In this document: positions 1-52,885 of the stretch, in pieces
Numbering within the stretch: the first letter of the stretch is position 1
How the letters are laid out: each line of letters starts with the position of its first letter
IMG/VR virus record: IMGVR_UViG_3300011114_000575
Coordinates: 1-52,885 of that record
Source: a virus
Taxonomy: Duplodnaviria; Caudoviricetes
Direction: 5' to 3' (one strand)
Length of the DNA stretch: 52,885 bases
Notes under the pieces: model-generated
Told to the model about the DNA's origin: nothing
The model's database searches: none
Seen by the model: only the letters and a program-made list of their open reading frames with translations
Position numbers and translations under genes: made by a program

Positions 1-208
1 GATTAACAGCCATTGTTCAGCCCTCCGATCACGAAATGCCAGTCGGGCCAGCGCCATTAGAGCGCCAAACCTCGTTGTTAAGGCCGACGATCACCTGCGG
101 GAAGTTCGTGCTGGGATCGGTGCCGTTCGCGCCGGGCGGGGAGAAGTCGTAATCAACGATGACAAACGGCGAAGTTACCGCCGTCGCAACAGCGTCGAGA
201 TACGCGCC
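1..208. repeat. Terminal direct repeat / circular overlap, copy 1
   Basis: Matches 52678-52885 except position 82 (G) versus 52759 (A). Confidence 0.97.
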
Positions 209-685
209 AGAGGTGCCAGTGGCAGCATTGCCGGCGCCCAGGTTGCAGGTGACATACCGGCCAATCGGCAGGCTAGAAATCACCGCAGGGGTCGCGCTGG
301 CGTTGAAGAAGCTGGAACCAGTGGCCTGGACAATGAAGCGGGCATTCGGGTTGTCGATGATGTAAGCCTCGACATCCTGAAGAGTGTTCGCGTCGGAACC
401 CGGCCAGTAGCGGCTCCAAACCACGCGCTTCTGCGAGACCGACAGATACTTGCAGCCGACAAAGATGCCAGCGCAGGCAACAGTGCCGCTGTAGGTGGCG
501 TTCTGAGCGGCGGCATTGGTGATGTAGCCCGTCACAGAGCTAGTCACGGGGACCACCGGGTCGCCCCAGTAGATCGGATTGGTGTTCGACGGCGCAATGC
601 GTCGAACAGACTGCGAAAAGGTCGGCGCAGCACCGGCGCCACCGTAATACTCAAGGAAACCAAAGGGAGCCGAAGTGTTCGGCAT
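29..685 (-). CDS. Putative capsid decoration / minor head protein
   Basis: 218 aa, immediately upstream of the major capsid gene across the junction; GAGGAG RBS; beta-rich, N-terminus MPNTSAPFGF. Confidence 0.65.
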   Translation of the reverse strand: MPNTSAPFGFLEYYGGAGAAPTFSQSVRRIAPSNTNPIYWGDPVVPVTSSVTGYITNAAAQNATYSGTVACAGIFVGCKYLSVSQKRVVWSRYWPGSDANTLQDVEAYIIDNPNARFIVQATGSSFFNASATPAVISSLPIGRYVTCNLGAGNAATGTSGAYLDAVATAVTSPFVIVDYDFSPPGANGTDPSTNFPQVIVGLNNEVWRSNGAGPTGIS

Positions 686-704
686 GGGATTGCTCCTCTG
701 TGCT

Positions 705-810
705 GGTTTGCTGTCGCGCGCCGAGGCGACTTAAACCGGGGGGATCAGAAAGCCTCCCACGCCGGGGGGAGGAGCGTCATGACCTATAGACAGAAAAAGG
801 CAGAAGTAAA
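705..810 (-). promoter_or_regulatory. Putative late promoter (TTTACT-N16-TATAGG) and structured 5' leader with two hairpins sharing loop CYCGGCGY
   Basis: -35 at 810-805, -10 at 788-783; hairpins at 772-753 and 730-713, the latter extended by GGTTT/AAACC. Confidence 0.5.
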
Positions 811-827
811 GGGGTTTTTACACCCCT
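810..827 (-). terminator. Possible hairpin terminator after 838..1506
   Basis: AGGGGT/ACCCCT stem followed by a pyrimidine-rich tract on the minus strand. Confidence 0.4.
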
Positions 828-837
828 CTACACATTT

Positions 838-1506
838 TCAATCATTAGGAATCGGAATGGCTTCATAGCCCTTCTTGATTTTGGCCTGAACCTCACGATG
901 GTCGCGGCCAAATTGTCCATCAGGGCTCTGATTGAGAGATTGCTCCCTGATCTTAACCTGATCGCGAGCCTTCTTCTTCTCAGCGTTTTCAAATCGTTCG
1001 CTGATAACCTTCGGGCGAGCCATCAACACCATGCCATCACGCTCAATGACAGGGTAATTGCCGCTCGGCATCATGGTCGGGTGACGTTCCGTAGGCACGG
1101 GCTCCCATCCAGTGCGCGCCAGAGACACCTGATAGGCAGGGTCTTCCATGCCATAAACGGTCTTGCGCTTCCAATTGTAGTCCCAACCGTCAGGAATCAT
1201 CCTTTGGTCAATATAGAACTTGTCACTGCCCTCATCGACGCTGCCACCGATGGCGCCCATAATCTCGGCGGCTCGCTTGGCAGCAAGTTCACGCGAGTTT
1301 TCAGGGCGAAGGGCAGGACGCTGGTCTGGACGACGCGGAACAGGCTGCGCAGCAGGCTCCGGGTCAATGCCTTGCTCTAATTCATTCACTGCCCTAGTGA
1401 TGGCAGCAATATCATTTGGCACTTCAAGAGGAACATCACTGTCAATACTGATTGCAGACGGCCTAAGGCTAGGGCGACCGGGGCGCTGGGGCGAATAACC
1501 GCTCAT
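838..1506 (-). CDS. Head-module hypothetical protein
   Basis: 222 aa between scaffold and capsid genes; globular core MIPDGWDYNWKR...GWEPVP...GMVLMARP. Confidence 0.75.
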   Translation of the reverse strand: MSGYSPQRPGRPSLRPSAISIDSDVPLEVPNDIAAITRAVNELEQGIDPEPAAQPVPRRPDQRPALRPENSRELAAKRAAEIMGAIGGSVDEGSDKFYIDQRMIPDGWDYNWKRKTVYGMEDPAYQVSLARTGWEPVPTERHPTMMPSGNYPVIERDGMVLMARPKVISERFENAEKKKARDQVKIREQSLNQSPDGQFGRDHREVQAKIKKGYEAIPIPND

Positions 1507-1517
1507 TTTTGCTTCTC

Positions 1518-2414
1518 CTAATGAATTTTGCCAGCCTTGCGGAGTTCCACAAGGTTTTTGGCGTATTCAGTATCCGTCATGCCCATCATTTGGGCCATTT
1601 CGCGCTGTTCTGGCGTCAACCTGACGACATTGGAGCGCGTTCCAGCGGCAGTTCCGCTTCGACTGACCGGGGCCGCCGGCGGCATCGACTGACGCTGCGC
1701 ACCGGATGACGCGGCAGACATGGGAGAATCAGCCGGAGATTCATATCGCTGCGACGAAATGCCCAAAATGCTCTCAATAGCTGAAAAATACTCGTCGGTG
1801 TCAGCCTTGATGTCGTCCGCAACGACCAGATCATGCGCCGCGATCATCTTCCGAGTCAGACGCGGATTGTGGACACACTCGGGATGGCGCCTAATCCAGT
1901 CAGCGGAACGCGGGGTAAGCGTCGCCACGAAGGCTTCGACGGGATCGGAAGGTGCCTGATAAACCGGAGGAGGCTCGCGCTTGGGGGCGGCTTCCATGCT
2001 GGCCTTGCCATTCTCCAACTGAAGGAGCTTGGCAATATTGGAGGACATGCCTTCCTGAATCTCGGCGGCCGATTCGTAGTCACCAGACGCCAGCGCCGCC
2101 CGGTAATTGCCCTTCAGGATGTCGTTCTCACGCCGCAGGGTGCCAATGGCGTTGTTGATGAGGTGGAGATTGCTATCCTCAACCTCACCACGGGCGCTGT
2201 GCGCCTGCTGGGCGGCCTCATTGGCGCGATGTTCAGCCTCCAGGCGAAGGCGCTTCTCTGCCTCAAGCTGGCGCCGCAGCGTCTCAATGCCATCTTCCGG
2301 CGCGATAACCGGACGAGGCTTCTCTTCCGCCTTCTCAACCTTGATTTCAGGCTCTTGAGCTACGGGGTCGGCGGGCTCAACAACAATATCAAGCTCTTCC
2401 TTGCTTCCTGACAT
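1518..2414 (-). CDS. Putative capsid scaffolding protein
   Basis: 298 aa; acidic N-terminus, coiled-coil middle, C-terminal helix pair (LTPEQREMAQMMGMTDTEYAK); head-module position. Confidence 0.7.
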   Translation of the reverse strand: MSGSKEELDIVVEPADPVAQEPEIKVEKAEEKPRPVIAPEDGIETLRRQLEAEKRLRLEAEHRANEAAQQAHSARGEVEDSNLHLINNAIGTLRRENDILKGNYRAALASGDYESAAEIQEGMSSNIAKLLQLENGKASMEAAPKREPPPVYQAPSDPVEAFVATLTPRSADWIRRHPECVHNPRLTRKMIAAHDLVVADDIKADTDEYFSAIESILGISSQRYESPADSPMSAASSGAQRQSMPPAAPVSRSGTAAGTRSNVVRLTPEQREMAQMMGMTDTEYAKNLVELRKAGKIH

Positions 2415-2424
2415 GATCTAGCCC

Positions 2425-2817
2425 TCACCAAACTTGGTCGGGCTGATCGACGCGCCCGCGAATAGCATGATCGTCAATGATGCGGCAAAGAACGCCGTTG
2501 ACAGTTACGCTCCAGCCATCAGAAGGGCGGAACAGAACCCAATCGTCTTCATTAATTTGAACGTCTGAAAACCACTGATTTTCTGGGTCAACAAAAGCAG
2601 TCGCACCCTTTTTAAGAACAAGACCAATCTTGCCCTGATACTTATCCTCATTTGTGGTTTGATCGGTAAGATAGATACCGCTTTTTGTCTTAGAGGGGCG
2701 GATATAAACCCCAACAAGAACCTGATTGTTGAAAATTTCAACCTTACTTAAATCGCCAACGTCACCCTTTAGCTTCTTCTTCGGGTCAACGTCGTGTTGC
2801 ATTAGCATAAGCGTCAC
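2425..2817 (-). CDS. groES: Co-chaperonin GroES (Cpn10)
   Basis: NQVLV...SKTKSGIYL mobile loop, G-x-VL-x-x-G, DWVLF and CRIIDD motifs. Confidence 0.85.
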   Translation of the reverse strand: MTLMLMQHDVDPKKKLKGDVGDLSKVEIFNNQVLVGVYIRPSKTKSGIYLTDQTTNEDKYQGKIGLVLKKGATAFVDPENQWFSDVQINEDDWVLFRPSDGWSVTVNGVLCRIIDDHAIRGRVDQPDQVW

Positions 2818-2832
2818 AAAAAACCTCCACTG

Positions 2833-3042
2833 TTACATTCTTTCGCATATAAAATTAGCCTCATCAATTATCGAAGATGATTCAATGAGACCTTGAATAC
2901 GTCCCGCTGTTTTTTTGTAATCCTCCAACGACAAATGACCGGCGGCCATGTCATCTTTAAGAGCGTTCACACGCTCGTCAACCAATTTCTTGAATTGTTC
3001 AGCAAGTTTTTTGTTAAATGTGAGCATGCGATGATCTTTCAA
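2833..3042 (-). CDS. Small hypothetical protein
   Basis: Helical ORF (LSLEDYKKTAGRIQGL) upstream of groES; the true start may be ATG at 3027. Confidence 0.65.
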   Translation of the reverse strand: MKDHRMLTFNKKLAEQFKKLVDERVNALKDDMAAGHLSLEDYKKTAGRIQGLIESSSIIDEANFICERM

Positions 3043-3054
3043 GAGCTTGCGGTT

Positions 3055-3119
3055 GAGACGGAGGCATTGGGAGGGGCAATACCCCCGTCTCTACCGCAGC
3101 TATAGGCGCCCGCTACGGT
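3055..3119 (-). promoter_or_regulatory. Two intergenic hairpins, one with a 15-bp stem and CCCCUCC loop
   Basis: GAGACGGGGGTATTG-CCCCTCC-CAATGCCTCCGTCTC (3091-3055) and ACCGTAGC/GCTGCGGT (3119-3093). Confidence 0.5.
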
Positions 3120-3143
3120 AACTTAAGTCGGAAGAAGTGTTGG

Positions 3144-4646
3144 CTACTTCCGACGTTCAATCTCCGTCTTCTCCAGACGACCGAGGCCGCTGCCAGCGCC
3201 AGCATCCATGTCCTTGTAGGAGCGATAGACGCGGCCACCAGCCTTGCGGCCCATCGGCCCGGCAGGAGGCATCTGCGGAGGAGGCATCGGCATGCCGCCA
3301 CCCATCGGGGGCATCGGCATCGGTGCAGCCACAGGAGGCATCACAGAGGCCTGACGAGGCATGACAGCCGGGGCGGCACCAGGACCGCCCAGACCGCCGG
3401 GCACGCCAGACTGACCCGCCGCGCCATCCACGGCAGGACGGCCCGCCGAGATGATGATGTTGACGTTCGTCTTGCCCTTGTTGGCGCGACCGCCAGTAGC
3501 GCGGGCCATGCGGCCACCATGCTGCGGACGCTCGCCGCCGATGTCGCCAATCTTGCCACCTTCGGCACGGCCAGAGACATCATCCTCGTAAATCGGCCTA
3601 CGAGTATAGCGCGAGGCGCCATACGCGTTGTCCTTCTTGTCGCGGAAGCTAGAGGCAGCAGCGCCGCTCTTGAACTTGCCGACAACATCCCCCGTATGCC
3701 GATCAATGACATGATACATAGACGGGGACTTGATTTCAGAAGAACCACCTTCGGCCTTGCCCATCCTGCCGCCAGAGCACTTGTGGCACCGGCAGCCGGC
3801 GCCATGGTCGGCCTTGCCGCCGTCCTTGCGCTTGGCAGCCGCACGCTGAAGTTCGCGGAAACGGGCCACATCAGGCTCTTCCGGAGGCCGCGTGACCGAA
3901 GTTTGGCGCGCGGGCACCGGCTCTGTGCGGCCAGCAATCAAACTACCAGGGTCGTTTACTTCACCGCCATCAGCCCGGTTACGCAGAAGCGCGTGGATCA
4001 TCGCGGCTTCACGCTTCTTGATCTTGCGACCGGAGCGATTGGAGCTACCAATGGCCTGATTGACAGCGTCTTCATTGTAACGCGGCCCCATATCAGGCTG
4101 CGGGCGAGGCATGCGACGCGCCGGAGGCATCGGCATGTTCTGTTCGTCAAAGATTTCGCCGCCATCCGCCTTGTGCTTGCGCATGGCCTTGTGGGCGCCT
4201 GCTTCGCCACCATGCTTCTTGCCGGTCAGCGCGGCACCCTTGACCATCTTCCTGACCAGGGCGCGGTCGGCAACAATGTCGTCGTGCTTAGGCGCGCCGC
4301 CATGCTTGTAGCCACCAACATGCGCCGTGCCGCCAGACCGCTCGCGATTGGCTTCCTTGCTGTCGCGGTTGATGTAGTTGTTGGGCGTCAGCGCCTTACC
4401 GCCGGCATTGCGCGGCTTGCGACCGGCGTGCTGATGCGCCTGCTCACCCTCAACGTGCAGCACCTTGCCGCCACGCTTGAAGGCGCGCTTGGAGACGGGG
4501 CGCATGCCAGTCTTGGCGCCGCTGTTCACCATCTCCGGGGGCGTCCACGACGAGGCGTCAACGTGCGCCTTCGGGTCGCCTGCGTCGCCCATACGCTTGG
4601 CCTTCGCCTTCATCGCCGCTCGCGCGGACTTGGCATCCTCAGACAT
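3144..4646 (-). CDS. Basic, low-complexity head-associated protein with about 11 xAxGG/xKxGG motifs
   Basis: 500 aa; FKRGG, RNAGG, YKHGG, KKHGG, KADGG, RADGG, RKDGG, KAEGG, RAEGG, RATGG, RKAGG; lies between portal and scaffold. Confidence 0.8.
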   Translation of the reverse strand: MSEDAKSARAAMKAKAKRMGDAGDPKAHVDASSWTPPEMVNSGAKTGMRPVSKRAFKRGGKVLHVEGEQAHQHAGRKPRNAGGKALTPNNYINRDSKEANRERSGGTAHVGGYKHGGAPKHDDIVADRALVRKMVKGAALTGKKHGGEAGAHKAMRKHKADGGEIFDEQNMPMPPARRMPRPQPDMGPRYNEDAVNQAIGSSNRSGRKIKKREAAMIHALLRNRADGGEVNDPGSLIAGRTEPVPARQTSVTRPPEEPDVARFRELQRAAAKRKDGGKADHGAGCRCHKCSGGRMGKAEGGSSEIKSPSMYHVIDRHTGDVVGKFKSGAAASSFRDKKDNAYGASRYTRRPIYEDDVSGRAEGGKIGDIGGERPQHGGRMARATGGRANKGKTNVNIIISAGRPAVDGAAGQSGVPGGLGGPGAAPAVMPRQASVMPPVAAPMPMPPMGGGMPMPPPQMPPAGPMGRKAGGRVYRSYKDMDAGAGSGLGRLEKTEIERRK

Positions 4647-4666
4647 TGGCAGAAGTCTCCATGGAG

Positions 4667-6484
4667 TTACGGGCGTCCCCGTGTGTGCTGACGACCGGGC
4701 AGCGCGGCGTGGCGAGTGAGGGATAAGGCGTGGTCGACAACGGAACCGCCACCCATTGGCAGACCAATTTCTGCCATGGCCTGGGCGAGAGGATGGTTGT
4801 GGGCAGGGTCTTCAATGGCACCGCCGGTAGCAGCATGGCGCATGGCGTTGATAACGTCTTGGTGCGTCGTCTGTTCGTCGCCGACCTTGTCCCAAACAGC
4901 ATGGTGGGTAAGGTGCTGGTAGTATGGCTCCATGCCCTCAGGCGTTTTCAAGCCCATAGCCTCCTGCCGGGCAGCAAGGCGGTCGACAGCTTCACTGCCG
5001 GCGCGTGCGAGGGGTTTCTTGGCCTCTGAGGTAGGATTGCCGGTGTGCAGGACAATCTGACGCGCATCGAGCGTAGGCTGGTCTCCACGTCCAAGTAGAG
5101 ACCCCATAAACCCAGCCTTTGCGCTGCCGATGCCATGAACGCCACCAATAAAATTGCGCCACTCTTCGGGACTGCTTTTGCTCTGCATCGCACGAGCAAC
5201 CATATCAGACACAGCTTTCGCATGCTGAGGAAGGTTTTGGGCTGCCCACGGAAGTGCCTTTGCTTCAGTAGACAGACCAAATACCTTCATGACATTGGCA
5301 GCGTCTGCAATGGATTCGTGGTCGACAATACCCTGCTCGGCGGCGTCAAGATAACGGCGCCCCATAGGAGAATGCAGCCACTCACCAAAAGCCCCTTCAG
5401 GACGAACGCTGCCATTAAAATCATGAGGAATTGGCACGCCCGACGCGCGAGCCTTATCAGCAGACCTAGATTCGCGCTGAATGCTGGATCGAGTGATTGT
5501 ATATGCCTTAATGAGGTCGCGAGGGGTTAAGCCATGCGTTGCGGCCCGACGCGCTGTCTCATCCATGAACTGGCCAAAGTTGACAACATGCGACGGGATT
5601 TCGCGTAAATCCCCAAGCTGTTCCTGCACTTCGCCAAGGGGTCGCCAATCCCATCCAGCCATCTTGCGGCTTTCAGGGTCTTTGTAGGCCTCGCCTCCAT
5701 CCGCACGATGAATGCGACCACCACGGGCGGCAGCATCACTATCACCATAACCACCGCCAAGGGGGCCGGCAGCGGCAGCGGCAGCGGCTGCCATCTCGGC
5801 GGTGCCGCCGGTCGGAGCCCCACCGCCATTAGGGTGCCAACGGTCCCCACTGCCACCCTGGCCTTCCTCAAGAGGATTGTCTGGGAGATTGTAGGAGGAC
5901 GCATTGAACGTCGGCGCGGGGATGGACGGGCCGATGTATTTCGATTCCAGAGGCTTACTTGACCCCGTGTAGGTGGTGGGGCGCGACGCCAGTATAGCCG
6001 CCATAGTGGCCTTGGACGGGGCGAGGTTCAGCGTTTCAGGCGACGGCAGGCCGGTGAAGGCGCCAGCAGCCGGGGCGAAGTTGATGGGGGCGCCAGTGGC
6101 CGAAGCAAAGCCAGCAGGACTGCCACCAAACGCATAGCCGCCACGGTTCATCATCTTGAGGGCGCGGTCGACAACGTTGCCGTGATCCCCCGCCACCCAC
6201 GCATCAGGCGTCTGGTGATAGACGGACATCCAATCATCATGCAGCTTGCTCGGCGCGATGCCATGCTCATGGCTAATGCGCTTCATGATGCCATCAATAG
6301 CCGCATACTGCGTGCGCCCCTTCATGCTTCGCAGTTCATCGCGATGCATCTTCAGGAGGTGTTTTAGTTCTGCAACGGCAGGATTGTGCGGCGTGTGCTT
6401 TGTAATGTTACCACGATTAGGTAAATTCTTGTGGCGAGCAACATGAAGCGCCGCACGGGCGGCTTTCTTGGGATCAGCGGTCAC
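4667..6484 (-). CDS. Multidomain virion-associated protein with an HhH-GPD DNA-glycosylase-like domain
   Basis: 605 aa, stop/start overlap with portal; VHGIGSAKAGFMGSLLGRGDQPTLDAR resembles the HhH plus catalytic Asp region, and HHAVWD is C-terminal; xAxGG motifs flank the domain. Confidence 0.6.
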   Translation of the reverse strand: MTADPKKAARAALHVARHKNLPNRGNITKHTPHNPAVAELKHLLKMHRDELRSMKGRTQYAAIDGIMKRISHEHGIAPSKLHDDWMSVYHQTPDAWVAGDHGNVVDRALKMMNRGGYAFGGSPAGFASATGAPINFAPAAGAFTGLPSPETLNLAPSKATMAAILASRPTTYTGSSKPLESKYIGPSIPAPTFNASSYNLPDNPLEEGQGGSGDRWHPNGGGAPTGGTAEMAAAAAAAAGPLGGGYGDSDAAARGGRIHRADGGEAYKDPESRKMAGWDWRPLGEVQEQLGDLREIPSHVVNFGQFMDETARRAATHGLTPRDLIKAYTITRSSIQRESRSADKARASGVPIPHDFNGSVRPEGAFGEWLHSPMGRRYLDAAEQGIVDHESIADAANVMKVFGLSTEAKALPWAAQNLPQHAKAVSDMVARAMQSKSSPEEWRNFIGGVHGIGSAKAGFMGSLLGRGDQPTLDARQIVLHTGNPTSEAKKPLARAGSEAVDRLAARQEAMGLKTPEGMEPYYQHLTHHAVWDKVGDEQTTHQDVINAMRHAATGGAIEDPAHNHPLAQAMAEIGLPMGGGSVVDHALSLTRHAALPGRQHTRGRP

Positions 6485-8820
6485 TGCACGCCTCCGGGAG
6501 CGCGAGGGTTGCCCAGGCCGGGCAGAGGGCGTCGCCTGGAGGCGTCCAAGGCAGCCTGACGGCTCTGCACGCTCTCAAACGACGGACGCACCAGAGGCTC
6601 TACCAGAGCGGCGCTGTAGGGATGCACAGCGAGGTTCTGGGCGAGGTCCACAAGCTGAATGCGTTCCTTGGCCAGCTTGTCGTCCAACTGCGCGTCAACC
6701 TGCTCACCGGCAATACTGGCGTCGGTCTCGACCTTGTGCGCATCAAGCTGCGCCTTGGCCACGCCCAGGTGCGCGTCGGTCGACAGCTTCTGCATACCAA
6801 TCTGGATATCGGCCTGCGCCTTCTGCGCCTTCGTCTGGGCGTCCAGCATGCGCGCCTGCGCCGTGATGTCCTTCGCCTTGGCGTCGGCCTGCATCTTCAT
6901 CATCTCAGGCGGCGGCGCACCCTGCGCATTCGGCGGCGCCATGAACTGCGACGGATTGCTCCAGCCAATCGCCTGAAGGGCGGCAGTATCAACGGCAATC
7001 GGATCGTAGAGGCCGGGCTGGGCGGCCTGTAGCTGCTTCAGGGCCATGATCTTCATGAGGCGCTGCGCATGCGACGCGGTGTTGGGATCGGCCTGGGGCG
7101 TCAACTCATAGTTATTAAGGGCTTGCAGGAAGACCTGCTCATCCCACGGGTAAGCCGGCGCCCTGTTCCTCTGCCAAAAGCTCTCAGGATTGTCGCGGAA
7201 GCACTTAATAAGTAACCGGAACTCCTGCGCCTGAGCGGCATGCATGCGCTTGTGAACGCTATTGAGAATCTTGGCGGCCTGCTCGATCATGGCCAACGTC
7301 GTGCCGACTGGCGCGTCAGCGCGACCCTCGCCCGTCTGCATCTCGGACACGCCGCCAATGCGCTGCCCGGTCTGGGCGATGTTTTCAACCAACGACATCA
7401 GCGCAGGAGACGGGTCTTTGTAGGGCAGTGGCATGATCGCCTGATTGATCGGCAACCCGCCCGTCTTGACCAACGCGCCACCACCCGGCGGCACGCGGAA
7501 GATGTTGGTATTTTGGCGGGCGCCAACATCCGACATCAGGAAGCCGGGGAAGTTGGCATACATGCCGGCATCGAGCAGTTCACGCCACGCGGCTGTGATG
7601 GCGTTCGTCGTGTTGCCCAAAATATGCAGCAAACCAATGTCATAAAAACCAAAGCCGGGAATGAACGTATACTTGACGAACGTTTCCTTGGCTTCGGGCA
7701 GTTCGCTTTGGTCTTTGTCGTAATTCCTAGTGATAGAAAGAATGTTCTTGGACGATACATCAATCGTCACCCGATAAGGAATCTCAAGACCGCTCTGCTT
7801 GCCCTTGTGCTTGTGTTCAAAGCCCAGGATATCGAGTTCGCAGTAGCACTCGTAGATTTCGCGGTCACGGTCCTCTGGGCGATGGGCATCAACGCTAATG
7901 CCTTCAACGTCCTTCTTTTCTTGATCGAGCGAGTTTGTCTTTGCGGCGCTGGGCGTGCTGAGGTTGATATCCTGATAGACGCCCAGAATTTGCAGGCGCT
8001 TCACTGTGCTAGGCTTCATGTATACGCGATGCGTAATACGCTTGGCGTTTGCAAGATCAGTGGCGGTATTGTTTACGATCAAATCGTTGGCGTCTACGGT
8101 TTCGCTCACGGGGCGATTGCGTAGAGGGCAGTAATACACCTTCTTAAACTGCGTCCCTCCAAAGCCCAGCATCAACAGCATGCGGTCAGTGTCGGGGTAG
8201 TATTCGCTGGCAGTCACGGTCAGGTAGTGGTTGAGGTCACGCTCAAGGGCGTCGGCCAGACGGTCCTCAGCGGCCGTGGCGTCGTTGTCGTCGTTCCTGA
8301 TCTTGACCGGCCCGTCAGTCGGAAGGAGTTCGGCGCGGGCATTGGCCTGGAAGCGCAGGACCGCCTCCAGCAGCAGAGGGTGACGAACGCGGCTGATGCC
8401 TTCGACCGGCGCGCCGTCTGCGCTGCCGCCAAGGCCAGGAATGTCCAGCTTCAGGCCGAGCAGGCGCACGCCATTGGCGCGATCCTCAACCCAGTCCTTG
8501 CGGCTGTCGATGTCGGCCTCGATGCTGCGGACGAGGTCGTCGGCAATGCGCGACAACTCTACAGCCTCAATGTCGTCAACGAGGTTGTCGAACCATCCAC
8601 GCGGACCACGCGATGCCGCGCTCTCCAGAGGGCTGCCGTCGATGGAGACGGTGACGCTGCCGTCGCCATGCTCAATCGACAAGATGTTGCCTTTGGCGTC
8701 GGTCATGCCCTGGTCTGGCGCGTCCTCCGCGACCTCCACCATGATGTCGCCCTCCAGCAACTCAGCTTGAGGCGGGGCGGGCTGCCGCAGAGACGGGCTC
8801 AAACCAGGGACGAGCGGCAT
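6481..8820 (-). CDS. Portal protein
   Basis: 779 aa downstream of terL; HPLLLEAVLRFQA...ELLP..GPVK, FKKVYY, PGFGFYDIG and GTTLAMIEQ motifs; Gln/Ala-rich C-terminal barrel. Confidence 0.9.
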   Translation of the reverse strand: MPLVPGLSPSLRQPAPPQAELLEGDIMVEVAEDAPDQGMTDAKGNILSIEHGDGSVTVSIDGSPLESAASRGPRGWFDNLVDDIEAVELSRIADDLVRSIEADIDSRKDWVEDRANGVRLLGLKLDIPGLGGSADGAPVEGISRVRHPLLLEAVLRFQANARAELLPTDGPVKIRNDDNDATAAEDRLADALERDLNHYLTVTASEYYPDTDRMLLMLGFGGTQFKKVYYCPLRNRPVSETVDANDLIVNNTATDLANAKRITHRVYMKPSTVKRLQILGVYQDINLSTPSAAKTNSLDQEKKDVEGISVDAHRPEDRDREIYECYCELDILGFEHKHKGKQSGLEIPYRVTIDVSSKNILSITRNYDKDQSELPEAKETFVKYTFIPGFGFYDIGLLHILGNTTNAITAAWRELLDAGMYANFPGFLMSDVGARQNTNIFRVPPGGGALVKTGGLPINQAIMPLPYKDPSPALMSLVENIAQTGQRIGGVSEMQTGEGRADAPVGTTLAMIEQAAKILNSVHKRMHAAQAQEFRLLIKCFRDNPESFWQRNRAPAYPWDEQVFLQALNNYELTPQADPNTASHAQRLMKIMALKQLQAAQPGLYDPIAVDTAALQAIGWSNPSQFMAPPNAQGAPPPEMMKMQADAKAKDITAQARMLDAQTKAQKAQADIQIGMQKLSTDAHLGVAKAQLDAHKVETDASIAGEQVDAQLDDKLAKERIQLVDLAQNLAVHPYSAALVEPLVRPSFESVQSRQAALDASRRRPLPGLGNPRAPGGVQ

Positions 8821-8823
8821 CGA

Positions 8824-9042
8824 CTACCCTTTGCTTTCAGCCTCCAGGCGCCTGACGTCGATTGCAAATCGCCGCACAGCCTCTTGGCGAGCAATTGTAT
8901 CACTCTTGGCTGATAGGGTATAGATCTTGACATAGTCAAGCGGTTCCTGGCCGACGACCTCAACTTCATATAAATTTAGGCCAGGGGCTCCGCCGTCGAC
9001 GCCACGGATCAAATTGATAAAAACATCAGGCTCTTCAGTCAT
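8824..9042 (-). CDS. Hypothetical protein
   Basis: 72-aa ORF filling the terL-portal gap, co-oriented. Confidence 0.65.
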   Translation of the reverse strand: MTEEPDVFINLIRGVDGGAPGLNLYEVEVVGQEPLDYVKIYTLSAKSDTIARQEAVRRFAIDVRRLEAESKG

Positions 9043-9048
9043 TTCTCA

Positions 9049-10737
9049 CTAGACCTCATAAATTGACGATGCGACCGGCGACTGGTGGCGCATGGATTCT
9101 TGCATCTCGGCTTGCCACTCAGGCTCACGGACAAGCAGGCCACGGTCGCGGAAGTGCTTTACAGCCATAGAGACTGTATCCACAATATCGTCATTTTTGC
9201 CCTTGGGGAACACAGATACTTGCTGGATCACCATGTCGGCAAATGCGCGGTCAGGTGCGTAGATAATACCCTCTGCGAAGAGATGCTGTATGCTGTATAG
9301 GCGAGCGAGCTTGTCTAGTGTTTTGGGGTCATACATTTGCACACCCCAATCTTCGTGACTGTATAGGCGGCGAATCTCTTGCGCGACGCTATGGCCGGCG
9401 GCCTTGTTCTCGATCAGGAGCAGATCGACTTTAAGGCGGCGGCAGGTTTTGGCCACCTTTTCGACGAGGTCGTGTAGCTCCAGACGCTCCTGCCAGCCGT
9501 CCATAAGCATGAGCCTGGGCTGGTCGCCACGCGGCCCCTGAGGGCCTTTGTGCAGCACCTGGGCGGCTTGATCAAACATATTCATGGCGTCCTGCGTGTC
9601 GCGCCTCTGGCCGCCTCGTGTGGCGTAGGCGTCGATGCGCTGCGCCTGGGCGCCGCTGAACAGCCCCCAGACGGTCAGGGCGCTGAAGTCGTTCTCGGCC
9701 TTGATCGTGTAGGCGGTATCGAGCGAGGCGACGACATACTCCATAGGCGGGAACACGTTGGCCTCGTAGAGGCGCCACCACTCCCGTTTGATAACGCCAC
9801 CGCCACGCGGCGTAGGCTCCTGCTGGAACTGGCCGGCTGTCGCGTATGGCCCCATGACGCGCTTGTCGCGGGCGACCACCTCAGCCGGGAAACGCTCAGG
9901 GAACAGCAACTCGCCGGCTTCCGTGCGAGGGTCTATGAACCCCAGCTTGGTCGGGAACGAACGCGCCGGGTCGAATTCCATCGGCAGCATGAGGTGATCG
10001 TATCCAAGCTGCTTATCCAGGATGATGCCGCTCACGTCCTCCTCATGGAGGCGCTGCATGATGATGACAATTGAAGATCGAATGGGATCATTCAAACGTG
10101 TTGGAATAGCTTCAAGAAATGTAGTGACTTCCGTCTGTCGCTGCGTTTCGGAAGCTGCTGAATCCACAGAATGTGGATCATCAATGATAACCCTGTCGCC
10201 CCTGATACCTGTCAAGCTAGTGATCGCAGTGGCAATACGAAAGCCACCAACGCTATTGACAAAATTCAGCTTCTCATTCTGATCCTTGGCCAGCTTGACG
10301 TTGTCGCCCCATCGGGCCTGATACCATTCAGACGTGATCAACTGCCGCATACGCCTGCTATCGCGAGCCGACAGATTCTCGACCTTGTGCGCCGCACAAA
10401 CATATCGCAAGTGCGGCAGGTTGCACGGCCCCCACTCCCACGCGGGCCAAAACACATTGGTAATAAGAGACTTCATTGTCCCTGGCGGAACATTTACAAG
10501 AAGACGATTGTATGGCGTTCCGTCGTCTAACTCGTGGCCATCAGTAATCGCCTCAAGATGCTCGCAAATGGCGTCAATATGCCAACCATGCGTATATGGC
10601 TGCCCTGGCTCAACTATCGCCCACGCCATACGAATAAAAGCAACAAGGCTTTCTGCGGCCTCCGCCTTATCTAAGTCGATTAGAACCTTGTCAGCGTCAA
10701 GAACAAGATTGCCAACACGAACAAGCGTATTGCTCAC
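9049..10737 (-). CDS. terL: Terminase large subunit
   Basis: Walker A variant VPPGTMKS, Walker B RVIIDDPH, IMQRLH coupling motif, RNase H-like nuclease (SLDTA, IENKAAG, NDDIVD). Confidence 0.95.
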   Translation of the reverse strand: MSNTLVRVGNLVLDADKVLIDLDKAEAAESLVAFIRMAWAIVEPGQPYTHGWHIDAICEHLEAITDGHELDDGTPYNRLLVNVPPGTMKSLITNVFWPAWEWGPCNLPHLRYVCAAHKVENLSARDSRRMRQLITSEWYQARWGDNVKLAKDQNEKLNFVNSVGGFRIATAITSLTGIRGDRVIIDDPHSVDSAASETQRQTEVTTFLEAIPTRLNDPIRSSIVIIMQRLHEEDVSGIILDKQLGYDHLMLPMEFDPARSFPTKLGFIDPRTEAGELLFPERFPAEVVARDKRVMGPYATAGQFQQEPTPRGGGVIKREWWRLYEANVFPPMEYVVASLDTAYTIKAENDFSALTVWGLFSGAQAQRIDAYATRGGQRRDTQDAMNMFDQAAQVLHKGPQGPRGDQPRLMLMDGWQERLELHDLVEKVAKTCRRLKVDLLLIENKAAGHSVAQEIRRLYSHEDWGVQMYDPKTLDKLARLYSIQHLFAEGIIYAPDRAFADMVIQQVSVFPKGKNDDIVDTVSMAVKHFRDRGLLVREPEWQAEMQESMRHQSPVASSIYEV

Positions 10738-11201
10738 TTCTTGGCCTTAGCCGCTACCATCACAGCACGCAATGCGTCGCGCTGCTCAGGCGAAAGGTCG
10801 CCAACATCAATCGTCGTCGCTTCCACCCTAATAGGCCCACCATCAGGACCAGACAGTTCCTGCTTTTGAGAATCAATCCAACCAGATGCAGAGCGACTAC
10901 GATTACGCAAACCCAAACTAATAATCTGAGAGTTTCCAGGTGAACCATTAGCAGTGTTCATTGCCCTTTCTTCCCACCACGCAAGAGCCTTGATGCGCCC
11001 TTCGTGAATAGCTTGCGAAAACTCAAGGTGCTTTGCCTGCCAATCGTAGATACACCTATGTGGGATATCTAATTTAGCAGACGCAGCTTCAAGAGAATAA
11101 CCTTGAGCCATAATCTCGATGATCTTATCGCAATACTCTGGCTTGTAATTAGTGGGGCGACCCATCTTGCGCTTAACTTCGCCTTCCTTATCTACTGCCA
11201 T
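10734..11201 (-). CDS. terS: Terminase small subunit
   Basis: GRPTNYKPEYCDKII N-terminus with HTH, ELSGPDGGPI motif; overlaps terL start. Confidence 0.88.
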   Translation of the reverse strand: MAVDKEGEVKRKMGRPTNYKPEYCDKIIEIMAQGYSLEAASAKLDIPHRCIYDWQAKHLEFSQAIHEGRIKALAWWEERAMNTANGSPGNSQIISLGLRNRSRSASGWIDSQKQELSGPDGGPIRVEATTIDVGDLSPEQRDALRAVMVAAKAKK

Positions 11202-11214
11202 AATTTGCTCACAT

Positions 11215-11250
11215 AAAAAAGGGCACCAGACGACAATTCGTCGGGCGCCC
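11215..11250 (-). terminator. Rho-independent terminator
   Basis: GGGCGCCCGACGA-ATTG-TCGTCTGGTGCCC followed by TTTTTT on the minus strand. Confidence 0.75.
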
Positions 11251-12027
11251 TCAATATGCCCACGGATTCAAATCAAATCAACAGATTTGTGTTTTTTTCA
11301 AAGCTTTCTTCAACCGCTTTCTCGATTCGCTCTTGGGCGATGGCAAAATACTTTTCGTCGCGCTCAATACCGATGAACTTACGGCCAAGGTTTACGGCGG
11401 CGACGCCGGTTGTGCCGCTGCCCACAAAGCAATCAAGGATCACCCCGTTAGAACCATCGTCTACTGCGTTGATAAGAGACTCCATCAGCCCTGTGGGTTT
11501 GCATGTGGGGTGGCCGTGGTCTTCCGAAGGGCTTGGGCGCCGCGTTTCATAAACGCTCTTGGGGCGTCCATTCTTGAAGATACGCCTGCCTTTTGCGGCA
11601 TACCAGATAACGTCGTGCATTGGCGCAAACGCCCCGCGAAGATCGCCCATGCCGTGATGGAGTCGGTTCCAGATCACTTGCGACTTCATATCAAACCCGC
11701 AGTCCTCGATATGCTTGCGCCAATCACAACTTGTTTTCCAGTCGCAAAACGAGAGAAGCGCCCCCCCCGTCTTTAGAACACGGAACGCCTCCACCAACCA
11801 CCGTGCGTCTATGGTGTCGTCTCCGTGGATTTTTTCGTGTCTCGGTCCCTTCTTGGACCAATTTGACTGAAAGCCCATTCCGTAGGGAGGGTCTGTGATG
11901 ACTGCATCCACCGACCCATCCGCAATCTCCTTCATCCGCTCAAGGCAATCGCCCTGCATCAGATAAAAGCAATCACTTTTTACATCGTTCATCTTAAACC
12001 ATTTTAATTGTCGGGCGCCCTCAATAT
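11240..12027. repeat. 18-bp direct repeats GTCGGGCGCCCTCAATAT flanking the MTase gene
   Basis: Identical copies at 11240-11257 and 12010-12027. Confidence 0.85.
11273..11992 (-). CDS. Beta-class N6-adenine/N4-cytosine DNA methyltransferase
   Basis: Motif IV TDPPY precedes HPTCKP and motif I LDCFVGSGTT; start at ATG 11992 chosen (the ORF extends to 12046). Confidence 0.92.
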   Translation of the reverse strand: MNDVKSDCFYLMQGDCLERMKEIADGSVDAVITDPPYGMGFQSNWSKKGPRHEKIHGDDTIDARWLVEAFRVLKTGGALLSFCDWKTSCDWRKHIEDCGFDMKSQVIWNRLHHGMGDLRGAFAPMHDVIWYAAKGRRIFKNGRPKSVYETRRPSPSEDHGHPTCKPTGLMESLINAVDDGSNGVILDCFVGSGTTGVAAVNLGRKFIGIERDEKYFAIAQERIEKAVEESFEKNTNLLI

Positions 12028-12046
12028 AGACACGAAAAGCGATCAA

Positions 12047-12325
12047 TCAATCGTTTTCTTCATCATGACCATTTTCCATGACCACCTCGCAGACGACGCT
12101 GTAAGTCTCAATCGAGCATTTTAGAATTTTGACGCGCTCCATGTGCGCTGAGTAGCCGGCGCGGAAGCCAATGGCATACACGCCCTTCTCGTATCCATCT
12201 CCGCCTTGGCGGTGCCGGAGGCTACCGGCAGACCCACGGAAGGTGGCTCCGATAACCGTCTCCTCACGGGCTGCCGCGAGGCCATGTTGGAAACCCACCT
12301 TGAGGGCAACGACGTCGCTTTTCAT
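12047..12325 (-). CDS. Hypothetical protein
   Basis: 92-aa ORF in a co-oriented string. Confidence 0.55.
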   Translation of the reverse strand: MKSDVVALKVGFQHGLAAAREETVIGATFRGSAGSLRHRQGGDGYEKGVYAIGFRAGYSAHMERVKILKCSIETYSVVCEVVMENGHDEEND

Positions 12326-12327
12326 GA

Positions 12328-12528
12328 TTACAGGACCATTTCAAAAGTTGCAGAGGGAGTAGCTACGGCCTCCTGGCGCAAAGCGCGCAGGGCAGCGATA
12401 TCGTCGCGGAGCCACGTCCGCAGGATGGCACGCCACGCGATGTCGCGTTCGCTGATCCAGTCAGCGACTTGGGTGGCCAGATCGGCTTCGGCCTGGGCGA
12501 GGATGGTCAGGATGGACTTCTGGGCCAT
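12328..12528 (-). CDS. Hypothetical protein
   Basis: ATG at 12528 with GGAG RBS, directly after the upstream stop; 66 aa. Confidence 0.55.
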   Translation of the reverse strand: MAQKSILTILAQAEADLATQVADWISERDIAWRAILRTWLRDDIAALRALRQEAVATPSATFEMVL

Positions 12529-12529
12529 G

Positions 12530-12913
12530 TCAGGCGCTCCGCACGAGGGCGCGAGGAGCGGAAGCCGCGGCAAGCGCAGCCTCAACCTCCTGGAGCTTGC
12601 GGAGGGCTTTGGCACGGGCGCGGGTGGCGTCACCGAGGCGACGCTTGCCACCGGCCAGGGTCATCCATGCGAGGGGAGAGGTATCGCGACGGGCGCGGTT
12701 GCACTGGCGCAAACCGTCCGCCACCTGCCGGCAGGCATTGACGTAAGACAGGTGGGCGAGGCGAACGAACTCCACGAGATCGGAGAGCGCATAGACCGGC
12801 GCCACATGCAGCGGCTGCCCGATCATGGCGGCCACATCGGCCAGGATGACATCAGTCAGGTGGCCATCAGTGAAACGCTCAGCGGCAGCGAGAACAGCGA
12901 GGTTACGGATCAT
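12530..12913 (-). CDS. Hypothetical protein
   Basis: 127 aa with strong AGGAGA RBS, downstream of a promoter. Confidence 0.7.
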   Translation of the reverse strand: MIRNLAVLAAAERFTDGHLTDVILADVAAMIGQPLHVAPVYALSDLVEFVRLAHLSYVNACRQVADGLRQCNRARRDTSPLAWMTLAGGKRRLGDATRARAKALRKLQEVEAALAAASAPRALVRSA

Positions 12914-12956
12914 GTCGTCGTCTCCTATCTAATCGGGCTGCGTTGCCCGTGGCACC

Positions 12957-12985
12957 TACATACAGCTACCTAATTTTAGGCGCAA
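12957..12985 (-). promoter_or_regulatory. Putative early promoter TTGCGC-N17-TATGTA
   Basis: Shares GCTGTATGTAGGTGYCACGGG with the promoter at 20715-20753. Confidence 0.6.
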
Positions 12986-13051
12986 TACGATAAATCTCAT
13001 TTCCCAAAAAAAAATGCGTTTTTGCCCACGACAAGGGCGCCACGCTAGACC

Positions 13052-13157
13052 CACGCTAGGCCCACGAAACCTCCCACGAAATTATATTTTCGTGGGGGAT
13101 TAAACACGCTAGGCCCACGAAACCTTCCACGAAATTATATTTTCGTGGGGGATTAAA
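13052..13157. repeat. Tandem 53-bp repeat x2, each with a CCACGAAA-N-TTTCGTGG palindrome
   Basis: 13052-13104 and 13105-13157, one mismatch; extra CCACG half-sites at 13026-13050; non-coding. Confidence 0.9.
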
Positions 13158-13189
13158 TGCGCCGAGTGACCCTCACCACCCGGCGCATT
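13156..13189 (-). terminator. Hairpin after the gapR-like gene
   Basis: AATGCGCCGGGTG/CACTCGGCGCATT stem. Confidence 0.5.
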
Positions 13190-13199
13190 CCTGTGTGAG

Positions 13200-13493
13200 C
13201 TACACGCGCTCCATGGCGGCCTCCCCCAGAGGGGTATTGGCAAACTCGCCGAGGGCACGACGATACACCTCAACCAAACTCACACGCGCTTGGCGCTTGG
13301 TCTGGTCCTCCGCCCGTTCGCGGATCAGAGCGCGCAGCGCAGTCCCATCGAAGCCAGCCGACTTGGCCTCTGAGAAAATATCCTTCTGATCTTCCTTAAG
13401 GGATTTAATCTCATCGTTGATACGCTCAACACGCTCTACGATGGATCGCAGATGCGCATGCGCATTGTCGCCATGGTTTTTGATATCCGACAT
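13200..13493 (-). CDS. gapR: GapR / DUF2312 nucleoid-associated DNA-binding protein
   Basis: LRSIVERVERINDEIKSLKEDQKDIFSEAKSAGFD..ALRALIRER matches the DUF2312 signature. Confidence 0.88.
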   Translation of the reverse strand: MSDIKNHGDNAHAHLRSIVERVERINDEIKSLKEDQKDIFSEAKSAGFDGTALRALIRERAEDQTKRQARVSLVEVYRRALGEFANTPLGEAAMERV

Positions 13494-13557
13494 GTCTCAT
13501 CTCCTGCATCTGATTGCCCCAAACCTTAGATGCGTCGGGCCTGGGTATCTGACACCC

Positions 13558-13658
13558 CCTTTAGAGGCCTCTGGGAGGCCCGTAGAAGGCGGTAAGGGGA
13601 GGCTTAGGTAAAGGGACAGCCAAAAACCCCTACACCGGCCTCTACGGGCCTCTAAAGG
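13558..13658. repeat. Overlapping inverted repeats
   Basis: 13575-13586 pairs with 13641-13652, and 13558-13569 pairs with 13647-13658 (both perfect 12 bp). Confidence 0.8.
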
Positions 13659-13667
13659 CCCCAAACC

Positions 13668-14285
13668 TCAGAACGGGATTTCGTCGTCAATCAGGCCCTG
13701 CCACTTGATCCCTTCAACAGGATCATCGAGGCGCCGGGTCGAAGTCACCCTGGCGCCTGGGAAGGCCGCCAATACGTCGACTGCCGCCTGATAATGCTCC
13801 AGCAAGGCCACAATCTCAACAAGCGAAACAACAACTTTAGCCCTGCCATCATTTTTGACCCTAGATGCGTCAATATGGGTTTGGACGACACACAAAACCT
13901 TGCCATCGCCTTGGTGTATTTCAAGCATTTTGGGGTCCAACATATCCGCCCCACTCTCTGTTGCCGCCTTATCAAGCGCACGATACGCATTTACCGTGCG
14001 TTGCGATTCAAGTTGAATTTGCGCACTATCTGCCTTCTCAATCGCCTCATTCAGCTTCCAGCGTTGAGTATCAAATCTAGCCTGCAAGTCTGGGCCTACA
14101 AGCAGTCTCAGCCTATCCACGCCCCATTTTTTATCCATCTCATGCGCCAGTATGTCAACTGCCTGAATGCAAGCATGACCATGAAAGTAGCTGTCTGGTG
14201 TTTTGGCCCACGGCCCTCGTTTGGTCTGCTCTGAAACGGGCAGGGTTACCTTCTGCCTGCCTTGGGTCTGGGGTGCTCGGGTCAT
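13668..14285 (-). CDS. Hypothetical replication-module protein
   Basis: 205 aa with AGGAGG RBS; ends in DDEIPF, an SSB-like C-terminal tip. Confidence 0.75.
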   Translation of the reverse strand: MTRAPQTQGRQKVTLPVSEQTKRGPWAKTPDSYFHGHACIQAVDILAHEMDKKWGVDRLRLLVGPDLQARFDTQRWKLNEAIEKADSAQIQLESQRTVNAYRALDKAATESGADMLDPKMLEIHQGDGKVLCVVQTHIDASRVKNDGRAKVVVSLVEIVALLEHYQAAVDVLAAFPGARVTSTRRLDDPVEGIKWQGLIDDEIPF

Positions 14286-14325
14286 GCTCGGGTTCCTCCT
14301 ACTCGATTTTGGCGCTCGGGACTGT

Positions 14326-14426
14326 TGCGCGAGTCATAGGCCCCCCCCTAAAGGGGGGGCCTTATATGAACCCGCGCAGTCCCTCCAGTCCTGTCTGCGC
14401 GAGTCTGCGCGAGTCTTGCGCGAGTT
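14326..14426. other. Candidate replication origin: four TGCGCGAGTY iterons plus a C-run/G-run hairpin
   Basis: Repeats at 14326, 14396, 14406 and 14417; GGCCCCCCCC-TAAA-GGGGGGGCC at 14339-14361; non-coding, just downstream of the primase-helicase. Confidence 0.55.
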
Positions 14427-14471
14427 CAAAATACAACCCGCGCTGTAACGAATTTCCCCTTGGCAGGCACC

Positions 14472-16760
14472 TCAGTAGAGGCCTGAGAGGGTCTTGCCGG
14501 CTTCGGCATACGTGACTTTGTGGCGGCGCTCATCGAGGCCCTCAACACAAACAATTGCACCTTGCTCTATCCAAACCTTGATAATCTGATCGACTTTAGC
14601 GACGGCAACCTTATCAACTCCACCATTTAAGTCAATGCCAACGACGGTCGAAACATAATTCCCCAGCCAATTTTTAGACCTCTTATCCATACGAAGGTTC
14701 GACGTATGCGGAGTGCCGTCTGGGTTTCGTGCCTGATTGGCGAGGTGTCGCAAAACAACCGAAACATGATCCCCGGTCACTCCATCCATGGCATTTGGCC
14801 ATTCCCATTTGGTGACTACGCCAACGCTGTCGCCAAATTCTCCGTCTACTCCATTCTCCAAATACACGGATTCCATCTTATACCAATCCGCCTTATCAGA
14901 CGGTAAAGCAAGATTATTCTTGCCATTATTAACCCTGAAATACCTATATCGAGTGTCAACGCCAGCCTTCTCTTGCTCACTCTCAGACATGCGATTCAGC
15001 ACCCAAGCGGTGCGAACGGCATCACGAAGTGCAATAGCGCCGCGTCCATCTTCGACTGAAATCTCGGTCTCTGACGTCTTCCTGGCGTGATGCACGAGGT
15101 TGATGGCGCATCCCGTCTCGGCTGCGATGCGGACAAAAGTCTTAGCCACACGGTCGATAGCGTTGTTATCGTTCTCGGTCACACGGTGGCTGGAGACGAA
15201 GGGGTCGACCACCCAGTAGTCAATCTGGTTATCTTTGATCGCCTGCACGCAGGCTTCCACGACAGGCGCATATACGACTGTGCCGTCCCGTGTCTGCTCT
15301 GCGATGGTGATAAGGGCATCGCGCCCATTGTTCACGAATAGGTATCCGTCGAGGTCTGATTTTTTCAGACCGTAAAATTTGGCAGCGGACTGAATGCGGC
15401 GCTGCAATTCTTCCATCGGGTCTTCGCCGTTATAGAGCCACACGCGCAGCCTGCCGGGCGGCTGGATACCGAGGAGGGGTTTGCCTGACGCCATGGCCAG
15501 GGCTTCCGCGATCATCAGTGCCGACTTGCCCAGGCCACCCGGCGCGATTGTCATGGACAGCATCGTGCGCAGATATTTGTAACCGTAGAGCCACTTGCGG
15601 GGCGTGATTTTCGTGGGGTCGATCCACTCGTATCTGGGGGCATAGACCATGCCTTCCGGCGCCGGCTTGGCGCCTGCATCCCACTCATCAGTCACGCCGG
15701 CCGATAGCGTAGAGCTTGAAGGCGCCGTCAGGGGCCTGGATGCCGGCTTCACCAGAGGGTCGGTCGCCGATGAGTATGATACCGCGTTCGACTGTGGCTT
15801 CTGGCGCTCTGGCGGCGCGATGAGGGCGTGTCTGGCGACTTTATGGTCCCACTGCTCCATCGCTGCACGCCACTTGGCCTGTAGCATGGTGATGCCACGC
15901 CCCTCGCGCTCCAGCAGGGTTTCCTGCGGCGTGCCGGGCTCGACGATGCGCGACTTCACCCGCAGCAGGTAGGTGCCCCAGGCGGCCATGAGATCGGCGT
16001 CACCGACTGGCTTGATCGGGCAGTCCCGGTAGAGGTTGACGACGGACGCCCAGACGATCCGGGTCATCACGTCCTCGCGGTTGTCGACTATGACGCCAAA
16101 GGCGTCTTTAGCCGCGTCGGGCGTGCCGGTGCGCTCAACTTGGGCTGTGTGCGTCCCGCCCCCATGCGTCTGGATAAGGTCGTCAATGGCCTCCGTCAGC
16201 CATCCAGGCGCCTCCTGCACGTCCACTGTGCCCGGCGCCCGTCCTGGCGCCCAGGCGTAGCTGTTGCCACTCTCGTGGGCGCTGGGCGGCAGCATGGCGA
16301 AGCCACCCTGCCCCCGGATGTCGATCCCTTTTGCTGTCTTGTTGGTGGGCGGCGTCCATCCTTCCGGCGCGCGGAAGAACAACTGCACGCCACCCCCGCC
16401 CGTGATCTGCTTAGGCGTAGCCGGCTCGATCCCGTGGCAGTAGGTGGACAACATCTCCGACCACCACTCGCGGGCCGAGTCCGACTTATAGAGATCGAGG
16501 TCGATGACGAAGACGCCACCGGAGCAGGCGCCGGTAAGGAGGCCCATATTGGTCCGGTCCCGCCACTGGCCGTGCGGTCCATACAGGCCGTCGAAGGCTT
16601 CGGCATCGACAAGCGTGTCTTGCAGGTTGCGCCAGGGGATGGCAGGCCGCTTCCACTGCTTGCCCGGCTCAGGTCGCAGCGCGGGCACAACCTGCCATCC
16701 GGCGGCACGATACAGACGCGCGTAGTCACTAGGGCCGAAAAAATCAAAATCAACAGCCAT
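14472..16760 (-). CDS. Bifunctional Prim-Pol primase fused to an AAA_25/RepA-like helicase
   Basis: N-terminal NMGLLTG...VIDLD, TGGGGVQLFF and IDIRGQGG..MLPPS; C-terminal Walker A APGGLGKS, VVDP and LVHHARK. Confidence 0.92.
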   Translation of the reverse strand: MAVDFDFFGPSDYARLYRAAGWQVVPALRPEPGKQWKRPAIPWRNLQDTLVDAEAFDGLYGPHGQWRDRTNMGLLTGACSGGVFVIDLDLYKSDSAREWWSEMLSTYCHGIEPATPKQITGGGGVQLFFRAPEGWTPPTNKTAKGIDIRGQGGFAMLPPSAHESGNSYAWAPGRAPGTVDVQEAPGWLTEAIDDLIQTHGGGTHTAQVERTGTPDAAKDAFGVIVDNREDVMTRIVWASVVNLYRDCPIKPVGDADLMAAWGTYLLRVKSRIVEPGTPQETLLEREGRGITMLQAKWRAAMEQWDHKVARHALIAPPERQKPQSNAVSYSSATDPLVKPASRPLTAPSSSTLSAGVTDEWDAGAKPAPEGMVYAPRYEWIDPTKITPRKWLYGYKYLRTMLSMTIAPGGLGKSALMIAEALAMASGKPLLGIQPPGRLRVWLYNGEDPMEELQRRIQSAAKFYGLKKSDLDGYLFVNNGRDALITIAEQTRDGTVVYAPVVEACVQAIKDNQIDYWVVDPFVSSHRVTENDNNAIDRVAKTFVRIAAETGCAINLVHHARKTSETEISVEDGRGAIALRDAVRTAWVLNRMSESEQEKAGVDTRYRYFRVNNGKNNLALPSDKADWYKMESVYLENGVDGEFGDSVGVVTKWEWPNAMDGVTGDHVSVVLRHLANQARNPDGTPHTSNLRMDKRSKNWLGNYVSTVVGIDLNGGVDKVAVAKVDQIIKVWIEQGAIVCVEGLDERRHKVTYAEAGKTLSGLY

Positions 16761-16953
16761 TTATTTTCTTCCCGCGCTGGCATCCACATGAGCGCGTAGC
16801 CCCTCTGCGCAATGTGTTTGCTCTTACTGTTGTGGTCTTGCCGCAGTCGCACTGGCAAAACCAGTGGGCTTCTGTTCGCAAGTCGGTGGACTTAACTTGG
16901 CGAACAGCCACGAGCAGGCCAAATCGCCTGCCCGTCTCATCCTTCAATCTCAT
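16750..16953 (-). CDS. Small Zn-ribbon protein resembling the N-terminal domain of AP2/HNH endonucleases
   Basis: DETGRRFGLL...WFCQCDCGK...TRSCGC; no nuclease domain follows. Confidence 0.65.
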   Translation of the reverse strand: MRLKDETGRRFGLLVAVRQVKSTDLRTEAHWFCQCDCGKTTTVRANTLRRGATRSCGCQRGKKINGC

Positions 16954-16970
16954 TTTATACCTTTGTTATA

Positions 16971-17513
16971 TTAGGCGGGTGAGCCGCTTCGATCCAATAC
17001 GGTCGCGCCATACCACGCCATGAGGGCGGCGTCGGCACGTCCATCGTGCTTCTTCAGCTTGAAGAGGCTGGCGTAGGCGGGGAACAGCTCCATCGCCCTG
17101 GCACGGGCGCCGTCCTTGCCGTCGCGCACCTGACAGGCTGATTGCCAAAGCTTGGGAGGGACGATAGTGACGGGGTAGCAGTAGGCTGCCAGGACGCCTT
17201 CGACAATGCCGACTGACCGGCCGAAACTGAACATGGACGTGACGCCCTGGCCGGGCATGGCGCCGACCCGCTCCATGATGACCTTCGGGATGGGCTGGAG
17301 GTGCTGGAAATCCGATAACTGATTGGCCAGCATGATCGGCGACAGTTCGTGCTTGGTTTTGCCGTTGCGCGTGACTTCCAGGGTCGGCATGTCGAAGATG
17401 TCGAGACGTCCCACGCGCGGCCGGAAGACGGCGATGGCGCCAGACTTTCCAGGGTCGATACCGATAAAAGCTTGATTTGATGCAGCAATTTGGCCGTTCA
17501 CGGCTATCCTCAT
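16971..17513 (-). CDS. RuvC-like Holliday junction resolvase
   Basis: IGIDPGKSGA, MERVGAMPGQGVTSMFSFG and DGRADA acidic motifs. Confidence 0.88.
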   Translation of the reverse strand: MRIAVNGQIAASNQAFIGIDPGKSGAIAVFRPRVGRLDIFDMPTLEVTRNGKTKHELSPIMLANQLSDFQHLQPIPKVIMERVGAMPGQGVTSMFSFGRSVGIVEGVLAAYCYPVTIVPPKLWQSACQVRDGKDGARARAMELFPAYASLFKLKKHDGRADAALMAWYGATVLDRSGSPA

Positions 17514-17554
17514 CTTTTAGGGGCTTTGAAGGTGCGCTTCGGCGATGGGGCGTG

Positions 17555-17776
17555 TCAACCGCCGCTCGCCTGCTTCCGCATGTCGTGCGCGAAGCGTTTC
17601 CGAATGAAGTTCAGGGCCAGGAGCGCCCGGTGGCAGACGGTGCGATGCGCGACGACTTGCCGGTAGGTGCCGGGTGCGATCTGGTGGGTCTCCTCCAGAG
17701 TGCGAACCTTCGCGAGATGGTCAGGTGAGTAGCCCATCCAAACGGGGCCACAAAATTGTTCGGTGAAGTCTGGCAT
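17555..17776 (-). CDS. Hypothetical protein
   Basis: ATG at 17776 with GGAGG RBS; 73 aa. Confidence 0.55.
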   Translation of the reverse strand: MPDFTEQFCGPVWMGYSPDHLAKVRTLEETHQIAPGTYRQVVAHRTVCHRALLALNFIRKRFAHDMRKQASGG

Positions 17777-17828
17777 GCGAACCTCCATACATATTTCTGC
17801 GAAGTTGCTATATTGCAGGAATATCTTT

Positions 17829-18638
17829 TCATAGCGCCCGCAACAATCTTGGGTCCACATAAATGTCATTTAGGCGCTTACTCTCAACATCTGAAAACTC
17901 AATCTCACAGAAATTGCCACAATCTGGCAAAATGTGACCTTCTTTTCGGCCTGAGTTGGGGTTGAGTTGGTCAAGAAAAACACGTCCGTTTTTGTCCTTT
18001 AAACATGAATTGCCGATCTCTCTCTCTATGCGCGCCATTTTGGTGAAAGTATCAGGGAAATCCTGTCTGATCTTGTTCCAGTAGCCCGCGCCCCCTTTTA
18101 GGCACCCCACACAGTTGTTGTTCGAGTATCCGAGTTTATACATCATAGGTCTTTCAATACCCATGATGTTCTCAAGGTAGTAGAGCGTATGCTCTTTAGT
18201 CATTTTCTGTTCGATAAGCGGGAAAATTGCTTTTGCCTTTGGATACTGCTCAATAAATCGAATAGCGCGATTGATTTCCTTATTTTTGTATTCAAAGCCA
18301 AAGACTTGGTGGAGGAAGTCTGTTTCTTCTTCAATCCGGTAGCGGACGTTTTTCTTTAGTTCGAGCGTGCAGCGTGCGCCGTTGGGGCCGTTGATATACC
18401 GAGTTTTCTGCGCCACATCGAATTGGTCAAGATACTTTACGGACCTGTGGATTTCAATTTCTTTGCCGTAAACCGCCTCACACTCCTTAATGAACCGCTC
18501 GTTGTCTGGATGCGCCGAATCAATCTTAAAATATATCAAGCGCACTTTGTCTGCGCCGAACTCATCGACGGCCATTTTGCACGCGACTGCTGACGTGACG
18601 CCAGCAGACCACCATGCGATGATGGGTAAGTTGTCCAT
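17829..18638 (-). CDS. PAPS-reductase-like (PP-loop) protein with Cys clusters
   Basis: WWSAGVTSA degenerate PP-loop, CTLELK, NNNCVGC and CGNFC; start MDNLP at 18638 with AAGGA RBS. Confidence 0.75.
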   Translation of the reverse strand: MDNLPIIAWWSAGVTSAVACKMAVDEFGADKVRLIYFKIDSAHPDNERFIKECEAVYGKEIEIHRSVKYLDQFDVAQKTRYINGPNGARCTLELKKNVRYRIEEETDFLHQVFGFEYKNKEINRAIRFIEQYPKAKAIFPLIEQKMTKEHTLYYLENIMGIERPMMYKLGYSNNNCVGCLKGGAGYWNKIRQDFPDTFTKMARIEREIGNSCLKDKNGRVFLDQLNPNSGRKEGHILPDCGNFCEIEFSDVESKRLNDIYVDPRLLRAL

Positions 18639-18752
18639 TTTTTGTCCTTTCTTGGATTTGGATATGAAGTGTGTCACAGTATGACGCCGGACCCCGGCGC
18701 TGTCGAGATGTTGGTGTTGTTTTTTGTGGGTTGTCAATCACATTTATCATGT

Positions 18753-18834
18753 GCCCGCATGGCGGAATGGTAGACGCAACGGACTTAAAATTCGTCGCAA
18801 TTGCGTGCCGGTTCGAGTCCGGCTGCGGGCACCA
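18753..18834 (+). tRNA. trnL: tRNA-Leu (anticodon UAA)
   Basis: Acceptor GCCCGCA/TGCGGGC plus ACCA; D-arm GGCGGAATGGTAGACGC; anticodon arm ACGGA-CTTAAAA-TTCGT; variable arm; T-arm GGTTCGAGTCC. Confidence 0.93.
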
Positions 18835-18865
18835 AAAACTTTTTCCAAAATTTGGCAAACCCCCG

Positions 18866-18894
18866 TTGACGATGGTTTGGGTGTTAGGTATACA
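18866..18894 (+). promoter_or_regulatory. Sigma70-like early promoter TTGACG-N17-TATACA
   Basis: Consensus-like spacing upstream of the GGAGA RBS of 18941. Confidence 0.6.
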
Positions 18895-18940
18895 TCTCCC
18901 CACGCCGATGATGGCGACAAAGATACGTATGGAGATACAG

Positions 18941-19225
18941 ATGAACGTTTCCAACCTCCCCCTCGCTGACCGTTATGCCGCCGCCAAGGGGGTGCTGGAT
19001 GCTGCCCAGAAGGCGGTGGACGAACTCAAGGCCTTGATCAAGGCCACCGGCACCTCCCGCCTGGAGGGTGCGTTCTACGTCGTGGAGGTCGGCCTGTCTG
19101 AGCGTGCGACGCTCGACAGCAAGCTGGTCAAGTCGATCCTCAGCGAGGAGCAGGTTGCGGCCTGCACCAAGGTCTCGATGGTCGAGACGGTTCGCATCAA
19201 GCCGATGGCTGCGACCGGCAAGTAA
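18941..19225 (+). CDS. Hypothetical protein
   Basis: 94 aa, GGAGA RBS, strongly GC3-biased codons. Confidence 0.75.
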   Translation: MNVSNLPLADRYAAAKGVLDAAQKAVDELKALIKATGTSRLEGAFYVVEVGLSERATLDSKLVKSILSEEQVAACTKVSMVETVRIKPMAATGK

Positions 19226-19227
19226 TA

Positions 19228-19250
19228 GGGCGGGGGTTTCGGCCCCCACC
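19228..19250 (+). terminator. Hairpin after 18941..19225
   Basis: GGCGGGGGT-TTCG-GCCCCCACC. Confidence 0.45.
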
Positions 19251-19280
19251 ATTCCCTCAAAATAAAAGGCAACCCACCCC

Positions 19281-19850
19281 ATGATTACCATCAACGACCC
19301 CACCTTGTTCGTCGCCGCCACCCTTTGCACCGGCAAGGAACAGACCCGTCCCTACCTCCACGGGGTCTACATCCAACCGGCCACCGGCGGCGGAATCCTG
19401 CTGACCGCAACCGATGCCCATATTCTCTTTCATGGTTACGACCCCCACGGCACCGCCGAACGCGCCGCCATCGTGGTTCCTGACAAAGGCAAGCTCCCGG
19501 CCCCATGGGCCAAGGGCGGCACGATCACAATCGACCTTGCGCAAGGTGTCATGCGGCACACAACCGGCACCCTAACGGCAGGCTGCCGCGAAGAACCCGG
19601 CTCTTTCCCCCCTTACCCCAACATTATCCCGCGCGATTTTTCTGGCGAAGTCGCGCAGTTCAACCCAACTCTTGTGGCCCGGTTTGGGGATATTGCCAAT
19701 ATCCTGGCAAAAGGCAGTTCCCCAGGCATCCGGCATAATGGCAACGGCCCCGCACTCGTGACCTTTGCCCGGCGGGATTGCTTCGGCGTTGTCATGCCAA
19801 TCCGCATAACGGCCGATCTTTCTATGCCGACCCTTCCCTCTGCGGCTTAA
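19281..19850 (+). CDS. DNA polymerase III beta-clamp-like protein (partial)
   Basis: QTRPYLHGVYI...LTATDAHIL, GSFPPY..IIP and C-terminal GVVMPIR resemble beta-clamp domains; only 189 aa. Confidence 0.7.
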   Translation: MITINDPTLFVAATLCTGKEQTRPYLHGVYIQPATGGGILLTATDAHILFHGYDPHGTAERAAIVVPDKGKLPAPWAKGGTITIDLAQGVMRHTTGTLTAGCREEPGSFPPYPNIIPRDFSGEVAQFNPTLVARFGDIANILAKGSSPGIRHNGNGPALVTFARRDCFGVVMPIRITADLSMPTLPSAA

Positions 19851-19877
19851 ACCTACCACCAACATCAGGAGATTCAC

Positions 19878-20267
19878 ATGCACAAGCTACCATCCGCCCA
19901 AGAGGTCTTTGACATCGTGGTGAACCACCTCTTCACGCAGGGGCGCCCTGCATACGATGGCAACCGCGGCTGCATGTATCGCACACACGACGGCCTGCGC
20001 TGCGCCGTCGGGGTGCTGATCCCAGACGACTTCTACGATCCGGCATTTGAGATAAACGCAGCTGATATCGTCATCCAGGAACTTTTTGAGGCGAACCTCG
20101 CTGATTGGCGCGAGCACAGTCCCTTGCTCTTATCTTTGCAGATGGTCCACGACAAATGCCTCCGCGATCCAGATGAAACTTTCAACACTACAGCTTTAGC
20201 CAGAAGCTTGCGTGACGTTGCAACAGAGTTTTCTTTGGAGTATCGCCGGCCACCCCTTGCAGACTGA
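19878..20267 (+). CDS. Hypothetical protein (CMYR...CAVG motif)
   Basis: 129 aa, AGGAGA RBS; Cys/His motif CMYR..CAVG...LQMVHD. Confidence 0.75.
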   Translation: MHKLPSAQEVFDIVVNHLFTQGRPAYDGNRGCMYRTHDGLRCAVGVLIPDDFYDPAFEINAADIVIQELFEANLADWREHSPLLLSLQMVHDKCLRDPDETFNTTALARSLRDVATEFSLEYRRPPLAD

Positions 20268-20268
20268 T

Positions 20269-20297
20269 TTGCAAATGCCAGCGATGATCTATATGTA
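20269..20297 (+). promoter_or_regulatory. Putative promoter TTGCAA-N17-TATGTA
   Basis: Same TATGTAGG -10 element as at 12962 and 20737. Confidence 0.5.
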
Positions 20298-20342
20298 GGC
20301 GGCAGCCAGGAGGGTCTGGCTATCAATGAGGGAAGAAAGATC

Positions 20343-20636
20343 GTGAGCGATTTTGCTATTAGCAACCACATCCCGGTGCCCGTGAAGCGTGTTGCAGCCA
20401 CCCGTCAGGGTCGTAAGGCGCGCTATCCGTTTGAGGCGCTGGAGGTTGGCCAGAGCTTTTTTGTGCCGAACGCCTGCCTGAATAAGTCCGCCCGTAAGGA
20501 TGGGCAGATCGTGTTTTCGGCCGTGCCGGCGCGCAAGCGTCACCCGGATCGGAAGTTCGTGTGCCGCGCGATGGACGAAAGCCACAACGGCGTCCTGATC
20601 TCCGGCGTTCGCGTGTGGCGCGTGCCGACTGAATAA
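20343..20636 (+). CDS. Small putative DNA-binding protein (YPF..LEVGQSFFVP...GVRVWR)
   Basis: 97 aa; paralogous to the N-terminal half of 28394..28933. Confidence 0.75.
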   Translation: MSDFAISNHIPVPVKRVAATRQGRKARYPFEALEVGQSFFVPNACLNKSARKDGQIVFSAVPARKRHPDRKFVCRAMDESHNGVLISGVRVWRVPTE

Positions 20637-20658
20637 CCCACCTATTTTCGGGTGGCAG

Positions 20659-20693
20659 AATGCGCTTGGGGGCAACTCCAGGCGCATTTTTTT
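20659..20693 (+). terminator. Rho-independent terminator
   Basis: AATGCGCTTGGGG-GCAA-CTCCAGGCGCATT followed by a T-run. Confidence 0.8.
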
Positions 20694-20714
20694 GTGTTTT
20701 TTGAAAATACCATG

Positions 20715-20742
20715 TTGCCGAATTTGGTAGGTGCTGTATGTA
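20715..20742 (+). promoter_or_regulatory. Putative promoter TTGCCG-N16-TATGTA
   Basis: Upstream of the helicase; shares its leader with 12913-12985. Confidence 0.55.
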
Positions 20743-20784
20743 GGTGTCACGGGATTAGCCCGATAAATCGTATGGAGATAGCAA

Positions 20785-22287
20785 GTGACATTCATCCCCT
20801 CGCCGCAGCAGGCAGACTTCCTGAATTGGGTTTCTAACGGGTCTGGTTCGTGCGTGCTGGAGGCTGTTGCAGGCGCCGGCAAGACCACCACCCTGCTGGA
20901 AGCAGTTGACCGCACTGGTGGCGGCGTAGCTATCCTGGCCTACAACAAGATGATTGCGGAGGAGATTAAGGGGAAGTTGCTGAAGCGTGGCGTCGACTGG
21001 AAGACGGCAGAAGCCGGCACCGTCCACAGCTTCGGCTTCCGCGCCTATCGCAAGGCCTTCCCCAAGGTCAAGGTTGAGGGTGGCAAGACGTTTGCTGTCC
21101 TGGATCAGATGTTCAAGGACGCGCCTGCGCATCACATCAGCCGCACGCATGGCGCCGGCATTGCTAGCCTTGTCTCCCTGGCCAAGCAGCGCGCCATTGG
21201 CGTGGTCGGCTCCATCGACAACCGCAAGCTGTGGAACGACATTGTCGACCACTTTGGCTTGTTCGGCGACGATGAAGATGAGAAGATTGAAGCTATCATC
21301 GAGGTCGCCATTGCGGCACTGAAGACGTCGAACCTCACCACCGATGTGATTGACTTCGATGACATGGTCTATCTGCCGCTCATCCATAAGGTGCGCTTCT
21401 GGCGCTACAAGTGGGTGTTTGTCGATGAGGCGCAGGATACCAACCCCGCCCGTCGCGCCCTGGTGAAGGCCCTCCTGGCGCCGTTTGGGCGGGTGGTGGC
21501 GGTAGGTGACCGCGCCCAGGCCATCTACGGTTTTACGGGCGCCGACGCCGACAGCCTCGACCTGATCGCCGACGAGTTCAACGCCATTCGCATGCCGCTG
21601 ACCACCACCTACCGCTGCCCCAAGGCGGTTGTGAACTTTGCCCAGCGTTGGGTCTCGCACATCGAGGCAGCCGATACCGCGCCTGAGGGTGAGGTGGGGT
21701 CGATTGACGTTTCCTATATGATTAGCCACGAGGATCTGAATCGCGGTTCGGCCATTCTCTGCCGCAACACTGCCCCCATCATCAGCCTTGCCTTCCAGCT
21801 TATCCGCCAGGGCGTTGGCTGCCGCGTCGAGGGGCGCGACATTGGCCAGGGGCTCATCAAGCTGGCGACGAAGTGGAAGACCGTGAAGACGCTTGCAGGC
21901 CTGGAGAGCGCGCTGGAGAAGTGGGCGGATCGGCAGATTGCCCGCGCTCAGGCGAAGAACGCGGCTGCCGTGGCCCAGACCATCACCGACCAGCGTGAGA
22001 CACTCCAGGTGGTCATTGACCGCTGCCGCGAGCAGAAGCGGGACGGCATCGACCACGTCGTGGCCGCCATTCAGGGCATCTTTGCGGACAACGTCACGGA
22101 CATGCTGGTTCTTTCGACCATCCACAAGTCCAAGGGCCGCGAGTGGGATACCGTGTTCTGGCTGGATCGTCTCGGCACCCTGCCGAGCAAGTATGCCCGG
22201 CAGGAGTGGCAGCTTCAGCAAGAGGATAACCTCTGCTACGTTGCAGCCACACGCGCTAAGCGGTGCCTTATCGAGGTTGTAGTGTAG
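20785..22287 (+). CDS. UvrD/Rep-like superfamily 1 DNA helicase
   Basis: AVAGAGKTT, VDEAQD, VGDRAQAIYGF, TYRCP, STIHKSKGRE and YVAATRA. Confidence 0.95.
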   Translation: MTFIPSPQQADFLNWVSNGSGSCVLEAVAGAGKTTTLLEAVDRTGGGVAILAYNKMIAEEIKGKLLKRGVDWKTAEAGTVHSFGFRAYRKAFPKVKVEGGKTFAVLDQMFKDAPAHHISRTHGAGIASLVSLAKQRAIGVVGSIDNRKLWNDIVDHFGLFGDDEDEKIEAIIEVAIAALKTSNLTTDVIDFDDMVYLPLIHKVRFWRYKWVFVDEAQDTNPARRALVKALLAPFGRVVAVGDRAQAIYGFTGADADSLDLIADEFNAIRMPLTTTYRCPKAVVNFAQRWVSHIEAADTAPEGEVGSIDVSYMISHEDLNRGSAILCRNTAPIISLAFQLIRQGVGCRVEGRDIGQGLIKLATKWKTVKTLAGLESALEKWADRQIARAQAKNAAAVAQTITDQRETLQVVIDRCREQKRDGIDHVVAAIQGIFADNVTDMLVLSTIHKSKGREWDTVFWLDRLGTLPSKYARQEWQLQQEDNLCYVAATRAKRCLIEVVV

Positions 22288-22295
22288 GAGATGTG

Positions 22296-22463
22296 ATGAA
22301 GGACGGAAAAGAATGGGGTTACTGGCTGGGCGATCAGTGGATCGTCCTGCCACGCCTACCTCTAATTAGGGCAGGCTTCTTAGAGCCGCCCTTTGATGTT
22401 GAAAGGCCAGACGGTAAAATTCTTCATGTCATCGCCAGAAATGTAGTTGACAAGCCTACCTAG
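22296..22463 (+). CDS. Small hypothetical protein
   Basis: AGGAG RBS; 55 aa. Confidence 0.55.
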   Translation: MKDGKEWGYWLGDQWIVLPRLPLIRAGFLEPPFDVERPDGKILHVIARNVVDKPT

Positions 22464-22480
22464 TCAGGCAATTATCGTGT

Positions 22481-22561
22481 GCCAAATGTCTTTGACATTG
22501 TTGGGCGTTCCTCCCTAAACTAACCGGCCTAATATCAGTTTGGTGTTAGGTCGGTCTTTTT
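22481..22561 (+). ncRNA. Candidate small RNA with single-stranded anti-SD motif (UUCCUCCC)
   Basis: TTGACA at 22447; 5' hairpin AATGTC/GACATT; GTTCCTCCCTAAACT linker; 15-bp terminator stem 22523-22555 plus T-run. Confidence 0.5.
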
Positions 22562-22569
22562 AGGATTAG

Positions 22570-23331
22570 ATGGAGAATATATTGGATAATCCGTTCCAGC
22601 GATTTGGTATCGCTCACTTGTCACCATCGACGGCAAATCTTTTTGCAAAGGCGCCCGCGTCTTTTGTGATGACGAAGATTTTTGGCTTTCGTGGTCAGGT
22701 TGGCGTTGCCGCGTTTCGTGGGACGGCTGTTGAGTCTGGCATTGCCCATGGGCTTGTGAATGGCGCAGAGGTGTCCGAATGCGTTGACCTCGCCAAGAAG
22801 GAATTTGCTCGTCTCAGTGCCTTCTCGACCGATCCTAAGAAGGAAACTGAGCAGGGCAACATCGCCGACATGGTCAAGATTGGTCTATACGAGTTGCTGC
22901 CTTATGGGCGGCCGACTTCGACCCAGGGTGCCATTCGCGTTGATGTTGAGGGTTTATCTGTGCCGATCATCGGCTACTATGACTTCATGTGGGCCGATCA
23001 CGGTATCATCGTCGATCTGAAGACAAGCTATCGCCTGACAAGCAAAGTGGAATCCGCGCATGCCCGTCAGGTCTCGCTGTATTCTCGTGCGATGAACACC
23101 AAAGACGCTCGCATTTGCTACGTGACGCCAAAGAAGAGTGCCGTCTACACTGTTGAAAACCTTGACGGTCACTTTAACTCTCTTGTGCAGATTTCTTTGG
23201 CGATGCAGAGTTTTCTGTCAAAGGCGCAGACAAAGGAAGAGGTTGCCTCTATGATTGCGCCTGATATTGACAGCTTCTACTACAACGATCCCCTTCAGCG
23301 CCAACGCGCTTTTGAGATTTGGGGGGTTTAG
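22570..23331 (+). CDS. PD-(D/E)XK exonuclease (RecB/Cas4-like)
   Basis: HLSPST, RGTAVE, IIGYYDF...IVDLKT and RQVSLY motifs. Confidence 0.85.
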   Translation: MENILDNPFQRFGIAHLSPSTANLFAKAPASFVMTKIFGFRGQVGVAAFRGTAVESGIAHGLVNGAEVSECVDLAKKEFARLSAFSTDPKKETEQGNIADMVKIGLYELLPYGRPTSTQGAIRVDVEGLSVPIIGYYDFMWADHGIIVDLKTSYRLTSKVESAHARQVSLYSRAMNTKDARICYVTPKKSAVYTVENLDGHFNSLVQISLAMQSFLSKAQTKEEVASMIAPDIDSFYYNDPLQRQRAFEIWGV

Positions 23332-23395
23332 AACTTCGCCCATTGGGGCAAGAGCGAGTGGTGGGCTAGATCACCACATTTTGGAGAATGGTAAA

Positions 23396-24115
23396 ATGGC
23401 TCTGAACTTTGGTTTCATGAACCAGCCCGAAGGCGGTCAGACGTTCCTCCCCTTCGTCAAGTATGACTCGCGCGCTGGCCGCATGTTCCGCGTCGACAAG
23501 AAGGCGGATGGCTCCACTGAGAATGTCGACATCACCCGGTCGTTCAAGGCGCTGGTTGACCTGGAGAATGTCGAGACGGGCTGGATGCACTTCGCTGCTG
23601 GCGCCGCGCCCATCTATGCACTGAGCCGGCACGATGAGCCGAATCCGCCTAAGCCTGTGGCTGAGGCGAAGGAGGGTGTGCGCTTGGTCTTGCAGCTTGG
23701 CAACGCCTGCGGCGGCGACGTGCGCGAGATTTCCAGCAACGCCAAGAGCCTGTTGATGGGCATCAGCGAACTGCACAGCGCCTACGAGGCGGGTCTGAAG
23801 GACAACCTTGGCAAGCTGCCCATCGTCACTCTGTCCGACACCAAGCCGGTCTTGTCGACGGGTAAGAACGGCTCCTCCACCAACTACATGCCTGTGTTTG
23901 AGATTGTCGGGTGGGCGCCGCGTTCGGCGCAGCTTGTGTGGTCCCCTAAGGGCAACACGGTCATGGAGGCGGCGGCACCTGCTGCGCCTACCTTTGCTCC
24001 TGCTACCAACGCCCAGGCCCCCAGGACTGGCTCCACCCTGGTGGCGCCGCCGGCTCAGACTGCGACGTTCACGGCTCCTCCGGCGACAAGCGTTGCCGAG
24101 GATGATTTCGGCTAA
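23396..24115 (+). CDS. Putative single-stranded DNA-binding / annealing protein
   Basis: Follows the exonuclease; aromatic OB-like core, Pro/Ala linker, acidic tail AEDDFG; GGAGA RBS. Confidence 0.65.
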   Translation: MALNFGFMNQPEGGQTFLPFVKYDSRAGRMFRVDKKADGSTENVDITRSFKALVDLENVETGWMHFAAGAAPIYALSRHDEPNPPKPVAEAKEGVRLVLQLGNACGGDVREISSNAKSLLMGISELHSAYEAGLKDNLGKLPIVTLSDTKPVLSTGKNGSSTNYMPVFEIVGWAPRSAQLVWSPKGNTVMEAAAPAAPTFAPATNAQAPRTGSTLVAPPAQTATFTAPPATSVAEDDFG

Positions 24116-24124
24116 CCTGACTAT

Positions 24125-24148
24125 GTAGTGGGGCGAAAGCCCCACTAC
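24125..24148 (+). terminator. GAAA-tetraloop hairpin
   Basis: GTAGTGGGGC-GAAA-GCCCCACTAC perfect 10-bp stem; no clear U-tract. Confidence 0.6.
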
Positions 24149-24166
24149 ACCATCAAAGGACAAACA

Positions 24167-24487
24167 ATGCGATTTCTAGTGACTATGAATATGGGTTCTG
24201 GCAACAATAACCTTGTTCACCAATTTGTTTTCGACCATGAATCCGACTCTTTGTCGGCCCTACTTGAATACATCAACGACAATAGCTTTATCCTCGTAAC
24301 TCACTACTATTGGGATAAGGAGCGTCGTGGCCTTCGCAATATGGGGCGCATGGTCATCAACACCTACCACATGGGCAAGGTGGTTGAATACACGGGCGCT
24401 GGCGGTGAAGTTTCTGACACGACAGGCCTTTCTCTGCTGTCGCCAAGCACCGAGAATGGTCAACAAAGGCGCTTGACAAGAACGTAA
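24167..24487 (+). CDS. Hypothetical protein
   Basis: AAGGA RBS, start MRFLVTMNM. Confidence 0.7.
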   Translation: MRFLVTMNMGSGNNNLVHQFVFDHESDSLSALLEYINDNSFILVTHYYWDKERRGLRNMGRMVINTYHMGKVVEYTGAGGEVSDTTGLSLLSPSTENGQQRRLTRT

Positions 24488-24531
24488 AACAAGACAAGAT
24501 AGCCATCTAAATATGGCTTATGGAGATAGAT

Positions 24532-24798
24532 ATGTCTGAAAATACCTCAGTTATGGACGACTTTCTCAATGCAATAGATGAGGCAAGAGCAAACGAAATA
24601 GAGAGAAAATTCTTTGAAGATATTTTGAACGAAGCCGAACAAATTCCCACTGTCGTCGCTGCTATAGCGTTTATCATCTGCCGACTTGCCACAAAAGAGG
24701 CCAATGATGGTGTGGAGGAACGTAATCCAATAGACTTTTTGAGTATGATAGCTGCTTTGGTTTTGGAAACCAAAGTGACCAAATATTCCTTGAATTGA
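24532..24798 (+). CDS. Hypothetical protein (AT-rich)
   Basis: GGAGA RBS; TTGACA at 24473. Confidence 0.65.
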   Translation: MSENTSVMDDFLNAIDEARANEIERKFFEDILNEAEQIPTVVAAIAFIICRLATKEANDGVEERNPIDFLSMIAALVLETKVTKYSLN

Positions 24799-24815
24799 TA
24801 TAGAAGGAGGGGAAA

Positions 24816-25160
24816 ATGAATGAACGTATGAAGCTGTTGGAGGCGGTGGTGGCGGCGGCGGATTCGTTGGACGTGGCGATTTCGTGCGGCGATAAGTTGC
24901 TGGAATGGCGGCACCGCAAGCTAAAAGCGGCGCTTCGTGCCTATCGCACCTTCCTCGCCCTCCCCGCCCAGCCGCAGGGGGAGACGGTGGGCAAGGTGGT
25001 GCAAATCGCAGCCATAGGCGCAAACAACGGGGTAGCGGCTTGCGTGTTTGCCCTGCGTGATGACGGCTCGATCTGGGGCAAGCGGGTGGATCGCGATGGG
25101 GCGAAGTGGTGGCGGGAGGATGATATCCCCGCCACCGTCACGCTGGAGGTGACGCCGTGA
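24816..25160 (+). CDS. Hypothetical protein
   Basis: AGGAGG RBS; first of a translationally coupled string. Confidence 0.65.
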   Translation: MNERMKLLEAVVAAADSLDVAISCGDKLLEWRHRKLKAALRAYRTFLALPAQPQGETVGKVVQIAAIGANNGVAACVFALRDDGSIWGKRVDRDGAKWWREDDIPATVTLEVTP

Positions 25161-25447
25161 GCGCGCGGGATGTGCTGGCAATGGCGCTGGTTCGCCACAT
25201 TGAAGGCGACAGCGTGACCCGTGATCTTATCACGGATGACGAGTGGGCCGGATATCTGTCCGATGCGGATTATGTGTCTGGCCTGATCTTCGCCGCCGGT
25301 TACGCGGTGGTGCCGAGGGAGCCTACGCCGAAGATGTGCAGCATGGGTGCCGATGAATTGCCGACGCCCACATGCGAAAGCACCGACGAGGAAGCCGCTG
25401 CCGAGGTTTACCGCGCCATGCTCGCAGCATCGGAGCCCCAGCCATGA
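25157..25447 (+). CDS. Hypothetical protein (VVPREPT..M...YRAML motif)
   Basis: GTGA overlap, GGAGG RBS. Confidence 0.7.
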   Translation: MSARDVLAMALVRHIEGDSVTRDLITDDEWAGYLSDADYVSGLIFAAGYAVVPREPTPKMCSMGADELPTPTCESTDEEAAAEVYRAMLAASEPQP

Positions 25448-25758
25448 CCGCCGACGACGTGGTGGAGGTGATGGCGCGGGCCAGTTTCATGCGGAACTGG
25501 GCAACCGACCCGAACGGCATGGGCGAAGATGAACTGTTCGAGCTGCGGAAGAAGACTGACCGCGCTGTGTGGCAGATGCACCTTGCCAACACCCGCGCCG
25601 CGATCCGCGCCATCACCGCATCCGGCGGCCTGGTGGTGGGGAAGATGCCTGATGAAATGAAAGCGCTGGCAGTAACGCAGTGGAGCAAGGGATGGCTTGA
25701 AGGCCACAAGGAAGCCCTCGCCGCAGTCCGCGCGAACGCGGTGAAGGTGGAGCCATGA
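25444..25758 (+). CDS. Hypothetical protein
   Basis: ATGA overlap. Confidence 0.65.
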   Translation: MTADDVVEVMARASFMRNWATDPNGMGEDELFELRKKTDRAVWQMHLANTRAAIRAITASGGLVVGKMPDEMKALAVTQWSKGWLEGHKEALAAVRANAVKVEP

Positions 25759-25988
25759 CCGCCCCTCGCGACTGCCGGCCGACGGAGAATACGCCGCCCG
25801 GTTCGGTATTCGACCTGATCCAGACGCGCTCTGGTGATGCGTATCCGATCATTGCTGTCTGGTGCGGAAACGACGAGTGGTTCCTATGGGGCGGGCGCCG
25901 CATGATGACGCCGGCCGAGGTCGCCGCCGAAGGGTGGCGCATTGACCCAGACGGCGAGCATGTCATCGCGGAGCCGCCCCATGAGTGA
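25755..25988 (+). CDS. Hypothetical protein, CRP...GWR family
   Basis: ATGA overlap; paralog of 26749..26976. Confidence 0.65.
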   Translation: MTAPRDCRPTENTPPGSVFDLIQTRSGDAYPIIAVWCGNDEWFLWGGRRMMTPAEVAAEGWRIDPDGEHVIAEPPHE

Positions 25989-26178
25989 GCGCGCGACGTG
26001 CGAGACGTGCCGGTGGTGGGAAAAAGCACGACCGGGCGCGCAGATAGACGGCTTGTGCCGCAAATACGCCCCCCGGCCTTCCGCTATCAACAACGGTCAA
26101 TGGCACAACGGAGATTGGCCTGCGACCTGTGAACGCGACTGGTGCGGCGAACACCAGCCGAAGCCGCCACACAGATGA
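25981..26178 (+). CDS. Small Cys-rich protein
   Basis: CETCRWW...GLCRKYAP...WP...DWCGEH, a probable metal-binding motif. Confidence 0.7.
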   Translation: MSERATCETCRWWEKARPGAQIDGLCRKYAPRPSAINNGQWHNGDWPATCERDWCGEHQPKPPHR

Positions 26179-26402
26179 CCCAAAGCAAAGTCATCGACAT
26201 GGCTGGGCGGCGCATCAACGAGTGGTTTGTCGTTGAACGTGCCCAGGGTGTTGGGCCTGGAACATCAAAAGCAAAATGGTGGGTAGTGTGCCCCGCCTGC
26301 GGCGAGCAGCACTATGAGACTGGAAGCAAGCTGCGCGCTGCGGAACAAAATCGCTGGATCATATGGTGCCGCGCGTGCGGCTTGAACGGAGTAAAGAAAT
26401 GA
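26175..26402 (+). CDS. Small Zn-ribbon protein
   Basis: DMAGRRINEW...WWVVCPACG...CRACG; similar to 16750..16953. Confidence 0.65.
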   Translation: MTQSKVIDMAGRRINEWFVVERAQGVGPGTSKAKWWVVCPACGEQHYETGSKLRAAEQNRWIIWCRACGLNGVKK

Positions 26403-26752
26403 GCGAACGCTGCGAGCCGCCGCCGGAATGGCGGCACATGCGGTGGCATATGCTCGAAGCCGACGTTGAGCCGCTTGGTTGGTGGCCCCCGAAAACTGCT
26501 GTGTGGCAAGCCCCCGCCGCTTGGATGGGCGACACGCTCGGATGGTCGAATGACTTCGGGCTGGGCTTTGATGGGCCAGAGGAAGCCGCTGAGAAGGGAT
26601 GGCGCTACATCGCCCCCGTCACACCCCCCACCACCGTCGCCGCGCTGGTGGAGGCGTTGGAGCGCATTGCGGAAAGCCAAGTTTATTTGTCGTCGGCAGG
26701 CACCCAAGCCCGCGCCGCCCTTGCCCTGTATCGCGGGAAGGCCGGGCGATGA
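26399..26752 (+). CDS. Hypothetical protein, CEP...GWR family
   Basis: ATGA overlap. Confidence 0.65.
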   Translation: MSERCEPPPEWRHMRWHMLEADVEPLGWWPPKTAVWQAPAAWMGDTLGWSNDFGLGFDGPEEAAEKGWRYIAPVTPPTTVAALVEALERIAESQVYLSSAGTQARAALALYRGKAGR

Positions 26753-26976
26753 GTCGGCTTAACTTGGATTGCCGACCGACTAAGGGAACGCCACCAGATA
26801 CCGAGTGCTGGTTGCAGCACATAGACAGCGCCATGATGATGATAGCAAAATGGGATCGATGGAAAGGACGGAGAGGCATCTGGTATTGCTTTGGCGTTGC
26901 CAACGGTCTTACGCCAGTGCAAATGTATAAAAATGGCTGGCGTTTCCATTCTGTCGTGGAGTGGCCCTATGAGTGA
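26749..26976 (+). CDS. Hypothetical protein, CRP...GWR family
   Basis: ATGA overlap; DCRPT..TPP and GWRF. Confidence 0.65.
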   Translation: MSRLNLDCRPTKGTPPDTECWLQHIDSAMMMIAKWDRWKGRRGIWYCFGVANGLTPVQMYKNGWRFHSVVEWPYE

Positions 26977-27070
26977 GGCAAACTCTCACTTGTAAGCGGC
27001 AAAATGATATGCTAAATCGATTATCCCCGAGCAAATCAGGTTGTATCGGGGAATTATATAGGAGAGAACG

Positions 27071-27334
27071 ATGACAAACGAAGAATACCTAGAGCAAATT
27101 GCTGCACTATTCCCTCATATAAGCAACAGAACGCGCTTAGTGCAAATTGCAGTTGCAGAAACCAGCGACGGTGATTTGGAGGCGGCTGTAATTACAGAAA
27201 ACCTTAGCCTTTCGCAGGCTTGGAATTATCTGGAGAACAGCTTTGCGGCACCCCATCGCATGGCTATCGTTGAAGTGCGTATTCCTGTGCGACAAGTGCC
27301 TATCATCCCCGGCAAGGCGAAGGAGGCGGAGTGA
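27071..27334 (+). CDS. Hypothetical protein
   Basis: AGGAGA RBS. Confidence 0.65.
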   Translation: MTNEEYLEQIAALFPHISNRTRLVQIAVAETSDGDLEAAVITENLSLSQAWNYLENSFAAPHRMAIVEVRIPVRQVPIIPGKAKEAE

Positions 27335-28008
27335 TGAGCAAGGATGGTCTTGCATGGCATTTTGTAGGCGACACCTTACGTGATGGTCGCCCAATCCCCG
27401 CTGATGGGGTAACATTGAAGCACAAAGGGAAACTTGAACTGTGCGCGTCTGGCCTGCACGCAAGCGAGCGTCTTATTGACGCTTTGCAATATGCTCCCGG
27501 CCCGATATTGTGCCGCGTCCAGATGGGCGGAACCATCAAAAAAGAGTCCGATCAACTGGTTGCAAGGCAGCGCACAATTCTTTGGCGCGTTAATTCAACG
27601 GATGTGTTGCGGAAGTTTGCCCGGCAATGCGCGCTAGATGTGGCGCATCTGTGGAATATGCCACCCGTGATGAGGCAATATTTAGAGACAGGCGATGAAA
27701 GCCTTAGGGCTACCGCCAGTTCTGCCGCCTGGGCTGCCGCCAAAGGTTTCGCCTGGGATGGCACCAAGGATGCCGCCAGGGATGCAGCCAGGGATGCCGC
27801 CTTGGCTGCCGACAGTGTTGCCGTTTGGGCTGACGCCGATGCTGCCGCCGGCAATGCCGCCAGTGCTGCCTCCAGCAATGCCGCCAATGCTGGCGGCTGG
27901 GATGCCGCTAGTGTTGCCGCCAGGGTTGCCGCCGGGGCTACCGCCAAAGCTCTCCAAAACATCCGCTTGAATATAATGGTTATGGCATTAGCCCCGGAGG
28001 GGTCATGA
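27331..28008 (+). CDS. Hypothetical protein with C..GLH N-terminal domain and Ala-rich AAW/DAAR repeats
   Basis: LCASGLHAS; tetrapeptide-like repeats AAWAAA and DAARDAARDAA. Confidence 0.75.
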   Translation: MMSKDGLAWHFVGDTLRDGRPIPADGVTLKHKGKLELCASGLHASERLIDALQYAPGPILCRVQMGGTIKKESDQLVARQRTILWRVNSTDVLRKFARQCALDVAHLWNMPPVMRQYLETGDESLRATASSAAWAAAKGFAWDGTKDAARDAARDAALAADSVAVWADADAAAGNAASAASSNAANAGGWDAASVAARVAAGATAKALQNIRLNIMVMALAPEGS

Positions 28009-28181
28009 TGAATCCTGAAGACGCAACCCGGTTCAACGGGCCAGGGCAACCAGACGCAGACGAGGTGCTGCGCCGCGAGGTGAACTGGGATGTATGGGCA
28101 TTTTGGTCGATAGTAATCGGCGTGTGGGGAGTCGTTCTAGGATACGTGATTGCGTGGCTGTGGGAGAAAATAGTAGGATGA
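28005..28181 (+). CDS. Small single-pass membrane protein (58 aa, below the ORF-track cutoff)
   Basis: ATGA overlaps at both ends, GGAGG RBS; hydrophobic WAFWSIVIGVWGVVLGYVIAWLW. Confidence 0.65.
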   Translation: MMNPEDATRFNGPGQPDADEVLRREVNWDVWAFWSIVIGVWGVVLGYVIAWLWEKIVG

Positions 28182-28384
28182 TGCTCCAGCTAAACCCATC
28201 TATGCCTGTAAAAACGCCACAAGGCGTAGCCATGGCCATAGGATGGATAGATTACGGCCCAGAGCATGACCTTATATGGATTGTCATAGACGACAACACA
28301 AGGGAATGCTGGTGTGTAGGTAATAGAGACATTAGATTTGGGTCAAACGAAACCTACGGAAGAAAAATACCAAGGGATAGGTGA
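28178..28384 (+). CDS. Hypothetical protein
   Basis: MMLQLNP..PVKTPQG...IDYGPEHDLIW; ATGA overlap. Confidence 0.7.
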   Translation: MMLQLNPSMPVKTPQGVAMAIGWIDYGPEHDLIWIVIDDNTRECWCVGNRDIRFGSNETYGRKIPRDR

Positions 28385-28393
28385 GTAATACCT

Positions 28394-28933
28394 ATGGGCA
28401 GAGAGAGAAATAGTAGCCTTATTTTGCTGCCAGTAGAAAAAGGGATACCCATCCCTCCTGTTGAAAAATTCCCAAAATGGAGAAGGCCAATAAAATACAA
28501 AATCTCCATTAAAAGGCTTTTTATTGGAGACAGTGTATTTATACCAGAATCAGATCAGCCACCCCAGGCGGAAATGTCTCTTCTTAGGAGGAAACTTGGG
28601 CGCAATCACGTATACAGAAAGGTAAAGTCAGAAGATGGCGTTGTATTGGGAATAAGAGTTTGGAGAGTGGAAGACAATCCAAGCCATCTGATAACGCCAG
28701 AAGCAAAGAGGAAAAATGAAATGGAAGAACTGAAACAAAATCAGAAAGACGAGATTGAACAAGAGGCTGCGCTTTTGGATAAAGAGCCTCAGCCGCCAGA
28801 GTTGAAAAAAGAAGATGACCGCAAGAAGCCTAAGATGCGGAATTGCTTGTGGTGCGGGTTGCCGTTTGAAAGCAAAAACGCAGGTGATAGGTATCACCAG
28901 AATTGCAGGGACAACGCAAGGAGAGCCGGATGA
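28394..28933 (+). CDS. Putative DNA-binding protein with C-terminal Zn finger
   Basis: GDSVFIP...GIRVWRV domain plus RNCLWC...HQNC. Confidence 0.65.
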   Translation: MGRERNSSLILLPVEKGIPIPPVEKFPKWRRPIKYKISIKRLFIGDSVFIPESDQPPQAEMSLLRRKLGRNHVYRKVKSEDGVVLGIRVWRVEDNPSHLITPEAKRKNEMEELKQNQKDEIEQEAALLDKEPQPPELKKEDDRKKPKMRNCLWCGLPFESKNAGDRYHQNCRDNARRAG

Positions 28934-29127
28934 CGAACATAGTAAACGCCGTCAAGGAAGACCTTGATAGACGCGCCGCGCTTGGCCTTAAAAAGTATGG
29001 TGTTGGCCTGGAGCGAATGGACCTAACGGAAGAAGATTGGATTCAACACGCCTACGAAGAGGCTTTAGACCTAGCGTGCTATCTCCGAAGACTGATAGAG
29101 CTTAGCAAGATGATAGCGCGCGAGTGA
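28930..29127 (+). CDS. Small all-helical nucleotide pyrophosphohydrolase-like protein
   Basis: GLKKYG...WIQHAYEEALDLACYL (EExxD motif). Confidence 0.55.
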   Translation: MTNIVNAVKEDLDRRAALGLKKYGVGLERMDLTEEDWIQHAYEEALDLACYLRRLIELSKMIARE

Positions 29128-29135
29128 TGGCGTCA

Positions 29136-29408
29136 TCACTTGACGATGTTGATGATCCTGGAGTTTTTCTCTAAAGCCCTAAAGCCATGAGGTTGCCTGG
29201 GCTGCCAATCCAAGACTGAATTATTGAAAGCATCCGCCTCAATTACCCACCCAGGCCCGAATATCTCAAACCTGCCCCGCTGCACGATGGTGATGTGGAC
29301 GTTTGTCTCATCGTGATCGTGCAGCGGCAATTCGTCCCCAACCTCAGGGAAGTTATACACTGAGGCCAGCAGCCTGCCGAGTTGTAGCTGCTTGACGTCA
29401 AGCGTCAT
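29136..29408 (-). CDS. Cupin-fold protein
   Basis: LPLHDH...HITIVQRG and PHGFRAL metal-binding motif. Confidence 0.75.
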   Translation of the reverse strand: MTLDVKQLQLGRLLASVYNFPEVGDELPLHDHDETNVHITIVQRGRFEIFGPGWVIEADAFNNSVLDWQPRQPHGFRALEKNSRIINIVK

Positions 29409-29650
29409 GCAACAGGAACCGGAGGGGAGTTGGGCGCGGCGTTACCTTCAGTCTGCATAGGCTGCGGCGGCGCAGGTGGAACGGGATCAGTGCCATTCCA
29501 CGGGAAGCCTGGAGAAGCCTGCACGGAGCCGGTGTAATGCACCAGCGTGATGCCTTCAGGAGGCGTGTATTCCGCCACGCCATCATACTCTATGACGTTG
29601 TCGATGATGCTGTTCGCGTCAATCAAAAGCCAGGGCATGATGCTCACCAT
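29405..29650 (-). CDS. Small tail-fibre-associated protein (putative chaperone)
   Basis: Follows the tail fibre; NVIEYDGVAEYTPPEG is paralogous to 44699..44929. Confidence 0.6.
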   Translation of the reverse strand: MVSIMPWLLIDANSIIDNVIEYDGVAEYTPPEGITLVHYTGSVQASPGFPWNGTDPVPPAPPQPMQTEGNAAPNSPPVPVA

Positions 29651-31146
29651 TCAAAGAAAACAACGCCAGCCCTGCCGGCTGTGGGGGAGCCAGAATCACC
29701 AGTTCCCCCCGCGCCATATCCTCCACCACCAAAGATGGATGCAGCGCCAATATTTCTACCATAATTTGCGCCATAAACGCCAGCGCCGCCAGCAATAGAA
29801 AGAGTAGGAGAACCAGCAGTTACGCTTCCGCCACTGCCGCCAGTCGTAGAACCTGTTCCGCCAGTCGTAGTTACAGTAGTAATGGCCTGAGTGCCAGATG
29901 AAATGCTGCTACTGCCACCACTACTTCCGGCGCCAGATGTTCCAGCAGCGCCGCCAGTGCCAACTGTCACTGAAATTGTATTGCCAGGAGTAAGGGAGGA
30001 TAGGTAAGTAATTGCGGCAGCACCAGACCCACCGCCACCAGCAATAGAACTTGGTAAACCACATCCGTTAAAAACGGTTCCAAGTGACCCGCCACCACCG
30101 CCACCAACAATAGTCACCTTCACAACAGTTACGCCAGTAGGGATGGTAAATGTTCCCGATGACGTAAAAGCCTGACTAGACTTGATGGTTGCAACCGACA
30201 CAGACCCGGCGCCATTGGTGATGGTGATGCCATTCCCGGCCGTCAGGGTAGCCCGAGTGAACCCGGTCCCGTTGCCGATATCAATCTGCCCGTTGGACGG
30301 GGTCGTGGTGAGGCCAGTTCCGCCGTTCGCGATAGGCAGGGTGCCGGTGACGCCCGTTGTCAGGGGCAGGCCGGTGGCATTGCCCAAGGTGATCGTGGGG
30401 CCGCTGCTGAGGACCACGTTGCCGGTGCCGGTGCTGGTGGTGACGCCAGTGCCGCCAGACGCCACAGGCAGCGTCCCAGAGGTCAGGGTGGTGGTGCCAG
30501 TGGCATAGATGGCGCCGCCAGACGTGAAGCTCACAAGGCCCGTGCCACCGCTGGCCACAGGCAGGGTGCCAGAGGTCAGGGTGGTCGTGCCGCTGGCGTA
30601 GATGGCGCCGCCAGACGTGAAGCTGGTGAGGCCTGTGCCGCCGCTGGTGGTGCCGAGGATGCCGCTGAGGGCGATGGTGCCGCTGGAGGTGATAGGGCTA
30701 CCGCTGACCGTCAGACCGGACAGGCTGGTGGAGAAGGCGACGCTGGAGACCGATTGCGTCGTCCGCATGCCGGAGGCAGTGCCGTCGCAGGAGACGTTGA
30801 TGAGCGCCCCAGGCGGAACCGTGACAGCCGATCCGCCGGCAGCCGAGGAGATGCTGAGGACAAAGGCGCCCGAGGTGCCGTTGTAGATCATCCACTGGCC
30901 GCCAACCCCCGAGGGGACGACGTAGTTGACGTTGGCTGTCAGAACGCCGCTGATAGTGAGCGTCAGGGGAGCATACTGCGCCGACGACAAGGTCTGATTG
31001 CCAGACAGGGCGGTGACATTCAAAGATGTCGAGCCACCAAAGGCAGTATCAATCTGACTGAGCGAGGTATTGACCGTCGTGCCCCACCCCGTATCACTGA
31101 GAGCAGGTTCGCCAATAGCTTTGTTCGGTGTGTATGACGTAGCCAT
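29644..31146 (-). CDS. Tail fibre / receptor-binding protein with C-terminal glycine-rich domain
   Basis: GTLPVASGGTG repeats; FTSSGTFTIP..VKVTIVGGGGGG...GVVFFEW. Confidence 0.8.
   Translation of the reverse strand: MATSYTPNKAIGEPALSDTGWGTTVNTSLSQIDTAFGGSTSLNVTALSGNQTLSSAQYAPLTLTISGVLTANVNYVVPSGVGGQWMIYNGTSGAFVLSISSAAGGSAVTVPPGALINVSCDGTASGMRTTQSVSSVAFSTSLSGLTVSGSPITSSGTIALSGILGTTSGGTGLTSFTSGGAIYASGTTTLTSGTLPVASGGTGLVSFTSGGAIYATGTTTLTSGTLPVASGGTGVTTSTGTGNVVLSSGPTITLGNATGLPLTTGVTGTLPIANGGTGLTTTPSNGQIDIGNGTGFTRATLTAGNGITITNGAGSVSVATIKSSQAFTSSGTFTIPTGVTVVKVTIVGGGGGGSLGTVFNGCGLPSSIAGGGGSGAAAITYLSSLTPGNTISVTVGTGGAAGTSGAGSSGGSSSISSGTQAITTVTTTGGTGSTTGGSGGSVTAGSPTLSIAGGAGVYGANYGRNIGAASIFGGGGYGAGGTGDSGSPTAGRAGVVFFEW
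30446..30646. repeat. 93-bp (31-aa) tandem coding repeat
   Basis: SGGTGL(T/V)SFTSGGAIYA(S/T)GTTTLTSGTLPVA occurs about twice. Confidence 0.8.
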
Positions 31147-31154
31147 GACTTACC

Positions 31155-33038
31155 TCAAATAGCTTCGTTGGCGATGGAGAGGGCTTTGACAATGTGTTCG
31201 TCAGGCGCCTGCAACAGCGGCTCCGTCGTCTTGCTCTCCTGCTTCTTAGCCGCCTCTGCGGCGCGAACCAAGGATGCAGCACGGCCAGAGTGGTCGATGC
31301 CTACGCGCCCACCTTCCCGCCGCTCGATGCGGCCTCCGGTGGATTCCTCCTGATCTTGCCGCGCCTTTTCTGTTTGATACAGCCCTTGTCCAACAGGACG
31401 GGAAGTGGCGGCTTCAGTTAGGGCACCAACAGGCCGATTTAGCATCCCTTTCCCATAATGAGCATATCCCATCAGGCGCGGCGATGAGGCAAGCGCGCCA
31501 CCAAGAATATGAGGAATGGCAGAAGGTTGGAATAGCGCCAGTCCTGCCGCCCCAGGATACCCAATCATTGCTTGCGTCCCTTGTGCAAACCAAGGGCTAA
31601 CTGCGGCACCAGAAAGCATTGCAGGAAGTGTTTTTCCAGCGTTGGTTTCAGATAGAGTTTGTAAAAGACTTTGCTTAACTCCAGGCTGATCATTTGCCTT
31701 CATGAGTTTTTTAACAATTGCATCTGCTCCGGCTTTATCTTTCAAACTCAAAGAACGTTGATAATTGTTTAGCAAATTCCTCCAATTTTGCCAATATTCC
31801 ATGGCAGAGGCGTATTCTGGCGCATGAGAAGAAATTGTATTTTTGATTGAATTATATACATTTCCAATCTTGCCTTCAAATCTAGTTCCCTGGGCACTGT
31901 GAAGAACGTCACCAATTGACTGTTTTACATTGTCTAAGTCAATGACAGTCCTTGCCATAGGGTGTTGGTTTCTAAGAGATTCAAATATTTGGTTATTAAT
32001 GTCTTGAACCATGCTTTTAGCTTGGCTAAATCTGGATGTAGTCCCATGTAGATTGACAAAATCATTTAGCTCTTTTAGCGCCCCACCGGTTGTATGTTTT
32101 AAGAGTAAAGAATTAAGTTGAGATATTTGTGGCTCAGTCAATTGCCCTGAATAATTCATAACGCTCTGAAGGATTTGCGAGCCTGTATGATCAAGCTGCA
32201 CAATATTATCAAGATTAAGCTGGGCAGGAGATTGACCAGCTTCAGCCATGCTGTTTAAATAAGCCTGATTTGCGGCGCCTTTTTTTTCTTCTAGCGCGCG
32301 CATTGCCGTATTGGCAATCTCAGAATGTTCGCTTGGGTCGCGTGCCATTTTAAAAAAGGCAGCTTTTTGTTCTGGAGTTCCAGTGGAGGCTATTTCTTGA
32401 ATGTTTTTAAAATTAGATGATGGGACGCCAGAGAGGCCGGCTTGAGTTTTCCCTGCAATTAAGGCGCCTCCTTTGATTGGAAGTTTTGCCACAGCAAGAG
32501 CGGATTGCACAGGGTCCATAACAGTCGCGGCACGCCCTGCCATGCGGGCGACTTGACCCGTTAAGCCGGCCGCCTTGGCGCCAGCACTCGCGCCCAAAGA
32601 AAGCGGCAAAGAGACATCAATGCCAATGCTGAAAGGGTCTTTAGCCAGGGCGCGCTTAAAGCCTCCCATGGTGCCGTATTGCTCGGCGTAGTGCTGGCCT
32701 AAAGCGTTGATCAATTGCTCATTCTGAGCTTTTTCCTCTGGGTTTTGCTTTACGCCAAGGGCGCCAGCAGCCTTAGAGTAGGCGCCAGTGCCCATTTGCT
32801 TAAGTGCACCAAGCGTGTCTTCGTAGTTGTAAATTGCAGAACCTACGTCTTTAAGGACACCACCAAAGCTGGAAGGAAGGTTAGATGCGCCCTCCATGAG
32901 GACTTCTGGCCACGACTTTTGTGCGTATTGTTCACTCTCTGCCTGCCTTTCCGTTGGCGTCGGGCGAGGAGAAACAAGATCAGAGGGCGGCTGCTGATCT
33001 TCAGGCGGAGACACTAAGTCAGAAGGAGGCTTGTCCAT
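31155..33038 (-). CDS. Putative internal virion (ejection) protein
   Basis: 627 aa, Ala/Gly-rich with hydrophobic helices; podovirus ejection-module position; ESTGG/RREGG near the C-terminus. Confidence 0.7.
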   Translation of the reverse strand: MDKPPSDLVSPPEDQQPPSDLVSPRPTPTERQAESEQYAQKSWPEVLMEGASNLPSSFGGVLKDVGSAIYNYEDTLGALKQMGTGAYSKAAGALGVKQNPEEKAQNEQLINALGQHYAEQYGTMGGFKRALAKDPFSIGIDVSLPLSLGASAGAKAAGLTGQVARMAGRAATVMDPVQSALAVAKLPIKGGALIAGKTQAGLSGVPSSNFKNIQEIASTGTPEQKAAFFKMARDPSEHSEIANTAMRALEEKKGAANQAYLNSMAEAGQSPAQLNLDNIVQLDHTGSQILQSVMNYSGQLTEPQISQLNSLLLKHTTGGALKELNDFVNLHGTTSRFSQAKSMVQDINNQIFESLRNQHPMARTVIDLDNVKQSIGDVLHSAQGTRFEGKIGNVYNSIKNTISSHAPEYASAMEYWQNWRNLLNNYQRSLSLKDKAGADAIVKKLMKANDQPGVKQSLLQTLSETNAGKTLPAMLSGAAVSPWFAQGTQAMIGYPGAAGLALFQPSAIPHILGGALASSPRLMGYAHYGKGMLNRPVGALTEAATSRPVGQGLYQTEKARQDQEESTGGRIERREGGRVGIDHSGRAASLVRAAEAAKKQESKTTEPLLQAPDEHIVKALSIANEAI

Positions 33039-33049
33039 TTTTCAAACCT

Positions 33050-36000
33050 TTAAACAGGAGGTTCAATTCTTTTTCCGTTATGCCACCACTGCCCTGTAGA
33101 TGGGCTATACTGCGCCCCCGCAGGCGCCCAAGAAGGCCTAGAAGGAATTGCACTTCTCTCAGACGGCGATTGAGAAGAATACATGGTATTATACAAAGGC
33201 TGACTCATGTCAAAAGCATTAACGCTGTCAAGCGCTGTATAGTAATCCCCTCTAGGAGAATTTTTAACAACATCAAACTTCTCAATTTCATGCTGGGCGC
33301 GCTTTTGAATTACGTTTTTAAGCAGGAAAAGCGCACCTTCTCTGGTCATCGCAGAACCTGGAGAGGTTCCTTGAGCCGCATTCCATTGCGCAAGAAGTTG
33401 CCTTCCTGCTGGAGTTTCAATTTTCCCCAACTCAGCCGTCATCATATTTCTCATTTTATCTATGACGTCAACTTTTGCTGGATCAGTAAATGCATCACTA
33501 ATCCAAGAGGGGAAACCAAATTGCCTCAAAGTGCCAGCTAAATATTTTAACCTTTCAGCTTGCGGCCCCATAGAAGGAGATGTGCCAGGGGATTGGATGG
33601 TGTTAATCATCAACTCAGCTTGCTGCTGGAGCGCCCTAGCTGCCCTTGCTTCATCTGCGGAAGAAGAATACAACTCACGGAACATTTTCCCCTGCTCAAG
33701 TTTTGCAGCGCCTTGAAGCTGCAACGCATTAGAAAGTTCCGCCCTAACGTCATTAGCTTCTTGTTCTATTGCAGCTTTTGCTTCTGGAGTTATTGCTGTT
33801 CTGGTCCTGGCAGTTAGAGTTTGTAATTTTTGATTGGCAGCAGCAACATCGTCATCAAATTGAGTTTTGATGGTGGGGGCTGCGGGGGGTTGAGGCTGCG
33901 CTTGTGGAGTTCCGCTAGTCCTGCGACCTGCCGCTGCACCACTTTCAAAAGAAGCCATTGCATCCGCAAGTTTACCAACAACTTGAGGATTCTTGAAATC
34001 AATCTGGTCTGTTGGCTTTATGCCAAGTTGAGAGGAAACGTTGGAAATGTAATTTGCAACGCTACGCTGATCCTCTTCATATTTTGGATGACCGGGCTTG
34101 TATTCAGAAGCCCACCGAGAGACAATCTGTTGAGGCGTCACAAGGCCATTGTTTGCATAATTCTGCAAAAGAGAAATTTGCGCATTTCGACCGTCTTCAG
34201 GTGTCTTAAAAACAGCAAAGCCATTTTCAGAGCCAGCGTATCCAGGCATATTTTTGGCAAATTGCCCGTCCTTGATCGCTCCTTGATTGTTTGTCCTGAC
34301 AGTCAGAGGAGTGCCAGCCCCACTTGGGGAGGCAGCAGGCCCTTGGGGAGCAGTAGGTGCGCCACCAAGGATAGTGGCTGCACCCTTGTCTGCGCCGAAC
34401 ATAGAAAGGGCGTTTTGATAAATTGAGTTCATCTGCTGGGGAGTGTAAGTTCTCCCGTCAAGCAGGCTTGTGTAGCCAACAATGTTATTGTTTTCATCAG
34501 TTTGAGGCTTGTAATTACCCCTAATAAATTCCATGGTTTTATTTGTAGCTTCGGCCATCCTAATTTGCATGGCTTGCGGCATAAGGGCGGTTTCAGTCGC
34601 GATCTTTTCACGCTGAACCATTTGATTCTGCACGTTCCCGTAGGCGCCAGCGGCACCGGCGAGGCCCTGAGCAAAGGCCGACCCCAGGTAGCGGCTAGGC
34701 GACGCCGCCATGGTGCCGACGCCAGTCAGAAGGGGGACAAGCCAGTCCTGGTTACGAGAGAACCAACTTCCCTTGGACCCTTCATCCGGCTTTTCAGGAG
34801 CGGGCGAAGGCGTGGGAACGGCCCCAAGGCCGGCTTGCTGGACGTTCTGGCTTACGGGGGCAGAAGCCACAACGTTAGGTGTTTCAGACTGGGCAAGAGA
34901 CGCTCCTGGTGGCAGGGCGCGCGCTTCAACCTGTTGTGCAGGCGCAACCCCGCCACCAGGGCGAGAGATTACAGCAGGTGCGCTTGCGGGCGCTGCGAGA
35001 GGCTGTTCGCTAGCCTGCTGAGGCGCATAAGGTTCTGTCCCGGATGCTAGGCCAGGGGCAGGCCCTTCCGTCTGTCTAGCCTGCGCAGCCGGCGCATAAC
35101 GACCGCCAGGATTTGTCATCACATTATTTAGAAAATCTTGGTTGGCAATTCCAAGGGCGCGCTGGGTATCGGTGCCGGAACCCTGCGAAGAAGGCGAAGG
35201 GGTCGCCCCAAGGCCAGTTTGCGGGGGAATGATTGCACTAGCTGCGCTACGGACGGCGGGGGATTGGTCTGCTCCCGCCCTTTCATCAGGTTGCAAATCT
35301 CGAATTTGCTGCGGCGCATAAAGACCGCCAGGATTGGCCATCACATTATTTAGAAAACCTTGGTTGGCAATCCCAAGCGCGCGCTGAGTGTCAACGTGCA
35401 GCCCGTCTGCATTGGCCCCTTGCGCCGAAACCGGAGGCGCAGAACGCGCACCAGCATCACGGCCAGAGTTTACATTAAATCTATCAAGATTATGAAATAC
35501 ACTAGATGGGTCAGAAAGATTAGAGTTGTAGTTGCCGTAAAAATTATCAATTTGAGGATCATCAGTGTCTACTCCAGGCAGACCACCATAAGCAAAGTGA
35601 CCACGATGTGCAGCACCTTCGGTAGCGCGCCCGTAGTCAACAGTCTTATATCCTCCAGCAAGACCAACAGCCTCAGGATGCTTGTGCTCAACGTCCTGCG
35701 CGATTAAACCAATCTGTGTTTCGGGATGACCCTTGTAGTTGTAGCGATAAACCGGCTGACCATCAAAGGTCTTGCCAATCTGATGGATGTTTTCCTTCAG
35801 ACGCTTGTCAGAAAAAAGAGAAGCAAGACCTGCTGCGCCCTCAAAAAAAGTCTTGCCTGCACCAACAAGGCCGGCGACCTTCGTAAGGTCGTTTCCAAGA
35901 CCACCAGACTGCCCAGAACCAGCCTGCTCAGGCTTAGGGGGATTGATAATGGGCTTTTGATTGGGAATGTTTAGGGAGAAAGTTTCCTTGTCAGGGTCGT

Positions 36001-37867
36001 TGTAAGGATTGACATCCTCATTGTTCACGCGACCATCTGTGGCGTAACCCCTGATTGCGCCGCCATGCGCTGCACCAAAAATATTCCTAACGGATGCCAG
36101 ATACCCTTTGCCTGTGTCCCAATCGCCGCCAGCGCCAAGAATCCCCTTGCTGGCTGCGGTCTTATCCGTAGCGGCGGAACCCACAAGAGCGGACTGGGCT
36201 GCTCCGGCCAATCCCTTGGCGGCCTCTACCTGCTTGGCAAAATTAATAACTTCTTTGTCACGGGGGTGCTGATCCGGCGGAGGAGAAGCAACAGCCAAAC
36301 GCCCAGACGGCATGCTGCTTTGCGTCGGGATGTTCAGACCCTGCCCCTGACCACCAAGGCCAGCGCCAATTTGCCCCTTGCGGGCATTAGCCAAAATATG
36401 GGCAAAATAGTCTGGCATGCCACCTTCGGCAAAACCTTCGCCAGCGCGCTCCGGCACAACGCCACCACCCATAGACGCGCCACCATAGGCGAAGTGCCCA
36501 CGATGCGCAGCGTCCTCAGTGGCGCGGTCGTAGTCCACAGTCTTATAGCCGCCAGCAACGCCAACAGCCTCAGGGTGCTTGCGCTCAACGTCCTGCGCAA
36601 TCAACCCAATCTGAGTGCCACGCTGCCCCTTGTAGTTGTAGCGGTAGATCGGCTGCCCATCGAAGGTCTCACCAACCTGATGAACATTCTCCTTGAGGCG
36701 CTTGTCAGAGAAGAACGAAGCAGGCTGCGTCGTTGTTGTCGTAGAGCCCGACTGGGAGCCAGTCCCCAGGGCAATGTTGGCAAGGAACTGCGCCACCTGG
36801 AATGGGTAGCCCTGCTGCTGGAGGAACTGATTATAGAGGGCAGTGTTCTGTGCCTGCTGCGTCTGCTGCTCCTGCGTTCCGGCAGCCAACTGCGCCGAGG
36901 CACCCTGCAAGGCGGCGCCCTGTGCGCCAGTGCCGAGGGCAGCAAGGTTCTGAGCCGTCTTCTCGCCCATGCCGTAGACGCCCTGGCCCAGGCCAGCAAT
37001 CTGCTGCCCCGCCGCCAAGCCCTGCCCGAACTGCTGCTGCCCCAGGCCGGCTAGCTGACCGGCCGTGGCGGCGCCCTGACCAAACTGCTGCTGGCCAATG
37101 CCCATCATCTGACCGGCGCCAGCCTGCAAGGCGGCACGATTGGCCTGCTGCGCCCCAAGGCCAACGCCCTGCTGCTGCTGCGCCGTCCCAAGCGCCTGCC
37201 CGTAGCCGGTATTGTAGAGGTTCGCGAGGGTCTGCTGATTGGCGAGGTTCTGCTTATAGGCAAGGTTGGCCGCCGCGACGCCAGACCGATCACCACCAAA
37301 TGCACCAGACTTAATAGCGTCGCTGGTAAGCTGCGACTGCTGCTCCTGGTTCTGCTGGTTCATCGCCTGCATGGTCGCGCCGACCACGTTGTTGAGGTAT
37401 GGCGACATATACTGGTTGATTGCAGCCTGCCCCAGGTAGGTTGGGTTCACGGCCTGCGTGCCTGCTGCGGCTAGGCCAGTGGCGGCCTGATTGTAGGGCT
37501 GTGCGGCGGCTTGAGCGCCCTGTAGCGCCCCATACGACTCCTGGCCAAGCTGCGCACCCAGGCCATAGGCGCCGCCATACACGTCCATCGCGGCGCCGTA
37601 GTAGGGGGTCGCGGCCTGCTGGCCTTGCAGGAGGGATTCGGTAGCGCCCGTGAAGTAGGGTTGGGCCTGCCCGGCGGCCTGATTGACGTTGGCAATCGCA
37701 GCGTTCTGCGTGCTGGTCATCGGCGCCACAAACTGCCCCTGGTAGGGCTGGTAGGGCGTCTGCGCGACATCGGAGGCATACTTATTGACGGCGTTGTATC
37801 TCGCCATAACCTCCGGCGGGATTTGAACGCTGGAGGTCGAAGTCGAGGTCTTGCCGCCGCCGCTCAT
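33050..37867 (-). CDS. Large ejection polyprotein with two internal peptidase S74 domains and a lysozyme-like domain
   Basis: 1605 aa; Gln-rich N-terminus; SDKRLK...GLIAQDVE..HPEAV...VDY twice; RTNNQGAI...FAVFKTPEDG...IVSRWA cell-wall-hydrolase-like region at about 33940-34305. Confidence 0.8.
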   Translation of the reverse strand: MSGGGKTSTSTSSVQIPPEVMARYNAVNKYASDVAQTPYQPYQGQFVAPMTSTQNAAIANVNQAAGQAQPYFTGATESLLQGQQAATPYYGAAMDVYGGAYGLGAQLGQESYGALQGAQAAAQPYNQAATGLAAAGTQAVNPTYLGQAAINQYMSPYLNNVVGATMQAMNQQNQEQQSQLTSDAIKSGAFGGDRSGVAAANLAYKQNLANQQTLANLYNTGYGQALGTAQQQQGVGLGAQQANRAALQAGAGQMMGIGQQQFGQGAATAGQLAGLGQQQFGQGLAAGQQIAGLGQGVYGMGEKTAQNLAALGTGAQGAALQGASAQLAAGTQEQQTQQAQNTALYNQFLQQQGYPFQVAQFLANIALGTGSQSGSTTTTTQPASFFSDKRLKENVHQVGETFDGQPIYRYNYKGQRGTQIGLIAQDVERKHPEAVGVAGGYKTVDYDRATEDAAHRGHFAYGGASMGGGVVPERAGEGFAEGGMPDYFAHILANARKGQIGAGLGGQGQGLNIPTQSSMPSGRLAVASPPPDQHPRDKEVINFAKQVEAAKGLAGAAQSALVGSAATDKTAASKGILGAGGDWDTGKGYLASVRNIFGAAHGGAIRGYATDGRVNNEDVNPYNDPDKETFSLNIPNQKPIINPPKPEQAGSGQSGGLGNDLTKVAGLVGAGKTFFEGAAGLASLFSDKRLKENIHQIGKTFDGQPVYRYNYKGHPETQIGLIAQDVEHKHPEAVGLAGGYKTVDYGRATEGAAHRGHFAYGGLPGVDTDDPQIDNFYGNYNSNLSDPSSVFHNLDRFNVNSGRDAGARSAPPVSAQGANADGLHVDTQRALGIANQGFLNNVMANPGGLYAPQQIRDLQPDERAGADQSPAVRSAASAIIPPQTGLGATPSPSSQGSGTDTQRALGIANQDFLNNVMTNPGGRYAPAAQARQTEGPAPGLASGTEPYAPQQASEQPLAAPASAPAVISRPGGGVAPAQQVEARALPPGASLAQSETPNVVASAPVSQNVQQAGLGAVPTPSPAPEKPDEGSKGSWFSRNQDWLVPLLTGVGTMAASPSRYLGSAFAQGLAGAAGAYGNVQNQMVQREKIATETALMPQAMQIRMAEATNKTMEFIRGNYKPQTDENNNIVGYTSLLDGRTYTPQQMNSIYQNALSMFGADKGAATILGGAPTAPQGPAASPSGAGTPLTVRTNNQGAIKDGQFAKNMPGYAGSENGFAVFKTPEDGRNAQISLLQNYANNGLVTPQQIVSRWASEYKPGHPKYEEDQRSVANYISNVSSQLGIKPTDQIDFKNPQVVGKLADAMASFESGAAAGRRTSGTPQAQPQPPAAPTIKTQFDDDVAAANQKLQTLTARTRTAITPEAKAAIEQEANDVRAELSNALQLQGAAKLEQGKMFRELYSSSADEARAARALQQQAELMINTIQSPGTSPSMGPQAERLKYLAGTLRQFGFPSWISDAFTDPAKVDVIDKMRNMMTAELGKIETPAGRQLLAQWNAAQGTSPGSAMTREGALFLLKNVIQKRAQHEIEKFDVVKNSPRGDYYTALDSVNAFDMSQPLYNTMYSSQSPSERSAIPSRPSWAPAGAQYSPSTGQWWHNGKRIEPPV
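35582..36712. repeat. Duplicated 234-bp S74 module
   Basis: Copies at 36479-36712 and 35582-35815; near-identical protein with many synonymous changes. Confidence 0.9.
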
Positions 37868-38355
37868 CTAGGATGATCCTTCAACAACTTCGTCGTCGCC
37901 CCGTAGAGGAAGAAAGCTCCCGTGGGCTCTCCGAACTTCCTCTTATAAAGCCTGACCTTGGCTTCTGTCCGATTGTTGCTCAATACACCGATAATCAACG
38001 GAATGCCAAGGCTATCAGATACCTCTTTCGCAAAGTCGCAAAGCTTCCCGGCCCGGCCACCCTTGGCGCTCCTGTATTCCGGGTGAACGAAGATCGCCTT
38101 CTCTTCAATGACATCCTGGTCAGAATACCACATCTTGCCGGTTCGCAGGAGAATGGCGGCTTCAAGCTTTTGCCCAGGCTCGCCAATAACGCCCATGATG
38201 CCATGGTCGTTGTTTAACGCTGGCCAGATATCACCAAGAAGTTTCGTCGGGTTGGGGTCAACGAATCCATTTTCATCAGTAGCCATCATGGCTAATTCCA
38301 TAACCGCGTCAACGTCGGCAGGAGTTCCAATACGAATCTTGATGTCTTCAGACAT
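37864..38355 (-). CDS. GNAT-fold acyltransferase-like protein
   Basis: IRIGTPADV start, EKAIFVHPEYRS..GGRAGKL acetyl-CoA-binding-like motif, RLYKRKFG. Confidence 0.7.
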   Translation of the reverse strand: MSEDIKIRIGTPADVDAVMELAMMATDENGFVDPNPTKLLGDIWPALNNDHGIMGVIGEPGQKLEAAILLRTGKMWYSDQDVIEEKAIFVHPEYRSAKGGRAGKLCDFAKEVSDSLGIPLIIGVLSNNRTEAKVRLYKRKFGEPTGAFFLYGATTKLLKDHPR

Positions 38356-38362
38356 AAATGCA

Positions 38363-38995
38363 CTAATCCTTCTTTGGGCCAGGAAGATTCTTGAGGGTTT
38401 TTACGGTTTTTGCCCTCATTTGCTTGACAAACTCATCAAGGATTTTGTGGCCATCGTCAAGCGAGCCACCGCCAAGATGCTCAACAGACTTGGGGTCGAT
38501 CACATACTCGCCACCGGCAGCGACAATCGGAACGGTGCCTGTAGAGCCGCCTGCGGCCTTGTGGGGCATAGGCGCGCCGTAGGGTAGGCCACGACCACCA
38601 TAGGGCTTGCCGGCGCCCATGAAGGGCGTAGAGAAGATGTTCTGGGCCACCTTGAACCCCGCCATCGTGTTCCCCTCGCCCATGGCACTGATGATGTCGG
38701 CGGGGATGACGTAGGAGCCGGAGGCAACGTGCATCGGCAGGTGGTCCGTGCGACCGGCCACAGGGCTGTGGATAGGGCCGGCGTGAACCTTGGTTGTCGT
38801 GCCGCCTTCAAAGGCAGGAGGCGCGTCTGGCATCGGAGGTTCCGGCGGGGAGAAGGGGCCGCCACCGGCCTTAGTCTTCCTGGCCGTATTCAGCGCCGCC
38901 GCAATCGCCTGATCCTGCGGGTGGCCAGCGTGGACCATCTCCCGGATATTGGTGCTGATCGTCTTTTGGCTTTTGCCGTGGATCAAAGGCATCAC
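38363..38995 (-). CDS. Virion-associated protein with duplicated (G-S/E-YVI) module
   Basis: [28 protein letters not shown] and [14 protein letters not shown], preceded by KAGGG and KAAGG. Confidence 0.7.
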
Positions 38996-39000
38996 TTACC

Positions 39001-40299
39001 TCAGATGGTCAAGTCGTAAACTTGGAGAGTCGCAATGCCAGAACCAGCGGGCGAGTTGTTTAACCCACGAGCCGCCACAGTCATAGTATCACTTGTGCCA
39101 AAGCCGTTTCCAGACAAAGAAGCCGTCAGGCCAAGCTGAAGGTCGAAATTATAGCCTGTTTGCGCGGCAACGCCTTGACTGGACTGGTTGCTTGCTGCCG
39201 TAAAGTCAGACTGCATAATGCTATCAACAGTTGGCGCAACAGCTACCGTAGCCGCCGTATCGACATCGACATGCCCATTGGCAATTGCACTAGCGGCCCA
39301 CGTAGCCCCCGTCAGCGTTGCATTTTTGATAAGCACAATTTCATAGCTGCCAGATGCGGTAGGCAAGAAGTTGACGATAGAGGGGATGATAATAGCGCCA
39401 TAATAAGAGGAGTTTATGCGAACGGAAACAATTGGCGTAAAGGTCAGGCCAGTATTGTTGGCAATCGTGATACCATTACCGCTAGGGCGAGCAATATATG
39501 GCTGAGATATCTGCTCGTATCCACCCTCAGAAATGACAGTTGCACAAATTTGCTGCAAGGTAGCAGCAGAAGTTGTTGTTCCCGTCGTAAAAATCTCATA
39601 CCTTATAGGCAGAATGGCAGTCTGCATGTAGACTTTTGTCTGGTTGTTGGAGTTTGAAAAAATATGGGCGGTGTAAAACACGCCATTCTCAACAAACCCA
39701 ACCTGCACGTTGCCGACGCCCAGCCACTCAAAAGACATGAACATGATTTGAGTCTTGGTCAAATCAAGATTTATGCCGCTAGGCCCGCTGCCGTTAAACT
39801 TATCAACGTTCCAATTGGCTTGAGTCACAAAGCGAGAGTTATCGACTGAACCGCTAGTGTAGGTGCGAACAACAAAAGAAATCTGCGAACCCGCCTGCTC
39901 CAGGTAGACGCCATTGTAGGCGCTGTAGTAGCCGGCGCGCTGCGTCAGATTGGTCTGTGCAGCGGCAAAGGAGAAGGTCTGAAGCGTCAGCAGGCTTTTG
40001 CCGGGCTGATAAGGGAAGACGCGGTAGGTCTGGCTTAAAACCTGAGACCCAGAGGTTGTCGTGACAGCCAAAGCAATGGCGCTCTGATTCGTGACATAGG
40101 TTGCCGTGCCGCCTGTCGCCGTGGCAAAGCTAAACGCCGCATCAGCCGCAAACCGGCTCTGGGAATCAAACACAGTGAACGGCTGAGAGACACGAAGCCG
40201 CCCAAAGGCATCAACCGTGTTGCCGAGAAACTGAGAAATCTGCCCGGTAACAGGAGCCGAAGCACTATACCCAAGTGCCGGGAACTGCGTGATGGTCAA
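39001..40299 (-). CDS. Putative virion structural protein (DAFGRLRVS type)
   Basis: Beta-rich, 432 aa; TTG start overlapping the upstream TGA, or expressed by -1 frameshift. Confidence 0.7.
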   Translation of the reverse strand: MTITQFPALGYSASAPVTGQISQFLGNTVDAFGRLRVSQPFTVFDSQSRFAADAAFSFATATGGTATYVTNQSAIALAVTTTSGSQVLSQTYRVFPYQPGKSLLTLQTFSFAAAQTNLTQRAGYYSAYNGVYLEQAGSQISFVVRTYTSGSVDNSRFVTQANWNVDKFNGSGPSGINLDLTKTQIMFMSFEWLGVGNVQVGFVENGVFYTAHIFSNSNNQTKVYMQTAILPIRYEIFTTGTTTSAATLQQICATVISEGGYEQISQPYIARPSGNGITIANNTGLTFTPIVSVRINSSYYGAIIIPSIVNFLPTASGSYEIVLIKNATLTGATWAASAIANGHVDVDTAATVAVAPTVDSIMQSDFTAASNQSSQGVAAQTGYNFDLQLGLTASLSGNGFGTSDTMTVAARGLNNSPAGSGIATLQVYDLTI

Positions 40300-40712
40300 G
40301 TAGAATTTCCCCCAGATATCGTCACAGTGATGCCAGAAGCCAAAGCATAACCCTGAATCGTCGCCCCGGCCCCAATAATCTGGGTGCTTTCCCACAAAAC
40401 GGTAGTGTTGCCAGGAATGGGCGTGTTGTAAAATATCGCATTACCCGCGCCAGCTACGCCGCCAAGCGGGACAAAAAACAAATACACATTGATTGTAAGG
40501 GATGTGGTGTTGCAGATATTGATAGAGTTTACGTGCGACTTTGCGCCTGAAGATGCCGCGTATAGAGTAGCAACAGACGTTCCAAGCGTCGTCTGACAAA
40601 GCTGCGTAGTGGAGATGTTATTGTAGACACCAAGAAGATACGACGCAAGATTGTTGATGGCAATCACGCCATTCTTTTGCGTCGTAAGAATGTCTGAGAG
40701 AGATGCGCTCAT
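40296..40712 (-). CDS. Putative tail accessory protein
   Basis: 138 aa, beta-sandwich-like; coupled to the nozzle gene. Confidence 0.7.
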   Translation of the reverse strand: MSASLSDILTTQKNGVIAINNLASYLLGVYNNISTTQLCQTTLGTSVATLYAASSGAKSHVNSINICNTTSLTINVYLFFVPLGGVAGAGNAIFYNTPIPGNTTVLWESTQIIGAGATIQGYALASGITVTISGGNST

Positions 40713-42769
40713 TAGAATTTGCCATCCTGCTGGAGCCTGTATCTAATGTTGCCAAGCCTCCAGAAGCTATCAATGTCGCTGCTGGCAATGCCGATCGAGA
40801 CAAGGCGCCCACGGAACCTAGTGTTAAAATAATCTGTTGCCTGAGTTACGGTGTATGGACCATATGCTTCTGGCGTGGCGCCTGGGTAGTCAGTGACATA
40901 GAATGTGATTTGCACGTTGGCGCTAGGGGTTTGATTGTAATAGCCCCACTTCATATCAGGCCAAACAAGATCAACGAAAGACTTTACGTCGCCATCCTGC
41001 ATGGCAAAATAGCCAGTCTGGAAGCTGGACGACATAGGCTGCTCATCAGCATTCGGGGAAATCTCGTGCTGATAGATAATGTTGGTCGAACTAGAACCAA
41101 TGGGAGGGCCAAAAACAGACTGATTAATCCAAGCAGTCCTGTCTAGGGTGCCAAAATCCCAGCCCCGCGTGTTGATATTATACTTTACATAGTTGGTGTT
41201 TTCGCCACCATTGACGGTTGGATAATACCAAGTAACTTCACCAAACTGCGAGTTCGTGGCAATCCTAATTTTCTTGATAGTGTCGCTGTTCAGGTTGGTG
41301 ATTGTCTGAAAGACAACGTCCCAAATGGGGCAGTAGATAGGCATAACGCCTTCGCCAGACAGCATGAAAAACTGAGTCTGGCTCATCCAATAGACAATGC
41401 CGTTCATTGAGGCTGCGGCCTTCGGGGCAATCAGGCCGCATCCCGTCCCAATCTCATTAAAGCTGTAGATGAACGGCTGGCCGACATACTGCATCGCCCA
41501 CACGGCAAGGTCAGTCCAAAGCAGGCCCTGCTGGGGGCCTTGGATGCCGCCGACAATCAGGGAGCCGCGAGGGATGCGGTAGGAGCCAGCCTGATTGGTG
41601 GACTGAGCGATCCACACAGACAGGTTGCCTACGTCACACCAGCGCACCAGCATCGGGTCTTGGATGCCGTTGAAGGTGGAACCCCACGCGATGATCTGCT
41701 GCTCCGGCATGGCCACGAAGGCGCCAGAGTTGGCCGCAGGGCCTTGAGGAATGACCGTGGCGATAGGCGACGACACGGTGGGGCTCCAGATATAGATCGG
41801 GCCACCGTAGGGGCAGGAGACGAGGATGCTGCCCCAATTGTCGAGCGTCCAGTCCGTCGCAGTGATGGGTGTGCCAACGGCGGCAACTGGAGGGACACCC
41901 GTCCCCCAGCCACCATCACCCCAGCCGCCAGCGCCCCAGCCAACGCCAGCCGCCGGAGTCCCAATGCCAACATAATACAGATACGACGCATTGCCACCAT
42001 TGAGGTAGCCTGTCGTCGTAGACGTGGCAGAGGCGGATGTTTGAATAGTAAATATGCTGCTCGATGTTACGCCAGTTACCGTGTAATTACCAGAAAAAGT
42101 GATGCCACCAACGGTCGTGGACATAAGAACAGGAAATGTGGAGCCAATCGAATAGCCGTGATTAGGCAGCGTCACAGATACGGTTGACGATCCGCTAACC
42201 ACAGAAAATTGAGGAAGCACAGCAGTCGAAGATGTTGTCGTGGCAAGCTTTGGATTGCCAAGAGCATCGGTAGCAATGATGGTGTAATTATTTGCATCAA
42301 ATGCGTAGCACTGATAAAGGCCAAAAAGAACAAGATTGCTGACGCTTATCTGCGTTTTGATAAAAACAGTGTTATAGCTAGTCACATTTGAAGATGGATC
42401 GTTGATGTTTACAACGCTGCTGCCAGCCGTAGTAGACGCCGGATAGGTTGCAATAGCCGGGCTAGTGGAGAATGTCCTAGGTGTGATATTGGTAAGAGCG
42501 TTATTGAGAATTGTATTTAAGGATGATACGCATCCAACGCCAAGATATTTGTTGCTGTTTACATCAGCCCAAGCCAAAAGCGCGCGGACAACACTGTCCA
42601 TGGCCGTGGGGTAGAACTTCCCCCAGCCGCCCAGCTTCTGCGGCAGCGCGACGCCTTTGTCATCAATCATGAAGCGGATAAGCTGAGACTGCGAGATGCC
42701 AGCCTCGTTCAGCGCCGGGGTGCGGTTCTGATTGACGGTCGGGAGAAGCTTCAGGGATGCGTGCGGCAT
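40712..42769 (-). CDS. Tail nozzle / tail tubular protein B-like
   Basis: 685 aa; beta-propeller-like C-half (WTLDNWG, LVRWCD, AGSYRI, TRFRGR) with inserted Ser/Thr-rich domains. Confidence 0.7.
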   Translation of the reverse strand: MPHASLKLLPTVNQNRTPALNEAGISQSQLIRFMIDDKGVALPQKLGGWGKFYPTAMDSVVRALLAWADVNSNKYLGVGCVSSLNTILNNALTNITPRTFSTSPAIATYPASTTAGSSVVNINDPSSNVTSYNTVFIKTQISVSNLVLFGLYQCYAFDANNYTIIATDALGNPKLATTTSSTAVLPQFSVVSGSSTVSVTLPNHGYSIGSTFPVLMSTTVGGITFSGNYTVTGVTSSSIFTIQTSASATSTTTGYLNGGNASYLYYVGIGTPAAGVGWGAGGWGDGGWGTGVPPVAAVGTPITATDWTLDNWGSILVSCPYGGPIYIWSPTVSSPIATVIPQGPAANSGAFVAMPEQQIIAWGSTFNGIQDPMLVRWCDVGNLSVWIAQSTNQAGSYRIPRGSLIVGGIQGPQQGLLWTDLAVWAMQYVGQPFIYSFNEIGTGCGLIAPKAAASMNGIVYWMSQTQFFMLSGEGVMPIYCPIWDVVFQTITNLNSDTIKKIRIATNSQFGEVTWYYPTVNGGENTNYVKYNINTRGWDFGTLDRTAWINQSVFGPPIGSSSTNIIYQHEISPNADEQPMSSSFQTGYFAMQDGDVKSFVDLVWPDMKWGYYNQTPSANVQITFYVTDYPGATPEAYGPYTVTQATDYFNTRFRGRLVSIGIASSDIDSFWRLGNIRYRLQQDGKF

Positions 42770-42772
42770 ACC

Positions 42773-43513
42773 TTACCTCCCTGGCGTGGCCACGACGGCG
42801 GGGCTCATGGAAGACCAGCCGCCAGCTTCGAACTTCTTGCGGAACTCCTCCACCGTGGCGCCCTTGACGAGAGCCTGATACTGGCTTTCGTAAGACACGG
42901 CCATGGCAGGGTCGTCGCTTTGGCGACCAAAGTTCCGCTGATATGCGGAGATATAGATCATGCTGGCCATGATAAACAAACTTGGCAGATTTTGACTAAT
43001 AAATGTCGTGGGAACAGTAGCCGAAAGTGAGGGCGGGCGATACGTCCCAATAATTTCCAAGGTATACGGGCCATCAGGGAATGGCGCGATCAAAAAAGTA
43101 TTGAGTGTCTGGGTTGTCGGTGTTGTGCCGGTGCTGCTTTGGCTTTGAGGCGCAAAGTAGCTGGGTGTGGCCGTGTAGGTGGCACTTGGATAGTTGATGT
43201 TGATGAACTCTTTTGTCGTCGGCAGCATAGGAACCCGCGTCCCGGAATCAGGCGACACGGTCCCATAGGGAGTGATGGCGTTGATCTCCTGGACAGTCAC
43301 AAACTGAGGGAACGTCACCGACCGAGTGCCAGTCGGAATCGTCTGCGTGGCCGTTGTCACCGTCGCCAGGAGGTCTAAGTCCCTGTAAATCCTCAGTTCG
43401 GCGTAATCAATCATTGCCGGCAGGATGGTTAGGAAGTTAGGATCAGTCGGGGAGACGACAGCCATCTCGGCGATCTGGGTCTGGTAGCTTGAATAGGTTA
43501 GGCCGGTCGTCAT
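42773..43513 (-). CDS. Head-tail adaptor / tail tubular protein A-like
   Basis: IDYAELRIYRDL...IAPFPDGPY..EI motifs; upstream of the nozzle. Confidence 0.7.
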   Translation of the reverse strand: MTTGLTYSSYQTQIAEMAVVSPTDPNFLTILPAMIDYAELRIYRDLDLLATVTTATQTIPTGTRSVTFPQFVTVQEINAITPYGTVSPDSGTRVPMLPTTKEFININYPSATYTATPSYFAPQSQSSTGTTPTTQTLNTFLIAPFPDGPYTLEIIGTYRPPSLSATVPTTFISQNLPSLFIMASMIYISAYQRNFGRQSDDPAMAVSYESQYQALVKGATVEEFRKKFEAGGWSSMSPAVVATPGR

Positions 43514-43543
43514 CTTTTAGGCCCCAATCACGCCAACACTGCC

Positions 43544-43572
43544 GATATAGCGGCGCTCTAAACAAAAGTAAA
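43544..43572 (-). promoter_or_regulatory. Putative late promoter TTTACT-N17-TATATC
   Basis: Same -35 hexamer and CTATA as the capsid-operon promoter at 783-810. Confidence 0.45.
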
Positions 43573-43619
43573 CCTTAGAGTTGCCCTCTTAGTTTCCCGC
43601 GCAAGATTAGCGTATAATT

Positions 43620-43985
43620 TTACTCTACAACCTCAAGAGTCCTATCATTGCTTACCGCAACGGTAGCGCGAACTGACCTATTTTGAATGATACAGCCATT
43701 GCTGGCCGTGCGATTCATAGACGTGTTGTCGCCATGGATTAGGAAACCATCACGCCCAAAAGTATCAGTCCCCTTCATGGGCGTAAGACGCATTGTCATA
43801 GGGCCTGCCTTGGGATGCGTGAACGCAACACCAATGCTATAAAGCCCACGAGGAATAGGTCCAACATCACGAATAGCTTGAGCCTCAGGGTTATTCACCC
43901 CATTGCCACAACCAGCATACCCAGAGCCCACGACCTTGTCGTTATAAGACAGATTGCCTGTCTTTTGCGAATATTTCCACGTCAC
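43620..43985 (-). CDS. Tlde1/DUF2778-like L,D-transpeptidase-fold protein, candidate endolysin
   Basis: GPIPRGLYSI, GRDGFLIHGD...ASNGCII catalytic His/Cys motif; adjacent to the holin. Confidence 0.8.
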   Translation of the reverse strand: MTWKYSQKTGNLSYNDKVVGSGYAGCGNGVNNPEAQAIRDVGPIPRGLYSIGVAFTHPKAGPMTMRLTPMKGTDTFGRDGFLIHGDNTSMNRTASNGCIIQNRSVRATVAVSNDRTLEVVE

Positions 43986-44410
43986 TTGGACACCCCCTTG
44001 ACCTTCTCGATGGTGCGAGACGCGCTATACCCAAGGAAACAGAATCCAAACATCTGCCACATGGTCTCAGGAATGGCCGCAAGCCACTTTTGAAGACCAA
44101 TGGCAATCAGGTCGGCATGCTTGGGGGTGATGCCATACAAAATTCCCATGGGGATGCTGCCCAACATGAGAATATACATGACATACATGAAGCTAGGACG
44201 TGCGCGAGAGGTCCACTTATCAGAAGAATTGGCCTCCGCAAGCATGACGCTCATCTGCTGCTGAAGATTTGCCAGCGCAGCGTCAGCGTTTGCCTTGATA
44301 ATCATAGCCTGTGCTGCGGCCGTCTCCGTTGGATTCGGCCAAATCTTGTTGATGGCGTCATCAATTAGCTTTGAGGCATTAGAGATAGCGTCATCAATGC
44401 CGAATGCCAT
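43982..44410 (-). CDS. Holin (3-TM gene-transfer-agent type)
   Basis: AEANS..WTSRARP..MY, hydrophobic helices, LGYSASRTIEKVKG C-terminus. Confidence 0.8.
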   Translation of the reverse strand: MAFGIDDAISNASKLIDDAINKIWPNPTETAAAQAMIIKANADAALANLQQQMSVMLAEANSSDKWTSRARPSFMYVMYILMLGSIPMGILYGITPKHADLIAIGLQKWLAAIPETMWQMFGFCFLGYSASRTIEKVKGVSK

Positions 44411-44655
44411 TACTTATCCGCCTTTCTTTGCTCCAGAGCGTCAAGCTTATCAAAAATCTTAGAACACAACTCCTTGATTTCTTTAAAGGAGTCAGAATAC
44501 TCTTCCTTCGGCACATACTTTGATGGAAGATCAATCTCAATCTGATGGATATCTTTTTGAAGCTGCTTCACGGCACCCCACAACTCCCTAGCAAACCAGC
44601 CGAGAGCGGACAATATGGCTCCGCCCGCAAGATTGATGATGGATTGAGTGTCCAC
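44410..44655 (-). CDS. Small membrane-anchored coiled-coil protein (lysis accessory)
   Basis: N-terminal TM helix, YVPKEEY, IFDKLD..KADK. Confidence 0.7.
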   Translation of the reverse strand: MDTQSIINLAGGAILSALGWFARELWGAVKQLQKDIHQIEIDLPSKYVPKEEYSDSFKEIKELCSKIFDKLDALEQRKADK

Positions 44656-44698
44656 GGCGCTCTCTTCAAAACATCAAAGGCAAGTTGCAGGGGTGCGC

Positions 44699-44929
44699 TT
44701 ACGCGCGCTCAAGCGGGGCAGGGTTGGCATCCCGTTCCGCAAGGTAGTCTGCCTCGCGCATGACGCGCGTGCCTTCCGGCGGCGTCCATTCAGACACGCC
44801 ATCCCACAGCATAATGTTCAACACGCTGCCAACAGGGATTACCACCTCGCGTGGGCCATTCTCCGGGTCAAACTCCATGCGCGTCGTCTCTTCCGTCGAC
44901 AGCAGCACCCAGCGATCTACTTCGGCCAT
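44699..44929 (-). CDS. Small tailspike-associated protein (putative chaperone)
   Basis: GGAG RBS; NIMLWDGVSEWTPPEG paralogous to 29405..29650. Confidence 0.65.
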   Translation of the reverse strand: MAEVDRWVLLSTEETTRMEFDPENGPREVVIPVGSVLNIMLWDGVSEWTPPEGTRVMREADYLAERDANPAPLERA

Positions 44930-44954
44930 TTTAATGCTCCATTCAGTTAAGTGG

Positions 44955-46865
44955 TTATGTCTCGATACGGTAAAGCGTGTTAGACAAAGCAACGTAAGTT
45001 TTGTTTGCGCCACTTACAATAGTGTCAGGTATGTTTGTCCCAAGTGCGTTAATTTGCCCGCCAGACATGGGATAAACATTGAGAGTGTTTGCGCCGGCAT
45101 TCCACACAGTTACGCGCAAGCCTGTGACACTATTGGCGCCAGCAGTTGGCAAACGAACGCCTGTCCCCACATTTACCGTGGTTACTTCGTTAAAGTTTTT
45201 GGTCAACGCTAACGCGGTGCCGCTGGTAGAACCAATCGCCGTCAACCCGGTATTAGGTGAAATGCGGACCTGATCGCTGAAACTAGCGCCAATCAAAATA
45301 CCCCATTGTGAGGCATCATTATTGGCCTGCATGGACCAAACTTGCCTGGAGGTTCCGTTGGCGTTGGTGCTGTGAAACTCGTGAAAATTGCCATCCATAT
45401 ACATACGAAGGAGATCGCCGTCAGTATCTTCCCACGCAATACAAGATTGCTCGTCGTTTGTGCCATTATTGTGGTTTGTGATGACAAAGCCCTGCCGCAT
45501 CCGACCCGTGATACCAAGCTTCTCAAACCAGTTCCCATACTGGTTTGGCAAAGCGGTGCCCTGATAGAACGGTGCTCCAGTGTAAGTGGTTCCTGTGATG
45601 ACGTTGCCTGTCACCGTGGCGCTATTTACCTCGCACCTAATCACGCCAAAGTTTGCAGAATTGGTTCCAGGGTCCGTAATAACGTTGCCAATAATAGAAA
45701 CAGCCTTAGGAGTGTAGCTGTTGGCGGGAGTAACAATGATAACGCTAGTGTTGGGATCAGGGTAATCGTTGAACGTGTTGTTTGCAATAATCAAGCGATC
45801 AACGTAGCCGCGATGAACCAAATAGGAGCGGTGAAACTGGTTCCCAGAAATCACCACATCGGTAATGCCATTGTCGCGGTTGCTAAGAGGCTCAATCTGG
45901 CACGGCTCGGAGGCCGCCCCAGTGCAGCGAAATACGTTACCCTGCACGACAAGCCGCTTGCCAATCACATACAAGGGCGAGGATGCAACAGGCGAAACCT
46001 CAGGATTAAAATTCATCATCTGCGCCGTCTGGGACGTTTCGGCGTAGTTGTTCACTACGTAGGTTGTGCCCGGCCCCTCCCAAAAGTCCCACGCGCAGTT
46101 GCGAAATTCATAGCCGCTATTGCCGACTACCCACGTTTCCTCACAGCCTCGGCAAGCAATAGAGTTTCCGCCGTAAAAGAAATAGTTATCTTCAATTAAA
46201 AGTCGGGTAACATACCTAAAATTAAGAGGATGCATGGCATTACTTGCTGTATTCCATGAATAATCAAAAGTAATACCAGAAACAGAAATATCATTGTCGC
46301 CAGCAGCTAGTGATGCAGCATTCCAGTTTACATTGTAGAAAAACGAATAAGCCTCACTCATTCCAGACCCAGGGAAACCGGCTATGGCTTTGATCCTGGT
46401 TGCTTGGCGTCCTGCACCACGAACTTGCGTGCCGGAAAAAAGCCCAGTCCCATACGAAACCATATAGGTTCCAGCAGGGACCAATAACACACCACCATTG
46501 GGAAGCGACGCCGCCGCAGCGACAAAAGCCGCTGTATCGTCTGTCACACCATCGCCAGTTGCACCAAACGCGCGGACGTTAGCACCAACGCCGACGCCAA
46601 GTGCTGCCGCCGCTAGCGTCATCTTGCCTGTTGTCCCGGTATTGGGACCGATGCTTCCTTGCACGACCGGAAATATATCTGTTGAATTAACCGACGAAGC
46701 GGCAGGAAGCTGCGAGATATAAAAACCAGGATAGTATGAATAAGAATATTGAGCAATCCCGGCGACGGTCGTCTGCACCGACGTGCCAGACTGGACAGCC
46801 TCCAGGGCCTCAGTGCCGTTGAGGGCTATCGCTACGGGCAGGTTGGGGATTTGGACATTGCTCAC
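44955..46865 (-). CDS. Tailspike with pectate-lyase-like beta-helix (depolymerase)
   Basis: NVRAFGATGDGVTDDTAAF, LVPAGTY, repeated ISGNQF/IANNTF/IIGNVI rungs. Confidence 0.85.
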   Translation of the reverse strand: MSNVQIPNLPVAIALNGTEALEAVQSGTSVQTTVAGIAQYSYSYYPGFYISQLPAASSVNSTDIFPVVQGSIGPNTGTTGKMTLAAAALGVGVGANVRAFGATGDGVTDDTAAFVAAAASLPNGGVLLVPAGTYMVSYGTGLFSGTQVRGAGRQATRIKAIAGFPGSGMSEAYSFFYNVNWNAASLAAGDNDISVSGITFDYSWNTASNAMHPLNFRYVTRLLIEDNYFFYGGNSIACRGCEETWVVGNSGYEFRNCAWDFWEGPGTTYVVNNYAETSQTAQMMNFNPEVSPVASSPLYVIGKRLVVQGNVFRCTGAASEPCQIEPLSNRDNGITDVVISGNQFHRSYLVHRGYVDRLIIANNTFNDYPDPNTSVIIVTPANSYTPKAVSIIGNVITDPGTNSANFGVIRCEVNSATVTGNVITGTTYTGAPFYQGTALPNQYGNWFEKLGITGRMRQGFVITNHNNGTNDEQSCIAWEDTDGDLLRMYMDGNFHEFHSTNANGTSRQVWSMQANNDASQWGILIGASFSDQVRISPNTGLTAIGSTSGTALALTKNFNEVTTVNVGTGVRLPTAGANSVTGLRVTVWNAGANTLNVYPMSGGQINALGTNIPDTIVSGANKTYVALSNTLYRIET

Positions 46866-47365
46866 GACAGAGACCCCGTTTCAGGCACCGACGTATTATC
46901 ATACGGAAGGCCAGGATTGCTATTCCCAGGTGCATTGGGGTCGGTGCCGGGCTGGGTATTTGTGCCCCCAGGCGCCTCGCCAGTCTGCTGCGTCACCCGG
47001 TTGCCATTGGACTGAGTGATGCGGTTGTTGCCCCCGATGACGGGCAAACCAGTCGTAGGATCGACGCTATTCTGCCCAGAGGTCGTGCGATTGTTGGTCT
47101 CTGCATTGACAAAATACTCAATGCGAGGATTCTGAATAGGCACAGGATCGGCAGGAATAACAATAGCACGCAACTGCTGCTGAGGCTCATCGTAGCATGA
47201 GTTGCATACGAGCATTCGCCTGTTTACAAGCGACGCACCGGACCAATCAAACTGCCATTTGAGATTTACGTGGTTATACCTAAACCCACACCTATCGCAA
47301 ATCGCATGCGCCTGCGGTGAGCGTGCGCTAGTCCTAGCCCTACCTGATCGAGACGCATACGCCAT
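46862..47365 (-). CDS. Virion-module protein with CxxC pair
   Basis: AICDRCGFRY...VCNSC.DEPQQQL...DPVPIQNPR. Confidence 0.7.
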   Translation of the reverse strand: MAYASRSGRARTSARSPQAHAICDRCGFRYNHVNLKWQFDWSGASLVNRRMLVCNSCYDEPQQQLRAIVIPADPVPIQNPRIEYFVNAETNNRTTSGQNSVDPTTGLPVIGGNNRITQSNGNRVTQQTGEAPGGTNTQPGTDPNAPGNSNPGLPYDNTSVPETGSLS

Positions 47366-47374
47366 AACGTCTCC

Positions 47375-48067
47375 TTACGGCCTGTAATAGCCTGCAAGCT
47401 GGGGGGAAATGTATTGCTGTGCAGTTTCTACGTTTTGTTCCGCCGCAATACGGTAGGACTCATCCGCCTGCGCCTTAAGCCCAGGCGCCATAGGAGGATT
47501 CCAAATCTTAGCCAAACGATAAGCCAAACCATCTCCAAAGGCTTCAAGCCAAAGGTAGGGGATATCGAGCGTCTGACCGTTTGTAAAGTTAGCATCCTCA
47601 ATGCGGCGCACTCGATAGTATTTCAGATATTGCGCGCTGCTGCCATCAGGAACAGGCCAAAGAGTGACACTAGGGGAAATCAGCCTGTCAAGCCAATATA
47701 CCGTAGTAAACCCCTGTTGCTCCTTATTAGGATACGTGGAGTATTCCGAGCGGCTAATAGGAAGAATGATGCGGTCGGTAGATGTTGAACCACTGACGGT
47801 TGTCACATAAGCATCAAGAATAATAACCGTGCTTTGGTCAACCGAATAAGTAGACTGCCCCTGCACAAGCGGAACCGTCACAAGGTCAACCTTCCACAGG
47901 TTGACGCCCTGGTTAGCCCAGCGTGCCAGCATGAGATTGGTTGCCATCTTCGCAGAATGCATATGCTCCTGCAGGAGCGCAGTGTTGCGAACGCCAGCAA
48001 CATTGAACGCATACAGGACCAATTCGCCAAGCGATGGATTGAATGCGTATGTGCCGGAAGAAGTCAT
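47375..48067 (-). CDS. Head completion / adaptor protein
   Basis: NLMLARWANQGVNLW, ISRSEY..YPNK, LWPVPD and GLAYRLA. Confidence 0.7.
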   Translation of the reverse strand: MTSSGTYAFNPSLGELVLYAFNVAGVRNTALLQEHMHSAKMATNLMLARWANQGVNLWKVDLVTVPLVQGQSTYSVDQSTVIILDAYVTTVSGSTSTDRIILPISRSEYSTYPNKEQQGFTTVYWLDRLISPSVTLWPVPDGSSAQYLKYYRVRRIEDANFTNGQTLDIPYLWLEAFGDGLAYRLAKIWNPPMAPGLKAQADESYRIAAEQNVETAQQYISPQLAGYYRP

Positions 48068-48068
48068 T

Positions 48069-49031
48069 TCAATACTCTACCACAATTACAATTCCAGGCG
48101 CACCTGCGCCGCCAGCGCCACCGACGAAACCACTAGTGCTGTTTCCGGCGCCACCGCCGCCACCACCGGCTCCGTAGTTGCCGCCAGCGCCGCCTGCACC
48201 GCCGTTGCCAGTAGAACCTGCACCACCACCACCACCACCCGATGCTGGTGCGTTTGCAAAAATATTTATAGGGGATTGTCCAGAACCTGCGCTACCATTA
48301 GCATTAATGGCGCCGCCCGAAGCGTTATTAAATGGACCATTTATCAACGTGCCACCGCCACCTGCGCCTGCCTGAGCAGTGCCTGCATTAAACCCACCTC
48401 CACTACCGCCGCCAGTAGGAGAATTTTGATTGTTTCCGCCACTAAAAGCAGTCCCGGTTGAACTACCACCCCCACCAGCACTGCCTGAATACAATGCGCC
48501 AGCGCCGCCTGCAGAGCCAAATCCACCTCCCGCTCCAAAAGCAGAGCCCAATCCACCAGCGGCATTTGTGCCAAAACCTCCCTGTAGGCTGTTTTGTGAA
48601 GCCGAACCACCACCACCCGAAGCCACCCCTAATGCTCCGGGAGCGCCGCCGCCTCCACCACCCCCATATACTTTGGAAGCAAACGAACTGACGCCGCCAA
48701 TACCACCTTGACCGGCAATACTCCCCCCGGTTGGAATTACCCCAGACTGTCCAGCAGCACCGCCAGCCCCAACAATAATAGTTTCTGTCGCAGAAAGACT
48801 TGCAGCATTAAACTGATATGAAAAGTAACCGGCACCACCACCGCCGCCGCCGCCTGACCCGCTGCCTGCGGCATACGTGCCCCCAAATCCCCCACCACCG
48901 CCGCCACCCACAACAAGAACCTGAACCGTCTTTGTGTTCGGGTTCTTTGTCCAGGTGCTAGAGCCGGTGGTCGAAAACGTCGTGGTAATAGGCGCAATCG
49001 CGCCGGAGGTTGCTACTGCACGAACAGCCAT
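48069..49031 (-). CDS. Glycine-rich adhesin-like protein
   Basis: VQVLVVGGGGGGG...GAPGIVIVVEY; many polyglycine runs. Confidence 0.75.
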   Translation of the reverse strand: MAVRAVATSGAIAPITTTFSTTGSSTWTKNPNTKTVQVLVVGGGGGGGFGGTYAAGSGSGGGGGGGAGYFSYQFNAASLSATETIIVGAGGAAGQSGVIPTGGSIAGQGGIGGVSSFASKVYGGGGGGGAPGALGVASGGGGSASQNSLQGGFGTNAAGGLGSAFGAGGGFGSAGGAGALYSGSAGGGGSSTGTAFSGGNNQNSPTGGGSGGGFNAGTAQAGAGGGGTLINGPFNNASGGAINANGSAGSGQSPINIFANAPASGGGGGGAGSTGNGGAGGAGGNYGAGGGGGGAGNSTSGFVGGAGGAGAPGIVIVVEY

Positions 49032-49576
49032 TACACGCCATCCCCTGCCATGACATAGACAATAGCAGTTCCGGTCTGAGTGATGCCGGTGAAATACGAA
49101 TTAAAAGGAACGGTAAAAACCTCAATAACCCCAGGCAGCAGAACAATAGCAGGACTGCCAGTGGTGGTAATCGTGGTAGAGGAAACCGTTTGAGACTGAC
49201 TTACGGTATACGTTCCCGTGCTACCTGCTGTGCCAGTAAGCTGGGAAACAATCTGCGTATTAGCCACAACGCCAGTGCCGCTGATAAGCTGGTTGGGGAA
49301 GAGCGCTCCCGAGCCAACAGCAGAAACCGTCATTGTAGTTCCAGAAATGCTGGCTGTGATACTGGTAGCAACAGGAACAACCGCGTTGGTCTTTGCCACA
49401 GCAGCGTTAATGCTAAACCCCATAAAAACAGGGGTTGTGCCAGCATTTAGAACTCGAATGTTCCTGACGCCCGCAGAGATGGTGAGCAAATTCGGAACCT
49501 GAATAGCATCAGGAGCCGACGTGGCAGCAGTAAATGGAACTGTCAGACCAATTGGGAAAAAGGGCGTTAGTTCCAT
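49031..49576 (-). CDS. Virion structural protein with inserted TASISGT domain
   Basis: 181 aa, beta-rich; GAGG RBS. Confidence 0.7.
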
Positions 49577-49599
49577 TGCATTACCTCAAACTAAACTTA

Positions 49600-49632
49600 C
49601 AAAAAATTCTGCCGTGGTTGGTATTGGCAGAA
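49600..49632 (-). terminator. Rho-independent terminator
   Basis: TTCTGCC...GGCAGAA followed by TTTTTT on the minus strand. Confidence 0.55.
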
Positions 49633-49658
49633 CAAAGCGTGGCAGAGGCAAGCAGGTA

Positions 49659-49841
49659 TCACTTGCCCTTCTTGGTGTGACCAGCGCGAGCCGCAGTAAT
49701 GTTGTCTACCATATTAGGGTAAGGGCGGCCAGAGGCGCGAGCATGTGCCTTGGCATCCTTTACCCCTTCGCGGCTCAAGTGCTTATGCACCGCATCTTTA
49801 GGGGCTGCCGTTTCCCAAAATTCCTTGTGCTTCTTCATCAC
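49659..49841 (-). CDS. Small basic protein
   Basis: AKAHARASGRPYPNMVDN; start overlaps the upstream stop. Confidence 0.65.
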   Translation of the reverse strand: MMKKHKEFWETAAPKDAVHKHLSREGVKDAKAHARASGRPYPNMVDNITAARAGHTKKGK

Positions 49842-50104
49842 GGGCAATCCCACTTACGGAGAGACTTGTTGATCCGGCTATTGGGGTCGTGAGCCGCCTT
49901 GGCGCCCGTAAGCTTATTACGCATCCCTTCCATCCGCGCACAGAATGAGCGGCGGCGGGCGGCAGAAAGCTCGCTATGCTGCGCCTCGTCACGCGAAACA
50001 GGGCGTTTGATGTCGCGCCCCTCCGCCTTCAAAGAAGCCCTACCCTTCTCATTGAGGCCGCCAGAGGGGTTCTTGCCCTCCTTACGAGTCCAAGCACCAG
50101 CCAT
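49838..50104 (-). CDS. Small basic head-module protein
   Basis: AWTRKEGKNPSGGLNEKGRAS...RRSFCARM...SRINKSLRKWDC; GGAGG RBS. Confidence 0.8.
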   Translation of the reverse strand: MAGAWTRKEGKNPSGGLNEKGRASLKAEGRDIKRPVSRDEAQHSELSAARRRSFCARMEGMRNKLTGAKAAHDPNSRINKSLRKWDCP

Positions 50105-50115
50105 TACAGCCTCCA

Positions 50116-50141
50116 GAGAAAGACGGGGGCTTTCGCCCCCG
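50116..50141 (-). terminator. Terminator after the capsid operon
   Basis: CGGGGGC-GAAA-GCCCCCG followed by TCTTTCTC. Confidence 0.7.
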
Positions 50142-50147
50142 CTGTTC

Positions 50148-50552
50148 TTAGTCGATGTCCATGTCCTTGTGCCCGTGCGGCAGAGTGCCCTTGTGGGCGC
50201 TGCTCAGCGGGGAGGCATCAGAACCAGACTTGGCGCGACCGCCAGCCTTGCGGGGCTTGCGACCGGCATGATGCTGCGCGGCAGCGCCATGGACGGCGCC
50301 AACGTGCTTCACATGGCCCATGTGGTGGTGCATGACGTGACCGCCATGCTTCCGCTTGGTGCGACCGCCATGTTTCTTGGCCTTAGCCTCACCCGAAACG
50401 TTGCTCTCGTTCGTGTAGTCCATGATGGGGTGATCGAGGTCTTGCTTAAACTCAGCAACACCCTTCATATTCTCGCCGGCAGGGCCGCCTTCAGCAAAGT
50501 GACCCTTGTGCGCGGCGTGCTTGCCGTGATGATGCGCCTTATGACCCTTCAT
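50148..50552 (-). CDS. His/Lys-rich protein with four xAxGG/xKxGG motifs
   Basis: FAEGG, KKHGG, RKHGG, RKAGG; AGGAGA RBS. Confidence 0.8.
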   Translation of the reverse strand: MKGHKAHHHGKHAAHKGHFAEGGPAGENMKGVAEFKQDLDHPIMDYTNESNVSGEAKAKKHGGRTKRKHGGHVMHHHMGHVKHVGAVHGAAAQHHAGRKPRKAGGRAKSGSDASPLSSAHKGTLPHGHKDMDID

Positions 50553-50563
50553 GGCCGATCTCC

Positions 50564-51763
50564 TCAGAACGCGCTGAATTGGGTAGCGCCGAAAAGACCG
50601 GCGATGGACCCAACATTGTAAAGTTGCGGGGACTGGCGGATGATCAAACGGTTTGCGCCAGTGGAAGACGCGGACTGCAAGGTATAAGTGCCTCGCACAT
50701 CGCCAGTAGTGCTGGACGGCGTGGTCTGCACCGAAGCCGTGTAGCCCGTGGCCGCCGTAACCAACGTTGTTGCCGTCAGTGAGGCCGCATAGTTCACCAG
50801 AATGTCACCAAAGAAATCAGACCGAATCGGCAAGCCGATAATGTCTGTGGTGCCAATCGAGTAGGCGCGCGTTGTATCAGCCGTGCCGCCGCTAAGAACG
50901 ACGGAACGAATATACTTGAACGCCTTCTTGCCGTTCACAGTGGACCCGGCAGTGATAGTAATGGCTTCCGTCATCGGGAAGCCATACACATCGTAGCCGT
51001 TCACCGTGGCGGTGGTGTAGGTCGCGGTGGCAGCAGCAGTGACGCTGACAGCGCGGCCCAGGATGGCCATGGGGTTCCAGGCAGTCAGGCCGCCATTGCT
51101 GCCAAAGTCGATGCCCGAGGCCAGCGTAGCGCCCGAAAGAGACGCCGTGATGGTGCCAGAGCCAATCGTCTGCGACGTGCTGACGATATAGGTGCCGACA
51201 TAGCCAACGCCCGTGCCGTAGCCCACCACAGTCACACCAGAGGCCAAGGTGCCCGTGCCACCGGCAGTCAATAGCGTCATGCCAATGCAGATCGGCCCGG
51301 CGCTGTTGGCTGTCACGGTCATCACCGTGCCAGCAATGCTGGCGGTGAAAGACGCATAGGTGTCGATACCCACAAGTCCGGCCCCGTTCACGCCCGTGTC
51401 AACCACGTTTGTGTCAGCGCGGACAATCGAGGGAATGATCGAGACGCCAGTCGTGGCCGAAGGCGCAGACACCAGCGTCAGCGTAGCCGACGTGGGGTTT
51501 GCGGAAGCCACAATGGCAGCGGAGGAGGCAGTGTAGGGCACCACGTTGAGCGTAGTGATGTTGTCCATGCCGATGAAACCCGCAGTCAGGGCTGTAGAGC
51601 CCTGACCAGGAGTATAGGAATAGACCGCGCGCGGATCGAGAATGCCGGCGCCAGCGTAGAACAACGAAGGGCCAAGGTCCGGGTTGTAATCAGGCGTAGG
51701 GCCGACACCAGCCGGCTGCTGCCCAAAAACAACCAAAGGACCAGAAAGGGCGGTAATAGCCAT
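50564..51763 (-). CDS. Capsid-associated structural protein
   Basis: 399 aa directly after the MCP; GYDVYGFPMTE.I...GKKAFKYI and TTGDVRGTY. Confidence 0.7.
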   Translation of the reverse strand: MAITALSGPLVVFGQQPAGVGPTPDYNPDLGPSLFYAGAGILDPRAVYSYTPGQGSTALTAGFIGMDNITTLNVVPYTASSAAIVASANPTSATLTLVSAPSATTGVSIIPSIVRADTNVVDTGVNGAGLVGIDTYASFTASIAGTVMTVTANSAGPICIGMTLLTAGGTGTLASGVTVVGYGTGVGYVGTYIVSTSQTIGSGTITASLSGATLASGIDFGSNGGLTAWNPMAILGRAVSVTAAATATYTTATVNGYDVYGFPMTEAITITAGSTVNGKKAFKYIRSVVLSGGTADTTRAYSIGTTDIIGLPIRSDFFGDILVNYAASLTATTLVTAATGYTASVQTTPSSTTGDVRGTYTLQSASSTGANRLIIRQSPQLYNVGSIAGLFGATQFSAF

Positions 51764-51775
51764 AAGCCGGCCTCC

Positions 51776-52690
51776 TTACGAAGTGGGGAACGACCCGAAG
51801 ATCGAACGCCAATTGTAGTAACCGAACGAGTAACGCTCGTAACCCTTCACAAGCAGATTGTCAGTGACAAAATCCACCTGCATGTCGGTCTCAAACTTGA
51901 CTCGCTCCATATACGACAAACCATCAATGTTCGTCAGGAGGAACCAAGCAAAAGCCGACGTGAGGAAGTCGTTGGTCATGTAGCCTTCGGGAAGGCCACC
52001 GGCCGTCGACACAATCGCGTTGACGTCGTTGTCAGCCGTGCCGGGGCGCAGTTCCGTCTTCGTCAGACGAATAGCAACCGGCTCAAGCTGCGGCGGGACA
52101 ATGAGCTTGCGAGCGCGCGCAAACACCTTCAGGCCAGCCTGATCGCGGAAGTTGGTTCGCACCGAGATCATGCCGTTCAGCAGGGTGGCCTCGTTGAGGT
52201 CAACCTGGATGGTCGGGGTGTTGGCAACGGTGCCACCGTCAATCGGGTGCGCAGTGGAGCACAGGGCCACGCCGTCACCGCCAACCGACGCATTGTAGGT
52301 CGTCGCGGTATTCAGCAGGTTGGCGCCGTAGATTTCCTTAGTCTGCTGGAAGGACTCGATCAGACCAAGGTTCGACGGGTGAAACTGCGTCTTGTAGAGG
52401 TTGTCATCAATCGCCTTGCGAGTGATGGCATACCCAAGAGCAATTTCAGTGTGTTCCTGGTTGTAGACAAAACGCTCACCAGCATTATTGTCAAACGCAG
52501 TCTGACCACCTTCGGTCTTAAGCTGCGCCAGACCCAGGTAGCGCATCTCAGCGGTGCGCTCCAGAGCCATCTTCGACTCGTGCTTGGTGAAAATCTTATC
52601 ATACTGAGACGGGATCATCTCATACTTGCCCTCGACGCCACGAAGGCCGGGGAGCAAGAGGTCCTTGATAGCCGAAAGATTAACAGCCAT
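51776..52690 (-). CDS. Major capsid protein (HK97 fold)
   Basis: 304 aa; LLLPGL, HTEIALGYAIT..AIDDNLY, GDGVALCSTAHP, LIVPPQL, AWFLLT, ERYSFGYYNWRSIFGS. Confidence 0.92.
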   Translation of the reverse strand: MAVNLSAIKDLLLPGLRGVEGKYEMIPSQYDKIFTKHESKMALERTAEMRYLGLAQLKTEGGQTAFDNNAGERFVYNQEHTEIALGYAITRKAIDDNLYKTQFHPSNLGLIESFQQTKEIYGANLLNTATTYNASVGGDGVALCSTAHPIDGGTVANTPTIQVDLNEATLLNGMISVRTNFRDQAGLKVFARARKLIVPPQLEPVAIRLTKTELRPGTADNDVNAIVSTAGGLPEGYMTNDFLTSAFAWFLLTNIDGLSYMERVKFETDMQVDFVTDNLLVKGYERYSFGYYNWRSIFGSFPTS

Positions 52691-52885
52691 TGTTCAGCCC
52701 TCCGATCACGAAATGCCAGTCGGGCCAGCGCCATTAGAGCGCCAAACCTCGTTGTTAAAGCCGACGATCACCTGCGGGAAGTTCGTGCTGGGATCGGTGC
52801 CGTTCGCGCCGGGCGGGGAGAAGTCGTAATCAACGATGACAAACGGCGAAGTTACCGCCGTCGCAACAGCGTCGAGATACGCGCC
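52678..52885. repeat. Terminal direct repeat / circular overlap, copy 2
   Basis: Matches 1-208 with one mismatch; falls inside a coding gene, so most likely an assembly overlap of a circular or permuted genome. Confidence 0.97.

Follow-up and report, generated by a model that had tools for sequence, protein, structure and literature searches.

The pentapeptide motif [KRFY][AK]xGG recurs in a restricted class of proteins encoded by the window, the 52,885-nucleotide stretch of viral DNA analysed here, the almost complete genome of a podophage that is uncultured and has a portal of the SU10 type. The motif is very probably a real, class-specific and selected feature, and it is kept, here and in many relatives, to proteins that are probably carried inside the head and injected. 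We tentatively take this glycine-pair signature to be an encapsidation or tethering tag, a putative function held at a little under even confidence. The carriers comprise two groups, the portal-proximal cargo (4667..6484, 3144..4646 and the small paralog 50148..50552) and the ejection-cluster proteins (38363..38995, 33050..37867 and 31155..33038). No published description of the motif was found, and the 18 GenBank records that matched the portal included no cultured phage of the clade.

Table 1. Motif carriers, located motif copies and head-module proteins of the window
Feature	Coordinates	Strand	Notes
P0001, 500-aa basic, mostly disordered protein	3144..4646	-	10 strict motifs plus RNAGG
FKRGG	4467-4481		in 3144..4646
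YKHGG	4296-4310		in 3144..4646
KKHGG	4206-4220		in 3144..4646
KADGG	4158-4172		in 3144..4646
RADGG	3963-3977		in 3144..4646
RKDGG	3816-3830		in 3144..4646
KAEGG	3744-3758		in 3144..4646
RAEGG	3555-3569		in 3144..4646
RATGG	3489-3503		in 3144..4646
RKAGG	3234-3248		in 3144..4646
P0002, 605-aa portal-proximal cargo protein	4667..6484	-	MNRGG, YAFGG, AARGG, RADGG, AATGG
YAFGG	6122-6136		in 4667..6484
RADGG	5693-5707		in 4667..6484
AATGG	4820-4834		in 4667..6484
P0003, 134-aa His/Lys-rich protein	50148..50552	-	4 strict motifs
Four motifs	50484-50498, 50364-50378, 50340-50354, 50238-50252		in 50148..50552
P0004, 210-aa ejection-cluster protein	38363..38995	-	KAGGG, KAAGG
1605-aa internal-virion-protein-like polyprotein	33050..37867	-	Pfam and PHROG matches
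FAYGG	36479-36493		in 33050..37867
FAYGG	35582-35596		in 33050..37867
FAEGG	36419-36433		in 33050..37867
627-aa ejection-cluster protein	31155..33038	-	variants ESTGG, RREGG-RVG
Portal (SU10 type)	6481..8820	-	PF23899 E 1.7e-18, phrog_1216
298-aa scaffold-like coiled-coil protein	1518..2414	-	acidic N-terminal part, C-terminal helix-turn-helix; 0 motifs

All 28 pentapeptides listed in the initial annotation were present in their genes when translations and coordinates were checked; 21 of them fit its consensus [K/R/F/Y]-[A/K]-x-G-G, and RNAGG, MNRGG, AARGG, AATGG, AAHGG, ESTGG and RREGG fall outside it. The strict expression matched 23 times in the window proteome (65 ORFs), and 300 shuffles of that proteome gave an expected 4.0 matches (maximum 11) on full shuffling, 5.0 (maximum 13) with all glycines fixed, and 5.5 (maximum 14) with glycines fixed and shuffling confined to 30-residue blocks, an excess over composition-matched background as the annotation had anticipated. 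Protein by protein (2000 shuffles each), 3144..4646 had 10 motifs versus 1.0 expected and 50148..50552 had 4 versus 0.25, with 0/2000 shuffles reaching the observed count in either case, while 33050..37867 had 3 versus 0.42 (p 0.008), 38363..38995 had 2 versus 0.28 (p 0.03), 4667..6484 had 2 versus 0.43 (p 0.06) and 31155..33038 had no strict match. Within the window alone, enrichment is clear only in the first two of these six proteins, all of which the annotation had taken to be marked. Elsewhere, we found a single match in the plus-strand ORF 23255..24115, one at the extreme C terminus of the portal (RAPGGVQ) and none in the MCP (51776..52690); the reported absence of the motif from MCP, scaffold and replication enzymes was borne out, here and in relatives, and extends to terminase, tail and adaptor proteins.

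The expression was chosen after looking at the window, so the tests in relatives weigh more; it was applied unchanged to 11 IMG/VR relatives whose portals are ~64-73% identical in the best segment. Their portal-to-GroES zone (29 proteins) contained 104 motifs versus 17.1 ± 3.9 expected, counts that are not fully independent since orthologs inherit sites, and the 91 other same-strand ORFs of the same loci contained 2 versus 4.2 expected. At least one copy was present in 24 of the 29 separately encoded proteins of the zone, often 15-36 residues from an end, and a strict copy was absent from the other 5. MW202675.1 has 18 motifs versus 4.8 expected; 15 of them fall in four proteins next to the portal and in three orthologs of the ejection cluster, and the remaining 3 in three further ORFs, one each. 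The ejection-cluster proteins that were marginal or without a strict match in the window were enriched across their orthologs: the motif was found in 18/18 orthologs of 38363..38995 (32 versus 3.2 expected), in 16/17 of 33050..37867 (46 versus 8.5) and, as R-A/K-x-GG-R at the equivalent place, in 7/8 of 31155..33038 (7 versus 1.6), for which the MW202675.1 ortholog has RKSGG at aa 575. It is the relatives that give the initial observation its main support. The specificity of the motif also shows in two other virion proteins that lack it, one of 464 aa (68 proteins, 0 motifs versus 3.6 expected) and a tail protein of 685 aa (48 proteins, 0 versus 6.3); the motif was likewise found in 0/16 GNAT and 0/32 adaptor proteins. 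More distant phages that share this head module had no clear enrichment (GB2A, 7 motifs versus 3.4 expected; CRP-902, 4 versus 2.5; HTVC027P, 6 versus 3.3 in 46 of its 58 kb), which indicates that the head module assembles without the motif. That the motif is a chance or compositional product of Gly/Ala/Lys-rich low-complexity sequence might be argued from its post hoc definition and from the four window proteins that are marginal (p 0.008-0.07) or lack a strict match; the block-shuffle excess, the pre-specified counts in relatives and their controls, and the invariant positions described below make this scarcely credible.

Among the portal-proximal carriers, 3144..4646 has a basic flavour of the motif, [RK]-K/A-x-G-G-[RK]-[AVT], with predicted helices at aa 124-134, 211-222 and 260-271, each ahead of a motif. 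Its AF2 model (pTM 0.20; pLDDT <50 for 295 of 500 residues) contains isolated helices that end 2-3 residues before RADGG and RKDGG, and a disordered chain of this kind suits a linear motif better than it does a repeat fold. The protein has at least 2349 homologs, and among 120 listed there was no Pfam domain and no name beyond 'hypothetical protein'. Its orthologs have 6-11 copies each, and G59 G60, G385 G386 and R467 K468 G470 G471 were invariant in 76 homologs. Residues 68-107 of 50148..50552 aligned by BLASTP with residues 57-85 of 3144..4646 (48% identity, 40 columns, pairwise E 1e-5), an alignment by which we judge the small protein to be paralogous, in part, to the N-terminal block of the larger one; the earlier description of the carriers as otherwise mostly unrelated is partly right, this pair excepted. 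The 4667..6484 protein, for which Pfam, PHROG and PDB returned no match, begins with a basic helix followed by VVDRALKM-x5-YAFGG and an Ala/Gly/Pro-rich linker. RADGG then directly precedes a conserved all-helical domain of ~300 aa that AATGG closes, and the C-terminal tail reads GGGSVVDHALSL...RGRP, with matches to the helix motif at aa 104 and 582. An alignment of the domain places GG motifs as its frame, with A297 A298 G300 G301 invariant in 11/11 rows.

In the ejection cluster, the N-terminal module of ~40 aa of 38363..38995 (phrog_2423 match at aa 2-43) ends in a helix followed by KAGGG, with KAAGG as a second motif. In Acinetobacter and Burkholderia phages the same helix module stands at the start of DUF2213 prohead proteases, so it travels with proteins acting inside proheads. 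Within the 33050..37867 polyprotein lie two domains of the self-cleaving chaperone type Peptidase_S74, with FAYGG ~20 aa past each, further motifs FAEGG and AAHGG, and an endolysin-like region at aa 1185-1369; the FAYGG pair follows an internally duplicated Peptidase_S74 segment, and its two copies are therefore not independent. In 31155..33038, ESTGG and RREGG-RVG lie ~50 aa from the C terminus and are followed by helices (AASLVRAAEAAKK, HIVKALSIA).

The signature as a whole is bipartite. Element 1, [Y/F/K/R]-[A/K]-x-G-G-x-[V/I/A/T], is conserved at -3 (aromatic or basic), -2 (Ala/Lys) and +2 (Val/Ile). As a rule no more than ~15 residues from it lies element 2, a small amphipathic helix of the form (V/I)(V/I)xxALx(L/I) or its basic, Ala/Arg-rich counterpart. 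Helix and motif are placed at N termini (in 13 distinct proteins Met is followed by the helix and then by the motif, at residues 17-24), at C termini (~30 proteins stop 7-36 residues past a motif, mostly in the order motif, helix) and at junctions of folded modules, where proteins of 1000-1800 aa have about one motif for each domain border. The annotation had placed the motif in linkers between modules, and this agrees with its position at the edges of domains and in stretches predicted to be disordered. Such placement might reflect a generic structural junction, a helix stop and glycine hinge without a specific receptor, that insulates folded modules or eases unfolding and threading through portal and tail, and that is kept and spread as cargo genes shuffle cassettes at conserved junctions. 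Consistent with this, helices end just ahead of the motif in the AF2 model and again where the conserved 4667..6484 domain closes, helix and GG element may stand apart at gene split points, the cargo zone differs greatly in size and content between close relatives and has repeated modules, and the motif glycines use GGC or GGT in 43/44 cases versus 292/396 elsewhere in the six genes. Polymorphic toxins have comparable junction motifs, VENN in CdiA and DPxGL in Rhs, which mark a single border before the C-terminal toxin; here too a short conserved peptide stands where a part that is conserved meets modules that are exchanged rapidly, but it is multi-copy, occurs also in non-modular small proteins and is confined to one virion-protein class. 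We consider the junction reading unlikely: a mere hinge needs no conserved -3, -2 and +2 residues, and further virion proteins built of several domains, among them the tail proteins of 685 and 636 aa, do not carry the motif. The codons of the motif vary from copy to copy, which makes DNA-level recombination at the motif unlikely and, as the annotation had held, indicates a signal acting at the protein level.

The motif occurs in two flavours of opposite flanking charge that have only the uncharged core in common. Proteins like 3144..4646 have a net charge of +8.7 per 100 aa, with a mean of +2.9 over the 11 residues up to the motif, whereas in the large cargo and internal-virion-protein versions the flanks are neutral to acidic (e.g., YADGGEVDD; -1.1 over +1..+8). 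AT-hook and RGG-type motifs bind nucleic acid, and the basic version, [RK]-K-x-GG-[RK], together with GRKPR and RGRP, might bind packaged DNA so that the carriers enter and leave with the genome. These charges, the conserved HAGRKPR-x-AGG and the ...RGRP in which several cargo proteins terminate all suit such a nucleic-acid-binding repeat, which is quite improbable as a general account, for the neutral or acidic flanks of the large cargo leave it covering only one flavour.

Another reading, also offered in the initial annotation, is maturation cleavage, in which a phage or host protease would cut at or after GG, releasing the modules of the large cargo, trimming the terminal helices, as T4 does with its targeting peptide, and chopping the basic 3144..4646 protein into DNA-condensing peptides, much as adenovirus chops its core-protein precursors. 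The motifs do mark domain junctions and separate terminal helices from the body of the protein, and the polyprotein with its two Peptidase_S74 domains is probably processed. As to an enzyme, Pfam assigned 20 families to 66 window ORFs, of which only Peptidase_S74 and the lysis-cassette Tlde1/YkuD are peptidase-like and none is a CE-clan or C39 domain. DUF2213, S78 and S49 were sought in all six frames without a match, and Mu-like_Pro matched only the C-terminal end of the scaffold-like protein (Mu-like_Pro positions 282-330; E 0.002, 12.9 bits, under the cut-off), in line with the earlier remark that no canonical prohead protease was recognised. A zincin-like peptidase or MuF anchor domain was found neither in the 66 ORFs nor in 28 large cargo proteins of relatives, and in the latter no other peptidase domain was found either. 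Among the invariant columns of a conserved head-module protein of 222 aa there is no Ser or Cys and only one His, and the head module resembles the protease-free scaffold type. Our searches thus detected no protease in the window able to cut at GG. The annotation drew its analogy from the adenovirus protease, ASFV pS273R and C39 leader peptidases, which act on virion-internal or exported proteins at a Gly-Gly pair with specificity set upstream. Those sites have an aliphatic residue at P4 (LSxxELxxIxGG in C39 leaders), and the analogy fails on consensus, since [YFKR]-[AK]-x-GG-x-[VI], with its conserved -3 and +2 residues, does not match. Tandem copies 8 residues apart (15 cases) would be redundant as cut sites, and in four relatives natural C termini lie 2-4 residues past GG (...RRGGAV, ...HARGGVAK, ...AAKGGVV and ...AATGGEVN; an HTVC027P protein ends ...FKNGGKK), where a cut would be pointless and a C-terminal recognition peptide sensible. 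Cleavage, for which the searches found no enzyme, therefore retains a small share of our confidence, although processing of polyvalent proteins by a zincin-like peptidase has been proposed in the available text of PMC5512222.

With most cargo-zone proteins keeping their own copy and some ending just past GG, the docking or loading tag, the annotation's other suggestion, fits better than cleavage and is partly supported. Gene position and weak family labels suggest that the carriers lie inside the virion. The signature would earmark polypeptides for entry into the procapsid and hold them inside the head until injection, the glycine pair acting as helix stop and flexible hinge and many weak copies providing avidity. 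It would presumably be bound by a receptor, for which the scaffold-like protein 1518..2414, the capsid inner surface, the portal or the polycationic 3144..4646 protein itself may be candidates. The MCP is small (304 aa; weak major-head-protein matches, phrog_371 E 7.9e-11 and Mu-like gpT below cut-off), and the portal bounds the cargo gene zone on its upstream side, given here as context, a partner role being conjectural. Against the tag, one receptor pocket would have to suit both charge flavours, and copy number scales with domain junctions, which a cleavage or linker role fits equally.

Encapsulin cargo-loading peptides are short, terminal and sometimes repeated in disordered linkers, and dock enzymes inside an HK97-fold shell. 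Some of our carriers similarly end with the motif beside a small MCP; in contrast, the consensus is another, the compartment is a scaffolded phage head filled with DNA, and shell binding is only conjectural. In T4, the capsid targeting sequence (CTS) occurs as a single copy, at the N terminus alone, and is cut off by the prohead protease. According to the available text of PMC3012670, diverse T4 internal proteins have only this sequence in common, and the present signature resembles it as the sole common feature of diverse packed and injected proteins (IPI-III and Alt in T4) and as an N-terminal amphipathic segment ahead of the cargo body. It differs in being bipartite, multi-copy and also C-terminal and internal, in having no sequence similarity to the CTS and in a window without an encoded prohead protease. 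Polyvalent proteins, as far as the available text of Iyer et al. 2017 (PMC5512222) describes them, lie in the head gene block and were proposed to be packaged and injected; the words 'glycine', 'linker' and 'low-complexity' do not occur in that main text. By their domains, the portal-proximal carriers of relatives are such polyvalent proteins: 28 large ones include 10 with ART-PolyVal, 1 with InPase and 2 with GP88, and they too are multi-domain and lie in the head gene block, unlike the 605-aa window protein, which has no recognised domain. The partner helix, the carrier paralogy, the duplication origin of the FAYGG pair and the polyvalent proteins of relatives had been omitted from the initial annotation.

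All 28 pentapeptides named by the initial annotation were found in the translated proteins of the window, and its consensus, [K/R/F/Y]-[A/K]-x-G-G, fits 21 of them, the remaining 7 lying outside it. When we searched the consensus as a strict pattern ([KRFY][AK]xGG), the window proteome gave 23 matches compared with 4.0, 5.0, and 5.5 expected from three types of shuffle, so that the proposed enrichment over a composition-matched background stands against even the strictest shuffle (5.5), in which all glycines are fixed and permutation is confined to 30-residue blocks. Two proteins carry this signal, the 500-aa protein (10 matches; 1.0 expected) and the His-rich 134-aa protein (4 matches; 0.25 expected), and because they share a common block at 48% identity they are not independent evidence. 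Of the other four proteins of the described set, three were marginal in the window and the 627-aa protein has no strict match; two of the three matches in the 1605-aa giant come after the two copies of its duplicated S74 segment. The motif is real, but the case within the window is thinner than had been described, with the signal in two partly paralogous proteins. Codons vary between copies, as had been noted, which places the signal at the protein level, and a DNA-level recombination signal was dropped for the same reason. GGC and GGT together account for 43 of the 44 glycines in motif copies and for 292 of the 396 outside the motif in these six genes, a bias that might stem from selection for translation or from avoiding runs of G. 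Two Gly_rich_2 proteins, one 36% glycine with 58 GG pairs and the other 22% glycine with 27, contain no motif match, which shows that GG richness by itself does not yield the signature.

Coordinates of the motif carriers, head module, and other features of the window
Feature	Position	Strand	Match or remark
222-aa head-module protein	838..1506	-	conserved; family not recognised
298-aa coiled-coil scaffold-like protein	1518..2414	-	
Phage GroES	2425..2817	-	Cpn10, E 1e-7
500-aa motif carrier	3144..4646		portal-proximal
605-aa motif carrier	4667..6484		portal-proximal
SU10-type portal	6481..8820	-	Pfam and PHROG matches
Large terminase	9049..10737	-	PHROG match
Small terminase	10734..11201	-	
Gly_rich_2 protein (22% Gly)	29644..31146	-	
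627-aa motif carrier	31155..33038		ejection cluster
1605-aa giant motif carrier	33050..37867		ejection cluster
210-aa motif carrier	38363..38995		ejection cluster
Tail or virion protein	39001..40395	-	
Tail or virion protein	40712..42769	-	
SU10-type adaptor	42773..43513	-	
Lysis protein	43620..43985	-	Tlde1/YkuD-like; pair with holin
Holin	43982..44410	-	GTA-type, 3-TM
SU10-type adaptor	47375..48067	-	
Gly_rich_2 protein (36% Gly)	48069..49031	-	
88-aa DUF6321 protein	49838..50104	-	just downstream of 134-aa carrier
134-aa motif carrier	50148..50552		His-rich; shares a block with the 500-aa carrier
304-aa major capsid protein	51776..52690	-	

The pattern had been fitted to the window and was hence used unchanged on other genomes. 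Among 80 IMG/VR loci around portal homologs, orthologs of the 500-aa protein always had 6-11 copies (approximately 1-2 expected), and the large, very variable proteins encoded between the portal and this ortholog were enriched as well. For a pooled count we took the 11 loci containing both portal and GroES, leaving out seven near-identical loci (L003-L009). The portal-to-GroES zone, hereafter the cargo zone (29 proteins, 18,051 residues), contained 104 motifs, a count that like the others from relatives includes inherited sites and so overstates the number of independent events, compared with 17.1 ± 3.9 expected (at most 27 across 200 shuffles); the remaining ORFs on that strand of these loci (91 proteins, 28,107 residues) contained 2, with 4.2 expected. 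At least one strict copy was present in 24 of the 29 cargo-zone proteins. In the whole genome of MW202675.1, 18 motifs were counted (4.8 expected), of which 15 fall in four portal-proximal proteins and the orthologs of the 210-aa, giant, and 627-aa proteins, and the remaining 3 fall one each in three further ORFs.

A second set of 80 loci was anchored on a 464-aa virion protein (47-83% identity). Here, the motif was present in all 18 orthologs of the 210-aa protein (32 copies; 3.2 expected), 16 of 17 orthologs of the giant (46; 8.5 expected), and 7 of 8 orthologs of the 627-aa protein (7; 1.6 expected). No copy was found in 68 sequences of the 464-aa protein (3.6 expected), 48 of a 685-aa protein (6.3 expected), 32 adaptors, or 16 GNAT proteins, and 775 unassigned ORFs, spurious ones included, gave 68 copies compared with 37.5 expected. 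Conservation in homologs, as the motif's discovery had called for, is thus seen in the cargo zone and in all three ejection-cluster families. The contrast between protein classes in motif counts is very strong, and we consider it extremely improbable that the signature is an artefact.

Position-specific counts resolved one core with two flavours. Proteins resembling the 500-aa protein, with a net charge of +8.7 per 100 residues, have the form R-x-x-[RK]-K-x-G-G-[RK]-[A/V/T], and for this basic flavour a DNA-binding role is conceivable if improbable; large cargo proteins and orthologs of internal virion proteins have [Y/F]-A-x-G-G-[E/A/S/L]-[V/I] flanked by neutral to acidic sequence. Beside the motif is a second element, a helix that is either amphipathic, (V/I)(V/I)xxALx(L/I), or basic and rich in Ala and Arg, and helix and GG element are separable at gene split points. 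Thirteen distinct cargo proteins of relatives begin with Met, helix, and motif, the latter at residues 17-24; at the N terminus of the window's 605-aa protein the helix is present and the GG element is degenerate. Approximately 30 proteins end with motif, helix, and stop, 7-36 residues after the motif, and in four proteins of relatives a variant GG motif is 2-4 residues from the C-terminal end. Tandem copies exactly 8 residues apart were found in 15 cases. Internal copies are at the edges of conserved domains, as in the 605-aa protein, where RADGG comes just before the domain and an invariant AA-x-GG closes it; that the signature is a hinge or junction element acting at such places with no receptor is unlikely.

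The 500-aa protein is predicted by AF2 (76 homologs) to be largely disordered, with a pTM of 0.20 and pLDDT under 50 in 295 of 500 residues. The predicted helices are isolated and end 2-3 residues short of RADGG and RKDGG; the motifs fall mostly in low-confidence coil. A structural-repeat fold was rejected on the low pTM and the isolated helices, and the model, of low confidence overall, is taken to say no more than that such a fold is not predicted. The conserved domain of the 605-aa protein, modeled with 11 sequences, reached a mean pLDDT of 44.7, too poor for a fold search. Mimicry of the GroES mobile loop by the motif was considered and dropped, as mostly charged residues follow GG. The ending VVD-x-AL-x-L...(K/Q/T)RGRP is found in several cargo proteins near the portal (window 4667..4760, minus strand; related loci L003, L004, L008, L053, and L067), and its RGRP, at the extreme C terminus, is AT-hook-like.

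Both readings offered by the initial annotation, a maturation cleavage site and a tag for loading proteins into the head, are possible, and the balance favours the tag. Judged from sequence patterns, recognition or tethering of head-internal proteins is tentatively the most likely function of the signature, because a copy, in many cases terminal, is retained by most cargo proteins that have a gene of their own, and because tandem and multi-copy layouts would suit avidity. Cleavage would serve no purpose at those copies that are placed at the extreme C-terminal end, and the head module looks scaffold-dependent and protease-free in type. No protease was found to be encoded: 20 Pfam families were assigned among the 66 ORFs, of which only S74 and the lysis enzyme are peptidase-like, no cysteine peptidase family was detected (Pfam, all 66 ORFs, E 0.001), and neither the ORFs nor six-frame searches of the window for DUF2213, S78, and S49 gave a prohead protease family. 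Two head-module proteins were examined as hidden proteases and rejected, the 298-aa protein as a coiled coil with a C-terminal helix-turn-helix in the alignment, and the 222-aa protein since its invariant columns hold no Ser or Cys and one His. That motif copy number tracks domain borders speaks against a tag and would fit cleavage or a linker. We regard a maturation cleavage site as unlikely; if it were one, a protease specificity not yet described in phage maturation would be implied. Two further points count against a tag. The two charge flavours would be awkward for a single pocket, and genome-wide enrichment is not clear in GB2A, CRP-902, and HTVC027P, distant cultured phages that share the head module; small post-portal proteins of HTVC027P do have FKKGG, YKKGG, and FKNGG.

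The nearest functional precedent for a tag is the T4 capsid targeting sequence (CTS), a short N-terminal peptide on unrelated proteins of the head interior, to which the Met, helix, and motif start of the 13 proteins may correspond. Once the head is assembled, the T4 peptide is removed by a prohead protease, a family not found in the window, and we know of no sequence likeness between the signature and the CTS consensus. Encapsulin cargo-loading peptides, which are terminal and bind the inner face of an HK97-fold shell, might have a counterpart in the C-terminal motif copies. The sites of adenain and other CE-clan proteases follow (M/I/L)-x-G-G-x; the present motif differs in having Ala or Lys four residues before the scissile position and an aromatic or basic residue one before that, and the required CE-clan cysteine protease was not found in the window. 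C39 leaders are N-terminal and end in GG, in contrast to the mostly internal or C-terminal motifs here, and no C39 peptidase or ABC exporter is among the window's Pfam families. Capsid-cargo targeting peptides are known as a kind; the bipartite, multi-copy form at either terminus or internally would be new, as would a signature common to ejection proteins and to polyvalent effectors across a large uncultured clade. We found no description of the signature in searches of full-text terms, titles, and the beginnings of abstracts.

The portal-proximal proteins of relatives reach 1,800 residues, and in 28 large ones we identified ART-PolyVal (10 of 28), InPase (1), and GP88 (2) domains. By their several unrelated domains and location in a virion gene block, these carriers are polyvalent proteins sensu Iyer et al. 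2017 (PMC5512222), which have been proposed to be packaged and injected; the main text of that paper has no occurrence of glycine, linker, or low-complexity, and its supplementary architectures might show such linkers. In the window itself, neither the 605-aa nor the 500-aa protein has a domain recognised by Pfam or PHROGs, and sequence searches of Pfam, PHROGs, and the PDB gave no match for these two or the 134-aa protein. The 500-aa protein belongs to a family of at least 2349 homologs, of which the 120 listed have neither a Pfam domain nor a name beyond 'hypothetical protein', and in the ESM Atlas it matched unnamed viral clusters only (0.80-0.84, below the lead threshold). The DUF6321 domain of the protein next to the 134-aa carrier is, in PHROG families, the C-terminal end of much longer proteins.

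The ejection cluster contains a small protein, a GNAT protein, the giant with an endolysin-like region, and the 627-aa protein, an arrangement that we take to resemble that of internal core and ejection genes in T7-like phages. S74 (endosialidase chaperone) domains usually form the C-terminal part of tail fibres. The giant has two internal Peptidase_S74 domains (minus strand, aa 387-435 and 686-747; PF13884, E 3e-19 over the two stretches), each opened by FSDKRLKEN, which matches the SD-x-RLK-type cleavage segment. By sequence, it qualifies as a Peptidase_S74 self-cleaving chaperone with putative catalysis, and may cut itself into three pieces. The N-terminal approximately 40 residues of the 210-aa protein (minus strand, aa 1-43; phrog_2423-like, not in Pfam) recur in 127 phage records. 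In some of these, from Acinetobacter Obolenskvirus phages and Burkholderia BcepB1A, they head DUF2213 prohead proteases (L170:4001-5353; L171:4001-5737), the BcepB1A version having a NUDIX insert. The GG element is absent beside the module in these proteases, and the module may be a general prohead-interior one.

A further conceivable arrangement is a modular cargo-loading code in this clade, in which the polycationic, disordered 500-aa protein would act as a multivalent hub. Backbone pairing across the glycines would join its basic repeats ([RK]KxGG[RK]) to the acidic tags ([YF]AxGG[ED]V) on polyvalent effector and ejection proteins, so that a changeable set of enzymes would be tethered to packaged DNA or the head interior and then co-injected, much like cohesin-dockerin inside a capsid. 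We regard this scheme as speculative and rather improbable.

How tailed phages without a T4-type core pick the proteins that they enclose or inject is poorly understood, and cargo is usually known only through virion proteomics of cultured phages. The signature, readable from sequence, sets candidate head-internal proteins apart from tail, adaptor, capsid, and replication proteins, as seen in the 11 loci anchored on the portal, in MW202675.1 as one complete GenBank genome, and in orthologs from the 80 loci anchored on the 464-aa protein; they are part of a large environmental clade with at least 597 portal relatives in IMG/VR. If the signature is a loading tag, the injected anti-host arsenal (ADP-ribosyltransferases, pyrophosphatases, and unrecognised domains) could be listed from metagenomes, and a handle would be available for packaging chosen foreign proteins into phage heads.

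The window, 52,885 bases long, is a single virus record of the linear class with an estimated completeness of 91% (IMG/VR). No near-identical DNA was found among GenBank phages; the nearest record is the metagenomic MW202675.1 (67% portal identity), and portal identity is approximately 30% in the far more distant cultured phages that share the head-gene order (Pelagibacter HTVC027P, Roseobacter CRP-902, and Caulobacter GB2A). The window's portal ends in RAPGGVQ (6490..6504, minus strand), with the GTG start of the next gene directly after its stop, and the portal of MW202675.1 has no strict match. The GroES gene is directly upstream of the scaffold-like gene, an order also kept in HTVC027P and CRP-902, and a weak match, under the cut-off at E 0.002 and 12.9 bits, pairs the end of the Mu gpI/Z profile with the C-terminal end of that scaffold-like protein. 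In the 222-aa protein, the N-terminal part is rich in Pro and Arg, and a GW-Y-WKR...GW..V...RHP block is invariant. A GapR-like DNA-binding domain is present among the 66 ORFs and, together with the GTA-type holin, hints at an alphaproteobacterial host.

Follow-up and report, generated by a model that had tools for sequence, protein, structure and literature searches.

P0001, a protein encoded next to the portal gene of a tailed phage, carries at residues ~266–558 a domain that, in its AlphaFold2 model, has the two-lobed all-α HhH-GPD fold (a four-helix lobe plus a six-helix HhH lobe), and whose nearest structural relatives over the entire enzyme, judged from this model, are the OGG2 glycosylases. 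The domain is an accessory cassette and not a core component of the phage group, and the protein family to which P0001 belongs fits the polyvalent proteins in its variable multi-domain make-up, its hallmark fusion partners and its portal/terminase setting. Our best explanation, to which we give an about even chance, is that residues ~266–558 represent a phage-restricted family of HhH-GPD glycosylases, employed as an exchangeable, base-excising module of a polyvalent head-module protein that is delivered by the capsid. In what follows, the window is the whole stretch of DNA that was analysed (52,885 nucleotides; IMG/VR record IMGVR_UViG_3300011114_000575), and residue numbers refer to P0001 unless another protein is named.

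A portal-coupled gene built from modules

The features of P0001 and its neighbours are collected in Table 1. The GTG start of P0001, which is backed by homologues with the N-terminus MTADPKKAARAAL, overlaps the TGA stop of the portal gene (read as GTGA), and the two genes are translationally coupled. The portal gene itself matches PF23899 (SU10_portal, E 1.7e-18) and phrog_1216 (portal, E 1.8e-31), and genes for TerS and TerL complete the series that lies directly upstream (TerS, TerL, portal). These matches and the overlap bear out the description of the gene as portal-coupled that had been given in a sequence-only reading of the window.

Table 1 Features of P0001 and of the adjoining genes
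Feature	Position	Strand	Basis or remark
P0001, modular 'polyvalent'-type head-module protein, 605 aa; holds the domain under study	4667..6484	(-)	Translation
Portal gene, 779 aa	6481..8820	(-)	Immediately upstream of P0001; Pfam and PHROG matches
N-terminal helical cassette, function not assigned, residues 1–115	6140..6484	(-)	Weak PHROG match
Junction 1, VVDRALKMMNRGGYAFGG, residues 104–121	6122..6175	(-)	Site of the inserted module in P0005
Low-complexity linker rich in Gly/Ala/Pro, residues 122–256	5717..6121	(-)	Sequence
Upstream tag RIHRADGG, residues 257–264	5693..5716	(-)	Sequence
Predicted OGG2-like HhH-GPD-fold domain, residues 266–558	4811..5689	(-)	Family boundaries, AlphaFold2 model and structure search
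Putative HhH hairpin, Gly-rich loop and Asp signature, residues 439–476	5057..5170	(-)	Predicted helices, hhalign, conservation
Downstream tag HAATGG, residues 550–555	4820..4837	(-)	Disordered stretch directly past the last helix
C-terminal tail, residues 556–605	4667..4819	(-)	Contains HPLAQAMAEIGLPMG and the terminal helix motif VVDHALSL
P0003, 500 aa, gene after P0001	3144..4646	(-)	Strongly basic, GG-tag-rich

No Pfam family matches P0001 at E ≤ 1. Within the N-terminal cassette, residues 58–98 weakly match phrog_10346 (unknown function, E 0.0049), and residues 29–97 share 35% identity with stretches of four genes labelled 'tail fiber' in Synechococcus phages. The linker is poorly conserved and gapped against P0004, and other family proteins carry C-terminal motifs resembling those of the P0001 tail. 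The protein encoded by the following gene, P0003, matches neither Pfam nor PHROG families; it contains 20 GG pairs, 14 instances of [RKHYF]x1-2GG and 21% K+R+H, and its N- and C-terminal ends (residues ~24–117 and 467–500) are conserved across the related loci of this phage group.

Predicted HhH-GPD fold

The sequence-only reading had placed a globular, OGG2-like region at window positions 4835–5692, which correspond to residues 265–550 of P0001, and had quoted four motifs, each of which is found where it had been located (RIHRADGG at 257–264, WRNFIGGVHGIGSAKAGFMGSLLGRGDQPTLDARQI at 442–477, HHAVWD at 527–532 and HAATGG at 550–555). The boundaries used here were taken from the family alignment (query positions ~5–297). 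The AlphaFold2 model of residues 262–560 is all-α and indeed globular (mean pLDDT 93.5, pTM 0.91); 265 of its 299 residues have a pLDDT ≥90, and disorder is predicted only past residue ~554, where the GG tag sits.

In a wide structural search with VIA-align, the 25 PDB representatives that reached Z ≥5 were without exception HhH-GPD glycosylases or HhH-GPD-fold DUF2419 proteins, and the next unrelated structure scored Z 4.2. Four OGG2 structures were the best matches, in agreement with the fold name that had been proposed from the letters alone: Tm1821 (3n0u; Z 15.4, rmsd 3.2 over 204/209 residues), 3fhg (Z 15.2), 3knt (Z 15.1) and 3fhf (Z 14.7), followed by the next family at Z 10.0. A second structural search returned 110 chains at Z ≥8, and the top rows of a Foldseek search were also OGG1 and OGG2, with weak E-values (best 0.12). 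The HhH-GPD fold alone is not proof of base excision, because two of its bearers do not cut DNA bases: DUF2419, the Qng1 queuine-salvage nucleotide hydrolase, acts on queuosine-5'-monophosphate, and the fold can thus serve free nucleotides, whereas Mag2 (Z 9.0 against the model) is a non-catalytic HhH-GPD homologue that binds abasic sites.

Searches by sequence gave a different picture from those by structure. The domain (~266–558) has no match among Pfam profiles, the Pfam polyvalent-protein domain models included, or among PDB sequences (phmmer and hmmsearch), and a PHROG search yielded nothing usable for identifying it. The Pfam HhH-GPD profile PF00730, which matched 14 of 14 control genomes, found nothing at E ≤10 in the six-frame translation of the window and matched none of 35 family members at the same threshold; the Ogg-HhH profile PF22175 reached a single one of the 35, at E 0.11 only, and did not match the window's own domain. 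Relatives of the domain nevertheless number 439 among representatives at 50% identity and are found on at least 279 viral contigs. A scan of bacterial and archaeal genomes produced 12 matches, every one of them on a contig of a metagenome-assembled genome, and so offers no cellular setting from which to learn, and the search for a cultured phage bearing the domain found none. As one part of our best explanation, and with the same evenly balanced confidence, we take the domain to be a new family of the HhH-GPD superfamily, restricted to phages and unnamed in Pfam.

Signature residues and their conservation

The motif block at residues 442–477 contains the signature V-H-G451-I-G453 ... G465-R-G467-D-Q-P470-T-L-D473. 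Here, D473 lies 20 residues past the last hairpin glycine, the same spacing as in E. coli Nth (G118 to D138). Predicted helices span model residues 178–185 and 193–202, and the aspartate opens a further one at 213–220. The hairpin register relative to Nth was derived from a short hhalign alignment together with the structural match; hhalign placed the GIG of the domain on the GVG of Nth (residues 116–118), over 20 columns and at a non-significant probability of 0.2%. The proposed succession of hairpin, Gly-rich loop and aspartate is in register with Nth in this comparison.

Across 256 domain sequences that are 42–98% identical, D473, E363, K326, S334, R337, R361, R475, R506, H527, H541 and W531 are invariant (256/256), G465 and G467 are likewise present in all 256, and K456 is present in 254. 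This lysine occupies hairpin position +3, whereas that of Nth is at +2 (K120 after G118), as is the catalytic lysine of OGG2. At +2, the family has alanine in 191 and serine in 62 of the 256 sequences. With the lysine at +3 instead of +2, a bifunctional OGG2-like mechanism is not established. The analogy to OGG2 drawn earlier is sound with respect to the fold, but does not extend to the position of the lysine, which comes one residue later than that of Nth, or to a match with HhH-GPD or Ogg profiles. The domain contains no cysteine and is ~80 residues larger than OGG2.

Exchange of modules at short tags

A GG pair stands at the C-terminal end of the domain in 243 of 258 family proteins (consensus A-M-R-[HNG]-[AY]-[AK]-x-G-G-[RA]-[IV]). 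Where the domain is preceded by 60 residues or more (109 proteins), 93 proteins also have a GG in the 25 residues before it. For comparison, GG occurs in 24% of 30-residue windows drawn at random from other parts of these proteins (699/2856). The bracketing of the domain by GG motifs, which had been pointed out for P0001, thus exceeds chance in the family at large. In the three closest loci (L004–L006), the same tag, (G/S)RIHRADG(G/K), is found on both sides of the cassette, 324 residues apart; P0001 is without a second RIHRADG tag because of a 16-residue gap in its tail relative to P0005 and P0007. Tags are also common to P0001 and the adjoining basic, GG-rich P0003.

In P0005, a 171-residue module is inserted at junction 1, between two copies of the junction, and relatives at 89% identity differ by entire modules inserted at tag sequences. 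Among loci taken from the best 80 of ~600 contigs with related capsid genes, 14 of the 17 related ones that run from portal to capsid gene lack the domain and have other modules in its slot; an eighteenth locus (L143) is also without the domain, but stops short of the portal gene. The differences between close relatives, the tag repeated on both sides and these absences support the view that the domain is swapped as a cassette between tags. A role of the domain as a universal MuF-like anchor of the phage group was considered separately and rejected on account of its absence from the 14 loci.

The distribution of the cassette also bears on a non-catalytic alternative, in which the module would merely bind DNA and hold the cargo on the packaged genome or at a DNA end; the fused effectors would thereby exit together with the DNA, or the end would be protected. 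The domain is the recognizable constant part of many family proteins whose partners vary, the Phage_Mu_F domain is absent from P0001 and from 32 long family members, and both the structural match to Mag2 and the displacement of the lysine from the canonical nucleophile position could be accommodated by such a tether. However, the would-be catalytic aspartate is present in 256 of 256 sequences, together with an invariant Glu/His/Ser/Thr set of which a pure backbone binder would have no need, and the 14 loci without the domain speak against its being a core structural part or a tether; we therefore regard this alternative as unlikely.

Fusion partners and genomic setting

In 259 family proteins, ranging from 251 to 2296 aa, the domain is N-terminal in 128, internal in 77, C-terminal in 44 and alone in 10. 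InPase, its commonest partner in fusions, is carried by 60 of the 120 homologues listed. ART-PolyVal is present on 11 of 32 long members, PBECR5 on three, and ParB_N and PcfJ on one each; SLT, Hydrolase_2, GP88 and GNAT domains are further partners. P0001 itself is without InPase, ART-PolyVal, PBECR5, ParB_N and PcfJ. The InPase module of the homologue P0052 matches a phage portal chain of solved structure, 9b41_L, at residues 635–762 (E 1.3e-23), and the InPase partner domain can accordingly be a virion component. The GenBank label of P0052, 'type I restriction enzyme', is unsupported by a PDB sequence search, and a protein-atlas search with its middle part gave no usable match.

These partners might be read as pointing to a small-molecule HhH-GPD N-glycosidase like DUF2419/Qng1, acting on a nucleotide, modified or not, or on an immune signal that the host derives from nucleotides once infected. 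InPase is suggested, in passages of PMC5512222, to act on nucleotide-like substrates or pyrophosphate, the ART-PolyVal and GNAT partners use nucleotide cofactors too, and DUF2419 is among the better structural matches (Z 9.0–9.7 over 221–237 residues). We nevertheless think this quite unlikely: the OGG2 DNA glycosylases are much closer in structure (Z ~15 versus ~9.5), the helix-hairpin-helix is intact and followed by the aspartate at the spacing of the DNA enzyme Nth, the lysine and aspartate are 17 residues apart instead of 32 as in DUF2419 (K199, D231), and the numerous invariant Arg and Lys residues suit the binding of a DNA backbone.

A portal homologue lies upstream on the same strand in 66 of 80 domain-bearing viral loci, and in another 12 the upstream side is cut off and the downstream genes are shared through the capsid gene; the domain gene is situated among head genes in 78 of the 80. 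It is this setting, with the translational coupling to the portal gene, the fusions to hallmark polyvalent-protein domains, the tags held in common with the basic GG-rich next protein and the accessory nature of the domain, that makes it very unlikely that the protein stays unpackaged and works late in the cytoplasm as a repair or DNA-maturation enzyme, for example by clearing damaged or misincorporated bases before packaging. Such a function would agree with the nearest structural relatives being repair enzymes and with phages encoding HhH-GPD repair proteins in DNA-metabolism modules, as described in passages of PMC5336643.

Proposed mode of action and significance

For the preferred reading of a capsid-delivered glycosylase, we infer catalysis, a DNA substrate, packaging and ejection, and any processing at the tags. 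The protein would be loaded into the capsid with other portal-proximal cargo and would exit along with the DNA. The predicted domain would grip duplex DNA via its helix-hairpin-helix, and a base would be flipped into a pocket between the two lobes, where its N-glycosidic bond may be cut using Asp473; Lys456 could provide either a backbone contact or the AP-lyase nucleophile, and Glu363 and a His/Arg cluster probably line the predicted pocket. Modules are joined by two kinds of short repeated tag, basic-x-x-GG and a V-x-R-A-L-x-h helix, and are gained, lost and shuffled at these. The enzyme might then act in early infection as a weapon or counter-weapon, either on the bases of host DNA or on marks or damage on the incoming genome. 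Taken as a whole, the analysis suggests that, together with its DNA, the phage brings a base-cutting enzyme into the host cell.

A more far-reaching proposal, which we consider rather doubtful, is that abundant uncultured phages inject an OGG2-derived glycosylase as a base-excision weapon, with GG tags and V-x-R-A-L helices forming a grammar of cargo. If so, the enzyme could excise modified or normal host bases and cripple the chromosome, or strip defence marks off the entering DNA, and the tags would have a double function, in the DNA as joints at which modules recombine and in the protein as signals for processing or for targeting to the capsid; the system would be the mirror image of recently described host glycosylase defences. 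A phage glycosylase in a capsid-effector slot would mean that phages as well as hosts resort to base excision in their conflict. The family is large, has no name in Pfam and is not found in cultured phages, which makes it an enzyme resource still to be explored, and new substrate specificities, such as for modified bases, would serve as tools. The locus clearly shows putative cargo proteins built from modules and short tags, which renders assembly, targeting and possible processing testable.

Comparison with known systems

The alignments with OGG2 (Tm1821, SsOgg 3fhg, and MjOgg 3fhf and 3knt) cover 196–205 of 207–214 residues at rmsd 3.1–3.8. In common with these enzymes, the predicted domain has no Fe-S cluster and presents a helix-hairpin-helix, then a Gly-rich loop, then an aspartate. 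Unlike OGG2 enzymes, which stand alone in a cellular repair pathway, the phage domain is embedded in multi-domain phage proteins, is only 10–16% identical to them and has no profile match. Nth and the wider HhH-GPD group (MutY, AlkA, MagIII, Mag1, OGG1, AGOG, ROS1 and MBD4) share the predicted fold at Z 5.7–10.0; by contrast with the Nth group, the phage domain is without an Fe-S cluster loop, is missed by PF00730 and has its lysine shifted by one. DUF2419 also has an HhH-GPD-type fold, and the 32-residue distance cited above separates two residues whose mutants are named in PDB titles.

In the related locus L098, the same portal-proximal slot is filled by DUF7178 (PF23802, E 1.5e-25), which is also the nearest named cluster to the domain by protein-language-model features (score 0.93). 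The best PDB match of a DUF7178 model is again Tm1821, and P-E-G and T-[LI]-D motifs are common to both. The DUF7178 profile matches neither the window nor any of 35 family members at E ≤10, profile–profile comparison of the domain with the DUF7178 alignment gave a probability of 1.2%, and hhalign against a DUF7178-bearing protein aligned the terminal V-x-R-A-L motif only. The match of the DUF7178 model to HhH-GPD proteins (Z 5.7) is mixed among integrase core-binding domains and is too weak to argue for kinship, with a modelled construct that is possibly too short. A literature search for DUF7178 found no paper.

Polyvalent proteins are described in passages of Iyer et al. (2017, PMC5512222) as linked to portal/terminase genes, multi-domain and proposed to be packaged and injected, with domains that include ART-PolyVal, InPase, PBECR, ParB and lysozyme-type effectors; in the main text of that paper, 'glycosylase' does not occur and HhH occurs once, in the context of RadC. 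The phage domain itself differs in matching no Pfam polyvalent-domain model and in having no MuF domain alongside it. A paper on HTVC023P-type pelagiphages lists GroES as a core gene and makes no mention of portal-proximal cargo proteins. No relevant paper was found on HhH-GPD proteins in bacteriophage virions, and a search for phage-encoded, capsid-injected DNA glycosylases returned, among the matches listed, host defence only. That defence is represented by Brig1 and its relatives (PMC11078745 and two bioRxiv preprints), host DNA glycosylases that defend against phages with modified DNA. Brig1-type defence sets a host enzyme against phage DNA, whereas here an enzyme-like domain is phage-encoded and lies in the head module; the use of base excision as a weapon in the conflict between phage and host would be common to both.

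Structure prediction places the domain in the HhH-GPD superfamily

Every motif quoted in the sequence-only reading is present where that reading had placed it in P0001, the 605-aa protein encoded directly after the portal gene: RIHRADGG at residues 257–264, the WRNF...GIGSAK...TLDARQI stretch at 442–477, HHAVWD at 527–532 and HAATGG at 550–555. The domain (residues ~266–558) matched nothing in Pfam at E ≤ 1 or in PDB sequence searches, and an HhH-GPD profile that matched 14 of 14 control genomes gave no match in the window in six frames at E ≤ 10. Among 35 aligned members compared with profiles at E ≤ 10, a single Ogg-HhH match (E 0.11) was found.

The AlphaFold2 model of the domain, computed from the 35-sequence alignment, comprises 16 helices (mean pLDDT 93.5, pTM 0.91). 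OGG1 and OGG2 enzymes head the Foldseek list against the PDB, with weak E-values (best 0.12). In an exhaustive VIA-align search, all 25 representatives with Z ≥ 5 belong to the HhH-GPD superfamily, led by the OGG2 enzyme Tm1821 (Z 15.4, r.m.s.d. 3.2, 204/209 residues aligned) and followed by EndoIII-3 (Z 10.0), DUF2419 (9.5), MagIII (9.4) and OGG1 (8.9), with Mag1, NTHL1, AGOG, MutY, MUTYH, ROS1, AlkA, MBD4 and TAG further down; the first unrelated entry has Z 4.2. In a second structural comparison, all four OGG2 structures scored Z 14.7–15.4, with the next family at 10.0. Because the top score exceeds the caution level of about 13 for helical proteins and the matches are all of one kind, we regard the HhH-GPD fold, as proposed from sequence, as established as far as prediction allows.

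Of the named clusters, DUF7178 came out closest in a protein-language-model search (score 0.93). A DUF7178 (PF23802) module occupies the same portal-proximal slot in a related phage (L098:3670–4689, plus strand), and its relatives are encoded on 224 viral contigs. The best PDB match of the DUF7178 model (pLDDT 84.8) is again Tm1821, and about 20 of its 50 best matches are HhH-GPD entries, but only at Z 3.3–5.7; its P-E-G and T-I-D-T-H motifs recall the domain under study; direct sequence comparison of the two was not significant. On this modeling, DUF7178 may represent another glycosylase-like cassette that has diverged further.

Putative catalytic signature

In the model, a helix (439–446) leads into the hairpin G451-I-G453 and a second helix (454–463), followed by a glycine-rich loop (G465, G467, P470) and by Asp473, which opens the next helix. 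A non-significant profile alignment with E. coli Nth (annotated gene; G116-V-G118, K120, D138) pairs GIG with GVG, and on that register the aspartate is in place, 20 residues past the last glycine in both proteins. The lysine is off register: position +2 is Ala or Ser in the family, with Lys456 at +3. Across 256 domain sequences (42–98% identical to the window's copy, median 59%), D473, E363, K326, S334, R337, R361, R475, R506, H527, H541 and W531 are conserved in 256/256 and K456 in 254. The domain has no cysteine and hence would carry no Fe-S cluster. This conservation pattern fits an enzyme, short of proof. Taken together, the results show an OGG2-like HhH-GPD fold that has the hairpin-loop-Asp signature and in which polar residues are strongly conserved.

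Genomic setting

The window is an entire viral record of 52,885 bases with an estimated completeness of 91%. Its head module runs from the small terminase to the major capsid gene, reached across the record ends (see table). The TGA stop of the portal gene and the GTG start of P0001 overlap as GTGA, and 20 bases separate the P0001 stop from the start of the next gene, P0003, which is preceded by GGAG. Judged by the capsid protein, the closest phages in culture are HTVC023P-type pelagiphages (~42% identity), a type in which GroES is a reported core gene.

Features of the window discussed in the text
Feature	Position	Strand	Remarks
Small terminase	10734–11201	-	First in head module
Large terminase	9049–10737	-	After small terminase
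Portal	6481–8820	-	SU10_portal E 1.7e-18; phrog_1216 E 1.8e-31
P0001, gene under study	4667–6484	-	After portal
Helix motif	6152–6175 and 4718–4741	-	Also at C-terminus of L098 protein
P0003, basic GG-rich protein, 500 aa	3144–4646	-	After P0001
GroES/Cpn10-like gene	2425–2817	-	Pfam Cpn10 E 9.9e-8; between cargo genes and putative scaffold
Three genes without annotation		-	Head module, after GroES/Cpn10-like gene
Major capsid gene	51776–52690	-	Last in head module
DNA methyltransferase	11273–12046	-	phrog_67, E 9.6e-66
PAPS-reductase-like protein	17829–18737	-	phrog_424, E 2.6e-43
Tail-fibre-like protein, 500 aa	29644–31146	-	21.6% glycine, 27 GG

The major capsid protein, encoded on at least 595 viral contigs, is 86–94% identical between loci L007–L083, in which the portal is just ~47–74% and the large terminase 41–68% identical; by this comparison it is under unusual constraint relative to its neighbors. 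Separately, the PAPS-reductase-like protein and the DNA methyltransferase hint at a possible modification of the phage genome itself, and this would matter for what a glycosylase carried by the phage attacks or spares.

An accessory cassette between recurrent tags

A portal homologue lies upstream on the same strand in 66 of 80 domain-bearing viral loci; 12 more are cut upstream and have downstream genes in common. The other two (L081, L082) represent another phage type, without the head genes of the window's phage group, portal and capsid included; in L081 (9707–10903, plus strand) the domain sits in a 398-aa ORF amid virion-structure genes. These two loci indicate that the cassette has moved from one phage lineage to another.

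The capsid gene, used as an anchor, has relatives on at least 595 contigs. In the best 80 of these, which are the closest capsid matches rather than a random sample, 17 loci span portal to capsid, and only three of the 17 carry the domain. The slot in the remaining 14 is filled by one to four ORFs of 193–1643 residues, containing GP88, ART-PolyVal, DUF7178, an L5 gp82-like domain or nothing recognizable; downstream, the P0003-like protein, GroES and the remainder are conserved. An InPase module is fused to the domain in many homologues. In P0052 (MW202675, L001:7959–10655), this module (residues 745–873 of the protein) matches residues 635–762 of 9b41_L, a solved phage portal chain (E 1.3e-23). 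GenBank labels P0052 a 'type I restriction enzyme', for which a PDB sequence search gave no support.

The proposed swapping of the domain as a cassette is supported by three P0001 relatives that are 89% identical and differ by entire modules: in P0005 the junction VVDRALKM-SRGGYAFGG is present twice and encloses 171 extra residues, in P0007 an ART-PolyVal module is inserted past the first ~20 residues, and P0004 has a GP88 module appended behind a second RIHRADGG. In the three closest loci, direct repeats (G/S)RIHRADG(G/K), alike also at the DNA level, flank the domain 324 residues apart; in the window, a 16-residue gap has removed the second repeat. A C-terminal GG tag is present in 243 of 258 family proteins and an upstream GG in 93 of the 109 with an N-terminal extension (background 24%), and the tags are situated in modeled disordered linkers. 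They resemble the GG-X sites at which polyproteins of some eukaryotic viruses are processed; no protease was recognized in the head module. Beside them, a short helix motif (VVDRALKM, VVDHALSL, IVERALAI; N-terminal forms like M-x-D-x-V-K-R-A-L-D-L-V) marks termini and module borders in many family proteins and might serve in docking or capsid targeting.

P0003 is very basic (21% K+R+H) and contains 20 GG dipeptides and 14 basic/aromatic-x-GG tags, such as HKADGGE, NRADGGE, RAEGGK and RATGGR. Its residues ~24–117 and 467–500 are kept, just upstream of GroES, in every related locus examined. P0003 has no match in Pfam or PHROG; it is a candidate for an internal protein of the head or one associated with DNA. 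The tail-fibre-like protein is also GG-rich and has almost no charged residues, so GG density alone does not mark cargo-type tags.

Distribution

With residues 262–560 as query, 401 protein clusters at 90% identity were found (E ≤ 0.001), and 439 representatives at 50% identity (236 with E ≤ 1e-30), nearly all spanning query positions ~5–297. Proteins bearing the domain are 251 to 2296 residues long; of 259 collected, 128 have it at the N-terminus, 77 in the interior and 44 at the C-terminus, and 10 consist of little else. Since 279 stretches of public viral contigs encode a relative, compared with 12 of 185,579 species genomes (all 12 on metagenome-assembled-genome contigs), the family appears restricted to phages. 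One of 50,697 phage records, the uncultured genome MW202675, contains it.

Proposed role and relation to known systems

The gene arrangement shows portal coupling and a modular, exchangeable organization with polyvalent-protein partners. Under the polyvalent-protein model (PMC5512222), the protein would ride in the capsid and enter the cell with the DNA, and the partner InPase on a solved portal chain is consistent with such travel and entry. By analogy with established HhH-GPD enzymes, the hairpin would then bind the DNA backbone, a base would be flipped into the pocket between the lobes, and the aspartate would drive cleavage of the glycosidic bond.

In its main text, the 2017 survey of polyvalent proteins mentions no glycosylase, and its supplementary domain lists could hold an unnamed equivalent (PMC5512222). 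As far as the accessible texts extend, our literature search found no publication that describes a domain of glycosylase fold in the head or cargo proteins of phages, and the work it found on glycosylases in phage conflict concerns host defences. By its predicted fold, the domain is a member of the HhH-GPD superfamily, with OGG2 as its nearest structural match. It failed every sequence-profile test and its lysine is shifted, and we therefore file it as a putative new family of the superfamily rather than as OGG2.

Follow-up and report, generated by a model that had tools for sequence, protein, structure and literature searches.

Little is understood about the ejection proteins that short-tailed phages use, and each of them is the product of its own gene in the systems examined to date. 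S74 chaperone domains normally lie at the C terminus of the protein that they chaperone, and in tail fibres they are discarded after cutting. A long open reading frame (ORF) in a window of 52,885 nt, which is the whole stretch of viral DNA analysed here (IMG/VR record IMGVR_UViG_3300011114_000575), raises the question of what two S74 domains do in the interior of a protein that appears to be of the ejection type. We propose that this ORF of an uncultured podophage probably encodes a self-cutting precursor of ejection proteins, which trimer-dependent S74 cleavage would divide into three pieces (Table 1).

Table 1. Coordinates of the ORF, its domains and predicted pieces, and the gene directly upstream
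Feature	Position in window	Strand	Details
Putative precursor ORF of ejection or internal virion proteins	33050..37867	(-)	1605 aa, 167.6 kDa
Putative piece A, aa 1-386, 39.2 kDa: conserved N-terminal domain, predicted long alpha-helical rod	36710..37867	(-)	
18-aa repeats within piece A, aa 244-333	36869..37138	(-)	Autocorrelation, DNA repeat D2
Mini-S74 domain 1, Ser387-Gly463	36479..36709	(-)	Predicted cut Phe386/Ser387
S74-1 dyad codons Ser387; Lys392	36707-36709; 36692-36694	(-)	Read from DNA
Gly/Ala-rich linker, aa 464-685	35813..36478	(-)	By composition
Putative piece B (S74-1 plus linker), aa 387-685, 30.8 kDa			
Mini-S74 domain 2, Ser686-Gly762	35582..35812	(-)	Predicted cut Phe685/Ser686
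S74-2 dyad codons Ser686; Lys691	35810-35812; 35795-35797	(-)	Read from DNA
Putative piece C, aa 686-1605, 97.5 kDa, starting with S74-2			
Remainder of piece C: Pro/Ala-rich spacer, conserved Gly-rich motif, muralytic domain, C-terminal domain	33053..35581	(-)	
Peptidoglycan-hydrolase-like domain, aa 1185-1369	33761..34315	(-)	PHROG and tblastn matches
GNAT-type acetyltransferase gene, directly upstream of the ORF	37864..38355	(-)	phrog_1249; weak PF13508 match

The original prediction described a motif block that occurs twice in the 1605-aa protein, 897 bp apart, and read both occurrences as internal S74 domains with intact Ser-x4-Lys dyads. Consistent with this, a direct DNA repeat of 243 nt (35583-35825 and 36480-36722; 80-81% identical) has a start-to-start distance of 897 nt, and Pfam PF13884 matches the protein in two stretches (E = 3e-19, 69.5 bits). 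A six-frame PF13884 search of the record placed these at 36563-36709 (41.6 bits, E = 9e-12) and 35666-35812 (39.7 bits, E = 4e-11), both above the 22-bit cut-off. The likeness between the copies breaks off right after RGHFAYGG in each, giving two domains of 77 aa that lie well inside the chain, and both dyads were recovered when read back from the DNA. When a profile of the family's S74 domains was compared with solved chaperones, it matched 6f45 (1.1e-4), MyRF 7dc3 (1.4e-3) and phi29 gp12 3gud (4.6e-3); Ser387 aligns with residue 1 of the released 3gud chain and with the mutated S587 of MyRF. Solved S74 chaperone domains are intertwined trimers. An AF2 model of the domain, compared as a monomer with 48,161 chains, gave weak structural matches (Z 4.3-3.1, rmsd 4.9-6.5 over 64-70 residues), the best four of which (7dc3, 3gw6, 3gud and 4uw8) are all known chaperones; Foldseek likewise ranked 7dc3 first, again weakly for a monomer model (E = 0.15). 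Taken together, these data identify both as genuine S74 (intramolecular chaperone, ICA) domains with intact dyads.

Over 80 aligned codons the two copies share 68 identical residues and, as had been predicted, many of their differences are synonymous (34 against 13 non-synonymous; dS 1.35, dN 0.074, dN/dS 0.055). Both copies are therefore under strong purifying selection. An assembly chimera or a chance likeness is an exceedingly improbable source of the duplication. None of the listed contigs from other runs (Logan contigs, which are short) covers the two copies together. However, identical bases run in register between the copies for 17 nt at most, and the region is tiled by contigs from four other runs, with each copy attached to its own unique flanks (a 710-nt piece from run X2, of the same study as the possible source, covers 36282-36991). 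Each copy also reaches its own Pfam E-value as given above, and two domains recur in other, independently assembled proteins. Misassembly is thus excluded for the S74 duplication.

The family comprises at least 1749 proteins at E <= 1e-3, and 475 stretches of it were confirmed in IMG/VR. Among 121 proteins (the query and the best 120 of the 1749 relatives), two S74 matches are present in 118, the exceptions with a single match being P0016, P0022 and P0101. In all 80 IMG/VR loci the same N-terminal domain is succeeded by an S74 domain, beyond which the ORF always runs on; the 58 complete ORFs, 42 with one S74 and 16 with two, have no fewer than 666 aa downstream of their last S74. An internal position is therefore the rule in this family. 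The catalytic residues are equally constant, with Ser, Asp+1 and Lys+5 invariant in 118 first and 117 second copies; the second copy of P0097, which the motif pattern missed, reads SDRGLK and likewise keeps Ser and Lys, and SDxxxK is found in 99 of 99 S74 domains of the 80 wider IMG/VR relatives. A tree of both copies (235 tips) requires four changes of label, so that copy 1 and copy 2 form largely separate lineages. We found no cultured member: a genome scan yielded 18 loci, all in metagenome-assembled genomes (MAGs) whose labels point to Sphingomonadaceae, Caulobacteraceae or betaproteobacteria as candidate hosts, and a phage collection yielded the metagenomic record MW202675 only. Among the 120 shorter relatives listed, none could be confirmed as a genuine gene ending at an S74 boundary; in most, the sequence is truncated by a contig end or finishes in a frameshift- or adaptor-like tail. 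Two of the shorter proteins, P0162 (663 aa, on a 63-kb contig) and P0196, stop ahead of the second-S74 position. A full-text literature search found no paper linking S74 to ejection proteins, and this fused layout, common to many environmental phages, is not yet described.

The assignment of the host protein to the ejection type, also part of the original prediction, is supported by its muralytic domain and by its place in the genome. Residues 1190-1311 resemble residues 6-115 of gp16 of Citrobacter phage SH5 and of many T7-like phages (tblastn, 30-33% identity, E down to 1e-7), and the domain matches phrog_873 (E = 5.5e-17) and phrog_7182, 'tail injection transglycosylase'. Pfam SLT has no match in the 1605-aa protein, and relatives carry PF01464, PF05838 or PF18013. 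By tblastn there is no similarity to gp16 beyond this muralytic domain, which forms roughly the first 115 residues of gp16. The ORF sits in a tail and ejection module whose gene order is conserved and which includes SU10-type adaptor and nozzle-like genes, the portal and adaptor of the podophage are of the SU10 type, and an acetyltransferase gene lies upstream of the ORF in 78 of 80 loci. Searches with the whole protein returned no matches in the PDB or NCBIfam, and hydropathy revealed no transmembrane helix (best 19-aa window 1.09). The locus thus shares with T7 (gp14, gp15 and gp16) and SU10 (gp20-24) a muralytic domain like the N terminus of gp16, a tail or ejection gene block and, with SU10, the portal and adaptor type; by contrast, the T7 and SU10 ejectosomes are made from separate genes, with no self-cleavage reported. 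A review of the subject (PMC8954989) nowhere uses the terms polyprotein, proteoly-, fusion or fused.

In support of a fusion, three cultured podophages carry the same mini-S74 domain among the same neighbours, arranged in the same order, but with each segment in a gene of its own; whether such relatives exist was a check named in the original prediction. In Brucella phage Tb, an acyltransferase (gp22) is followed by gp23, a 328-aa virion structural protein that ends 7 residues past VDY, then by gp24 and gp25 (729 aa, Phage_lysozyme2). Sulfitobacter phage NYA-2014a has an acyltransferase, the 326-aa S74-ended SUFP_020 and a 644-aa peptidoglycan hydrolase, and Bradyrhizobium phage ppBeUSDA76-2 has the 367-aa S74-ended WAX24423 (phrog_4287, 'DNA ejection protein') followed by proteins of 496 aa and 561 aa (the latter phrog_26400, 'DNA ejection protein'). 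In all three, S74 stands at the very C terminus of a protein of 326-367 aa and the downstream functions lie in separate genes; the closest annotated families of these S74-ended proteins are phrog_6121 ('virion structural protein') and phrog_4287. Their mini-S74 domains align with the family at hhalign probabilities of 99.1-99.8. S74 alone aligned when the N-terminal profile and aa 464-770 were compared with the three stand-alone proteins by hhalign, and BLASTP found no similarity between the 1605-aa protein and Tb gp25 or between the acetyltransferases of the window and phage Tb. Because homology is not detectable outside S74, it is gene order and domain type that carry the argument for fused versus split genes.

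The same stand-alone proteins bear on a further proposal, that a cut or dock at the GG ending each copy would complete the processing. GG is present in 82 of 86 domains and the RGHF-type motif in 25 of 86, and the stand-alone proteins end 1-8 residues past VDYxK, ahead of any such motif; the motif is therefore part of the Gly-rich linker and not of the catalytic core. We accordingly rejected GG as a second cleavage site. The linker (aa 464-685) has no PHROG family match and differs in length among relatives.

The description of the host as a non-fibre protein did not hold either. The 386 residues before Ser387 are predicted to form very long helices (69-136, 147-186 and 194-370, pLDDT about 55-75; the N-terminal model has a mean pLDDT of 68, a modest confidence), with an autocorrelation of 0.40 at lag 18 and a spacing of 54 nt in the DNA repeat. 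The number of 18-aa repeats differs among relatives in 36-aa steps, such that the first-S74 Ser falls at 384/387 + n x 36 in 108 of 118. Piece A is thus predicted to be a fibre-like helical rod of 18-aa repeats, and a rod-like segment is the usual kind of substrate for an S74 chaperone. Its N-terminal domain is kept in 80 of 80 IMG/VR loci. Piece A has no family match in PHROG or Pfam; Foldseek with a model of residues 1-460 found generic coiled coils only in the PDB (best E = 3.4e-3), a profile of the same residues matched the PDB in its S74 part only, and aa 1-386 retrieved unnamed viral clusters from the ESM Atlas, besides a P22_gp7 cluster whose score of 0.86 is too low to count.

Such a rod could instead be external, a trimeric needle or central fibre of the tail, in which case the ORF would be a precursor of a needle and a tail lysin, S74 would do its classic job and the pieces would go to different places in the virion. 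Beyond the predicted rod of variable repeat number, this is suggested by the absence of another obvious needle gene among those recognised in the window, and by the NCBI name of relatives, 'tail fiber domain-containing protein' (others are labelled 'internal virion protein D' or 'hypothetical protein', and in UniProt relatives of 1329 and 1487 aa bear only the automatic 'Intramolecular chaperone auto-processing domain containing protein'). In SU10, which this phage matches in its portal and adaptor families, a trimeric coiled-coil needle measures 260 A, but it is encoded apart from the five ejection proteins, each of which has its own gene (PMC9509320). The homology searches with piece A also failed to point to a needle, and the families closest to the S74-ended proteins are named for virion structure and DNA ejection. 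We consider an external needle unlikely.

Comparison with known S74 proteins indicates how a self-cutting precursor could work. The domains share with those of K1F endosialidase (3gw6), phi29 gp12 (3gud) and T5 pb1 (4uw8) the Pfam family, the Ser-x4-Lys dyad beginning at the first residue and, as far as the weak structural matches of the model indicate, the beta core, and as in these fibres they come after an elongated, presumably trimeric segment. They differ in being internal, in occurring twice, in measuring 77 aa only and in having 666-1140 more residues downstream, so that they would not be discarded as a free fragment; moreover, the host protein has a muralytic ejection-type domain and no receptor-binding one. 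They also lack the long C-terminal helix. In the model, the beta core is followed by short helices only (model residues 66-76; residues 78-97 have pLDDT <50) and in the sequence by a Gly-rich stretch without a helix of the MyRF alpha4 type, whereas the classic fibre S74 of one family locus (L009) goes on as a helix-like stretch.

The one studied case of an internal S74 found in our literature search is eukaryotic MYRF (MyRF; 7dc3), which has S74/ICA in mid-protein and is the best structural match of the S74 model. In MyRF, an S587/K592 dyad cuts between P586 and S587, and does so only in the trimer; trimerisation is driven mainly by a triple coiled coil that the C-terminal helix forms, and mutating this helix blocks cleavage (PMC8326128). 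The cut, which depends on the trimer, releases the N-terminal part, and the domain remains with the C-terminal part (PMC8326128 and PMC3742443). MyRF differs in being a eukaryotic transcription factor with one domain, a beta-helical stalk upstream and the C-terminal triple coiled coil, and the helix that its cleavage needs is missing from the phage domains, an observation that counts against cleavage.

To our knowledge, the only activity of S74 domains is trimer-dependent self-cleavage. In the self-cutting precursor that we favour, three chains would join and each mini-S74 would form a trimeric intramolecular-chaperone cutter, in which Ser387 or Ser686, activated by the Lys five residues on, would attack the bond directly before it. 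The two cuts would yield three equimolar pieces of about 39, 31 and 98 kDa: A, the rod; B, the first S74 with the linker; and C, the second S74 with the spacer, the gp16-like domain and the C-terminal domain. Unlike in tail fibres, each S74 would stay as the N-terminal end of the next piece, and the pieces would be packaged in the head and ejected. We infer self-cleavage from conservation and from comparison with known systems.

Alternatively, the S74 domains might serve only as knots for trimerisation and folding, with the 168-kDa chain left uncut or cut once and packaged as an intact trimer. The missing counterpart of the coiled coil required by MyRF would fit this, as would the second copies of four loci (L035, L043, L070 and L073), in which S74 is truncated and lacks the YKTVDY strand, and the looser constraint on the residue preceding the catalytic Ser in copy 2 (Phe in 57 of 117, against 111 of 118 first copies). 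However, a pure scaffold would have no need of Ser and Lys, so their invariance in all copies examined points to dyads kept for catalysis, and in the stand-alone relatives the same mini-domain occupies the very C terminus, the classic cleaving position. On this evidence a purely structural role seems improbable.

Virion-borne muralytic proteins that cut themselves have precedents. In lysins of the Tal2009 type, cleavage occurs at a glycine-rich site and an S74 domain is absent. Tal2009 of lactococcal phage Tuc2009 and ORF56 of phage K, self-cutting proteins treated in PMC3207973, are unrelated to the present protein and come from siphophages and myophages.

Taken together, S74 identity, the ejection type, the split relatives and the sound assembly stand from the original prediction, whereas the non-fibre description and the GG cut do not. 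A large environmental family would thus fuse ejection proteins in one ORF, with S74 marking the joints, and this reading corrects the database names of relatives. If the cuts occur, the family would be the first example from viruses of S74 processing that is both internal and in tandem; the cuts would offer a simple route to a fixed stoichiometry of ejected proteins, and would mark well-defined, predictable limits at which pieces of a 168-kDa protein, otherwise intractable, could be expressed. More tentatively, and with considerable doubt, one gene might encode a complete three-fold ejection device, in which the S74 domains would cut and then cap the N termini of B and C as trimers, fixing a 3:3:3 ratio, and piece A would be a straight rod, adjustable in length by 36 residues at a time (two 18-aa repeats, about 5 nm), that would serve as an envelope-spanning conduit or ruler matched to the host envelope. 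Such a device, if true, would offer a trimeric alternative, derived from a polyprotein, to the ejectosomes that T7, P22, N4 and SU10 build from several genes.

The ORF product is matched twice by Peptidase_S74 in Pfam (PF13884; E 3e-19), at Ser387–Gly463 (S74-1) and Ser686–Gly762 (S74-2). In a six-frame scan of the record the copies score 41.6 and 39.7 bits (cut-off 22 bits), and reading the DNA confirmed both catalytic dyads (Ser387/Lys392 and Ser686/Lys691), which bears out the internal S74 pair of the original prediction. At the nucleotide level the pair is a direct repeat of 243 nt (81% identity, spacing 897 nt), and the likeness stops directly past ...RGHFAYGG in both copies. Comparison of 80 codons shows 68 identical residues and counts 34 synonymous and 13 non-synonymous differences; the resulting dS of 1.35 and dN/dS of 0.055 indicate that both copies are old and each under strong purifying selection.

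An assembly artefact was considered and rejected, because the longest run of identical bases common to both copies is 17 and because an HMM made from the two copies found two S74 matches in 118 of 121 proteins (the query and the best 120 of 1,749 relatives at E ≤ 1e-3, from 7,998 candidates scored), with a single match in the relatives P0016, P0022 and P0101. The stretch is also tiled by contigs from four other sequencing runs, one of them from the same study as the possible source, in which each copy is attached to its own flanks; none of these contigs reaches across both copies. Contigs from other runs bridge 185–343 nt of the inter-S74 linker, in keeping with the variation of linker length among relatives.

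With an alignment of aa 1–460 as probe, IMG/VR gave 603 matched stretches, 475 of which encode a relative. Among the best 80 of these 475, S74 lies directly behind the N-terminal domain in every case, and all 99 S74 domains carry SDxxxK. Fifty-eight of the 80 ORFs are complete (1,220–1,860 aa stop to stop; one S74 in 42, two in 16), and the last S74 is trailed by at least 666 aa in all 58. All 118 first and 117 second copies of the closer set keep Ser, Asp+1 and Lys+5, and the P0097 copy left out by the search pattern reads SDRGLK. On a tree of the 235 domains the label 'first' or 'second' switches only four times, with 93 second copies forming one clade (support 0.96); copy–copy likeness is 73–80% in the window's own clade against a family median of 65%. 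An internal S74 is thus the rule in this family, and carrying two in tandem is an ancient trait of a sub-family. The family occupies 18 loci in the genome collection, all in MAGs; no cultured member was found, and relatives in UniProt/BFVD bear automatic names only. Short Gly-rich linear motifs recur in the linkers of many relatives and downstream of their S74 domains, with the pattern GG, hydrophobic residue, x, P and, some residues later, G-[YF]-A-x-GG.

Features of the window around and within the ORF
Feature	Position	Strand	Details
SU10-type portal	6481-8820		
ORF	33050-37867	minus	1605 aa
Gly/Ala-rich motif	34643-34723		aa 1049-1075; GVGTMAASPSRYLGSA...
Second repeat pair	35090-35170 and 35312-35392		81 nt, 90% identity, 222 nt apart
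S74 direct repeat	35583-35825 and 36480-36722		
Linker bridged by other-run contigs	35826-36270		
Gly-rich motifs	36428-36478 and ~36030-36070		
18-aa repeats	36869-37138		aa 244-333
Small GNAT-type acetyltransferase gene	37864-38355	minus	directly upstream of ORF
SU10-adaptor-like genes	42773-43513 and 47375-48067	minus	E 3e-15 and 1.5e-9
Lysis-type pair (GTA_holin_3TM and Tlde1/YkuD-like gene)	43620-44410	minus	

The record is linear with an estimated completeness of 91% (IMG/VR), and also encodes an Sf6-like small terminase and a Prim-Pol/AAA_25 replication protein. Two different genes match the SU10 adaptor family, and the lysis-type pair sits amid structural genes, with an adaptor on one side and tail genes on the other. 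Gene order around the ORF is conserved among the 80 IMG/VR relatives (adaptor at 73 loci, a nozzle-like 685-aa protein at 75, a 210-aa protein at 76 and the acetyltransferase at 78). The metagenomic GenBank entry MW202675 has the same pair: its acetyltransferase precedes a 1,185-aa 'internal virion protein D' that shares the N-terminal domain and carries one S74 plus an SLT-like stretch.

The original prediction had asked whether relatives encode the segments as separate genes, and they do. In three cultured phages a small virion protein ends in the same mini-S74, the gene boundary falling at the S74 position, and the functions that are fused in the ORF follow in genes of their own. Brucella phage Tb encodes an acyl-CoA N-acyltransferase (gp22), a 328-aa 'virion structural protein' ending ...VDYSKVK (gp23), a 138-aa protein (gp24) and a 729-aa Phage_lysozyme2 protein (gp25), whose tail end matches a family 'released from the phage upon host infection'. 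The cassette of Sulfitobacter phage NYA-2014a comprises a phrog_4470 acyltransferase, an S74-ended protein of 326 aa and a 644-aa peptidoglycan hydrolase; Bradyrhizobium phage ppBeUSDA76-2 has a 124-aa protein, an S74-ended protein of 367 aa (phrog_4287, 'DNA ejection protein'), a 496-aa protein and a 561-aa protein (phrog_26400, 'DNA ejection protein'). The acyl-CoA N-acyltransferase (phrog_4470) of split-cassette phages stands where the window has its acetyltransferase. In hhalign, S74 aligned with all three stand-alone proteins (probability 99.1–99.8), whereas their upstream parts gave no alignment to the ORF family, and BLAST found no similarity between the window's acetyltransferase and that of Tb. 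The correspondence thus lies in cassette order and domain type and falls short of full orthology.

When a model of S74 alone (pLDDT 79, core > 90) was compared with 48,161 chains, the four known chaperone structures ranked on top: 7dc3 (myelin regulatory factor, MyRF; Z 4.3), 3gw6 (endosialidase; 3.8), 3gud (phi29 gp12; 3.7) and 4uw8 (T5 pb1; 3.1), a specific but weak signal. The sequence profile matches 6f45, 7dc3, 3gud, 8jov and 8hqz. As the released chain of 3gud begins with a Ser aligned to Ser387, the cut is expected directly before the Ser. Passages of PMC8326128 describe the MyRF C-terminal helix as a triple coiled coil that is the chief driver of trimerisation, its mutation blocking cleavage; by contrast, no long C-terminal helix was seen in model or sequence of the mini-S74, which is Gly-rich and predicted disordered past the beta core. 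In this family, trimer contacts may come from the upstream rod. A further cut or dock had been proposed at the GG of FAYGG. Although 82 of the 86 domains have a GG 68–85 residues past the Ser, a second cut there is unsupported, because just 25 contain the RGHF-type motif, stand-alone proteins end ahead of it and the region is predicted to be disordered.

Piece A (aa 1–386) had been taken for part of a 'non-fibre' protein. An AF2 model of aa 1–460 (48-row alignment, mean pLDDT 68) predicts helices at 69–136, 147–186 and 194–370, then a beta-rich S74 (pLDDT ~85), and repeats of 18 aa are present in the helical part (autocorrelation 0.40 at lag 18). Among 118 Met-starting relatives, 108 have their first catalytic Ser at 384/387 + n × 36, up to residue 1180, so that the length of the predicted rod is quantised. 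The helices, repeats and length steps together argue that piece A is a rod of adjustable length and against the 'non-fibre' label. Neither aa 1–386 nor aa 464–684 matched a PHROG family. A 521-aa BFVD protein named 'Hint' (A0A8S5UY86; rank 13) resembles the aa 1–460 model (Foldseek E 8e-6, 18% identity) and, as a lead only, could carry a rod of this kind ahead of a self-cleaving domain of another type.

In piece C (aa 686–1605), aa 1190–1311 share 30–33% identity with the gp16 (internal virion protein D) found in T7-like phages, the matched segment in Citrobacter phage SH5 being aa 6–115, the muralytic N-terminus; PHROG families 873 and 7182 ('tail injection transglycosylase') concur. This part is common as a separate protein (1,768 matches to aa 1001–1605, many in proteins 550–650 aa long). 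The second repeat pair encodes two copies of a ~27-aa motif in the Pro/Ala-rich spacer. A moderately hydrophobic Gly/Ala-rich motif, possibly a membrane-active segment, hardly changes in distant relatives, among them the MW202675 protein and P0176.

In the proposed processing, three precursor chains would come together and each mini-S74 trimer would break the bond before its own Ser, yielding A (39.2 kDa; rod), B (aa 387–685; 30.8 kDa; S74-1 and linker) and C (97.5 kDa; S74-2, spacer, muralytic domain and C-terminal domain). Each S74 would stay on the N-terminus of the following piece, as in MyRF. Trimerisation, packaging, ejection and the key step, cleavage, are what we infer; we consider self-processing of the ORF somewhat favoured. 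In SU10, passages of PMC9509320 describe five separate ejection proteins (gp20–24; gp20 is a transglycosylase) and a trimeric needle distinct from them. Our search of full-text literature (main texts) found no paper linking S74 to ejection, internal-virion, pilot or injection proteins, and the words 'polyprotein', 'proteoly-', 'fusion' and 'fused' are absent from the ejection-protein review PMC8954989. The observation behind the original prediction therefore stands and its interpretation survives in part, with the separate-gene relatives but without the GG cut or the non-fibre assignment. The architecture is real, widespread and undescribed, and every one of its parts is already known.
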